Shown: positions 1 through 61,650, counted from the whole stretch's first letter. The stretch: DNA of 61,650 bases, filler included, from Choristocarpus tenellus KU-1152 (GCA_964200185.2; 9 parts of 9 records of this genome joined end to end with filler, not necessarily neighbours in it); one strand, 5' to 3'. Notes: generated from the letters alone by a model not told the origin. Numbers and translations: made by a program.

Positions 1-72
1 AATATCGGACATGAAAAAAGTGACCCCAATTGGACAGCCGCCACCTTCCCCCCCCCCCAGATACTTTGAGCC
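1..72 (-). mobile_element. MITE family B, right end
   Basis: gacatgaaaaaag..ccccaattggacagccgccacc-polyC-agatactttgagcc. Confidence 0.85.
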
Positions 73-1273
73 TTTCATCGATTCCCCAATGTGATGCACA
101 TTACACATGATGTCTTGTAGGTGGTGACAAGTACTCTCAACAGCATTGTGAAGAAGCACGACAGCGATCTTCATAAGGCTGTCTGCGGCCTGACCAAACA
201 CCAAATGAACAGAATCGTGTGCAGAAGGCATGCTCTGTGAGTCACATCAGAAAAACACCAGGCTTGTAGTGTTCTTTGCACGAGGTTACACAAAAAAACG
301 TACGCACATTAAGCCGAAAGATGTACATGCATTTATGTTTCAAGATATACCTTGAAGTACTTAGTATGACAAACACTTAACCCCCTTTGTTCTATGCTTC
401 AAATCTGCGAGTGTGTACACAGTACCTTTTCAGCCTCCTATTCAAATTGTAGTTTCTGATGTGAAGCACAACTCAATGGGGGGACAGGGGAAAGAGGTAC
501 CACTCTGAATCACCACCTAACAAGTAGCATGGCGTACTGCATGTCTCATCCGTCTCATCTCCATTTGGGGTGGACATTGGCATGGTAAGCATGTAATACA
601 TTTTTTCAGTTACCTCTCTTGCTTCAGTTATGCAATTTCTTGACAGTGATGGAACATACCTACACTTGTTTGAAATCCTTGTAGATTGGACGTTGGTCAT
701 GTCCACCACTATCACACAAATACTAGCAGCAGGTCAGCTTGCTGAGTTCCCTCTCCTCATCAACATGGAGCATGTGGCTACTATAACGGTCTCCTGGGCA
801 GAAGCAATTTCATGATAACATAATTTAGTTGCGATTCACCATTAGTACTATATGTCACAAGTGTGTGGTACCTGCTACAACAAGACGTTGGGCAAGGAGG
901 TAATCGAAAGAAATGGGTATCAGGTAGAGTCATGCTGATCTAAACTCCAGATGTGGCAGTGTAACATACTCCGGAGTATATTCGAAGATCTACAGATACG
1001 TCTACATTGACAATGTGCACAACTCTGAGAGTAATTAACTATCTAAAGCTTCACTGGAAACGATGTATTTTCCAATACACTTGGCTGTAGTGTTGAATGC
1101 CTTCGCCAAAGGGTGATGGTTTTGAACATCAACAAGCTTGTGTAACCTCCTTCCATCCAAATTTCTCTTACTATGCCTACTCGGTAGTCAATCCCGTTTA
1201 CCATGTTCATTGGCCTTAGGAGTTGAAGATTGTCTTCTTAGCAAGATGTGTTTACTTGCTTGTTCTGGCAGCA

Positions 1274-1531
1274 GAGCCAAAGTATCTAAGAGGGTAGGGC
1301 TGCGTCCATTTGGGGGTCAAAATCCAATGTTGTGATTTTGATGTAATTTTGGCTATCATGTTAGTTAGGAAGTTTCAATATCCTTGTTCCGGGTACACCT
1401 TTTCATAACATACACACTTTTCTACTCCAAACTTTTTTCGAAGTAGAAAAACGTCATAAAAGAACCCATGGGAAGCCAAACCCGAAATGGACAAACAGGG
1501 CAAAACTCGTACCCTCTAAGATACTTCACTC
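1274..1531 (+). mobile_element. MITE family A
   Basis: GAGCCAAAGTATCTAAGAGGGTA...TACCCTCTAAGATACTTCACTC. Flanks agca/agta. Confidence 0.9.
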
Positions 1532-1596
1532 AGTAGACCCATGTGTGTTTATCCATACATATTTGTTGTTGTGTACTTGTGGGTGGATGGATGGTG

Positions 1597-2325
1597 CATG
1601 TGTGGAGGCAGTGTACCCTGTGGTTTGTCATCATCTTTGAATGGTGACTCCTAAAATACTACATAGTATGGGGGGCAGAGGATGGATCAGGGACACACAA
1701 TTGAAGTAATACTTGCCTTGACATGACACCTGTTGAGAATGTTAGGTTGTGCATCCCATGATACACCATTGTCACTTCACCTGTTTGTCATCAAGGTGGA
1801 TGGTGGATTTGGCACGGGGATTTCAGAGTTGGAAAATCTAACTGTGCTTCTATGTGACCATGATACATGTGGAAGCAGTGCTTCCTGTTATCATCATTAT
1901 CTTTGAATGTTGACCTCTAAAGAGATCAGGTAGAATGGGGGGGTGGGATAGATCAGAGAGTGAAATTATCTTAGAGGGTATAAGTTTTTCCCTGTGTGTC
2001 CGTTTGGGGCTTGACTTCCCATGAACTTTTTATCACATTTTCCTACCCTGAAATGTTTTGGAGTAAGTAAAATGTATACACGAAGAGGTGTGTCTGGAAC
2101 AAGGATATCGACACTTCCTGACAAACACAATAGCCAAAATTACATCAAAATCGCAACAATTGATTTCAACCCCCAAATGAACGCGGCTCTGCCCTCCAAG
2201 ATACTTTCACTTAGAAACACGATGTTGTATAATACTTGCCTTGACATGGCATCTAATGAGACACAATAGGTGATGTACCCCATGACACACCAACGTCACT
2301 TCACCCGTTTGTCATCAAGGTGGAT
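1597..2325. repeat. Diverged tandem duplication (about 205-bp segments 1597-1801 and 1866-2325, the latter carrying a MITE)
   Basis: Shared blocks catctttgaat, taatacttgccttgacatg and gtcacttcacc(t/c)gtttgtcatcaaggtggat. Confidence 0.8.
1958..2212 (-). mobile_element. MITE family A
   Basis: TIRs present, TSD aga/aga. Inserted in one copy of a local duplication whose other copy (about 1685-1700) is the empty site. Confidence 0.9.
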
Positions 2326-3824
2326 TTGAAAGGCTCAATTTACGGCATGTGTGCTTGCAGGATGGGAAAATCGTACCCCGGCAACACCAAAGGAATACTC
2401 CAGTAGTGCGCAATAAGTACCTTTCTGACAACCATCAAGCCGAGCGCCCCCTATCCCACAGCCCTTCACGAATATTGTATCTCAACACATGATCTCCTTC
2501 GTGTTTCTTCACACCAGAAGCACTCTACCCTCCACCTTTTGACATGGCATGTTCCAATATGTTGATCATCTTGGGCTCGTCGGTGCTCGAACAATCCGTT
2601 GACAGTGATATAATGAAATGTGCTGAAGCAAAAACAATGGATCATGCGACAAAGAGAATAACTGGAAAAAACCACGAGTTTGCAACACCAAGGGTGAAAA
2701 GTGCGGCCAAGAGCAGGGATGCAATTTCTGTGCTGAACTCCGTGGTGGATACCAAGGATAGAATCCTGAAGGAGGCTATTTGTTCACTGGATCCGAAGCA
2801 GAGAAACCGCCTTATTGTCGGGAGGAACGACTTTGTCAAATTTGTGAGCAATTTGTCTCTCTTGCATGAGAACAAGAGGGGGGGTATGAACGGGAAACAG
2901 ATAGAACATATAAACAACGAGACACTGCATTCCATAGATGTAGGAAGCCATGCCTCACAGCATGACATTCCCACCATTAGCATCAGCAAACACCTTGTGT
3001 GATCGAATAGCCAAGGCATTTTTTTCTGACTATGGCAGTTGCACCTCTGCTTGTCGACACTGCTAATATATGTATCCACCTCATCCCCTGAACCTTGTGA
3101 TATGACTTTGGCTTGCAAAAAAAAAAGAAGGAATGATCAGTAAAGAGTGTTGAATCATTTTTCGATTTCTCTTCTCTCCATCATGTATGTCGTGTAGATG
3201 TATGTGTACATGTCCTGACAAATGTGCCACAAATGCCTTTCAGTTTATCAATCAACTTATATATCGAATATTCTTGTTCTGAGGGGAGGTTTCAGAGAGG
3301 ACACATCTCCAGGTATGCAACAGTAGGTAGGAACTCTTGTGAGGTCTAGTTCCTGAGATGTTGGTGTGTTAATTAGTATGGAAACCTTCCACTTCCAGTA
3401 TTGCAAATGGGTTGCCTCTCTCCCTGCCCAGTCCCCAAGAACAGGACTGTCTTCTTTCATGCAATGCTGCCAAAGTGTGTGGGTTATGGTCGAGTATCCT
3501 TGCCTCACAGGTCTTGTACACTTTCACCAGCTTTTTCTTGGGAGGGCACAAAAATGGTTTGGGTAACCGATGAATATCAAGAGCAGTGATTAAGATCCTC
3601 TGAAATACTTCTCAACACGAAGAGTGTCCCCTTCCCCAGGAAGAGCTAAGGAAAAAGCAGAGGGAGACATTTGCAGGGATGCGGCTTGGAATAAACGCTG
3701 CTGATCATAAATTTGCCACGGAGAGGGTGAAGCAGGTCTGTTTCCAGCATGAGCTCAACATAATTCTTGATTGAATTTCGTTGATGAAATGTTGTTTTGA
3801 TATTCTTGGTGTTGCCTCCACAAC

Positions 3825-3890
3825 GTGATGTGATGCAATGTGATGCAATGTGATGCAATGTGATGCAATGTGATGTAATGTAATGCAAAT
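3825..3890. repeat. (TGATGCAATG)n minisatellite
   Basis: About 6 units of a 10-mer with 5-bp subperiod. Confidence 0.9.
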
Positions 3891-3988
3891 GAGACGGGAC
3901 TACTTCAACATCTTCTTAATCTCGCAGGCAGATAGATTCCAAAACATCTACATTAATCAGTATTCAGACAAGAATACAAAAATAAAGG

Positions 3989-4079
3989 GACCCAAAGTAT
4001 CTGGTGGGTGGGGTGGGTGGGTGGGGGGTCTACACCAGGGTATCCAATTGGGACATAACCAGGAAAAGTGCACTTACAA
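3989..4079 (-). mobile_element. MITE family B, left part (contig end)
   Basis: GACCCAAAGTATCTGG-polyG-tctacaccagggtatccaattgg..ccaggaaaagtgc. Confidence 0.85.
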
Positions 4080-4179
4080 NNNNNNNNNNNNNNNNNNNNN
4101 NNNNNNNNNNNNNNNNNNNNNNNTTAATTAATTAANNNNNNNNNNNNNNNNNNNNNNNNNNNNNNNNNNNNNNNNNNNN
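4080..4179. other. Artificial contig linker N44-TTAATTAATTAA-N44 (also at 11311-11410, 15422-15521, 27200-27299, 31295-31394, 42227-42326, 45392-45491, 53208-53307)
   Basis: Eight identical 100-bp spacers with stop codons in all six frames. Confidence 0.98.
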
Positions 4180-4379
4180 AGGGGATGAGAGGTAGGGGGG
4201 GGGGGGGGGGGGGGGGGGGGGTGGCGGCTGTGAATTCAGGACCCATTTTTTCCTGTTGCGATTTTTTGTGTGATTTGGTTGGATGCGCTGGATGGATAAT
4301 GCATGAGCACTTCTCCTGGTCAGGGCCCTAATGGACACCCTGGTGTAGACCCCACCCCCCCTTCCAGATACTTTGACCC
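4180..4379 (+). mobile_element. MITE family B (left end lost at contig start)
   Basis: polyG-tggcggctgtg..cctggtcagggcc..atggacaccctggtgtagacccc..ccagatactttgaccc. Confidence 0.8.
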
Positions 4380-5020
4380 AGATCATCTGCATCAACAGAG
4401 GCCTCAATGATTTTCTCTCTTCTTCATATCATCAAGGTTGATACAAGCTCTTTGTCTATAGTTGAGAAATCGACAGTAGTTGAGCCCCTGTCATCTTCGC
4501 TGTCTGATATACTTCTACTCTGGAGCATTAGGCAATAGACGGCTGTGCTGAGATCCTGAAGACGTTCAATGTATTGGCATGGCAACCGAATCTTGGAGCA
4601 ATATCTGGATTCGATCTACTCTACAAGTTCAGATCTAGGGATGAAACAAACAAGGTGAATTTTTCACACTTGTTTTTGCATGATCTTCAAGCACTCGAGA
4701 GCTATTTGAGTAGCTATTAGAGTCAGTTACATTCCCACGTTGGTGGAGGTTAAGAATATGAATAGGAGTTGACAAGGAATGGCATTTATCTTTTCCTGCC
4801 TTGGATGATGATACAGTGTTGATGGTTTGATATTAGGCAAATGCTAGGATGTGAAGATTTTGCCAATGTGTGTGATGCCTGTCAACTGTGTGCATTTGTT
4901 TGAAAAAAAAATGTTGGAGTGTAGAGCACAACATAGCCTAAATAAAGTCACACTCCCTGAAACGTTTCCTTTATCCCTCTAACATCGCCTTTGACTATAT
5001 CTCTGTTGTGCTCTTAACAG

Positions 5021-8000
5021 AGAAATATTAGAGGCCGAGCAATGGACAGTCATAATATCTCCACCATATTTCCAGACATCTTTATCCGGGGAACCTATCA
5101 GGCATTAGTGGTCAGGGCAAAAATCCTTGTCAAGAAAACTTGCCCAATAAGTTTCATAGCCTATAATGGTGCGTGCTTGGTACGTTTCACATTTTCATGT
5201 CTCGATTGCAATAGCAGTTGAATGTCATACCACATCCCCAACCTGCATTTCTAGCTCTGGAAACAGAAATATATGAAATGTGAAAGAAAAAAAAACTCCA
5301 CGAAAAAAACTTGCTGACAGTCTAGCCAACGACCCAAAGCATTTGAGAGGGTAGGAGTTTTGCCCTTCTGTCGTTTCAGGCCTTGACTTCCCAAGGGTTT
5401 TTTATGCTATTTTTCGGTTTTCTGTGTGAGCACTAACCCTAACCCTAAAATGTGTACCACTAAAAATGGTGTGTCCATAGCAAGGATATTGACACTTGCT
5501 GACAAACACAATAGTCGAAATTAACGACCTCAAAACGGAGGTGGCCCTACCCTCTTAAATGCTTCGGGTCAACCTTCTGCGATTTGGGGGTCATCCTTCA
5601 GGCCCCAACAAACAATATGTGAACAATATACTTCAACTGTCATTTGCAGACAAGACGAGAGACCTTATTGGCACAGCGGGGGAGTATGTTCACTTTTGGG
5701 ACTTGCAGACATCCGACCCGCTACGCCACTTTCGGACACCTTCCAAACAAGAGATTACCTGCATAACCACTGACCAGCCCGATCAGAGTCGTCTCTTCAT
5801 TGGTACAGTAGGAGGAAACATATCCGAATTTTGCATGGTGACTGGGCAGGTGAAGCCCTGCATTGGTGTGCTTTTACTGACGAGAGTGGGTTATTCATGT
5901 GTGCGGGTCTTGATTTGAGGCGACTACTTTAGAGCGAAATGGGTAGCTGATCTCTGAGCCATAATTACCTTTGCAGTAAATAATTGGGATATATTTCTGG
6001 TCTCAGAGTAGGTGCTAATTTTGTACAGTGTATCAGGGGTAGCAAGTAGTTTTTTTCTAGTTCAGTGATGTCTTTCATCATTTGCAATTTTGCAATTTAC
6101 TTGGGGTTACTAGTATATTTTCTTTATAACGATACCAAAGATAAAAAGAAAAAAATAGTGCTTTGTCCTCAAATTGGCACCGTATCACTGGAGTGCAATA
6201 ATCAGACTACTGCAGTTTGTGGCAATATATTGTTCAACTCCACTGTCCGGAAACTGTCCCAACCTAGCAATTACATTATCTTTTCTTTTCGCTTCATATC
6301 TTCTTTTTTTTCCTCCGTCCATGATTTTCACTTGAAAAACCAAGTGGAGATACACTGATAATCAATATTTTCATCATATATAGATATATATACTGGAGTA
6401 TGTTTTCTTGCTGTGGGATAAGGCTAGGGTTATGTAAGTACTGTTGAGTATCAATAGAGGTTGCATTTCTTTGCTCTATTCAACAGTGATGAGGTCAGGT
6501 CCTCCATGGTGATGCTGGATGTGTTAATACTCTGTTTGCATCGGCAGAGTGCTCTATTAAGCTCCCATTGAACCAATGTAGACTAGAGGTACCCAGGTCT
6601 TGACCGAATTGAATTAGATCCATTTTTTCCCTCTTTTGCGAGTCACCCTCACAGGCATAGATAAAGTGCTAAGATTGACCTGAGAATGTCAATTTTTCTA
6701 TTGTTTGAAAAAACTCAAAGCACTTTAGAAAATTCCCCATACATGCTTGTATAGAAGCCGCATATTGCACGATTTGTCAGCATCCTCAAAATGCAACCCC
6801 GGTTACCTCACATCAATTTTGACTCATTCAAAATTTATTCCAATACTTTTCTCAAGTATTTTTTTCCTTTTTTTCCGAATTTCCTTTGAAATTATAGTCC
6901 TGTTCTTCTTCATATACTTTATATTTTTGGGACAAACTCCGAACACTCTCTGTTCTGGTGTAAGAATACATTATCGCTATGATATTGTTCACAGGGCTGT
7001 ACGATTCTCAAACCAAGCACATAGTATTGCTTCATCAGAGGTGTGTCAATGATACGACCAAGAGAATCCTTCTCTCGACCTTCAGAGGTTGACGTTATTT
7101 TCCGTTGACAGCATTGCCTCCAGATGGAAGTGACAGCCTTCTACTTTTCATCCTCTGCACGTGTCACACTTGGTGAAAAACTGATGATCAATGTTTGCCT
7201 ACTACCAATTGATACACTTGTTCAATGTCGCCTGTTGCAGCTTCTACTGGAGCTCAAGAGAGTTCACCATGGGTCTGTAACATCTCTCATCTTCTGCCAA
7301 ACGACTTCGAAACAGATCATATCAACAGGAAGCGATTGTCGAATTGTATTGCACCGTGAAGACATCTCCAAATCTCGATTCAAGTTTGTTGGAAGCAAGG
7401 AAGAGGCACGTTTCTTACATCAAGAATCATGTAGACTTGAAAAAGAAAACACACGCGCGCGCGCGCACTTTTTTGCTTCATGTACACAAGCTAAAGGGAA
7501 GCTTTACCCCTTCTCGTTGCATTTTCATGTGTAGTATTGAGCTCCAGCTATAGAACAAGAAACGTTACGGTGGGTCACCCTGCTTCGGTGAACTAGGCTA
7601 TCTAATATTGTCACCACTATTATCAGTTGTCCCATCTTTCGTTAGGCATTGCGAACAATCCGTTTTTCATGTAATCTGCCGGTCTCCTCCGCACAGGCCC
7701 ACAAAGGCAGCATTACAGCCTGTGCTGTTTCTGAAGAGACGTACTTGATTGCAACAGCATGCGGCGGGGATATCTGCCTTTGGAGTATCATGGCAAGTGG
7801 AGTCTTCAGGAGTGTGTACCCAAAATAATTGGGATTGGAAGAAGAAATGGGAAGGCAACAACAACATACAAAAATAGTACATATGAGGAATGTAGCGTAT
7901 ATTTTTTGAGGGAGTGAGATGTAAGTTCCATGAAATCATGTCAACAGTACAACTAGACGTGTGAATAAATCTGCTGTACTAAAAACTATACAAATATGTC

Positions 8001-11000
8001 GCTAAGGAACACAGATGTTTACAGAATAGGCGAAGGAACTTGGGAAAATTATTTGAAAGATACGGACTTGTTTCTGATGTTCCACACATTTCTTATTCCT
8101 CCACTGGCTCTGAAATTAGGATCCAAACCATTAATGAATGGCTAACTCGAACCTTTACAAACAGAGAGAAACAACTTCCCCCGAAAATCTATATACTGGG
8201 AGCAGAGGAGATTTGATTATATATTTAGTACTTTGCTTTTTGTTGAACCTTCTACAGCGAATCTCATTTGTGGGCTACATCTTTCTAGATTTTCGAATAT
8301 ATTGAGTGACAGAGTTCCACATGTCTTTATTCCCTTTGCCACCAACAATATATTGTGAAAGAGGGCTGGTTGGTTCTCCGTTTCTATAGTCTCGGTTTGT
8401 TTCACATCCACGAAATGAATTCTCGCGAAGAAGATTCTGGAGTAGAAATTATGGAATAATATTATTATAGAAATTATGCTGTTTGCCTACAGGATCTGAG
8501 GTTCGAGGGAGGAACGGCGGGGCTTGAAGCAGATATACGGAGCCTCAAATTTATTCCGCAGACAACGTGTTTGATAACTGGTGACTCCAGTGGTAAGGTC
8601 ATTCTCTGGTTAGTGGTATTCTCCTGTGAGGCTCAAGGCAAAACCATCATAGGAACACGTCAAAATAGAGAGATGGAATGGAAGGAGGAGACTGATGGGC
8701 CACAAGAACTGGCAGTCGAGTGGCCAGGGGGGAGAAAAGACAGCGGGTATGAATTTGGCATCAAACTAAAATACATGTTTACTATTGCAGAGTACTTATT
8801 AACAGGAAGGTGAGAGCGGTCAGGAAGCATGCGCCTCCGGCAGATTGGGTACAACGCTGTGAAAATGCGTAAGCAACATGGATGACAGACGGCTAACTAA
8901 CTACTTTCAAATATGAGTCTCGAACATTATGACTGGGAGAATTGGGAACTTTGAAACATGACTGGCCAATTCTAAGGCATTTTATTTTGTCGTTCTCTTG
9001 AACCATTGGTTCATTTTCTAAGTCTCTGAAATTACCCTATCCCTCCTTGCACTGATATGTATACCCGTTGACCCATTGTTGATTCATGCATGTACATCAG
9101 GTTTCCTCTACTAGTGTCTCTGATCACGATGCCAACAGTATTATACGACCCCCCTGTCTGTGTTGGAGCAGGAATTCAATTCCAGAGAAGGTATCAACTC
9201 AATTTCCACTGCCACCAGTACGAACTTCACCATCTTCATCATTGCTGTCATCACCACTACAAGCTCGACCTGTGAGTGCGACAGGCCCTAGAAGAGGCAC
9301 AGATGAGAGTTTAAGGGGGGAGAAGGTGCAATAGCTCTTTCCCCTGCTTGCAGCTAAACCTTGAAAAGGAAGATAGAAGAATAGTATCCTGCAAAGAAGT
9401 GGGGAGAGAGTCTAAGGGGTCAAAGTAAGCGAGAGGTACCCAGATTGAAAAACCAGCTTAAAATGAAAACAGTTGAATCCTGGCCACCTCTCATTTACTT
9501 TGACTCAAAGCAAACCTTACCAAATGTCCTCCCACTAATAAGTGGCAATCATCCTTGCTTGAACCTTCATTTCAACCTCAAGTTTTCTTCCTTTTCATCT
9601 TTAGAAAATATACAACCATGCCTCTCTCGCTGGGAACAGTTCTTGCACGCCTACAATCACAATAAGCTCTCTCAAAGACAGAGCTGATAACCTATCAAAT
9701 TCAAACAATGTTCAGGATACGAATCGGTAACTTAAGTCCTAGTATATGCAAAGCAACCTATAAACTCACTCCCATATCAGCCCTTTTCATTCTCACCTTG
9801 CTGGGGGATATTTCTTGCACAAAAGTCAAAGGTATCTGCTGGTGTATGCACCTTGCAGCCTTTGGCCCTAATGTTTTCTTCTCAATCAAGCAAGAGGGAA
9901 CAGGGATCAGTGGATACTCTCTGCCTTCATTGGATGTTCAACTTGCAGGGGAAAAAAAATGGAGTAGATGCAGGCTGTGAAGGCGGTATGGAAAACGATA
10001 GAGGGGAGGTGGTGGGAGGTAGAGGTATGGGACCAACGCAGGATGGTTGCAATATGGTGAATGTTATACCAGCATATATCGACGCCTTGTCAAACCTATT
10101 TGTCTTGGCTGGGGGTGCAGGAGGCTGGGTTGATCTGTGGAATGCAAACAACCTCTTGAAAGAAGCAGGCATTGACATGTGAGTATGAATGTGGTGAAGG
10201 AACAGGACATTCATAGTCCCATCTCTGTCAACTCTCGATACAAAGAATAATGCCATGATACCATGCAGAAAGATAGTTTGCTGTTCCACATCCTCACCGC
10301 TCAAATATCCTAGGATATTTCAAAATACTCTGAGTACGTAGGATAAACATGAAGAAATTTATATGGTAATACAAATGAGGAAATATCGAAAAAATAGATA
10401 TTCTTTCAACACAAAGTGCTTCCTGAGCTTCTACTGAGCCAAAGCATTTATGAGGGTAGGGCCGCGTCCGTTCTGGTTCGAAATACCAATGTTGCAATTT
10501 TGATGTCATTTTGGCTATCATGTTTGTTAGCAAGTGTCAATATCCTTGCTCTGGACACACCTTTCATGGTCGTACTCCGAAATGTTTCGGAGTAGGTAAC
10601 TGTGTTCACACAGAAATCCGAAAAAGGGTAAAGGGGATTTAATAAAAACGAGGGAAGCCAAGCCCCCAAACGGATAAATAGGGGGCAAAACTCCTACTCT
10701 ATTAAATGCTTTAGCTCACTCTTACTGTGCAGGCATAAGACTTCATTTTACAAGCCGGTCTTCAGTTGTCAAGAGGCCCACCCTTGCCCTCCCTTGCTTG
10801 CCTGTGGAAAACATTCAACTCTACATCTTTAAGGAGGGTTATGGCTGAGGATCTATACAGGCGAAAAAAAGAAGTTGCACACCGGCAGGTTCACTCCAGT
10901 TTCTGCTCCATCCATCCTGGGCTCATTGATCCACTAGGTCATCTCAGCAATCTCTCTGGTTCGAAGGAAACGCACTGTATCCTGAGGAGGTCAGGGCTGC

Positions 11001-11140
11001 CCTTAATACCACCGATGCTGTGTTGGAAGGCCCATAGAAGATCCCTATTGACATGTATATGCCCGCTTCTCCAGATGCCAATGGTTGTAACCGCAAGCAC
11101 AGATGGAACTGTGAAGCTTTTTACGCTGATGAATGTACAG
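5021..11140 (+). CDS. WD40-repeat protein, multi-exon, partial (WDR49/CFAP-like architecture possible)
   Basis: Phase-compatible exons 5021-5168, 5650-5849, 7241-7405, 7646-7792, 8493-8608, 8806-8868, 9115-9325, 9949-10178, and a last visible exon ending at 11140 (acceptor uncertain: about 10861, 10899 or 10938). Spliced translation gives WD repeats: CPISFIAYN|DKTRDLIGTAGEYVHFWD, HHGSVTSLIFC..IISTGSDCRIVLH, AHKGSITACAVS..IATACGGDICLWS, LITGDSSGKVILW, VLAGGAGGWVDLWN, WKAH..VVTASTDGTVKLF. Start and stop are not visible. Confidence 0.8.
5331..5570 (-). mobile_element. MITE family A, subfamily A2 (AAAGCATTT TIR), in a WD40 gene intron
   Basis: GACCCAAAGCATTTGAGAGGGTAGG...CCTACCCTCTTAAATGCTTCGGGTC. 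TSD aac/aac. Confidence 0.88.
6584..6811 (-). mobile_element. Older MITE-like family C, in a WD40 gene intron
   Basis: Ends (T/G)AGAGGTACCC...GGTTACCTCAC. The reverse complement aligns by eye with 54637-54790 (ggggttgcatttt..ggc..tatacaa..ttttctaaa..tttcaaacaat.gaaaaa..tcaat). Confidence 0.6.
10436..10717 (+). mobile_element. MITE subfamily A2, in a WD40 gene intron
   Basis: GAGCCAAAGCATTTATGAGGGTAGG...TTAAATGCTTTAGCTC. TSD act/act. Confidence 0.88.
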
Positions 11141-11237
11141 GTGTGAGGCATACAATCGAGGTAGGCGCAGGGTCAACGAGGGGCTAATCGCAAGGGTAGT
11201 GAGTGGTGGGGCTTGTTGAGTAATGCTGTTATGTATT

Positions 11238-11310
11238 GAGCCAAAGTATCTTAGAGGGTAAAACCGCGTCCATTTGGGGGTCAAAATACAATGTTGTGAT
11301 TTTGATGTAA
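11238..11310 (+). mobile_element. MITE family A, truncated by contig end
   Basis: GAGCCAAAGTATCTTAGAGGGTA..GTCCATTTGGGG, then the linker. Confidence 0.85.
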
Positions 11311-12951
11311 NNNNNNNNNNNNNNNNNNNNNNNNNNNNNNNNNNNNNNNNNNNNTTAATTAATTAANNNNNNNNNNNNNNNNNNNNNNNNNNNNNNNNNN
11401 NNNNNNNNNNTTCCAATTTTTGTTTTTTTTGCGGCCTCACTCTCTCCCCCCCCCCCCCCCCCCTTTTTTTCACTTGGACTGATTATCCCACTATTAGGCA
11501 ATCCCCCTTCTTTAATCACTTTCTTTCCTTGTGGTGATTTGTAAATTATTGTAGAACAATGCCCCCGAAACTTCTGTAGGTTTAGCCCTCAAATGCCTAC
11601 CCTTGTGAGCAGTAGCCCTTTATTCACAAGGTCACCTCAAATTATTTACACAGGGTTGTGTGGGAGCTACGATTAATCATTCCCCTCCCCCCCTCTTTAT
11701 ATTGGTGTACTCTTCTTTACGTTCATATTTTCCAATATCATGCTCTCTCCCCATCCCTTTTAGCTATCACATCTCTTTTTTTAATAATCTCTTCCGACTG
11801 TACATCTACTCACAATCCTCAATTCTTTCTTACTTCCGTAGCGTTCACTCCACTCCAACCCCCCACCTACCACGTGTCCTCACACAATACTTTTATATTA
11901 TCTCCACCTACTTTTGTAGCGGTCACTCCGCCTAAGAAAACAAATCATAATAAAAATTCCAACTCTCACATCCCTCATTCAGTCCTCCTCTCTATACAGG
12001 TTTTCTATTTTTCTTTACTTCTTGTCTCACGTCCTCCCCCAACTTGTAGCTACACTACGTAACATATATATATATGACTACTCATATTGACATAACCGTT
12101 GATTCACAGGGTACCTATGCCTAATAAAAGGTTTATTTACTAGCCCCGTACCTTCCGCGCGTGACCTTTGTCTGGGGTGGTCCCCCCTACCTACATCATC
12201 CTACCATGCGCCCACGCTGTTCTTTTTTTTTGCCATATGGGTGGGGTTGGCCCATGTCAGCAGCGGAAGACAACCTACGTCCTCTATCACCGATCGATAC
12301 AGACCTGATATCTGCCCCCGCTCTACATTTCAGGCCATATTTAAACTGTACTTTACCAGATTGTCGCAGGTACACCACCTCTACCATGACCTATTATCTT
12401 TTCTCTTTTTGTCGTGAACTCCATGGGATAAACATGTTAGTGACATAAACGGCACACTCTACTATTCATCCCCAACTACCGTTTACACTGTCGCTCTACC
12501 AGGACCCTCAACCTTTTCCCGTCCTGCTTTGTGTACCAGCCTATAAATTATTGTTTGTAACCTGCAGTATTAAACATGTACTCCACTCTCTGCCATTACC
12601 ATTATCGTCAGGATCGGCCCGATTCGTCATTTACGCCTTTATCCTGTTTTGCTCCGCCATAACATCGATAACATCATGGTCCGTCCTTCGCACTTTCTTC
12701 TTCTATGGATTTCCCCAGGTACCCCTTCGATAGTGTCTGAATCTCTCACTTAATACACATGTCCTATTCCTGCCATACAATTGTCCACGATGTTTTTCAT
12801 CGTCACTGTCATCACCCCCCTTACCTTGTGAGCTATTCCTAAACATTTGTATATCTTGTCCTCACGACCCCCCGCCTTTTCCACATGACCCTTCCATCTT
12901 TCAACTGTCGGGAAGATTGTTCGGGTTCTTCCTTGATCCATTCCGACGAAC

Positions 12952-14647
12952 ACTTGCTCGGGGGTCCTCTTGATCTAGCCTTCCTCGTCTTGTCCCCCAG
13001 CCTCAGGTTTCTTCATTCAATTCAATACTGTTCATTCCTTCTCCCCTTGTGCCTCCGTCTGCCACCTATTTTCTTAACCACTCAATCTTAACTCTTCGTT
13101 CCTTCCTTGATATTTTTCTGTACTGTCCCCTTCCTTGCCCTCTGCCCCCAACCCATTAGTGTGAGCGATCAGGGAGAAAAGGAAATGCTTGAAGGGCTTG
13201 TGAGGACTCCCCAAATCTTATCCCAATCCACAAACCAGACAAAAAAAAAGGGGGAGGTTCCGTTTCTTTCGTTGTGGGGATCACCCTCTGTTTAAGCATG
13301 AAACGGAATGGCATAGCGAATGAAGTGATTAGAGACCACGAGTATCGAAGGTGGAAAAGCCGAAATGGGTGTCCAGTCCCTTGGGAGGGGAATAACTAGG
13401 TCCATTGGATATACGAACTCACTCCGATCGTCGTTCGAGACGCCAGCCAGGAACCCTACCTATGATCGATGGCGATATAAACTAGCCACCGAACATCACA
13501 TATTGGTCTAAGGTACAACAATCACGTACCATTCTGTAATGCAAGCAAGGCCGTTGCGGTATCGATCGTGTACAACACGCCCTCGTAGCGGATGTCCTTC
13601 TTGGAGATAAGGCTTATGCGTGACCCAATGAGGGGTATACCCCCATCTTGCGCCATGCCCACCGGCTTCGCAATGTAGCCGGTTGGGTGGAAGTAGAGCA
13701 AGGGGAACCCCCCCCGATCTCCTGTCCCTCAAGTAGTCTTTAAACAGTGCCTTTAGATGGTGTGGAGTAATGGAGGCGTTGTTGTAGGTCACATGATATA
13801 AGAAATATAATATTATATATTAGAAGGAAAAAGAAGGGTGATATAATATGGGATAGTTGAAGTACTTCAAACACAAATAGCGGTAACATCAAATAATACT
13901 ACTACAAAATGTTAGAGGGTATAATTATAAAGTAGTACTTTGTTTTGCTCACGAATTCTGGATTATTATTACTATTTTATTCTACATTTGTATTCCTCCC
14001 TATTCCCTTTTCTCCCTATATTCTAACAACCCTTGCGACCAACCAGTGCAACTTCTTCGCCACTGATTTCCAGTCACCCCCATATCTGATGAACAACCAG
14101 GGCGAACCCCCTTCGCCCCTGATTTCCAGTCACCCCCCCTATCCGATGACCAACCAGTGCGACCCCTTTCGCCACTGATTTCTGGTCTCTACAACCCCTT
14201 TCAACCCCACTCAACTCCACTCCAGTTACCACTTCAGTCAACCCCACCCCACTTACCACTCCACCACAACAGTCAACACTACTCCACACCACTCCATCAT
14301 CATCCAAGAACACCCCTTCATCATCCACTTCATACCGTGCCTTTGAGCTAGAAGACATCTACCCCGCCCGAACTTGACCTCCCCTCCCACCCTGATATCC
14401 AAGTCGGTCGTGAGCAAGCGACAGGGCGGGTGGGCGAGAAAACTTGCTTGGGGGTCCTCTTGATCTGGCCTTCCTCGTCTTGTCCCCCAGCCTCAGGTTT
14501 CCTCATTCGATTCAATACTGTTCATTCCTTCTCCCCTTGTGCCTCCGTCTGCCACCTATTTTCTTAACCACTCAATCTTGACTCTTCGTTCCCTCCTCAA
14601 TATTTATATTTCTTTACTGTCCCCTTCCGTGCCCTGTGCCCCCAACC
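12952..14647. repeat. About 200-bp high-identity direct repeat pair (12952-13153 and 14442-14647)
   Basis: acttgct(c/t)gggggtcctcttgatct..ccccaacc is present twice, about 1.3 kb apart. Confidence 0.85.
14037..14188. repeat. About 55-bp tandem repeat, about 2.7 units
   Basis: gaccaaccagtgc..ttcgccactgatttccagtcacccccc..tatc(t/c)gat is repeated. Confidence 0.85.
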
Positions 14648-15085
14648 AACCAGAATTCTTCCGCCCACAAAACTCAGATTACTTCATAAACTTTCTCATT
14701 ATTTTCCCTTTAACATTTTATAGATGTGTTAAGAGGAAAGAACAATGATTATTCTCGTAACGATGAACATTTGTTGATCCCATCTTACCTGTTTCGTTCA
14801 TCTGTCTGTCAGCTCCAGGACTCCACCTGTTTCATAGACGGAGAGAACAAGAAGACCAAATAGATGTATTTTCAAGGATGGTCAACCATGGACAAACCTA
14901 AAATTATATTTCATATTATTTTCATATTATTACGGAGAGGAGGAACATTTTGCTGATGTCGACGAAGAAATAAGGATTAAAAGTAATGATCGAAAAACTA
15001 TTGCTTCTACTACGTTCCAAATTATTAGCACATAGTACAACACACTATCCATAAACAAAACAGGTATGACAACACGATACATTTA

Positions 15086-15421
15086 CAGGGGGACAGGTAC
15101 GACAGCACACTCCAATGGTTAAACATCTTCACCAATTATACAAGGGGATGGGCATCCCTTGCACTACGGAGGATGGTAGCCCTTTCACTGTGGACCGGAA
15201 TCTCTGCATGGATCTGGTGTTCCACGCAGGGGCACTAGCAGACGCTGGAACAGCTCCCTACAGGGACAAAGGTCTTCTGCTGGACGTCACCTTCGCAGAG
15301 GTACAGGCAACCTCCCACCTCACCAACTCATCCACCAGCAATGGTGTAGCTGCTGCTGCAGCTGAGGCGCGAAAGCGCACCCACTACGAGGGCTCCTTTG
15401 ATCCTCATAGTTATAACCTCA
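15086..15421 (+). mobile_element. Non-LTR retrotransposon fragment, restriction-like endonuclease (RLE) domain, CRE-like
   Basis: MDLV..LLLDVT..AAAAAEARKRTHY..SFDPHSYNL fits the PD..D..K..Y pattern of an RLE domain. 5'-truncated and cut by the linker. Confidence 0.7.
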
Positions 15422-15594
15422 NNNNNNNNNNNNNNNNNNNNNNNNNNNNNNNNNNNNNNNNNNNNTTAATTAATTAANNNNNNNNNNNNNNNNNNNNNNN
15501 NNNNNNNNNNNNNNNNNNNNNCCCCTGCTGTACTGCCTCCCCTAACCCCCAACCTCAGGAATACCCTCATCAACATTGCAACATAAGAACTCAC

Positions 15595-18015
15595 GCTGAA
15601 GCCTGCTGCACTCTTCCACCCAGCGGCTGTGGACTATAGCAATGGTGCTTCCCCATGCAGGGTTTGTAGCCGCCTCGTACTTAGCTCCGGAAGGCTCCTG
15701 GGTGGAGGACAGTAAGGGGACAAAATGAACTTGTGCTAATCACATCCCCAAGGGTTACCATAATGGATGCGTGATTTGAGAGCAGCAGTGCTGGGGGAAA
15801 AACACCCCTTAAGATAAGGTGCTTATCTACTGTCTTGAAAAAGACCCATTTCCCCCTCACCATAGCTTGTACCAGCCTCAATGATCAGTCTCAGGAACCT
15901 GTGTCTATCAGACGAGCTCTGTTTCTTTCACCTCAATGAACATGGCCTTTCATATTTGTAGCGCGTGTGCCATATCCCTCCAACTTGACTGTATTTATTC
16001 CCCTACCTTGATATCAATAATGACATTTTGTAGACTACACATGTACTGTAACTTCTTTCAGGTCATGTTGTACTGTAACTAGTACAAAAAAGTGCCAAGA
16101 TTACTCTCTGCTTTGCCTGTCCAGTTCCCCACCCACCCATCCCCATCCCCAATATCCACCTAATGGAGAGACCAAGGTACTAAAGGGCATGCCTGATTTC
16201 AATGACAAAAGCCATCCTACACAAATAACGCAACCCCTGCTTTATCGTGTAACCCTAATGATACGGAGATGTGCGGAATATACGCTACTTGGGGTGTACT
16301 TTCAAAACACTTACTGCTGCTGAAATAGTGTGGGGCTAATCTTCTCCCTATCCTTTCTCTTTCTAAAATTTCGTCCCTCCTCATCAACCTCACCCCCCCA
16401 TCCCCAGTCCCCTCCCCCAGGTAACTGGATGCATCTCTCACCTCAGCTACAAGGTGAGTGGTACGGCACGCCTCCATACCCCCCATATATTCCCCACCAC
16501 ACTTGATGATCAGTGCCCTCAGAGTGTCCCGTCGTTCTATTTCAATTTCCCACATCACCCAAGCGATGAGGATGCAGTGGTACAAAAGTGGGGAAGGGGG
16601 AATGAGGGCGACAGATTGTGGGATGGATTACAATTGGCCCAGAGCTCTTGGTAAGGCCAGGACAGCAGGTATGGTGATTTTAGAATGATAGTATACTCTT
16701 AACAAATTGCACACGCTTTGCTCCCACACAAATTTAAGAATGTTGCATATTAACATTCTCCCCTCAATGCAACACCTCTCTGACCCTGGTCCCTTCACTT
16801 CTTACAATAAAGTGTCCAAAAAAGTAGTCAGCAACTACCCTGAACTGCAAACAACCAACCAGCATGCTGAGCCAACACACTGAGCCAGCACGTTAAGATG
16901 CCATGTTATGGCAGGGGAAGATCTGGACAAATAAATATCTTTGACACTAAGAGTGGAAATAGGAGACCAGCACTCAGCACAAGAATCGGAAATTGTAGTG
17001 TAATAAAATGATGGGTATCTGGAGAAGCGAATGTGCTGACCTAGATAGGATAGGGCATTCCTCTTTAGAGCAAAAGAGTTGCTTACATTTTCTCATTGCA
17101 GCGATCAACGTTGTTCCTGTTCACAACTCCACACTCACCAACTCTACGTCCGTCCTAACTGACAGCCTCTCGACTCACCGATTGGTATGCCGGTGATGGT
17201 GATGCACAGCCCAGCGAAGGGAGGTATGGCATAGTCCTCACACTTTAAGCACTTGCCCACCTGCCAGCTGTCCAGTAACCACTGGAGACGCACCAACTCG
17301 ACACTCTGGAATGTTATCGGGCAAGTGAGATGAGTAGGTGGTAGTGAGATTAAGAGGTTGTCCAATCAAGCTAGGCATTTGCCCCGCAAAGTGGCGTTAG
17401 GATTCCTGGCGAGAAGGAGAATCCTCGTGGCTACGAGATTTGCTGGGTCCCGAGTGGGCTACAGAGACGCAAGGATGGGGATACTCGCCTTCATTTTAGT
17501 CGCAAATTTGTACTTCTCTGTGCCTGTGGTCCCTGCCACAAGGTGTGTGGTCTTCAGGGTAAGGTTGGCATCGTAGGTACCACCCATGCCCTCCACCTTC
17601 TCTCTAACAGTCTCCTGCATTGTTCAGAGAGAGTCAGAATGAGTCGAGCATGCAGGGCATGATGAGAAAGAAGACTGTTTCTTTAGTTGTCTCACGGAAT
17701 GGCAGGTTCGGGCTGAGAAAGGCTGTAACTTGATGGTCGTGAACATGTGTTAGGCTACGCTTCCTGTGTCCTCCTAGTGCTCATTTTCCCCCATTAACTC
17801 CACCCGCGAATCTCGCTGCCTGATCTCGGCAGAGATTGAGGACGGCCGGGCTTGAAACCCTTTCTCCTATTGGCCTCTCTTAGTCGTTTGGTAAACCGCA
17901 CTCTTACCTTGAGGTTTACATCCAAACCAGTACAGGATACAATGGCTCCTTCCAGGACTTTGGAAGTTCTACTCCCACGCCTGGCACCGCGAGCTCTTCC
18001 CTGGCTTCGCCTCAT
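15595..18015 (-). CDS. TOPBP1: TopBP1/Rad4/Dpb11-like tandem BRCT protein, 5' five exons (truncated by contig end)
   Basis: Exons 18015-17908, 17614-17489, 17305-17179, 16536-16442 and 15697-15595 splice in frame: VLEGAIVSCTGLDVNLK|ETVREKVEGMGGTYDANLTLKTTHLVAGTTGTEKYKFATKMK|SVELVRLQWLLDSW..YAIPPFAGLCITITGIPI|ERRDTLRALIIKCGGEYMGGMEACRTTHLVAE|EPSGAKYEAA..IVHSRWVEEC. These are two canonical BRCT domains joined by the PPFxGLxI linker typical of TopBP1 BRCT1-2. The BRCT call is firm; the orthology is inferred. Confidence 0.82.
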
Positions 18016-18371
18016 TCAGGGTACGTTGGGTTTCACTTCTTGTTGAGTGTGAGTTACCCAGTTACCTGTGCAACCTACCTGCCTATACCTCCAGATATTG
18101 CAACCACACCGTTTGGAAAACAGCTCTCCCACCTCTCCGTGATGCTCTGATCATTTCCTTGTGCACTCAAGCACAAAGAGCACTGAAAATAGAAAGGGCA
18201 AACTCTAGCATATTCACCCCCCAACACGATTGAGTTCAATTTGTTGAATACCAAACTTTCAAATACTATTTGGGGGAGGTAAAACTGTTTCCATTACATA
18301 ATAGGATACACTTTCAAAGATTAGTATTTAGCGACGTCAGGTGAAAGGAAGGATACGTCCACCTATCGCTA

Positions 18372-18562
18372 ATGGTGCCAACCCTTTATGGAAGAAAGGC
18401 ACAGCCCGTGCAGTCTCATGTCTCGTACCGGCAACTTCGGAGTGACGGTGGAGATGATCACCTCGATGATCAAAGTTACGATGGCGACTCTGACGACGAT
18501 GTCCCATATTCATCTCTGGTGGAACCACGAAGTATTTGGCACGAGCTGTGGTTAGCAATGAG
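18372..18562 (+). CDS. Putative first exon of an unknown gene, divergent from the BRCT gene
   Basis: ATG at 18372, open acidic frame (..DGGDDHLDDQSYDGDSDDDVPYSSLVEPRSIWHELWLAM) ending at a strong AG|GTGAGT donor. Downstream exons were not identified. Confidence 0.4.
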
Positions 18563-20380
18563 GTGAGTGTTGTTCCTTCTACGAGGTGTTCTAAAAAGCA
18601 GCTTCCAACCCACTACTAAGGGTTCAGAATATATATGAAGGAAGTCCATCAGTAACAGCGAGCATTCCAGCATCCCAAAATTATTGTCCATTCTCGAGTC
18701 ATCAAGGTTTGTCAAGAAACTGCTGCAACCGAAACAACACTAGGCGTCTTTCCACGCATCAGGTCAGGGGTGTGGTTTATTTTCCTTGCCACAGCTGTCG
18801 CGGCGTTAGCAACAGCTATTATGGTTGTACACAAAACCAATCGCGGGGACAGGTTCGGCGAGAATCAACGACAAGAGCAATACAAGGTACGTGAGTTCAT
18901 CCAAGGAGATTAAGCTCGAGGATTCGCCATACATTGAAGGCGTAGAAATCTATTTAGTTTGGCGACCGTCACAATTGCACAACGTACAGAAGCTAACTCA
19001 GGTCTGTTGTTGCATTTCACTGCTTATGTGGTGAAACACCTCCAGGCTAGACGGATTCCCCCTGACGATGAACAGCTGACTTTGCACGACAAGTGGATGC
19101 GAGCAGGTAGTCAAGTCGCCTCAGCAGTTGAATGGCTGGGGACAGGGTCAGTACACTGTCTGGGGAGTCAAAATCTTAGAGAGTGGACATGATATCATTC
19201 TCACTCTGTCTTGAATACCTAGAAAACGCCTCACAATGAAAGTGTTCGTACACATGAACCCTTTTTCGCCTTCAAGGGCTGGTGCAGTACCACCCCACAA
19301 TCCAAACGTAACCCGATGAGTGGAGGTATTTTCAGGTCTGGAAATCATGAGCGCTCAACACAGATGTCACCACAGACAGAGTTGTATTTGTAACATTGTG
19401 GTGCAAGTGCTCAGGGATGCAAAGTCACAAGTCATCAAATCAGACTCCTTGATGTGGTCTCAAGCAAGGCTTACATTATGGGTACAGACCATGATTGCTT
19501 CCCCTACACATACACTCTGAGTACATGCATGGTACAATGTTGTTATGAACAGGTCACCAACACTTCTTCAGCACCACCACCCCTTTAACTCTGAACCTCC
19601 CGTGTTGTGCTCCTGGGATGAGCTCACAGCTACAACTATCCATATTGGGCAGCAGATAGTAACCCTTCAGGGCTTAAAGCACGCAGGAAAAGAGGGGCAC
19701 AAGAGGTTACCCCTTCAGTTCTACTCAGGAATTCACTTTGGGGTATCTGCATGGGATGAGTGGGGTGAGAAGGTGATAATGCAGCACTTTGTATGCAGTG
19801 TCCAATGATGCACCTATACAACCAGCCAATTCTAACACCCATTGGGAGCGTTATGATAGAAGAAAAAGAGGCAGGAAGACCATTCCTTCAAGTCCGCCAT
19901 ATATTTCTCACCTTTGAACCTAGCTGGTATCGATTAACCATATGATGTAGCCCATCAATTTCTTCATGTTGCCACAGTCGCAGAAGACCTTCCTGACTGG
20001 AATACTCTGAGTGAGTCACACATCTGGGTGCTTTGTCATCCCACAAATCTAACTCTTGCCACTTCTATAGATGCCTATCCCAGCATCTGTGGCATCAATG
20101 TACTGGTAATTCACGCTTGCAGGTTGGTCGTCAGTCTTAACAAGGAATTATCTCGATCGAAAATAACTCAATGCATTACAAACTTTGTCAAAGCATTCTC
20201 AAATACTATGCTACCAACGCTGGATGATGGGAGTACTGGGCACTCTATTCCATGTGAAGCCATTTAACAGGATGAAGCTAAACCAGCTTGTTGGAGGTTC
20301 CGTTATGTGTGATGCTCCAGACACTTCACAGAATATTTTACCACCCTGAGTGCATCGAATATGCTTCTCTATACCGAATA

Positions 20381-20567
20381 GACCCAAAGTATCTCTGTGT
20401 GTGTGGGGGGGGTTATCTACACTAGGGTGTGTCCATTTGGACCAAAACCAGGAAAAGTGCACTTTCATTATCCATCTGACGTGTGCAACCAAATTATCCA
20501 AAAATCGCGACATGAAAAAATTGACCCCAAATGGACAGCTGCCACCGCCCCCCAGATACTTTGGGTC
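20381..20567 (-). mobile_element. MITE family B, complete
   Basis: GACCCAAAGTATCT...AGATACTTTGGGTC. TSD aata/aata. Confidence 0.9.
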
Positions 20568-21591
20568 AATATTCCTCATGTTGTCAAGCCCAGTCTATAA
20601 ATAGAACAGTAACCTCAACTCAAACACTGTCTATCCATGTGAAGGGGTAAGCCACTCTAAACATTGTAAGAAAATTAGGAGCTGGTTGAAGGGGGGATTG
20701 GAATATATACCGCTCCTTAATTGCAAAATGGGCAAAGAGAGCATGATGCAGGCTTGCCAGTGTATGCATGCCTACTACAAGGGGACGAATTTCATTGAAA
20801 TTTCATACTCTGATAGAAAAAAAGCACAAAGCACACCCTCATCTCTTGTGGCTGTGGCATGACAGGTCCCATCCCATCCACACTACGATACCGCTATTAT
20901 TGTAATGAAGATGTCCTAATCGCTATCAAAATGGTGGTCTCTGAGAGGTTTAAAAATTTCCAAGTACTGGAGTATGCATTAGCATCAAAACAGAGTGAAA
21001 TAGAGATTAAACAGATATTCTGTTCGGAATCCAGGACAGGGACCAATTTGGCAAGCCCTTACTTGCATTCTTGATCATTTCTTCCTCCTCAAAATACTGA
21101 CTACTCCCATCACGATACAATATCCTCTGTGCACATACTGTTGGTCACTCCGTCCTTACCAAGCTGGATGATCAAGAAAACCATGAGAGGAATGCTCGCC
21201 TCAAGAAGATCCTAGAGGGTCTAACACCCAAACCTTCTGCTGTTTATGACACGTAAGAAAGAAAAAAAAAGAAAGTTACATACTCAATTCATTATATATG
21301 CACACAATTGACCTAACTGTGCGTAAACTAGTCAACTGTAGAAATGGTAAGGAGGATCTTAGCAGTGTAGAGCATTTTCATGGGTGGGCTTCAAAGCTTG
21401 AGGTACTGGGATATGTATTGTTAACCATCAACATTTGTTTGAACAACAAAACAAGTACTTCTCTTTGACAGCATAGCTACCCTCCCTACACACTCTCTAC
21501 AGACTTGCAGCAAAGAGGGGCTTTGGGTCTATTTGTGTAACCAACTACATGAAGTATGTAGGAGGACCAGAAGAGACTTGAATCGCCTTTT

Positions 21592-21851
21592 GAGTGAATG
21601 TAACTTGGAGGGTGCGAGTTTTCCCTGCTTGTCCATTTGGGGCTTTGCTTGCCCCACATTTTTTTTAATGACATTTTTCCTCCTCCGAAATTTTTCAGAG
21701 TAGGTAAAATATATACATTATGAAAAGGTGTGTCCGGAACAAGGATATTGACACTTCCCAACAAAAATGATAGTCAAAATTACATCAAAATCGAAACATT
21801 GGATTTTGGCCCCAAACGGACACGGCTCTACCCTCTGAGATACTTTGACTC
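21592..21851 (-). mobile_element. MITE family A
   Basis: TIRs present, TSD ttt/ttt. Confidence 0.9.
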
Positions 21852-23251
21852 TTTTACCATGCAACCACACAGAGGCCAAGCAAAAAACTTTACAAAAATC
21901 AACCGCAAACTACATAGTGCACTAGTAAATACCCTAACCCTAATCCCAAAATGGTACTACTGTCACTAGACAACTTCACTCAAGAATGCATTGTGACAAA
22001 GTGACGAGTTTTCTATTTCCGTCACTCATAATAGGACGTTTGAGGAGGCCAAAGGGTTCACTGTGGGGTACACCACGGAGAGTCTTATGCACCAAACAGG
22101 GAGGGCTGTGCACAGCAGGAAAAACCCAGTGTGGACGGTGGCAGAGGAGGGAGTTATGAGATCTGCCAGAGAGTTCCAGCAGGTGATCTTTGTCTTCTTG
22201 TGCGTGTGTGCCTCCCGACCATGTCTGTATACATCTAAGGATGAGAACACCAATGGGTAATTTCATTGGTGCACTTGATTGATCTTGTTTTGAGTTCTTC
22301 TGTGCCCTCACCACAGTTAATCAGTCACCACATAGCCTTGTCTTGGTAATGGTGCCAGATCATATGTTACGGTTTCCAATGGAATATAAAGAAGGATGAC
22401 AAAATCGACAAGTGGATGGTCTGCTGATCCCAATCCACCAATGCACAAGAAGCAAGACACATGAACCTTGGTAGGTGGGGATGCAACCTTCAAGAATCAA
22501 AACAAAACAAAAAATTAATTTAAAACTTGTTAATTAGGAATCATATTAAAACCTGGAATAGTAAACACGCAACAACATAATATTTAATTTTCTTTATGTA
22601 TAAATAAATACTTAAAGTTAAGAATTAATTTATGTTACATGACATAGAAGAATCAATAGAAGTATTTTTATTTTTTCAAGAGATTCAACCACAGGTCAGA
22701 CTACTAGTCTAGGCAAAAACAAAGACAAAGCAAACGGCCCAAGTTGCAGAGCTTGTCGATGAATGCAACAGGTCCGATTTTACTCACAATTCTGATTTTT
22801 TTTTAGGATGGATGTGGTGCAACACCACTTAGAGACAGGGATGGTGGGAAATCATAGATTCAATCAAGGTTTCATTGGCATCTCAAACATCAGGGTGTCC
22901 TGCTTGTCTAAACCCTTTTCACAGTAGCACTGCAGTAGAGACAAGGAGGCACATGAAAGGAAACAGACCTGTCCAACCAATGGTGCTTGCAAGTTTGCAT
23001 TCCAGTCACTCTGCTATTATCAGGGTGTGCTGTGCTATTGGTAAAGCATTGTCATAGTCCAGAATAGGTGAGAAATTATACCTCCTGCCTAACCTTGGCA
23101 TATAGAGGGAAAATATGTAAACAACCTGGCAATAGTAGAGTGGGATATAGTGTGAAATGAAGGAGTCAGGAAGGAGTCATACTTCATGCAAGGATAGGTG
23201 ATGAATTGGCAATCTGAAGCAGACTCTAGGTTTTGAAAATTAAAGGATCAT

Positions 23252-23510
23252 GAGTGAATGTATCTTAGAGGGTACGATTTCTGCCCTGTTTGTCCATTTG
23301 GGGCTTGGCTTCCCACGGGTTTTTAATGACATTTTACCTACTCCAAGATGTTCCGGAGTAGGTAAATTGTTTAAATTATGAAAAGGTGTGTGCGGAACAA
23401 GCATACTTACACTTCCTAACAAACATGATAGCCAAAGTTACATCAAAATTGCAACATTGGATTTTGGCCCCCAAATATACGCGGCTCTACCCACTATGAT
23501 ACTTTGAATC
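23252..23510 (-). mobile_element. MITE family A
   Basis: TIRs present, TSD cat/cat. Confidence 0.9.
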
Positions 23511-23935
23511 CATACAATCAGCAACACATCACACTGTGTGAATGAGGTCTTAGTGAATGAGTGAAAGTATCTTAGTGAATGAGGTCTTAGTGAATGAGGT
23601 CTTAGTGAATGCTTTGTGTGTAATGGCAGTTGAGAGAGAGAGGGAGGGTCATCGCTAGGGAGGTAATGATCATGATCCTCGTTCTTTACAACTAGAGTTT
23701 TATTTTTATTCAAGGCCAAAACTATCACAAAACTATCACAAAACTATCACAGGGTGGGGAGATTGCCGAGGCAGTGAGGATGGTAACTGTTACTTAGTCG
23801 TGGGAACATGACAACTGGAGATTGATCTGCGATATATATATATATATATATATATCTGTGAGCTGGGTCAGGAAAGCTAACATATTCAAAATAACACTGA
23901 CAGGATCTATCACTGTTGTCAAGATGTGCAGCAAT

Positions 23936-24194
23936 AACCCAAAGCATCTAAGAGGGTAGGCCGTTTGTTTGGGGTAATAAATCTAATGTTGTGATTTTGA
24001 TGTAATTTTTGCTATTGTGTTTGTTAGGAAGTGTCAATATCCTTGCTCCGCACACACCTTTCATAGTCGTATAGATTTTAGGTAACTGTGCTCACACAGA
24101 AAACCGGGAAAGGTCATAAAATATTTTTGGGAAGTCAAGCCCCGAACGGACAAATAGGGCAAAAATCCTTTAGCCCCCTTAAATGCTTTGGTTT
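23936..24194 (+). mobile_element. MITE subfamily A2 (diverged)
   Basis: AACCCAAAGCATCTAAGAGGGTAGG...TTAAATGCTTTGGTTT. Flanks aat/agt. Confidence 0.8.
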
Positions 24195-24287
24195 AGTAGT
24201 CAGGTCATGATTTATAGGAAAGGAATGCCTCCCTAGAGGACGAAAATAACCTGGGGTTCTTCTAATAGATGTGTGTTCTATGCCTTT

Positions 24288-24549
24288 GAGTCAAACCATC
24301 GTAGAGGGTAGAAGAGTTGTGTCTGTTTGGGGGCCAAAATCCAATATTGCAATTTTGATGTAATTTTGGCTATTGTGTTTGATAGGAAGTGTCAATATCC
24401 TTGTTCTGGACATATGCATGGTATCTACTCCAAAACCTGTACAGTTAACATTTTTGGGTATTAGGGAAATATCATAAAAAACGAGTGGGAAGCCAAGCCT
24501 CAATCAGACAAACAGGGCAAAACTCATACCCTCCAAGATACTTTCACTC
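24288..24549 (+). mobile_element. MITE family A
   Basis: GAGTCAAA...AGATACTTTCACTC. TSD ttt/ttt. Confidence 0.88.
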
Positions 24550-27500
24550 TTTGTGTAGTACGAAAGTGACTGTGGGGCGAGCGCATTTGCTTAGGATTTC
24601 AGAGCAAAAGTGACCAGTTGATACATCATTGAGTAAGTCTACTTTCAGCTTACTCTCTAATGTAGCAATTCTAACCTCAAATTGTGCAAATACCATGACA
24701 TCCCTAAGGGGGATATCGCTTGAATCAGTATGGCAAATGTCTGTAGCATCCGCTGGTGGTCTAATCAAAGAGAACCTGTGTCATCTAGAAACCATTGTTT
24801 TGCTATTGTCAAAATGTGTCACAATCCGTGATGAGACCAATCATTTGGAAACTTGAGAGGCAAATGTGAATCAATTGTGGAGAGCTGCAAGAAATGCCAA
24901 ACTCGCATCATATAATACATACATAAATATTTATAAATAAGTAGAACAACTGAAGATGAAGAATACACACCTTCCCTTTCTGACTGACCTTGTTTCGAGA
25001 TCAAGTGCAAAGATAAGAAGGACGGGCAGTGAGTGAGAGTCTGACACGCTTCACATTCTCACCACCACATTCACACTGATCTCTCTCTATGCAACAAATA
25101 AATAAAATAGACGAAACCTTGGATGCTTTCAGGGTGATGTTCTCCATTCACCAGCACACTTTACTGCGTCCAATCACACTAGACATTTGTCAGGATGAAA
25201 ATAACACAAATAGGCACTCCTGCCCTAACCCTAACCCTTATTATTGAACTCTCGATATGACTAAACAGCTTATTGTCATTGTGTGGCACCCTGCGGTTTG
25301 GGGCCCTGGTCATGAGGGGGACATCCACCACCACACCAGCATCATGCAGAGTGTAAAGCCAACACGGACAGGACTACGGAAGATGGCCTCTTCTGTGGTC
25401 GTGTATAGGACCTAACAACACTCTGCATGGTAAAGGAAACTGGCTCAAGGGGGAGAAAAACTACAAGGATAGCTGGAGGAAAACAGAGCAAGGGTCATTC
25501 TCACATGATTTTATCATTGCACAGGTGTTGCACATACCTGTGTGTCTTTTCCCATCAAATGAAGGTATTACGTACTTGTAGCACTATTTGATGTAGACCT
25601 ACCTCTAGTGGACCAGTTCATCAATGACCTTTGAGGTTCAACACAATTTCAAATACGCATTGCTGGTTGAAGTGAGTCCAACTCCCTCACACACAGACAT
25701 CATTCACCATCCAAGTGATTACATGCTACTAAGAACAAGACAGAATCAACAGAAAAAATATTTTTCTCACTTTGGGGTTTGTCCCATCACTGCCGCTGAG
25801 GATATTTGTAGACAGCTAACCGTCCACTTCATATTGTTGTAGAAGAATCAAGATGACACAGAAATCGTAATTGTTGCTCAGCCTATCACCAACACAATAC
25901 AACACAACAATAAATGAGAGGGCAGACAGTGTAGCAAGCAAACAGCACCAGCTCATCATTACTCTTTAACAGCAACAACTCTTCTGTCTATAGCTATTAC
26001 AGTGAATACTACATGTATCTGGGAATTGTATTACATTATCTGTAGGATTCATCGATTGATTAATTCATCATGCTAGTGTATAATAACAAAAGTAGGAATT
26101 GAGAAACCAAACAACCTGCACAAAAGCACTGTATCACATAACAAGCAACTAAACACATTTATTTCCACCCAATTTGCTCAAAATGCAACACAGTACGCCG
26201 TACACACAATCCACACACACAAAGCGTTTAATGTCAAGATTCAGAGTTTTCCTTGTGGCAAAGAAGAAAGCGCCAGAACTGACCAGTTGCTGAGTGTTGG
26301 GTAGCACCAAAAAACGAGTACTACGTATCTTTTTCGACCTTATAGAACCACTTTGAGTACTAAAGATTCAACGCTCTTCTTCCATCACCAAGGAAGGAGA
26401 GAGTGTAGTGAGAGATAAGAAGAGTACCCTCAAGGTCAATGAGAGATAAAAAAAAGTCATTTCCAAATTAGCCAGTCAGTCTTCGTGTAATCTTGAGTAT
26501 TATACTTTGAAGTATTATACCAACTATAATATCCATAGTATATATACTTATGTCCTGTATGTTGTGTGTGCTATTTTAATAATGTTGCTACTCTGCTTGA
26601 TCTAATAATACTGCTCACAGGTAGTTCCTTCAACGACTCTGCAGCATCATTGAGAACAAGAATACAAAACATCAATACAATGGTTCGAATGCTTCTTCTG
26701 CAAGTGCTCCATTCAGTATCTCTTCCTCCCACCACATCATAGCTCTTCACTCTCTCCCACTCCTGTTTGCTCCACAAATACCTCTTCTTATCTCCCTGCC
26801 CACTCCAATCACTGCACACCACATGACAATAGTTCCTTCTAGAATGAACCATCCGGGAACTAAAATGCCTTGCATCTGGATGTAGTCTCTGTAATCATCT
26901 TCTTGCTTTTCAACAACATAAATAAAACATTCTACAGACACTAAAGTAGGAGTCTTCATTCTCAAGGAGTAAAAAATATTCAGTAGTGCCTTTCTGTTCA
27001 GTCAACACTAACTGGAGGAGGAATCCAATGCTGTGTGATGTGCAGCCAACACAAACGCCTTCCAAGTCATCACAAAAAAGGGAAGAGAGAAAATCGACAT
27101 GACAGGGGTGATGCTACCTCTGTTGCACCAACAAAACAGGGGAACACATGGACATAACCCGCACACAGTAAGACTACCTACCGCCACCAGGTGTTGCACN
27201 NNNNNNNNNNNNNNNNNNNNNNNNNNNNNNNNNNNNNNNNNNNTTAATTAATTAANNNNNNNNNNNNNNNNNNNNNNNNNNNNNNNNNNNNNNNNNNNNT
27301 GTTTTGAAAACAAGGGGGGGGGGGTTTTTATACACCCCTTTACTTTTTCATCAAAAAAGCGTTGAAATGGAAAGGGTTCCCCCCCCCCCCCCCTCCAAAT
27401 ACCACTTGAATATTATTTGTCGATATGGCCTATTCTGTGCCCCCTCCTGGTACCCTAAAATGCATTGCTATGCGTGAGAGTTAAGCTTTCATCCAGTACC

Positions 27501-28129
27501 AGACCATCCTTTATTTTTTTATCAGACCTTCACACAAGCTGGTGCTGGGTCTACTGCTGTGCCGACATGCCCTGCATGTTCACCAATCATTTGACCCACC
27601 TTGTTTCCTCTTCTTTTTTGTTTGCGGCTATTAGCCTATTTTTTGGGGGGGAGGAGGTGAGACTTTTCGTTGGAAGATAATGTTGTGTGAAGCCCAGTAA
27701 GTAGTGAGAAGCTCTATTTTTTCATGACCCTCACGGGGTAGTTAGTACCCACCCCTTGCACTCCTGTTACTTGTTGAGCCAGTATGTACCTGTTCCCTCA
27801 GATTCATTACCGAGCAGGAAGAAGTAGTGTTTATCCTGGTGCCTGTAACAGACTTCACACCGTAGACGGTTCACATGGAAGGGGCGTAAGCACTGATCAG
27901 GCGTCCTGATAGAGATGAAAGGGTGCTTTAACTCGGATGTTAACTGGTTCTTGCGATAATTACAGCAGGCGTTGTAGTCACTCGCCCGTCCACCCATGCA
28001 ATAGTATACACAGAGGGTAGAGCGTTTCAAGTGTTTGTATCGCCCATGCTCTTTGATGCCCTCACTCAAAAATCTCCCCTCCCCCCCCCCCAAACAAACA
28101 AACAAACAAACAAACAAACAAACACGCAG

Positions 28130-29598
28130 CTAGGCATTGGGGACCGTCACTTGGACAACTTGATGCTGCTTCCGGCAGGCAATCTATTTCACATTGATTT
28201 TGGCTACATCTTTGGGCGTGATCCGAAGCCCATGGCTCCACCGTTCCGACTCACTTGGGAAATGGTGGATGCGATGGGAGGTGTGGGGTCTGAACATTAC
28301 ATGCTTTTCAAGAAGTATTGCTGCCAGGTGAACGAGAGGGGTTCTCAAGATTGGGAGGTCTAGGGTTAGGGATCTGGATGTGGTGTCCTGCTACAGAACA
28401 ATGCTCTGTAGTCACCGCGTAGAGTCCAGTGGATGCCCGTTGAAGGGTAAGGGATGTTGTGTGCGGTTGGGTTTGCCCTCTCCCTACTTGGGAAGTGCAG
28501 GCCAGTGAGGGCGCAGCGGCGTATGATTGTGTTGTATCTATCTCCCTAACCCTAACCCTGGTTTAAAATAGGATACATGGATCCCACACAAACAACAGTC
28601 AAACACACTGACATTGCATGCGCCGGCGCAGTGCAAGGGTAAGGTCTTGTTTTGGTCAGTTGTTGCCACAGAGTGCTTTTATTGTTTGCTGCAGAGACCT
28701 CCATTCTTTCAAAGTTATGACAAGATTCCCGATTTCTAGCAGCCTCCACGCCCTTTCAAAGGACGTGCACACACTGCCCCTCAGGAGTGTGCCTTCACTA
28801 TGATGGTTACAGCTGGTTTAGTCTCAATCGGTCTTGGTGATAAGACACTCATCCCTCCCTCCCTCCCTCCCTCCCTCCATAGGCGTACAACTGGCTGCGG
28901 AAGAGTGGCAACCTCATCCTCAACCTCCTGAACCTGATGGTAGATGCGAACATTTCTGAACTTTCTGCCGATCCTCAAGCGGTGCTGGGAAAGGTCGAGG
29001 AGAAATTTCGACTTGATCTCACCGATGAGCAGGTATGTATGTATGTATGTATATATATGTTTGAAAAAGAAAGTCAAGGTTGATGTTCCTCTTACCTTGC
29101 ACAGAAACAAGTTGTATTTTAACAAAGCTGGTATGGGATTTGGAGTCATGATCATCTTTTGCCTTCCCTGCCCGTCCCCTGCCTGGGGGTCCCTGGCGTT
29201 GATGGTGTGATACAACCTACTTAGGTGCTAAGGCGGGAACCCTAATTTTTAACGATAAATCTTGTAGTTTACTATAAAAGAAGTTTTGTACGGTGATGAC
29301 TACTCACATGTAGCGGTTACTCTTCAAATGCACTTGTGTGTGTTCATGGTTTGTTAACTCTTTTTTTTTCCTTCTGTAAGTGTAACTGTAAGTTACTCTT
29401 CAACTGCACTTGTGTGTGTTCATGGTTTCTTTGTTGTTCTTTTTTCCCCTCTTATGTAGTAACTCCCATGTTCACGACTGTTTTGTTTTGGTGTGGCAGG
29501 CGGAGCAGTTTTTCATGTCCCTCATTGACGAGAGCTTACGGGCGTTTGCTCCAAGGGTGCTGGAGGTGATGCACCAGTTTGCTGTTGCGAGGCGATAG
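28130..29598 (+). CDS. VPS34: Phosphatidylinositol 3-kinase class III (Vps34), last three exons
   Basis: Exons 28130(or 28134)-28327, 28883-29032 and 29500-29598 (TAG stop), GT-AG introns, phase 0. [34 protein letters not shown]; [35 protein letters not shown]; [28 protein letters not shown] match the Vps34 catalytic and activation loops and C-terminus. Confidence 0.95.
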
Positions 29599-31799
29599 CA
29601 TTTTGCATGCACTATTTGCATGCAGTAGTGGACTGGCAGGGGGCCATATAACAAGACACGGTTTCATTGGCTGGCACCAGCAGAGAGCCCTAGCTAGGGG
29701 TGTAATGAGTTTAGGTGATGGAAGGGTAAATTGGATTGGAAAGATTGGACACGTTCCTTCCCTAGAAGCGATTTATCTATGCTGTTGACAGGGGTGACTG
29801 ACCTTAGGCTCAACACATGCATTAGGCAGGCCAAGAAAACGGTGTCTGTTTAGCAGCATGTACGTAAGTGGTGTGTGAAGTTCATGTCGTTTTTTTATTC
29901 CTGTGGTATGTTGCGTGGGCAAGTGGGCAGTCTAGTGTGTCTGGGTGTGGGCAGTATAGGTCATTTCTGGCTCTATTTCAGGTGTATGGTTGTATGGTGG
30001 TTGTGGTGTGTGGTTGTGTGTACATAGTGTATGTACTTTTGATTATTTAGTGTGTGCGTCATGTGTTTCCTTTGTTTTGATCAAATCATGTCCATTATAC
30101 ACAACCATCTTTCACCTGCTAACCTTTTTTCATAATATCCCTGCTGTTGTCAAGTGGGCTCTTCGGCAGTTGTCTTGTGTTGTGTGGCGATATTTTTTTG
30201 GGGGGGGCCACAGTGTTCTTGGTTGCTTGATTGAGGCATACAAGGGGGTCTTCGTTTGAACTGGTCCTGCTTCTTGGTGACAACTTGATGTTCAATACTT
30301 TTACAATGTCAGCATTGTGGATGGATGAGCAAGCAATGCTCTTCTTTCTGTATGCTCAATTTGAGACGGCTTTGTTTCAACTTGACTGTCTGCACTTAAG
30401 GGCCGTGCAAGGTCATTGTATTTGGGAAAGGGTCAAAAACACAGACATTATCGTCCCTCCTGAACCACTAGTGACTCATGATGCTGGGACCATCTACTTC
30501 GACTTTTCTTGCCTCCCTTGAACCTCCTCTTGCTCGTTAGCCTATTGCCTGGCTCACAATGTGGATTGTGCTCTTTACTAAGGGATTCAGAAGGATGGAC
30601 TCAATGAATATACTTTTATCCAGGTCGGAAATAGTATGGCAATATGATCTCAATATGTTGATTTTAGGAGTATTTCTGTCTCTTCCTTGCAGTTTCAACA
30701 TGAAATGTGCTTGTATTGTATCATTTGTGTATGATGTAGAAAATATCATAGCAGTACCTGCTTCATGTAGAAAATATCATAGCAGTACCTGCTTCAAGAA
30801 TTTGATTAATTTTAGCACTGTATGATACCCTGTAAAAAAAAACACTCTCCCAACTGACACGTTCTGGACTGAACTGTATAGCAACTAGTGCTACCGTATG
30901 GGGCTAACGTCATGTCCACACACATCCCCCACGATGAGAGTTTGCACTTTGAACTGAACCAGACACAGAATAATATGAGGACTACTACAGTCGGTAGAAC
31001 TCGGAATAGATACTCTCTTTTATGGTGCCATGAATTGTTCATTAATATTATTTGTTTGATTGAAGAGGATCGATATTATTGTTGAAAAGTCGAAGGGTAG
31101 GTTTGATTGGCAAATTTCTTGCTTGTAAATTTTAGCCCTGTGTTTGCTCTGCTGGAATGTCCTTCAAGTGCTTTTTGTACAGTACACACGTTTCGATCCA
31201 ACGACTGACTTCTTATTTTGAATAAGTTTTAGTGTGAAACAGGTGGAAACAGCTGACAGCTTCTTCGTTATGAAGGGGAGCGGGAAGACCCACANNNNNN
31301 NNNNNNNNNNNNNNNNNNNNNNNNNNNNNNNNNNNNNNTTAATTAATTAANNNNNNNNNNNNNNNNNNNNNNNNNNNNNNNNNNNNNNNNNNNNATTGTG
31401 TAGAAAGGCGGACCCGGTGTGATTGAAGGCATCTTGCTGAGGTTTTCCGTGGCACAAGGCTCAGCAACGTACTGTACTGCTGTATGGTATATGACTCAGG
31501 AAGAAAGGCACTTTTCGCGAAAAATGTTTACGCGCGCACCAACCCGCGTGAATATCTCTGGGAGTTTGTGCCAAATCGCCCGAATACGATAATTCCGGTA
31601 CAAAAGCCTATTTTTTGAGCATGTCGAAAAAAGCGGTACAAAATTCATATTTTTCGATTTGGTTCATAATTTTTGACCCAAAATAGGGGCACCTACTGTA
31701 GATAGTAAAGGAATTGACAAGGCAAAAAAATGCTGGGGACTAGTTTTTTTCATCATTACATTATTGCCCAGTCCTAAGTTCCTTCGAATTCTCCTTTGC

Positions 31800-32970
31800 C
31801 CTCTGTTGACTGCAGCCAACGATACCGAAAAGTGGGCGTGGTGGGCGCCAAGTATGCACGGACTCAAGAAGAAGGGAGACAGCCAAGGCATAATGGTATT
31901 GGGGACCATAGTTGCTGATCTCGGATTTTTCTCTGCAACCATGGAGCAGGTACAACAGGCAGAGAAAAACCGATTGGAGCAATGCACCATGTTGGCTGAG
32001 GAATCTGCCTCTTCACCAGGAAAATCCGCCAAACAGGAAAATTTCTACCCGGTCGACATGCTCTACAAGGACAAAGAGGGGACCACCTGGTCATTCAACC
32101 TCTTCAAATATAGCAAGAACAAGGAGGGCTTCTGGAACGCTCCCAAGATGCTGGATTACACGGGAGATATCATTGAGTTGGTGAAGGTTGTCTATCCCAA
32201 CCACATCGTGGTGTGCGTTTTTGACTGGTTCTTCTGTCACAATTGCCAGGAAGAAGGCGTGCTGTTGATGGCAAAGATGAACGTCGGCTTCAGAGGCTGA
32301 AGGGGTGGGGAAGACATGGCCGCGATGGATGCGGTCACGCTGAAGGAGGATACTCCACATCTCATGTGGGGACTTTAAAGCACCAGGTTTTTCAACCCGA
32401 CATTGACCTGCCATTCTACGCCCCACATCTCACCAAAGAAGACTATGTAGGGAAGCTTAAGGGGATGCGACAAATTTTGTGGGAAAGGGGCTGTTAGAAC
32501 CCGGAATGACGAAGGATGGGGGGAAGGGAGAGAAACATAACCCCAGCAAAAGTATGTTGCATGTGCTTGGAAAGCAGAGTGTCTTCAATGAGGTAGTTCC
32601 TAGTCTTCAGCTTCTTGTCGAGTGGCACGGAGGGGTACGCCTAATGCTACCAAAGTATCACTGTGACCTCAACCCCATTGAGCTCTGGTGGGGGGTCAAG
32701 CAAAGCACTGGCTACAACAGCATGGTACCTATTCTTTGGACGGACTCCAAAAAAATGTTGAGCTTGAAACCACCAGCTGAGGATAGGCAGGCTGATTGGC
32801 TCGTTCAGGAGTACTGCAAGAAGGTGTGCACGCACCATCTTGCCTACTTCAAGACAGCTGCCACTAGATCAGAAGCCAACAAGGATTACAAGAAGCACAA
32901 GTCTCATAGGCGCCAGGCACCTTCGGAATTCCTGGTGGCAGATGGAGACAAGAGTCAAATTTACATTTAG
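31800..32970 (+). pseudogene. IS630-Tc1-mariner superfamily DDE transposase relic (long-insertion type)
   Basis: KKKGDSQGIMV, KNKEGFWN, VCVFDW..CH, AKMNV, KLKGMRQILWERG, LPKYHCDLNPIELWWG, YKKHKSHRR. Spread over three frames with a stop at 32298-32300 and frameshifts. Confidence 0.8.
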
Positions 32971-33114
32971 CATTCATTCCCTGGGTAGTTCGCTTGGCTG
33001 GCGTTTTTTCCCGCCGAACCAAGTTGCTGTTGTGTTCTTCAAACTGTCGTCTTCAGCATGCGCAACACACATCGAGAGGAGTTTTGGGCCTGCCAGGAAA
33101 ACAAATCGAACTTG

Positions 33115-33420
33115 GAGTGAAAGTATCTTAGAGGGTACGAGTTTTGCCCTGTTTGTCCATTTGGGGCTTGACTTCCCTCGTTNNNNNNNNNNGCCCTGTT
33201 TGTCCATTTGGGGCTTGACTTCCGTCTTTTTTTTTTTTTACATTTTCCTACTCCGAAATATTTCGGAGTAGGTAAAATGTGTATGTTATGAAAAGGTGTT
33301 TCCGCAACAAGGATATTGACACTTCCTAGCATACATAATAGCCAAAATTACATCAAAATCGCAATGTTGTATTTTGGCCCCGAAATGGACCCGGCCCTAC
33401 CCTCTAAGATACTTTGGCTC
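33115..33420 (-). mobile_element. MITE family A (contains a 10-N assembly gap with duplicated sequence)
   Basis: TIRs present, flanks cttg/cttg (4 bp). Perfect internal palindrome cctactccgaaatatttcggagtagg. Confidence 0.88.
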
Positions 33421-33753
33421 CTTGTTCATCTCACCACTCGCTTGTACCGTGGATGCACCCTGTGCTTCCTCCTTGCGGCTTGTCACAACACGGTTCTGTC
33501 TTTTCGTTCGACGTCCCACACACTGTGTACGTCACAAATAACAAAGCTGTACGGTTAAAATAGTAAAATATACTTCAACCAAGTAATAGTACAGCAAAAC
33601 ATCCTAAACATCACGCAGTGGTATAGCTGTACCGTTGGTATACTTTAATCAATTAATAGTACATCTGCTCTTGGTGACCTACGATCCAGGATTCGAACCA
33701 CAGTACGACTACTTTTTCTCCAAAGAAAAAAATTGAAAAGAAATGAGCCCAAA

Positions 33754-33930
33754 GGGTCAAAGTATCTGGGGTGGATGGCGACTGTCCATTTGGGGCCAAA
33801 TTTTTCATGTCGCGATTTTTGGGTGATTTGGTTCCATACATTGGGTGGATAATGAAAGTGCACTTTTCCTGGTTTTGGTCCAAATGAACACTCTGGTGTA
33901 GACCCCTCCCCCCCCTAGATACTTTGGGTC
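33754..33930 (+). mobile_element. MITE family B, complete
   Basis: GGGTCAAAGTATCT...AGATACTTTGGGTC. TSD aaa/aaa. Confidence 0.9.
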
Positions 33931-36286
33931 AAACACTGGAGAGCCTTGTGACGGGCATCACGAATATTTATTTATTTTTAATCCGATGTCTACATCAATA
34001 GCTATGATGGGCAAGCCCCAGAGGCAGTAGTGTTACAGGTGAATAGCGTGGATATTTCTTCCCACACTTTAACCGGCGCAAGCAGTGTATGCACGTGTGG
34101 AACCCCAAAAGGGGGAACTCTGACTTGCTAAAAGTTGCAGAATAAAATCTTTAACCTGGGAACGCCGCAACGGTTCTCAGATGTATTCCAACGTCTGTAA
34201 ACCAAAGAAACGAAACGGCAAATGATGATAAGAGATCCTAAAACAGCTCAGATCCCAAATGGCTCAAGCACCCCCAGGACTCACTCTTAACTGATACCAA
34301 TTCTCATATTCATGCTTATTGATTCATTAAGAGTATTCCTGTTCTGCTGAGGTGACGTTCATTAACCTGTGTATTGGACCCCTTTGACTGTCGGAGTATC
34401 CTGGGAACCCTGTACGAATATCAGCATCATGTAAGAGCATGTGGATTGGAGCTACACATCCTGTCGAGAGGTAAGCTTCTGGAGCATGCTGTAACATGGA
34501 GGTCAGTTCCTTTTAGTATGATGATATTGATACGGCAACGCTGACTGCCTCCTCGGTAGACACAGGGGTTTACTGCTTTTTTAACAAATTATGCAAGTGA
34601 GAGATCCAGCATACTTAACGACTTGTGCATCAGGAGTCCTTTACCTGCATGATTGTCATCTATACACTTGCGGACTGGAGCTATACATCCTGTGGAGGTC
34701 AGCTTTAGGAACATGCTGTAACATTAGCTACTAGTACCACTATGCAAGAGTGGTGTCCTGCTAAAAGTTAGAGAGGTAGCATGCAAAGAGTATATCGGAG
34801 AGTTCTTGTTGCTAAACGTGTTGCTGTTGGTGGCCTCTCATAGGCGACTCGCCTCAAAAAGAGGGCTCTTTTATTCTTATATCGGCCCAAAATTTTGTAA
34901 TTTCAAAAGCAAGTGTGGCCCACATGTTCATGTATATGGCTTAATTATCCACTCATACATATGTATGAATGTTACTTCCACAATGAGAGAGGGTCACCCA
35001 ACCTTTTTGTTATGAACTGACTCCGGTATATTTACCAGAGGATTGAAACGTCATCTTGGAAGTAGAGGGATTTTTGGCTTATAACTCGTTTTTATTTTTC
35101 TGCAAATCGATCCAACACAAAATGTGGTGCACCTCAAGGTAGAAATTTAGGTAGTCTCTGAATGCTCATGAGACATACTACATACTAACACAGAAACATG
35201 ACTTAACATGTTTTGTCCTACCAGTGATACAAATCAAGGTACAACAAATTATTTTGCCACATTGATTTTCCTCCACGCAATCCCATTTCCCAGTACCTTA
35301 TTTACGGTCCTGTTCAATAAGCTGCTAGCTTAGACTTCGACATCTGCTCGCACTGCTATTCATTCTCCTCATTCTACTACTGCTACAACTACTACTTCTA
35401 TTACTATTAATACTACTATATTGAATGGACCCCCTCCAGAGGCGCGAAATTTTGTCTTGGTCCCAGGAAAATCAAAAGCCATGAAAGTGACTTGTGAGTA
35501 GTGACAACTTGTGATGAATGCACTATTGAAGGGTTGTGTGGTTCTCTAACCGCGGTAACACGTTCAGTCACACGCTTCTGACAAAAATTTAACGTAACAA
35601 AATAATCGAACTTCGAAGTTCAGTTCAGGGAAATAAATATTCTAGAGTTGTGAATTGGAAGGATGTTTGGTTAATAATTAATTCAACTAGAAAAATTTCA
35701 ACCAACTACATTGAATTGATAGCTCATGAGGAAAAAAACTATCCGACCTAAATGTCATCTGCGAGTTGCTACTACCATGCTCCTCTATTTTAGAGCTGCG
35801 CTCGATGATGGTGTCTCCTTCTCAAGTTGTTCACATGTGCCCCTGTGTCCGTTTTGCCTGTTAGTGCGTCCAAAGGGCCAGGCAAAAATGTCTTAGTACT
35901 CCCTCAGACTAGGCCCTTGCCAAGTCCACCACCAGTTCATCTGTTCTTGCCATACACAGCTCAGGGCTGGAACCCCTATCCCCTCCCCTCGTAAATCGGA
36001 ATTTTCATGCACCTTGTAGTCCACAAACACACGATGCAATGCCTGCCAATCCCTTAACTCTTGTGTACGCTCAGTCACGGGGGTTGATCCATCCCGCCCG
36101 TGCAATTTCACTTTAACACCTAAGAGCACACCAATAAAAGTACAAAATATCCTTTCCATACCCAACCGAAACATAACGCAAAGAAATGAACACCCCAACA
36201 GGACCCATCTAACGAAGACAACATAACAGCCAGAAAATGAAAAGACTAGAACATAAAAATATAAACAATATGAAATCTACAAGATC

Positions 36287-36660
36287 TCTTTTGACCCTCG
36301 TAGTTATAACCTAAACACCTTCGTGGTGGAAAGTTTTGGGCGCCTCGGTAAGCAAGTGGAAATTTTTCTGAATGGGTTTGCTACACACATGGCTAGGGGG
36401 AGAGGAGCAGGAGGCTACAGCAGGAAGGGGGCTATCAAATCCCATCTACGACAGACAGTGTCTGTCACAACAGAAGTAGCTCTATCTGGACGTCTTACGC
36501 GTTTTAAGCTCGAGACACCAGGGATATGGGCAAGGAGGAGCTTGTTAGATTCTTGGGATGCTTCCCTAGTTCCTCACCCTGGGGTGCAGGACTAAGCTAA
36601 GTTGGAGGCACAGGAGGGCAATGGAGTGGCATAGTCGGTAGTAAAATAGTAAATAGGTGA
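36287..36660 (+). mobile_element. 3' end of the same RLE non-LTR retrotransposon family (5'-truncated copy)
   Basis: SFDPRSYNLNTFVVESFGRLGKQ..LRQTVSV. Overlaps the 15086 fragment at tttga(t/c)cctc(a/g)tagttataacct. Stop at 36595, followed by a short A-rich GTAAAATA-like tail. Confidence 0.7.
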
Positions 36661-39600
36661 TGGGAAAATGCCCATTCACATTTACAACAACTGTTACGTT
36701 TTTGGGGTTCTGACATTTGAATGGTTTTTCATTAGTTTTTCCTCTGACATATCTGCAAAATGTCAGAGGGCATAAAAATAAAAATATAAAATCCAAGGGA
36801 CCCACAGGATAAGGCACTTCAAGATCGAAGCCACTGGTGATGCTTCTTCCCTATAAAACAAAAGTAACCAAAATTAGCTAAAATGTTTATTATTTCTCGA
36901 AATACTTGTGAAAATGTAGAACAAAAATATAAAGGGAAAAAAGAAGATGGAAATCAATGGAAAGTATCAGCCAAACGTACATTTATTTGTACTTCAGTCA
37001 TATCGTCAACCAAATGATTAATCTCTATCTACTTCAAAATTCTCTACGAAAGGGGCCCGAACATCAATCAAAATTCAAAGTTCTTGGCCCAGACGCCCTT
37101 CAGTTAAATCCCCTCATCAAACAGCGACTTTTATTGTGTTGTCTCTGCTGTGAGTACGTTGTTCAATCAGTTACAGAGACGTGAGCCTTTTTGCATCTAT
37201 GGACATTTCCACCGACGCTTTAGGGTCTGAAATGTGACCAAGCAAGGCTGCCGAATTTGCCATAATTTATCCTCAACAAGGTCAGGTATGAGCTCGCATA
37301 AAGGCATGATGAATACCAACCCTGGCTAGTAGCTTGACACAAGAAGGTACCAGCTCAGATCAATGCCATCACCAACCTCACAAAGTGATGACCTTGGCAC
37401 ACAGAAGTGATACCTTACGTAACCAAGGGAGAGGAAAATTCCATGGGTTGACAAGGACGACGGGAATATATTTAAACACACGAAGTCAGGACATAACGGG
37501 GAACAAGATCAACAACGCACCCGAGAGTTTGTAGCCTTCACGAACTGTCACCTGGAATCTCGCATTGTCATGTTCACCACCACCCCCCGATCTGGTTGCC
37601 ATGTGAAAGGGCAGGGTACCTGACGGAAAGGCCACCTCGAGACAGGAGAGGACATACCCAATTCCTCCTCCTTTTTAACTCCACCACCACTCACGGGTGA
37701 TGCTCTACACATATCTACACGAATGAATAAATCAAGAGTCGCAGAGTCCTGTCAAGCGACCCCAAATACAAGGTTCACCGTCCATTTAACTGTCTCAACA
37801 ACCATGTGAGACACTCAGATGAAAAACAAAATACCTTCTCTACATTCTGTGTTACTTTATTTCCTTTATTTGTTATCTAAACAGTTTTTTTGTAAGAACT
37901 GGTACTTGATACATCCCGACGTTGGATTTGATTCTTCCCCTCATAGAGTATCGTGAAAGAGGAGAAACAAAAGAGTATTGGAGGTTCAAGTGTCGTGGTG
38001 CGTTTCTCTGACCCGTTACAAACAACAAATACTTTTAAATGGTTCTAATCAGAGAGTAGAAAGAATTGATATTGTTATAGAATGAGTACGTACTAAATTT
38101 TTGGTATATATTACACATATAGTTTCCTTGTTCAACACATTATTATTGGATTTAAGAACTATTTACTAATTATGAACCCAAAAGAACATATTTTTCATGT
38201 GTTGTGTTAAACACAAAACCAAAAACCCCGATTTTCCTCTATCAAAGATAGATGAATTATCTCGGACAATTTCAATTTTGGAATCCAATATGCAGCAATT
38301 AAGAGTTGAGGCTGAAACTATTCGACGTATCAGAGTGGTCGTTTTATCAGGTTTTAGAGAAATGAGGATAAAATAGAACTGACCAATAACACACAAGGTG
38401 TGTAGCCTTTGCGTATAACCCGCCTCATATTAGAGGTGAAAATGAACAGAACAGAACAGAATTATCACAGAATGATCGAATGTCAGATTATCACATCAGA
38501 GTAAAAGAACAAAATCAACAACTTCTCTATCAACATTTGATCTGTCAGAACAGAAGGATTCTCTGATCTCCACTATTGTTGTGTGTCAGTCCTCATGATG
38601 TACTAGTATTGTTCCAACTTTTGTTCGAAAGACGAGGTGTCCATCTTGAAACTTGAGCCAAATTTTGTGGGGGTGTGGATCTGTTTTGTCAATACTTCAC
38701 ACCATCAAAAACAACAAAGAACGTGGAAGATTCTGCACAGGGTCTGTGACGTGAATGGAAAGAAGAGATGGGCATGAAGCCTGTCCCTGGAATTTGATTT
38801 CTGTGACCTGAAGGTTGAGACACCTTCAATAATAACATGCTCCAATACAAATTGATGGAATCCATCAACAGATACCTTCAATACTAATATACTGCACAAC
38901 ATACGGAAGGTCAATATTGCTCCTTCTTTGTGTGAATGCACCATTCCTTTCCCACGCACGTGTTCCTTCTGCTTCTTGTGATGGTCCTCATAATGAATTA
39001 TGGTCATCGACCCACACAACAATTTTCTGTCTCATCAACGCAGCTGCCAGTCCCAGCATGTCCGACTTGAGATAGTCGTTTCACTCAAAGTCATGACCCT
39101 CCTTCGCACACCCTGTATATTTGTTGTTTGTGTACAAGATGGCGTGCATATATAATATAGAGAACAAGTAAATGTTGTGCGGTGCAGCCCTCAGGCATCC
39201 ATCCATGAGGGCAGAGTGTGAAACACGGAATAGTAGAAGAGGGAGGTTGTGCATGCCCTTGGCGTTGTTCATCCCGTTAAACAGAGTGGAATCCACAGCC
39301 TTAGTTGCCATCCAGACTGCTTTCGCAAGTGATAAGCTGTTGACCCAGAATAACTACGAGGTTGGCAAGTTTGGACCCTTTTTGCATTCTAACTCATCCT
39401 TCTTACCTTGTGCAATACATCCTACTATGTCATTGCTTTACGTGCACAAGGGTGTACGTAAAATTAATATTCCCCCTTTCCACAAAGTGACTCTACAGTT
39501 CAGGAAAAGAGACCCTTCTTTGTAAATTACTTAATGATACAAAATGGGGTAGTACAATGCAATATACTTTTAATGGTTATTTACAGTATCCTTTCAAGTC

Positions 39601-42170
39601 GTAGAAAATAAAAAGGAATAGGCATATCAGATATGATATAGATGTATCGATAATCCCAACCCCAGCCCCTCCACAACACACAGTAAGAAGGAAATTGGGT
39701 GATGCATCAACCAAGTTTGAACAGCACACCCTTCCTGGTAGCATCATCGTCACCCTCAACTGAAATGAATGTTGTGGTCTGTGCAACCATCGTACATCTC
39801 TTTCGTCTCTTTCTCAATAGTATCGAAGTACATCTATCTGTAAGAATATATGAGTGAGGAAGCAAAAGATGAAATGTTTTTCAATGAGAAAAGTTCTTCT
39901 TTCTTAATCTCGTTTTCGAGTTGAAGTTAGTGCAAACTGTACTCAATCAACACTTCTTCTTGGTGATGCAATGGGCTCAAGGGGGCCCAACCGTAGGAAG
40001 GTCTAACACGTTGGAAGTGGAGGTACAGTTTTTAGACAGAAACTGTAAGAAACAGTAGCAGTCTGTTGGAACAGAACGAAAATGCTTGTGATGGCGGCAA
40101 TCTTGGGGACTCGAAGGGATTGGAGCGAAAAACTAGGCGGTAAGGAATGCATTGCTTGGTATTTTTCCGTTTCTATCTCTGTTATGCTAATGCTGGTTCT
40201 TTGTGTTGTATGCAATATTTAAATAGATACCTTGCAACACCTTTCCAAGAGGTCATACTCGGAGATCGGGCTGTTGTAGTGTACTTAATCATCTAACTGA
40301 TGTTATGTATTCAATACTGGGACTGTAGAGTGCTTCAACCATGAACGGGGTCAGTCCAGTCCTGTGAAGGCCCTGCCTGGCCCTGCCCTCAACCTTCAGA
40401 TACATTTTACTAGTGCCAGCTCTGTCACAAACATCTTTCACACTGAGTCAACACCATTGGGAAAAAGCTCGAACAATGTTATTACTACCACCACTGTTTT
40501 CTACCCATTTCAACTTCAATGAAAAAAAGTACGAAATTTCTAACCAACGTAAATGCATGATAGTGATGAGAGTTCAGCATACAAAAGCCCGTATATTGCA
40601 AGATGCATTATACGACTAACATGCCTGCCTCACAGTTTGAATGAATTCCACAGAAAAGAAACAATTCCTGTGCAAAACACCAGATTGGTTGGAGCTAGCT
40701 GAGACCTGATCTGGTCCTTGCTAACCAACATAACTTGCTTACCAAGGTTGACCCTTGAACTATTCCCAGTAAAATCCCTAAGGCTCTGGACCAGCCCTGG
40801 ACCGGCCCTGGTAGGACACACTTCCTTTGAAGTTTATTTGCGGAGTGGAGCCGATCTTTCTCGAAAAACCCAGAAGAAGGGAGCACTATTTACGTTTATT
40901 TGTTGCGTTGGTGTGTGCTACCTAGTTACACGAATCTGGTCCAGTGTCTGCAGTAAAATTCTAATCTCCCTCTCTCTTGCTCTCTCTCTCTCTCTCTCTG
41001 TACTACGCTATATAGACAATTTTTTCTCAGGTCAAAACTCCAAGGACACTTTTTCCTCTCAAATTCTTGAGACTTAGGCGTTCTCAAAAATCTCAACCTT
41101 GCTCATTCTTTAGAGGCGACCATCGTTTTTACAAGTCCAGCCTCATCATCAGTCTCGACCCAGTGCAAGGCCCTGGTTAATACCATACGCACACACACAC
41201 ACACCTGTCAATGTGTTGATTTACTCAATATTAACATGGAGTGCACGATCAGCCATTCAGGATCTTTTTCTATCTCAAGATACTGAACAGCCGCTGCCCT
41301 TCCTGGAATGGCAGTAATGATAATGCAATGACCATGCCAGGAGGAGTCGAGATGTGTTGTATTATATGAAACGTGCACTCCAAGATGAATTGTAGGTAGA
41401 AGGTCGAAAACGCCAACAGTAATGCAAAGTGCACCAAGAGAGAAGATAAAGAAGAATAATCTGGGAAATATAAGATATATTTTCTCATATTATTACTAGT
41501 TATTATTACCAACATCAGCACACACACCCCAAATGTCACATAATAATGGATTGTTCTTGGTCCAACAACCAAGCAACCTTAACTCTTATGATAATACTGA
41601 ATAATTTAATGTTGTTACTCCAAGAAGAAGGGACCATGTGTACAAGCACTTTGGGGGGAGGAGGAGGGACGGTCGGTCAGGGTCATAGCTGGTAGTGGTT
41701 GCTGTCAATCAAAAAGATGAAACAGTCAATCTCTTCTAAGCCCTTGAAAGAGGCAAAGCACTCATTTGAACGACGGAACTCTCTTCGACGCTCAAGTATA
41801 GCATACCTCTCCAAACCTCGTACTTCCTCTGTATCTTATCTTCTTGTCCTCCTTGTTGTATATAACCCTTTCTTCTTAAGGCCTCAAAAAAGCATTGCCA
41901 CCACCGACTATTCCACTCCACCACACAAGCGCAATCTGAACCTTAGGTCCACATCGCTTTGCTCAGTCATCATCGCGATGATTGTCAGGACAAAAACCGT
42001 AACCTAAAAAAAACATAAAAATTATCTACTCAAATGCAGCACACAGCTAGTCACGCAAACCCCGTGCACCTACTCCCTCCTTTTAAGCACATACGCATTG
42101 TTTTGCAAAACAAATGGTCAAGCAAGCATGCCACACTACAGAGAATGTTCTCATGGAGGGGGAAGGGGTG

Positions 42171-42202
<32 letters not shown>

Positions 42203-43770
42203 CTGCTTTGAATGGAAGCAGAGGGGNNNNNNNNNNNNNNNNNNNNNNNNNNNNNNNNNNNNNNNNNNNNTTAATTAATTAANNNNNNNNNNNNNNNNNN
42301 NNNNNNNNNNNNNNNNNNNNNNNNNNCAGACAAGGAGACATGGAGTACCTCTTGTAGGTCATGTGCCGATGACTCCTTATATGCATACTTCCTGTGTGTT
42401 GGGGTTTGTTTGTTTGTTTGTTTGTTTTTTTCGCCACAGCGGTGTAAGCCACACAATACACAAGAAATGGAAGGTAGGGAGTCGTTTGCACACGAGTTTA
42501 AAAGGGTGACTGATGCCTGGCTTGTGTAGAGTGTGACGATTCTAGCCTTCCTGTTTTTCTGTTTCTGTTTTCTGACCTCATGAACTGGCTCTATCAGTCT
42601 GCCCCTTGTTTTTGCTTTTTTGTACTGACGCCTGACTTGGAATCTGAAGACCCCAGCTCTGCTCTTCCACACCCTCCAGAAGTCCTTGATAATAGTAGTA
42701 ATATAATTCTGTCATTTATCGAACCTTTGATTCTTTGTGGGTGCATATTTCCCTCCCCCCCCTCCCCCCCTCGATAATATTTGCTCCCCCAGCTGCAGCA
42801 GATATGGCAGTTTGATGTGTTGTGTTGACGTAACTTCACTAATGTTTTCCCGGGACAAATGTCATACCTCCTTGCACACACAACCTCCTCAGGCACCCCA
42901 AGGACCAGATATATGTTCGAGAGATCAATGATGCCGAGGTTAAGCCCAAGGTTCGAAAGTAGGACATACTCACAGCAATTCTAGGGGGGGGGGATGTAGT
43001 CTAGGTGGCCAGGATGGTGTTGGGGATTTGTTGGGGTTGGCAATGGCACTTGAAGTATGCAGGTACAGGTTGGGGAGGGGCTGGAGAGGCTGGAGAGTTG
43101 TAGTGGGTTTGATAGAATGGGACTTTGGTGAAGGCAAGGGGGGAAAAAGAATGGAACAGTCAACCTTACCGTAGAGATGAGGTGATGTTGAAATAGCTAC
43201 AAGAGAGGGGGGGGGAGGTTATGGGCAGCCTTTCCTGTTGGATGGGCTGGTCATTACAGCACAGTAACTAGTTGGAGGGGGAGAGGAAGGCAATGATACT
43301 ACTGGTGAAGGTGCTCGTTTGTTGCGTAGTGATAGAGTAGGTCCCTGCCTGTGGGGTGATCCTTGTGGCTGCCTTGGGGTAGTCTACGTGATATCTAGCT
43401 CCAGCATGTGTGTTTGCCTCCTGAAGGAATGAACACACATTCTTGACTTTGATCTGCCATTGTGTTGAGTCAAGGAGAGTTTGGTTGGCATCTCTTGTGG
43501 AGTTGAGGCTGTTGTGTATCTAGTGATATCAGAGGAGTGCCACTGTTTCTGAAACCGCTTGCTGCAATATAATTAGTGTTCCCCCAAGTCCTAGTATATA
43601 ATGAGCAGTTGCACACATCATCTCAAGATTTTTTGGTGCTTGTGAAAGGCGAAGTTCATAGGGAGTCCATAGTTTGTTGTTGAGACTGGAATTTCTTGGA
43701 TGAAGGTTGCACTCGCATGGGTCACACACACACAAAGTTCTGTACAATACAGTCATGAGCACAGACTAGC

Positions 43771-44015
43771 AAGCCAAAGTATCTTAGAGGGTAGAGTCCC
43801 GTCTATTTGGGGCCCAAAATCCAATGTTGTGATCTTGATGTAATTTTGCCTATCATGTTTGTTTGGAAGTGTCAATATCCTTGTTGCGGGCACACCTTTC
43901 CATAAAGTATACATTTTACGTACTCCGAAGTATTTTGGAGTAGGAAATGTCATTAAAACCCCGAGGTAAATGGAGAAACAGGGCAAAACTCGTACCCTCT
44001 AAGATACTTTTAGTC
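43771..44015 (+). mobile_element. MITE family A
   Basis: TIRs present, flanks agc/agt. Short deletion removes part of the long-offset box region. Confidence 0.85.
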
Positions 44016-45491
44016 AGTGTTTTGTGGTCTTTGTACCACGTGAGGACTGCATCATGGTCCTCCAAGTGTGGCCATCCCATTGTGTGTGTATGTGCTTGAG
44101 GAAGTGGGGAGGAGTTGGAAGACTTAGGTTTCGCCGATCTCTAGGACAGTATTACGATGACACCACAATGGAGTGTGGTTCCTCTAGAGGAGTACATCCT
44201 TGTGAGGCGCAAAATAAAGCTTAAAACGGTTAGACCCACGTGGAATTTGGTTCCCCCTCTATCTCTAAGGGGGTTACAAAATCAATTACCAAAATCAAAA
44301 GGTAGTGCTTAGAGGAGGGGTGAAAGTCGAAGGGTGGATGTTGCGGTTTTGGGTCAGATAACGATGTCGAGTCCTACATAGACATAGACTAAGGAATGCA
44401 CCTCAATGTAGTTCCTGCATTGTGAAGTAATTAGTTCGGCTTGCAGGGTTGAATGTTTGAGGAAGTGGATTACATTTTTATCCTCAACTTACACCCCTGA
44501 GCGCCCTTAATATGTAGCCCTTACCCAAATGCCGAATACAGAGAATAGAAAAAAAAAGTTGGAATTCGTGGTATCTGGCAAACTGCAGCATTATACTGAG
44601 AGGCAAACATACTTTAGAGTATATTACTAATCATTTTTCATGTTGGGGTATGCTGCATGCTAGTAGTAGTCTGGACAAGGATTGTGAAGGAAACGTGTAT
44701 CTTTGCTCTAGTTATTGTCTCGTTTTATTCTTTAATATAGTTTGATTGGTGTGTCCAAATACTCTTTCTTCCCTTGGTAGGGAATGGTTTTTGTGATCTT
44801 CGGTGCCACTGTTTTACAATTTCGAATTTTCAGATTGTTCGAAAATTAAAAACATGAGTGTGAGATTATTGTTTCGCATGAAAGTGGGTACATCATCTCT
44901 AAAGGTGTTACAAAGTGGCAAACCAACACAAAACCAGTCAAGGTAGTAGGGCTGAGGAATCGAGGGTGGAATTCGAAGGATCAGTGTGTCACTGTAGTTA
45001 CGAATCATATGTGAGTGTTGAGTTCTTACATAGAGGCTAAGGAACGTACCTCAATTTGGTGAGTCGAAGTAAACGAGAGTTACCCTGATTTTGACCGTTT
45101 TGCATTTCGAGGCAATTTTTCTCATGTTTTGCGATTCGTTCTTATTCTAATCTCAGATAAAATTTATCTTTAGACACTCGTTTCGAAATACATTTATTAT
45201 GCCCCCTGAAATTTTTCAAATGTGTCAGGGGAAAACAAGTGAAGACTATACATATGTCAGTCTAAGCCCAAAAGAAATAAAATATCATAAATGTGAAAAA
45301 AACACTAATCTATTTGTTACTTCACCACTATCAATATTGTACTACTGCCTTCCTGTGCTTCCCATCTACCTACTCCTGCGCCCCGAGGGAGNNNNNNNNN
45401 NNNNNNNNNNNNNNNNNNNNNNNNNNNNNNNNNNNTTAATTAATTAANNNNNNNNNNNNNNNNNNNNNNNNNNNNNNNNNNNNNNNNNNNN

Positions 45492-45510
45492 CTCCCAGAT
45501 ACTTTGGGTC
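45492..45510. mobile_element. B-type terminus inserted in a family-A copy
   Basis: ctcccagatactttgggtc is directly fused to the A palindrome. Confidence 0.7.
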
Positions 45511-45687
45511 TTTCCTACTCGAAAATATTTCCGAGTAGGTAAAATATGTATGTTATGAAAAGGTGTGTTGGGAACAAGGATATTGACACTTCCAAACAAA
45601 TACAACAGCCAAAATTACATCGAAATCGCAACATTGGATTATGACCCCCAAATGGACGTGACTCTACCCTCTAAGATATCTTGGCTC
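45511..45687 (-). mobile_element. MITE family A, right part (interrupted by a B-type end at 45492-45510)
   Basis: Starts at the palindrome and runs to TACCCTCTAAGATATCTTGGCTC. Confidence 0.85.
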
Positions 45688-46086
45688 CGTTGGTTGACCA
45701 ATGCAACCAGTACTGCCTGGAAGACATAGACTTCCGGAGTGCTAACAACCCTGCATTCCACACGGGCGAAAAAGGAGGGTTGCTGCCCAAATTTAGGCAT
45801 TCCTCAAGAATGCATGGGAGGACACCAATCTCAAAAGCGGGATAATGAAAGTCAGTGACCACACCTCGACATAATTCTACAAACTCCATCGCCATCCTTG
45901 CGCAGATGTGCTGAAGAAGTTGAGGCTCTTACGACTTTTTTCCACAAAATGTTTCATAAAATGATTACGAAGCATTGCATTCTTTTGTCGCCCATTTTTT
46001 CCACCTCACTCATTTCGCCCAGAAACTGTCGAGTTGGAGGACCTCCTACTTGGTGTCTGGAGAGAGCACAAGGAGCACAATGGTTC

Positions 46087-46343
46087 GAGCCAAAGTATCT
46101 TAGAGGGTAGGGCCGTGTCCATTTGGGGGCCAAAATCCAATGGTGCGTTTTTGATGTAATTTTGGCAATCTTGTTTTTAGTAAGTGTCAATATCTATGTT
46201 CTGGACACACATTTCCATAACGTATACATTTTACGTACTCCAAAATATTTTGGAGTAGGAAAATGACCTAGAAAAACCCATGGGAAGCCAAGCCCCAAAT
46301 GGACGATCAGGGCAAAACTCGTACCCTCTAAGATATTTCACTC
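46087..46343 (+). mobile_element. MITE family A
   Basis: TIRs present, flanks gttc/attc. Confidence 0.9.
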
Positions 46344-49226
46344 ATTCCGGTGTAATTGGAGTGCTGCCTTCTCCATATTCCGACGTCTAATATCACATTC
46401 CAAACGGTCAAACAACACTGCACCAACCCCTTACTTGACCACCTGAAATTTGGACAGCCGATCCGTACATTTTAATCATTAACGATAATGTGGACTACGG
46501 AACTAATCGACTTATCCCCTAACATTCCCACGTTCTTCTGTCCTGGTCATGTTGCCCTCTCCTCCACACACTGCACACATCCCCTTTAACTCTTTTGCCT
46601 CTTGCCTCCTCCTTTGCCCGAACGTCTACTGCTGCAGAGGTCAGCCATGTAATTTGCATGATGATTACTCTGGACAGCAACGTCAAGTCTGAACACGACT
46701 TACAGGTCTTCAAGGGAAAAACGCGTGTGGCCCACGAAAACGTCGCCGCGAACCTACAGACCCAACCAGGAGGCATTGTTATTACATACACTGTCCTCGG
46801 CGACAATCACCGGCCGGATTAAATCCAACTCCTAATGGAGAATATCTCCATATTCTGCAAATTTCCACTCTCCAAGACACAGGTGGAGGGTGATGTCTCG
46901 AAGTCTGATAATAGTGGAGAAATTAACCCCAATGTTGATTAAGAGGAACAGGAGATGCCATCGCCCAACCCGACAGAAGGTGGGAGGAGTGGGACACACT
47001 CTGAGGGCAGCCTGGCAACCCTAACCTCGGAACACGACTCCACTGGCGATAGAGACCGGTCTGGTTCTAGCGTTTTGTCATCTTCCATCAAGGATGACGA
47101 AGAAGACATTGGGGAGGTGCCAGATGCAGCATCAGAGTCCATGTGTGGGGGGATGATTCCAGAAGGTGTACAATCGTTGATACAGTGGGTACCAGCGGGG
47201 ATGAGTCCGTGGAACTTGACTCAACTGGTAAAAGGGAGAGGAATGACGAGATTAGGGAGATTAGTGGAGCTCCATGGGGAGTCAATGGAATCTACAGTTG
47301 TGAGGAAATCATTCGGTTCTTCTCTGAGAGACAGGTCTTCGACAAAGAAGGCAAGACTTGGCAAGACTCTAACTTCAGTCAATAGGAACAAGAGGTACTC
47401 CAAACTCGTAGACTGGTGGGAGAAGCGTGAGGGGTGCAAATTCCAATACGCCCATAAATTGAAATAGAGCCTTGTTCGTTTCAGATTTTTCTTGGAGTAT
47501 GGGTCGCGTTACTCTTGGGGGCTAACTGCACCTTAGGCAGTCTCCGACTACTATATTCGTGCAGTTTTGATCTGATGGGTTATGCCTTTCCACAGTGGTA
47601 CCGGATCCATGTAGCCCAGTCAGAGGTGTCAGTACATCGTATATGATACTAATCTTGAGGGTTAGGCTTATGTTGTTCTATTCTAATAAAGTGTGTCCAA
47701 TCCAAGGTTCAGATTGCTAAAATATCATATTTTCTATACCCAACTCTTCTCGTTCTTTTCAGCTAAGTTTCCAAAACAATTCCCCAAGGCCTACATTCGA
47801 CACATTGTCTCCTTCTCGGTCAATAGTTATTCTCCAAACCCTATTTAGCTCCCCTCTACTTCTCATTATTTGATTCACCATATCTAAACACTATACTTCA
47901 TCTTTTCCTGACTATGTTCCTCCAACTAACTCTTCGCACATAGCTGACAAGAAAAGTAGTCCCTCTGGTGAACCCGTGGCTTCCTCCTAACCATCAATGC
48001 TTACCAAAGTATGGCTTTTGTTCAATATTCGGGTTCACCTTCCTACCTCCAAATGGGCGGAAAGAATCACAACACGTACATACACCAACCTTGCAAACCT
48101 CACACTTAAAGATTACGTCAACATCTTTTCGCTTCAACACCACTCTTTACCATAATGTGGAGAGGGGTCCATCATAACCCTAACTGCGACGCATTGCTTA
48201 GGATCCAACCATCATTGCATAATTTCTTCTTTTTGGTACCTATCCCCGACACAAACTCTAACCCTGCCTCCAACCGTTCATTTTCGTACACCAGACAAAC
48301 CATTGTTCAACCGACTTCCTAGACCTGACAATTCCTATATATAAAAATTCACAGCAATCACACAAACATCTCATGCTTTGCCAACGTTTCGATAAACGAG
48401 GGCGAATTTTGCCTTGCTTTCAATCTTCAAAGAATATTCCCTGAAGTCCACGTTCGATACTCCTAACCACAAGACTAACCCTGAGCCTACCATAGACACG
48501 TTCCATAAACTTGATGAATGGCCTGGATCAAACCCCCCCCCACAATAACACTAACCATAAACCTTACCCTGACCCTTACCCTAAGCCCATCTACATGCCA
48601 TGCCAACCTAAAGTCGTCATGTTTCATGTGTCCTACTCAAATTCCGTCTCTGTGCCATGCTTGACCTTCATCACCCTAACCTAACCCAGTCAGTCATCAA
48701 GGATGAAATCAACCCAATAAAACAACCCCCTAACAAAGGATAGTATACGTTTTTATTCTTCATGCGAACCATAAGACAACAGACCCCAACTAACAGCCCT
48801 GTTTTTGTACATGCAAAATCCGACATATCCAACCAAGAAACCACTAAACTAACCAGAAAACAAACGATTGGATATTTTTCATGCTTCATGCAAACCATGG
48901 GACAACAGTTCCCAACCGACAGTCCTGTTTGTGCACATGTGAAATCCGACACATGCAACAAAAGAAACCACTAAGCTAACCAGAAAATTAACGATTGGAT
49001 ATTTTTTCATTCTTCATGCGAACCCTAGGCCAACAGACCCTAGCCAACAGCCCTGTTTGTGTATATACAAAATCCGACACATGCAACCAAAGAAACACTA
49101 AAATAACCCGAAAACAAACCATGGTATATTTTTCATTCCTCATGCGAACGCAAGGACAACAGACCCTAATCGACAGCCCTGTTTAAACACATTGAAAATC
49201 CGACACATGCAATCAAAGAAACATTA

Positions 49227-49462
49227 TAGCTTTGCAGTGTTTTTCCATTTGGGGCTTGGCTTCCCATGGGTTTTTTTCATGACATTTTCCTATTCCAAAA
49301 TGTTTAGGAGTAGGTAAAATGTATACATTATGAAAAGGTGTGTCCGAAACATAGATATTGACACTTCCTAACATACACGATACCCAAAATTACATCAAAA
49401 TCGCAACATTGGATTTGACCCCCAAATAGACGCGGCTCTTACCCTCTAAGATACTTTGGCTC
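49227..49462 (-). mobile_element. MITE family A with damaged left end, inside the 127-bp tandem array
   Basis: TSD tta/tta, defined by the interrupted repeat unit (aaagaaacatta|..|ttaaactaacc). Confidence 0.85.
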
Positions 49463-49576
49463 TTAAACTAACCCGAAAACAAAGGATGGCATATTCCCAT
49501 TCTTCATGCGAACGCAAGACACCGGACCCTCACCGACAGCCCTGTTCGAACACATTGTAATCCGACACATGCAACC

Positions 49577-49832
49577 GAGTCAAATTATCTTAGAGGGTAG
49601 AGCCGCGTCCGTTTGGGGGACAAAATCCAATGTTGCGATTTTGATGTAATTTTGGCTACTGTGTTAGGAAGTGTCAATATCCCTCTTTTGTACACATGTT
49701 TTCATAACATATACATCTTACCTATTCCGAAACATTTCGTAGTAGGACTATATCATAAAAAAAAACGGTGGGAAGCCAAGCCCCAAACGGACAAATAAGG
49801 CAAACCTCGTACCCTCTAAGATACTTTTACTC
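49577..49832 (+). mobile_element. MITE family A inserted into a B-type subterminal region
   Basis: TIRs present. Interrupts tgcaacc|aaatc; TSD unclear. Confidence 0.88.
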
Positions 49833-49914
49833 AAATCAAATCACCTAAAAATGGGAAAACCTAAAAAAGGGTCCCGAACGGACGCCCTCACCCCTCCCCG
49901 AGATACTTTGACCC

Positions 49915-49967
49915 TTTTCCTGGTCAGGGTCTGAATGGACCCCCCACCCCCCCAGATACTTTGAGCC
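49915..49967 (+). mobile_element. MITE family B, long-offset end only
   Basis: ttttcctggtcagggtctgaatggac-polyC-agatactttgagcc. Confidence 0.75.
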
Positions 49968-50310
49968 TGAAATCTGTCTGGGGTCCACACTTAAACACCC
50001 TGACAAAGAACAGCGTGGTGGCGTGATGTCTAGAGGTGAGAGGGTGTGAGACTCAAATGGCTTAAGGGATGGCGGTAGTCATCGTGGAAGACTTTGGGAA
50101 TTCCTGAATCACTCTGTTCTGTCATCTGAAGGAGTATGACAGGAACATCACGCAAGGTGATGTAGCTGCTGTACAAGTATCCTTGGCGTTTGGGATGTTC
50201 CATCGGTACACTGCATACCGTACTGCAAATGGGTTGGTAAAGCTGGGGTCTTCCTTGCCTCGTTATGGGAACCGTGCAAGCCTTTGCTAAGGCCAGCAAA
50301 AAGTCAACCA

Positions 50311-50564
50311 GAGCCAAAGTATCTTAGAGGGTAGAGTCGTGTCCATTTGGGGCCTAAAATACAATGTTGCGATTTTGATGTAATTTTGACTATCTCGTTT
50401 GTTAGGAAGTGTCAATATCCATGCTCTGGACACACCTTTTTCATAACATATACACTTTACCGACTCCTAAACATTTTGGAGTAAGAAAATGTCATAAGAA
50501 AACCCATGGGAAGTCAAGCCCCAAATGGACAAACAGGGCATTACTCGTACCCTCTAAGATACTC
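50311..50564 (+). mobile_element. MITE family A inside the mariner relic
   Basis: Left TIR intact; right TIR has a small deletion (AAGATACTC). Flanks cca/aca. Confidence 0.88.
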
Positions 50565-50955
50565 ACAGGATAGGTTTCATCTGCCACACACACAGGAGCG
50601 GGGGAAGTGGGGCATTAGTGTACAATCTATATGACTGGGTGCATGGAGGAGATGTGGTTTTACATCTTCAAAAATGGGCAAGGTATGTACCTGCATTGCA
50701 CCCCACTGAGGATCCCCCCAAAACCATCACAGGCACGGAGGAAATATTACATTACGAAGGTGGTGTTTCTTGCAGCTGTGGCCCATCCTAGGAAGCTCTC
50801 CAGTGGGATGGATATATGGTTCGATGGGAAAATCGGGATGTGACCAATCATGAACACCAAGGTCGCTCAGTCCTACAACAAACACCGCCCCAAGGGCACC
50901 AAGGTACTTGTGCCAGTCATAGTGGACGAGGAGAGATATAAGAGGCTTATAATCG

Positions 50956-51225
50956 GAGTCAAAGTATCTTAGAGGGTAGAGCTGCGTCCATTTGGGGACC
51001 AAAATCCAACGTTGCAATTTTGATGCAATTTTGATGCAATTTTGGCTGCCATCTTTGTTAGGAGATGTCAGTATCCTCGTTCCGGACACACCTTTTCATA
51101 ATGTATGCACTTTACCTACTCCGAAATATTTCGGTGTAGGTAAAATGTCATTAAAAACCCGTGGGAAGCCAAGCCCCAAATAGACAAACAGGGAAAACCT
51201 CGTACCCTCTAAGATACTTTCACTC
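50956..51225 (+). mobile_element. MITE family A inside the mariner relic
   Basis: TSD tcg/tcg. Removing the element plus one TCG restores the host frame YKRLIIEKVIPAIKA. Confidence 0.93.
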
Positions 51226-51719
51226 TCGAGAAGGTCATCCCGGCAATCAAGGCCGGCATCCCTGGCTAATAAGAACATACCATCTTCGTGCAGCAGGAGG
51301 GGGCAAGCCACACACCAACAGGGGGATCATGAAGGCAATTGAGGAGGCGGCGGGGGATGGCGTTGTCATAGAGATCCAGCGAGCCAGTTCACCTAAACTC
51401 AACGTCAATGACGTGGGATTCTTCCATTCCATCCAGAACTGAAGGAAGACATGGGGGTGGCCAACATCGAAGACCTGATGGAGGCCATAATGGAGGCTAT
51501 CGATGTGTACCCCCAGGAGACATTTGATCGCATCTGGCAGAGCCTCTTAGCAGTCTACGGTGAAGTGCTTGGGTTCAAGGGTAACAACATCTTCAAAATT
51601 CCCAATCTTAGCAAGGAAAAGGTGGAGAAGGTGGGCAAGCTCCCCCTGAATGCCACGATGGATGCGGCGAAATTCCGTGCTGGAAAGGATTTTCATAAGG
51701 CTTCGGGAGCGAAATCATA

Positions 51720-51976
51720 GAGCCGAAGTATCTTAGAGGGTAGAGCCGCGTCTATTTGGGGTCAAATTCAATGTTGCGATTTTGATGTGATTTTGGCTAT
51801 CGTGTTTGTTAGGAAGTGTCAATATCTATGTTTCGGACACACCTTTTCATAATGTATACGTTCTACCTAACCCTAAACATTTTGGAGTAGGAAAACGTCA
51901 TTTAAAAAAACATGGGAAGTCAAGCGCCAAATGGACAAACAGGGCAAACCTCGTACCCTCTAAGATACTTTCACTC
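51720..51976 (+). mobile_element. MITE family A
   Basis: TIRs present, flanks ata/aca. Confidence 0.9.
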
Positions 51977-53307
51977 ACAGATAAGTGTAGGCTGCCCTAT
52001 TTTGCTTGAGATTTTGATGGGCAAACTTTTAATGTCTGCACCAAAACACACCCATAAATTATGAACATGGGAAAATAAATTTTGCTTCTCTGGGAGGGCT
52101 GCAAAGATGATGTTACATTTAATTCCGAATGGACGGAAGTATCAGTTCTTCAACTTTCTAATTGTTCTTGTACTACGACTAGTTGTGTTACAGGTGCCCC
52201 CCAATGCTCACCTTCCCAGGATGTACAAGTCAAGTCCAATTCAAAGATTGTCGAACGTCAGCTCAGCTGAACAGGGGTACTCTCAAATGAATAAATCATT
52301 ATAACAAATGTATGTAACGTTTGACATCAGATAAGAGTGAGCTATGAGCGTCTTTTTCGGTCAGAATAACTGAGCCGATTTGAGCCGTTTTTAGGAAATC
52401 TAATCATCATTTGCCGTTTGGGGTTTTTCGGGTTTGTAAATACTGTTATGTATCTGAGAACCCTTTCCGACCATCCATCCATGACCCTCTACAACTACCC
52501 GAGTTACAGTTTATTCTGCAACTTTTAGGCAAATCGGAGTTCCCCCTTTTGGGGTTTCCCACGCGTGTATACTGCTCGCGCCAGTTAAAGCGCAGGAAGA
52601 AATACTCGCGCTATTCGCCTGTAACAGTTGTACTACTGCCTTTGTTCCAACCTTGCTTCTCGTGCATTGTGTTCAGTACTCTACCACCACTCCCATCTCC
52701 TCCCTTGGATCTTCTCCTAGACCCGTCCCGAAGTTTCCACATCGATCTTTGTCTGGCGTTTTTTATGAAAAGTACAGATGCACGATCTGTTACACTCGTG
52801 ACATGGAAAAGCACAATCGCAACCAGATTTTCGTGAAATGAAGTATGGCGTCAGAGGAGTTCGAACCTGCTAAATATATGAAGGTATTAATCGCTTCTTC
52901 CTTCGCCGCTGACTTTCCTACCAAAAAATAAAGAAGTGATACATAAAAAACTATATAGAACAACAAGAAAAGCCGGTACTTCATGAAATTTTAGTAGTAT
53001 ATATAGTGTTGGCAGTCGCCTCTAGGATGAGACCAATCTTGATCTTTTTGAAAAGGTTGCCCAACGAGTTAAACGACGATGAGAATATCAAATGAAAGCT
53101 CTGGATCTAAGCTATCAATAATGGCGCAAAGAACAGAGGATTTTCAAAATTGAGGATGGAGCGGGGCTATGAGGATGGTTGTTCTGCGAAAACGGTCTTA
53201 AAAAAGTNNNNNNNNNNNNNNNNNNNNNNNNNNNNNNNNNNNNNNNNNNNNTTAATTAATTAANNNNNNNNNNNNNNNNNNNNNNNNNNNNNNNNNNNNN
53301 NNNNNNN

Positions 53308-53476
53308 GGGGGGGGGGGGGGGGGGGGTCTACACCAGGGAGTCCATTTGGGCCAAAATCAGGAAAAGTGTATTTACATTATCCATCCGACTTATGCAACC
53401 AAATCCCCAAAAAATCGAGACATGAAAAAATTGACCTCATATGGACAGCCGCCACCCCCCCCAGATACTTTGACCC
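53308..53476 (-). mobile_element. MITE family B (left TIR lost at contig start)
   Basis: polyG-tctacaccagggagtccatttgg...atggacagccgccacccccccagatactttgaccc. Confidence 0.88.
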
Positions 53477-53966
53477 CCTTCTAACTGAAAGCAATACAGG
53501 TTCTGTTGTTGCAAACGCTGTGTTCATGCTCCTAGTTGAGATGTGGTAGCAGCCTCAACCCTCAAGCCTGTACGTAGATAGAGATAGTGAGGCTTGATGA
53601 CAGCGCCACAATTACTGATATTCAAACCTGGTGGATCTGTCGTTTTCATTGTTGACTTTTATGATGGCTTGTTCGAGAATACGAAATATAAATAGACTGA
53701 ACCACAGGGCGTGAATGGTCTCACAATGACTATAAGATTGATATACAGTCAACAACCTCAATATATTCGAAACACATACGACTTCAAGCTCACAATGGCG
53801 TATTGTGAAACGGCGTTTAAGAACCGTTGCCTGTAATGTGCCTTCAAGTTGAAGTATAACTGTATCAATGCGAAGAACAGGCGATTGGACAAGGAAATGA
53901 AATTTTGTCCTTATCCTATCATGAAGGCAGCAGAAATGAAATTACTGTGTCACTTTCAGATTCAAA

Positions 53967-54153
53967 GGCTCAGAGTATCTGGGTGGGTGGGTGTGGGTCT
54001 ACACAAGAGTGTCTATTCGGACCCTGACCAGGAAAAGTGCGCTTACACTATCCATCTGACAACATGGAACCAAATCACCCAAAAATTGCGACATGTAAAA
54101 ATGTGCCCAAAATGGACAGCCGCCACGCCACCCCTCAACAGATACTTCGAGCC
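53967..54153 (-). mobile_element. MITE family B, complete
   Basis: GGCTCAGAGTATCT...AGATACTTCGAGCC. TSD aaa/aaa. Confidence 0.9.
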
Positions 54154-54636
54154 AAAGATATATCAGTAGGCAGTGTTAGGGATCGTGCGCAGGAGGAAAC
54201 TTGGACTTAAACGATCAAGAAAACCTTTAAGGACACAAAAAAATCACATTCACATCGACGTTGGGTACTGTCATAGAAAGTCTCCCTCTTTCAGAACTAT
54301 GGATACAAATAAATGCAGACACATCAATAAACTGTCTCGTTTTCATTGAAAGAGTCTCCTCTCGTTGAAACCAAACCCAGAAGGGTAGTGTGCCCCACTC
54401 ATCCAATGGAACGATCTTCCCACCAAAACGTTTTTACGATTCCCTGAGTACTCTTTTTCACTGCTCGCCCAAAGACTGGAGACCCCTGACACGATCCCCT
54501 CCTCTTTGTCGCCTTCTCAAGATACTCAGTCTGAGTACACACTCTTCTCTTCCTTCTGTCACATCTTATTTACAGGAGTGCCCTGCGGGCAATAGAAAGA
54601 GTGCACCCCCACTCGGGGCAAAGAGTCGAATTAAGG

Positions 54637-54910
54637 GAGAGGTGCCCAGGGTTGCATTTTTAGGGTGACGAAAAATGTACGTAAATTTCGGCATTTTATA
54701 CAAATGAGTTTAGGAAGTTTTCTAAATTTGGTCGAAAAATTTCAAACAATTGAAAAACAACTGTCTCGAATCAATTTTGGTACTTCATCCATAGAAATAT
54801 GGGTGAATCGAAGAAGATTTTAAAAGCAACCTAAAATGCAAAGCAAACAAGACCTGGGCAATCTCTCGTTTATTTTGGCTCAGAGGGTTTTGCATTGAAG
54901 GGTACCTCTC
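54637..54910 (+). mobile_element. Older MITE-like family C
   Basis: Short TIR GAGAGGTGCCC...GGGTACCTCTC. Homologous to 6584-6811; no clean TSD. Confidence 0.6.
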
Positions 54911-56049
54911 TGACAGGGCTAGAGTTAAGTCCGTGTATGTATCTTTGTTCTTATTCAAAGTTACTGGAGTACATTTATCTGTCTCAAGTTTCCCCCCCTG
55001 CTATTGTTTTTGTCGGACAGGAAGCAGGGGGATTGTGTCATACATGTTTCACTGATTACTGTGAGTCAGTGGTTTTAGCAATATATTTTATTGTCTATCA
55101 CATGAGGGGTCACCTGGAGTGGTCAGGTTGAGTTAATAACCAAGCATGATGCTATACTTAATTTCGAATTCTACTGGCATACGAAGAAAAGTAGATGAGC
55201 TGGGTACATACTATCATTCACTCCTTTTTGTAAAGTGAAGAACAAGAATGCTTGCAACATACAAATACCATACTGAAAACAACAATTTCGTGCCGTTCTT
55301 TTGTCAGGTATTAATGCCTTTGAAAGCACAGTTCGAGCAGTAGAGCAAATATGATTCAAACAACAGTAATGTATGAACACTGTTCACGTACTTATTGGGG
55401 ATGGGGTAGTAGCCTCCCCACTTAAACATGTAGGTATTTGTGAAGATCAAGGCTTGATAACAGTGCCCCAATGAGTAATCGTCAAGTATGGTGGATCTCT
55501 TGCTTTTGGTTTTTGACTTTATGGTTAGATCAATAATATTAACAAACTGAATCACGAGGTACGAGGATGGCCTCACAATGACGACACAATAAATTAAAAA
55601 CAACCCCAATATATAGTATATAGGACTTACAGCATATAATGTCGTTTCTGAAACCACCGTTAATATCCGTCTTTTGTAACATAGCTGTCATGTTTGTTGT
55701 ATTCTTTGCCTTAAATGTTTTTCCTTGTTCCTACACGATAATATCTGCAAAGTTTCAGGACGGACAGTAAGATATACCATGTGGTATATGGTACAAAATA
55801 TGCACTATTTTATATTCCAATGTATATAAATACAGCAGTACTACATACTTTGGGAAAATACAGTTGTCAACAGAAGTAGGCGTATGGCATTGTAAGAACT
55901 AAGATTCTCCTCAAAAGATTGGCATTCAATTCTGTACACACACATACACACACACAATGTATATGTACGTACATATACATAATAAATGCATACATACATA
56001 CATACATACATACCTCTTAGTTGGTTTGACTCAACCTCCCCAAACATAA

Positions 56050-56311
56050 GAGTGAAAGTATCTTATAGAAGGTACGAGTTTTACCCTGTTTGTCCATTTA
56101 GGGCTTGGCTTCCCATGGGTTCTTTCATGACATTTTCCTACTCCAAAAATGTTTAGAAGTAGGTAAAGTCTGTATGATATGAAAAGGTGTATCCGAAACA
56201 TGGATATTGACTCTTCCTAACAAACACGGTAGTCAAAATTACATCAAAATCGCAACATTGGATTTTAACCCCCAAATGGACGCGGCTCTACCCTCTAAGA
56301 TACTTTGATTC
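56050..56311 (-). mobile_element. MITE family A
   Basis: TIRs present, flanks taa/tat. Confidence 0.9.
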
Positions 56312-58213
56312 TATAAGCACTTTTGGAAGTCGCTCATCTTCTATGCACGCAACTGCTCCACGAAATAGGTATATCCTTTTGCGCACAGATCAGCCCAATT
56401 CCCTCACACTCAGTTTTCACAAGTATATATTTCTTTGTAACATAGTACGCGATAGGTGGATCCCCATTTGTGAAATCTCCTTCTGTGAAAGAGGAATTGA
56501 CGTGATCCAAGCAAAGCTTCAGATAGTGGACCTGGCAGAGTATCACTTCTATGTAACAGAACCTCGAGCACTTAATCCTTGAGCGTTCAAATTTCGTAAT
56601 CCCAAGTAATTCACCTGAAGTCCTCACATAGAGCACTTGACTGAGTGATACTTTCTGACGCAAGTCTCAAGTGTGTTTCAGCGGGTAACCTGTGGAAAAA
56701 TAGAACCGGCATCATTCCCAAAATCTCTCAGTCAGAAATATGGCGAAATATAGTATCCACTTCCAATCTCCCTCGGAAATATTTTACTTTGTTTGCTCTG
56801 AGTACCCTCAGCAGCCAGTGTTAGTTAGCAGTCTGGAACTGTTTTCCGTTCTGGTAGTACTCTATTGTCTCCTGTGCTACGGGATCACTTGTGATGTGGG
56901 TTTGTAGGCTATCCCAAACAAAAATTATTTTGCAACCTGCGTCCTACAACTCAAACTGGTATGTGACACATTACTTCAACCTGACTTCCCAAGAGCTCAA
57001 AACCCTGTAAACCCAATAAATTACTCCACAATACAAGTACTATATATAGAGGTATGTTCCGTAGTTCTACAGTATGCAGGGTTAAACATCTGTATCATCG
57101 TCTGATTTAAAACCACAAAACCAATCCTTAAACTCCAAAGTTGTTCAGGTGACGAGTTGCAGTCGACATTTTCGACAGCTCAGCAGGCAGACGAGGGTGT
57201 TTTGCTGGGCCTCAACAGTTGTGACTGCCTTCCCCAATATCTATGGTAAGCCTTACCTATATTTTACATTCTACATTGTGTGATGGGATCCACTTGACTA
57301 AGTCAAACATCCACACCAACACAACATACCTAGGCGATGAACCAGCCAGAAACCTGCGAACTGTAAGCCTGAAGGCTTCAGAGTCACTGGCGGCAATTGT
57401 TTCCTGGTGGGGTGTTTCGGATATACCCGTAATTAATCGCATTGAAGACAATCTGATATATCGACATATCGGTCTAGCACGACAGTTCAAGGCAAAAGGT
57501 TGTTGGCAGTCAAGGTTCAAACTAGCCTTCACCTGTTATCGTCGTTCAACTTCAACCTTCACCCCTCAACCTTACTCTTATCATTGGTTCTGTTCAAGTT
57601 TCTGATTTTGTGACTTTTATAGATGCAGTAGAGATAAAGTATTCAATTCTATGTCGACTCACCATCTCTAGGTTTGTATTAATTTCAATCGATACTATAA
57701 ATACTAATGTGGTCGAAATAACAATTACTAGAAAATATGTCAGGTGTTGATGGGGTTCGAACCCGGGAAATTCAACCATTGATCCCTAAAAGACATGTTG
57801 AAGGAGGAGGAGATGAAGTACATACATGAACACCAATCCCCATTTCCAAACATCGCCTTGGATATCACGAGGTGCGCATTTTAAACAGGAAGGACGGGAT
57901 AGATCACAATAAGTTAGCCAGGTGTCTAGCCCAGATATGGAGATGGATTTCAGTGGAGCCTAAGGTTTCATGACGTCACTCGTTCGTTGTATGGTTGACT
58001 TGTCAGTTCTAGTAGTGCTGCCAGCGAACATCGTATTCGACAGTGCCTTCTTTAGTTTCGCCTCCATTGCCTTCCCCTCCTTGATGCCGCCCTTTAAAAT
58101 TGAGTAGTCATAGTGTCATTTTTCGTCGAGTCTGCTTCCTCAAGAATCGTACATCATGCTCATTCACGAACTCCGCCCAGGTGAGCTTGAGGGTCCGTGG
58201 AAGCGACAGGAAG

Positions 58214-58482
58214 ATGACGGGGACTGTAACGAACCTAGGAGTAGCATTCTGGGCCTGGCCACTCCTGCTCTCAGGCTCAGCCTTTCCCTTGCAAGTTCCG
58301 TTTTCGAAACAGCTTCGATATAACCACTTGTCATTGAGGGGCGGGGAGTGTCGGAGCATACCACAATTTTCAAACCTAAATTGGAAATTGGAAAGGAATC
58401 TAAGCGAGGAGAGAGCGGATGGAGGGGCTTTGTTTGGTGGGCTGTCAAGGGTGAAGGAGCTCCGTACTGATGCGATTATGAG
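58214..58482 (+). CDS. Putative first exon with signal peptide and bipartite-presequence-like region
   Basis: MTGTVTNLGVAFWAWPLLLSGSA|FPLQVPFSKQLRYNHLSLRGG...: hydrophobic stretch, a GSA|F cleavage-like site, an LRGG motif, and an AG|GTGAAT donor. Downstream exons were not found. Confidence 0.45.
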
Positions 58483-61400
58483 GTGAATGAAGCAGGATGA
58501 AGAACAATGGAAGGGATTACCTACCTATCGTCCTGTGTATTATTGTCGAATGTGATGTTTGGGATAGGCGAATTTTACGCATCGTATGTGTGGAATTCGC
58601 TTCAGGGTTGGAAGGGCACTGCTGGGAAGCTTGCATTAATTTGTGTGAAGGTGTAGATGTGACGCTGTGCATTGCATACTCGTGATACACACTGGATGGA
58701 TCGGTGGAAGAGCAAGAAGTGTTTGATTGGAGATCACACTCGCAAAATCCTCAAGAGTCAAACTATCTGTCCATGTCCTGCCAGGCGATGGAACAGGCCG
58801 TTTACCTTTCACTTGGATTATTTTTAATGGGGAATTAGATGGAAGCGCCCTAAAGTCTTGCACTAGGATATTTCGGTAGGGTATACCCTGAAGAGCTGAA
58901 CAGCTCGATTGGATTTTCCGCTTCATCAGCACCTTCCCACATTATCAATTTCTCGGCACATTGATTTGCAATCAACTCTTCACACCCTCTCCAATAGATA
59001 CTGCTAGAGATCAAGTACATGGTTAATATTTTTATTTGTCAGTGAGAGGTTGTGCTCCCTCAACAAATGCTCGAAGTGGACCCAAGTGTGTAGGAGTGGT
59101 TAAGAATATATACGCATTGGCATTGCCTTTTCGATGTGGATGAAAATGTTTGGCTTTTTGAGTGCACCAATTCATCCTCAGCATGAAACCTCCTAACACC
59201 TTTCCATTCCGCTGAACCCCCATTTTTGGTCTCCAGAAATATGGGATTTCCCACATACTGTTGGTTACACCTCCACCCAAATTTCCCTTGTTATTCTTAC
59301 TTGTGAAGGTATGGTATGATCGCTGTAAAACAGTTGGATGGTATGGTGTAGTAGCAGCACCCCTGATTATCTATGGTGGCGAGGGTTATGTCAACAGGAA
59401 GCAACAGTACATCATAGATTTATGCAGTATGACAACCATAGTGACTACCTTACAAAACTCTTTTCTTTATTATTATGCGGTTCCATCTGTTGATGTGTGA
59501 AGCTTGAGATCCACATTTGCCAACATTTGAAATATGATGCCGAGACCACCTGTTGTTGTGGCCAAAGGCATAGCACTTTAAACAGCTCTAAGAACTTAAC
59601 ACTATCATTAACACCTCTCCCGATCCGATGAAGACTTCCGACCCACCTCTGTGTACATCCAGACCATTAGGTAAGTCGCGCAGGAATGATCCTGCAAAGG
59701 TGGCACGTCTTGCAGAATCAATTGCAGGTGAGATGTGGACTGGTGTTTGGCTTGATTTATATACATACATTCTAATTCCTCAGTATAACAAGAGGAATAT
59801 TAACCCATTGTACCTCTGGAGGTGTGTGCCTTGAATACACTAAGCTCTAGAGTACTCTGAATAGTGATGAAGGTAACATGATTGCTTGTGCCATACACTA
59901 TTGAAGCAGGTCAAGTAATACATGGGAGTTGTCTTGTGACTTGATTAACATGAGGTCAAGAGTTTACGAAGTTTACGCTCCATTTGATGGTGGACTATTC
60001 TCCAACAGCTATTGCAGATGCCCCTGACAAACCTCTGGCCACTTTCCTCAAACAGAAGTTTGACATCCATTTTTTTTCCCCTTGATCTCGAATGTCCAGA
60101 CTCCACAAACCATCGCCATTTTAGTAATTTTGTTGACCGTCTGCAGATATGACATTGTGTTTGTATTTCCAATTCTGTGACAAACAGCATATCATGCAGA
60201 GTACTTGTTTACTCGGTCTTCCTTTGAAGACAAATCAAATGCAGACTCTTTCAACCCTCTACTGAGACACCTGTGACAGGACCAATGTCGCAATAGATCT
60301 TACTGTCTCCTTTCTGCTATTTTTTAATGGTGGCATTATATACAACGTGAGGTGGCATCAATCCCATGTTCCATTGGTCTACCTATTCATTTGCTGCTGG
60401 TCTCCTCACCTGTTTATTCTGTTTTGTTAAAAGTGCTCCACTGTATCTCACTGTTTTCAGACGCTGCAGTTTTTTAAAAGCACTTCACCATGGCATTGCC
60501 CCTCACACCATCTCCATTATGATTGTGTCTGCCATCAATTACTGTGTGTCACAACAATCCGCCACCTTTCCTCCTTCACAGTGAATAAGACACCTGCCTT
60601 TGAAAACCTCTTACTTCAAAGTAGCTTTTTGAGGGTGTTGCTGATTGTTTTCCTTTCCCAGCAGGGCCAGCAATCAAAATCTTGCTCCTCTGCTGCCAGC
60701 ACTGGCACTTTCCTGTGCAGAATATAATTACCATGTTTGGAAATACCAGCAATGACTGGCTATCTCATGCATTTGCAAATGTCTAATGGTTCAACCCACT
60801 TAGGTAGATATGTATCAAGGAGAGAATTAAGTTGTTAAATGAACGACCAGTAGAAAGGATCAAATCTCTCATGCGTTCACAGTTATCTAAATATTTAACC
60901 AACTTATGTGGAAACCTATCAAGGAGAGGATGAGGTTGAAAGAGTACGACCAGTGGAAAGGATTTTAAAATTCCATAGACATCTATAAATTTGTTGGCTT
61001 ATGGTCTGAGCAGGATATCATTAGTGCTCAGTAGGAGAATGGGGAACGATTGCTGGACCTGTTGAGAAAAGGGACAATATTGGTATTTAATTGTGGGCTC
61101 CGAAGAATGGCACGGTCTTCAAGTGAAACTGGGATGTGTGAACATTGATCTTGTACCTGGGTGCTAACCTGTTCAAGATTGTGACGCGATACGCCCATTA
61201 GATACCTGTACTTACAGATAATGTTTCGCACAATTTCTCTCTCCAGCACAACAATGCTCTTGGTTGCCTAAAAACTCCCAAATCTTTTCTGATAACAAAC
61301 ATGATGTGTATCACTACTACTACTACTTCAAGATATTCGAAATGTCGTATTTTGAATTTCGGAGCACTTATAATGTAGGTATTTTGTCAATTATATTATC

Positions 61401-61483
61401 TTACGTGGAAATTGGAAGGTAACATGATGAGTGCAAGTTGCAATTTCTTCACAATTGACGCAACCAAGGATTAGGTGGCAAAA

Positions 61484-61650
61484 GGCTCAAAGTATCTGGG
61501 GGAGGTGGCGGTTGTTCATTCAGCGCCCATCTTCATTTCTCCATTTTGGGTGATTTGTGTGCGTCGGGTGGATAATATAAATTCACTTCTCCTGGTCAGG
61601 GCCCGAATGGACACCCTGTTGTAGACCCTCCCCCCCCCCCCCCCCCCCTT
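61484..61650 (+). mobile_element. MITE family B (runs off window)
   Basis: GGCTCAAAGTATCTGGGGGAGGTGGCGG...gaatggacaccctgttgtagaccc-polyC. Confidence 0.85.

What the first reader, a model, noticed from the sequence alone, without database searches (positions are those of the whole stretch)
1274..61650. Two MITE families share a bipartite, helical-turn-asymmetric end grammar (30 vs about 40 bp), reminiscent of a 12/23 rule
Seen: families A, A2 and B have largely different interiors and different spacer sequences (A: TAGAGGGTA..; B: poly-G). Yet essentially all intact ends carry the same 14-bp terminal box (GRSYS-AAAGTATCT; AAAGCATTT in A2) and an internal box GTCC(A/G)TTTGG(GG) in the same orientation. 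Terminus-to-internal-box distances counted by hand (short/long end): A 50956 30/40, 51720 30/40, 33115 30/40, 1274 30/39, 46087 30/39, 21592 30/39, 56050 30/42; A2 5331 30/39, 10436 30/42; B 33754 30/41, single short ends 53476 30 and 61484 30. B copies with slipped G/C tracts deviate (20381 31/50, 53967 36/44). Every complete copy measured pairs one short with one long end, giving spacers of about 16 and 26 bp. Established: RAG recombination signals use two motifs with 12/23 spacers differing by about one helical turn, and several DDE transposons have asymmetric ends. Inference: an unidentified transposase recognises box-spacer-box ends with length-conserved, sequence-free spacers and needs asymmetric synapsis. 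The termini (G.., not CAC) and the 3-4-bp TSD do not match Transib/ProtoRAG, so this could be an independent or undescribed system.
Basis: partly seen in the sequence, partly recalled or inferred. Interest (0 to 1): 0.85.

Follow-up and report, generated by a model that had tools for sequence, protein, structure and literature searches.

The report
Algal mini-transposons with uneven two-part ends
Two related families of short, abundant jumping DNA elements, in what is likely a brown alga, carry the same two motifs at both ends, 16 bases apart at one end and about 26 or more at the other; they are likely moved by a Harbinger-like transposase, and the uneven spacing is likely inherited from one parent element, a layout already known from P, piggyBac and Transib transposons.

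Summary

The 12/23-type reading is weaker than claimed. A2 is a subfamily of A, and A and B are homologous over about 80 nt from the short end, so there are two related lineages and short+long pairing is what inheritance gives. Spacers are not sequence-free within a family. The 10-bp offset is tight only in A; B long ends measure 27-53 bp.

No transposase was found. The ends point to Harbinger/PHIS: B begins GGGTC or GACCC like Ectocarpus Harbingers, duplications are mostly 3 bp, and targets lean A/T-N-A/T. The TWA target test fails, so I do not file it as Harbinger proper. Uneven two-part ends are published for P (9/21), piggyBac (3/31) and Transib (12/23). A longer multicopy element, C, starts with a B-type end and is the best lead to the parent.

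The parts
1274..1531 (+). Family A MITE, complete (strand = short end first throughout); 30/39
1958..2212 (-). Family A MITE, complete; 30/40; exact 3-bp duplication
5331..5570 (-). A2 subfamily MITE; 30/39; exact 3-bp duplication
10436..10717 (+). A2 subfamily MITE; 30/42; exact 3-bp duplication
11238..11310 (+). Family A short end, cut by an assembly gap
21592..21851 (-). Family A MITE; 30/39; duplication in an A/T run (3 or 4 bp)
23252..23510 (-). Family A MITE; 30/40; exact 3-bp duplication
23936..24194 (+). A2 subfamily MITE, decayed; 27/43
24288..24549 (+). Family A MITE; 33/40; exact 3-bp duplication
33115..33420 (-). Family A MITE with a 10-N gap and a repeated piece of the long end; 30/40; exact 4-bp duplication
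43771..44015 (+). Family A MITE; 30/40
45511..45687 (-). Family A short-end half, interrupted by a B-type end that runs into a gap
46087..46343 (+). Family A MITE; 30/39
49228..49462 (-). Family A MITE lacking its long terminus, inside the tandem array of element C
49577..49832 (+). Family A MITE; 30/40; inserted in the end of element C
50311..50569 (+). Family A MITE, long terminus damaged; 30/39
50956..51225 (+). Family A MITE; 30/40; exact 3-bp duplication; left terminus confirmed by loose ends of contigs
51720..51976 (+). Family A MITE; 30/40; right terminus confirmed by loose ends of contigs
56050..56311 (-). Family A MITE; 30/42
1..72 (-). Family B short end (distance 37), cut by the window edge
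3989..4078 (-). Family B long end (distance 53), cut by an assembly gap
4195..4379 (+). Family B MITE; short terminus lost in poly-G beside a gap; long end 43
20381..20567 (-). Family B MITE; 31/50; exact 4-bp duplication; GACCC at both termini
33754..33930 (+). Family B MITE; 30/41; exact 3-bp duplication; GGGTC and GACCC termini
45492..45510 (.). B-type terminal box pointing into an assembly gap, inserted in an A copy
49915..49967 (+). Family B long end with a 13-bp spacer (distance 27), interrupted by element C at an A run
53308..53476 (-). Family B MITE; short end 30; long terminus lost in a gap
53967..54153 (-). Family B MITE; 36/44; exact 3-bp duplication
61484..61650 (+). Family B MITE; short end 30; long terminus beyond the window edge
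46350..49914 (-). Element C: long multicopy repeat that starts with a B-type short end at 49914 (distance 31), continues as B does for about 100 nt, then carries a 126-bp tandem array and at least 2.4 kb of decayed interior; far end not found; likely relative of the parent of B
48750..49222 (.). 126-bp tandem array (3.7 copies, 81% matches) of element C; a further unit lies at about 49463-49576 between two A insertions

Best explanation
These are two related families of non-coding miniature inverted-repeat elements, about 258 and 180 bp long, likely moved by cut-and-paste by a Harbinger-like (PHIS) transposase encoded elsewhere, with the 16 versus about 26 bp spacing likely inherited from the left and right ends of one ancestral element. 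Shown: the end structure, the termini, mostly 3-bp duplications, an A/T-N-A/T target lean, the shared descent of A, A2, B and the end of C, high abundance, and decay of the copies (77-82% pairwise identity). Inferred: the 14-bp box is the terminal inverted repeat where the transposase cuts. The internal GTCCRTTTGG box is likely a protein-binding site, by analogy for the separate DNA-binding protein that Harbinger systems use. A 10-bp offset would keep that box on the same helical face at both ends. The short spacer length is likely under some constraint, because it survived sequence turnover between A and B. Whether one short and one long end are required together is untested.
For: MITE nature: 28 copies or pieces cover 6,075 bp, 9.9% of the window; 41,237 and 29,562 contigs of two runs lay on a 1.6-kb stretch holding two A copies, with loose ends at the termini; duplications exceed chance. 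Shared descent: an HMM of B finds A short ends over model positions 2-77 (E 1e-4 to 0.08) and an HMM of A finds B 20566-20420 over positions 2-137 (E 2.8e-5); ungapped A versus B identity is 24/40 beyond the box; A2 is 71-79% identical to A; C continues as B does. Harbinger likeness: in the Ectocarpus table, Harbinger-5 (with a possibly pseudogenised transposase) and N7 have GGGTC termini, N4 and N8 have GACCC, all with 35-43 bp TIRs and 3-bp duplications (PMC12477816 supplement file 1). GGGTC and GACCC make up 11 of 48 ends here. The host is likely a brown alga. Counting one end per insertion, the base 3 nt outside is A/T in 27 of 30, and W-N-W occurs in 18 of 30 against 9.6 expected (p 0.0015). 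That fits a 3-bp stagger and covers both the TNA and ANT targets of PHIS groups (PMC4482050; PMC12477816). PHIS as a whole gives 0-4 bp duplications (PMC10045372). mPing depends on its terminal 14-15 bases and two proteins, and G at positions 16-17 raises its activity (PMC9921582); both families here are G-rich just inside the 14-bp box.
Against: No cognate transposase was found: Pfam scans of 9 and 148 open frames (of 185 frames of 75 aa or more; most of those left out overlap the MITEs) and of 6 and 18 read-through frames around C gave no Harbinger-type domain. A motif scan gave only two isolated partial matches. The TWA target of PIF/Harbinger is met at 1 of 30 insertions, TNA at 2, ANT at 4. 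Two of 18 copies have a clean 4-bp and no 3-bp duplication. The match to Ectocarpus covers five terminal bases only, because the consensus FASTA files could not be read. KDZ-5 also begins GGGTC, though with 8-bp duplications. The GAG termini of family A are not among the Ectocarpus Harbinger termini. W-N-W is driven partly by 8 of 30 AAA/TTT sites.
Confidence: 0.55

Rival explanations
1. The mobilising complex, whatever its family, enforces a pairing rule: it needs one 16-bp end and one roughly 26-bp end, as RAG needs 12 and 23. This is the first reader's view and can be true together with a Harbinger-like transposase.
For: 19 of 19 complete copies are short+long. The offset in A is 9-10 bp in 11 of 13 copies, one helical turn. 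Between A and B the boxes are kept (12/14, 10/10) and the short spacer keeps 16 bp with 5/16 identity. The first 9 spacer bases are the same at both ends of A, yet the ends were not made equal in length. P elements are proposed to pair their 9/21 ends by induced asymmetry (PMC7776569 passages).
Against: There are only two related lineages, and inheritance alone predicts short+long in every copy. B long ends are 27-53 bp and none is 40, though poly-G may slip after insertion. Within 11 A copies the spacers show 1 and 2 indel events (5.7 and 7.0 per kb per copy) against 11.9 in the interior, too few to separate from neutral decay. In mPing, making the 3' end more like the 5' end raised activity (PMC9921582).
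Confidence: 0.25
2. The elements belong to Sola (Sola1 or Sola2) rather than PHIS.
For: An insect Sola1 TIR ends in GTCCATTTT starting at position 28, close to the GTCCATTTGG box at position 31 here (PMC3845634 Table 1). Ectocarpus has Sola1 and Sola2, and Sola2-1 begins GGCGG. GRG termini for Sola2 are recalled, from no call. Some duplications here are 4 bp.
Against: Sola duplications are 4 bp, AWWT for Sola1. Here 3 bp dominates (9 versus 3 of 18), and the flank bias sits at position -3, not -4 (43 of 48 versus 28 of 48 A/T). The motif match rests on one insect family, found after looking through several tables.
Confidence: 0.12
3. The elements are moved by a transposase of an undescribed superfamily; the long repeat C is its decayed autonomous form.
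For: No group in the papers read combines G-R-S termini, mixed 3/4-bp duplications and a relaxed W-N-W target. The C interior has no Pfam match, no ESM Atlas hit and a single homologue among 1.84 billion proteins, an unnamed Choristocarpus protein. Most brown-algal element families are unclassified (PMC12477816).
Against: C is frameshifted and full of stops, so blank searches say little. It may be a non-autonomous or patchwork repeat. The termini and duplication length fit PHIS without a new group.
Confidence: 0.1

Closest known systems
Ectocarpus Harbinger families (Harbinger-5, -N4, -N7, -N8_Ec32; PMC12477816 supplement file 1)
   Same: GGGTC or GACCC termini, 3-bp duplications, inverted similarity over 35-43 bp (box-spacer-box spans 40 bp at the short end here), non-autonomous members, related host group.
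   Different: Those families target TwA or TnA and are 0.8-6 kb long. Here the target is a relaxed W-N-W with some 4-bp duplications, the elements are 180-260 bp, and family A starts GAG. Whether their TIRs hold the same boxes could not be checked.
mPing/Ping, PIF/Harbinger Tourist MITE of rice (PMC9921582)
   Same: Short TIR of about 14-15 bp, G just inside it, sub-terminal and internal sequences that tune activity, MITE derived by deletion from a longer element.
   Different: No second box at unequal spacing is described in the parts read; PIF/Harbinger targets TWA (PMC4482050).
Drosophila P element (PMC7776569)
   Same: Terminal repeat plus a 10-bp internal binding site at unequal spacing (9 and 21 bp), already compared in print to 12/23.
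   Different: 31-bp TIR, 8-bp duplication; P-type elements of Ectocarpus start CAAGG with 7-bp duplications.
piggyBac (PMC5861402)
   Same: 13-bp terminal repeat plus 19-bp internal repeat, with spacers of 3 and 31 bp at the two ends.
   Different: TTAA target and CC termini; the offset is 28 bp, not 10.
Transib and RAG recombination signals (PMC1131882)
   Same: Two motifs with a spacer; five Transib families, three of them non-autonomous by name, pair a 12-type with a 23-type end.
   Different: CAC termini, 5-bp duplications, GC-rich targets; none is met here.
Sola1_NA MITE of insects (PMC3845634)
   Same: G terminus and GTCCATTT near position 28-31.
   Different: 4-bp AWWT duplication; symmetric TIR as tabulated.

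Membership tests
MITE (non-autonomous TIR DNA transposon) | Short, non-coding, homogeneous in size | tested here: met
   A about 258 bp, B about 180 bp, copies 82% and 77% identical; no Rfam match anywhere in the window.
MITE (non-autonomous TIR DNA transposon) | Terminal inverted repeats and target-site duplication | tested here: met
   14-bp box, extending to 23 bp in A; exact duplications in 11 of 18 copies.
MITE (non-autonomous TIR DNA transposon) | High copy number | tested here: met
   28 copies or pieces in 61.65 kb; 41,237 contigs laid in run X1.
PIF/Harbinger in the strict sense | 3-bp duplication | tested here: met
   Exact 3 bp in 9 of 18, the commonest class; 2 of 18 are 4 bp only.
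PIF/Harbinger in the strict sense | TWA (or TNA) target | tested here: not met
   TWA 1 of 30, TNA 2 of 30 insertions.
PIF/Harbinger in the strict sense | TIR under 60 bp beginning with A or G | tested here: met
   44 of 48 ends start with G and 4 with A; GGGTC and GACCC match Ectocarpus Harbingers.
PHIS superfamily | Autonomous partner with a DDE_Tnp_4-type transposase and a second DNA-binding gene | tested here: inconclusive
   None in the window frames scanned; no genome is held.
Pangu (PHIS) | ANT target | tested here: not met
   4 of 30 insertions.
Transib / RAG-like | CAC terminus and 5-bp duplication | tested here: not met
   No CAC end among 48; no exact 5-bp duplication in 18; definition from PMC1131882.
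Sola1 / Sola2 | 4-bp duplication (AWWT for Sola1) | tested here: not met
   Exact 4 bp in 3 of 18; flank bias at -3, not -4.
CMCT (EnSpm, Chapaev, Plavaka) | CA..TG termini in most cases | tested here: not met
   Termini are G-R-S; definition from PMC12730594.
P, piggyBac, KDZ | 7-8 bp, TTAA and 8-bp duplications respectively | tested here: not met
   No exact duplication of 5-8 bp and no TTAA in 18 copies.
12/23-type obligate pairing rule | Reaction needs one short and one long end | not testable with these tools
   Needs the transposase and swapped substrates, or genome-wide family counts.
12/23-type obligate pairing rule | Spacer length kept while its sequence is free, across independent families | tested here: inconclusive
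   Short spacer 16 bp in A and B with 5/16 identity, but only two related lineages; long spacer not constant in B.

The most novel reading that the evidence does not exclude
A brown-algal lineage of transposons, PHIS-type or undescribed, has evolved its own one-helical-turn pairing rule. The complex reads a 14-bp terminal box and a GTCCRTTTGG box 16 bp apart at one end and 26 bp apart at the other, needs one of each, and inserts at relaxed A/T-N-A/T sites with 3- or 4-bp duplications. It would be a convergent parallel to RAG 12/23 outside the Transib and P lineages, with element C as its decayed parent.
Probability: 0.15. Interest if true: 0.7.

Novelty: new variant of a known kind. Interest (0 to 1): 0.33.

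Why it matters
As it stands this adds two apparently undescribed, very abundant MITE families (about a tenth of this window) in a poorly annotated algal group. It also points to a Harbinger-like lineage with a relaxed target and mixed 3/4-bp duplications. Uneven two-part ends are a recurring transposon design, so the layout alone would not surprise a specialist. It would matter more if the pairing rule proved obligate, because how transposases tell left from right ends, and how often a 12/23-like rule arises, could then be tested in a third lineage with thousands of natural substrates. 'Undescribed' rests on paper searches (listings), on a motif search of the five readable supplements of PMC12477816, and on three blank look-ups of earlier findings. 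Repbase, Dfam and the Ectocarpus consensus FASTA files could not be searched.

Tried and rejected
Whole genome: none is held, so the genome-wide spacer histogram and pairing count could not be run. Collection scans for the end pattern: viral contigs 0 matches in two scans; metagenome contigs 3 matches and prokaryote genomes 4 matches, each a single end with no partner, in prokaryote-like coding DNA, judged chance (L001-L003 gave no BLAST match to the window). Two of these, L005 and L006, are one archaeal gene seen twice. Sequencing runs: no RNA holder listed. Run X3, another organism, gave 2 reads from about 2% of the run, too few to use. Summed contig depth over A (0.2-2.4 million in X1, against about 14-29 for single contigs) suggests tens of thousands of copies, but the tool warns it is no copy number, so I use it only as a rough sign. 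Transposase hunt: Pfam, ESM Atlas, phmmer on 1.84 billion proteins (one hit, P0121) and two follow-up searches with P0121 (nothing further). A frameshift read-through of C with N at the breaks gave no clean long frame. The Tc1-like relic at 31677-32967 and the mariner-like relic at 50571-51719 were rejected as partners: neither is bounded by these ends, and A copies are inserted into the second. Long-long pair 3989/4379: rejected, two copies across a gap. Rfam: nothing. Two papers were not held: the original Sola/Zator paper and the AcademH paper, so Academ and Sola2 termini are recalled only.

Full report
Setting. The window is eukaryotic DNA of about 43% G+C with eight 100-base scaffold gaps and one 10-N gap. 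A PI3-kinase exon at 27944-28360 has its best named relatives in Phaeothamnion (87%) and Chrysoparadoxa (82%), then brown algae. A decayed frame at 46580-47464 has one homologue among 1.84 billion proteins, an unnamed Choristocarpus tenellus protein at 63% identity, a brown alga. The host is therefore likely a brown alga or close relative. No whole genome is held.

The exact box-spacer-box pattern occurs 12 times and never in 100 shuffles. Over 48 hand-picked ends, A short ends measure 30 bp in 14 of 16 and A long ends 39-40 in 12 of 13. A2 gives 27-30 and 39-43. B-type short ends give 30-37 and B long ends 27, 41, 43, 44, 50 and 53. All 19 copies with both ends measurable pair short with long. 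One B copy whose short terminus is lost beside a gap was left out, and the seeming long-long pair at 3989/4379 is two copies across that gap. Contigs from two runs break off at the predicted termini, and 41,237 and 29,562 contigs lay on a stretch with two A copies. The 28 copies or pieces fill 9.9% of the window. Exact duplications are 3 bp in 9 of 18 copies and 4 bp in 3 of 18, one site counting in both, against 0.40 and 0.11 by permutation.

The families are not independent. A2 aligns to the A consensus at 71-79% over most of its length. A and B align without gaps from the short end: terminal box 12/14, spacer 5/16, internal box 10/10, next 40 bases 24/40. Profile searches find each family with the other over the first 75-135 positions. 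There are two lineages with a common ancestor. Each copy inherits one left and one right end, so 19 of 19 short+long pairs is the null expectation and no test of a rule. Within 11 A copies the spacers are as conserved as the boxes (7-9% versus 7-10% substitutions), and the indel counts are too small to show a length constraint. Both A spacers start with the same 9 bases and both B spacers with a G run, so the inverted repeat really runs about 23 bp. That suggests two protein-binding sites at a constrained distance. It is one comparison.

A longer relative. At 49914 on the minus strand a B-type short end continues as B does for about 100 nt once an inserted A copy is skipped, then runs into a 126-bp tandem array. 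Contigs laid on 46350-49225 cover all 30 bins at several to tens of times single-contig depth, and contigs from other copies join the array to 48.2-48.7 kb. So a repeat of at least 3.5 kb, element C, carries this end, and B looks like a deletion product of a C-like element (inference). C sits inside a B long end at an A run. Its far end was not found. Its interior is frameshifted and has no Pfam, Atlas or informative homologue match. Whether all of it is one element is not shown.

Which transposase. None was found in the window, and scans of viral, metagenome and prokaryote collections gave nothing or lone chance matches. The ends are the only guide. The curated Ectocarpus table (PMC12477816; I read passages and all of supplement file 1) lists Harbinger families with GGGTC or GACCC termini, 35-43 bp TIRs and 3-bp duplications. 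These are two of the three terminal pentamers of B. Flanks here are A/T at position -3 in 43 of 48 ends, or 27 of 30 counting one end per insertion, and W-N-W in 18 of 30 against 9.6 expected. That fits a 3-bp stagger and spans the TNA and ANT targets of PHIS groups (PMC4482050, parts 1-2 of 4 read). PHIS gives 0-4 bp duplications overall (PMC10045372 passages). Against this, TWA is met once in 30, two copies have only a 4-bp duplication, A starts GAG, and the Ectocarpus sequences could not be read. So it likely works like a Harbinger MITE but fails the strict target test, and I do not file it as PIF/Harbinger. Sola is the main named rival: an insect Sola1 TIR has GTCCATTTT at position 28 (PMC3845634 section 11), but Sola makes 4-bp duplications. 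Transib, CMCT, P, piggyBac and KDZ fail on termini or duplication length.

Likely mechanism. Shown: end anatomy, duplications, target lean, descent, abundance. Inferred by analogy with mPing (PMC9921582, part 1 of 5 and passages): a transposase supplied in trans cuts at the 14-bp box; a DNA-binding partner likely holds the internal box; G-rich bases just inside the terminal box may tune activity; and the element inserts with a 3-bp, sometimes 4-bp, stagger. A 10-bp offset would keep the internal box on one helical face at both ends. That fits an obligate asymmetric complex and equally a symmetric one that tolerates whole-turn shifts. The copies are now 77-82% identical, so the bursts are old.

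Comparison and novelty. Two-part ends with unequal spacers are published for the P element (9 and 21 bp, explicitly likened to 12/23; PMC7776569 passages), piggyBac (3 and 31 bp; PMC5861402 passages) and Transib, including non-autonomous families (PMC1131882 passages). The layout is a known kind. What seems new is the families themselves and a Harbinger-like end with a relaxed target and mixed duplication length. That rests on the paper searches, the supplement search, and blank look-ups of earlier findings; Repbase and Dfam were not available.

Verdict. Observation confirmed, interpretation partly supported. New variant of a known kind, interest 0.33. An independently evolved obligate pairing rule has probability about 0.15 and would deserve about 0.7.

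Noticed in passing
window 50571-51719 (+), interrupted by the A copy at 50956-51225: Decayed mariner-like transposase; the translation shows VFLAAVAHPR, FDGKIG and SPKLNVNDVGFF motifs recalled from plant-type mariners. No Pfam match.
   Followed up: partly
window 31677-32967 (+): Decayed Tc1/IS630-like transposase with a weak DDE_3 match (E 0.0024) around LPKYHCDLNPIELWWG.
   Followed up: partly
window 15070-15420 (+), with a direct repeat at 12948-13153 / 14438-14647: Frame ending in LLLDVT...AAAAAEARKRTHY, recalled as like the restriction-type endonuclease of CRE-like non-LTR elements; no Pfam match. The region has a strong GC skew.
   Followed up: no
window, interior of family A (consensus positions about 141-185, e.g. 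51104-51148): An internal palindrome of about 40 bp that makes the A profile match itself on the other strand; A2 copies carry different sequence there.
   Followed up: no
window 48560-48700 and inside the A2 copy at 5331-5570: Short telomere-like (TTAGGG-type) repeats next to the tandem array of element C and inside one A2 copy.
   Followed up: no
window 48000-48160 (-): Cysteine-rich stretch CEVCKVGVCTCCD in the interior of element C, possibly a decayed zinc finger; no Pfam match.
   Followed up: partly
window 23538-23611: A lone perfect terminal box at 23559 inside a 15-bp tandem repeat, with no internal box.
   Followed up: no
window 34019-34379 / 52234-52644, 53521-53827 / 55381-55670, 6657-6809 / 54639-54792: Other dispersed repeats unrelated to A and B; the one at 52158-52300 is highly multicopy in both runs.
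   Followed up: no
window gaps at 4080-4179, 45392-45491, 53208-53307, 11311-11410: Four of the eight 100-base scaffold gaps (N runs with a TTAATTAATTAA linker) abut these elements, three of them at or in B copies, so B ends are under-represented in this assembly.
   Followed up: partly
window 5559-11143 (+), 16220-16627 (-), 27944-28360 (+): Host exons: WD40 repeats, a BRCT domain and a PI3-kinase (Vps34-like); several MITEs lie between the WD40 exons.
   Followed up: partly
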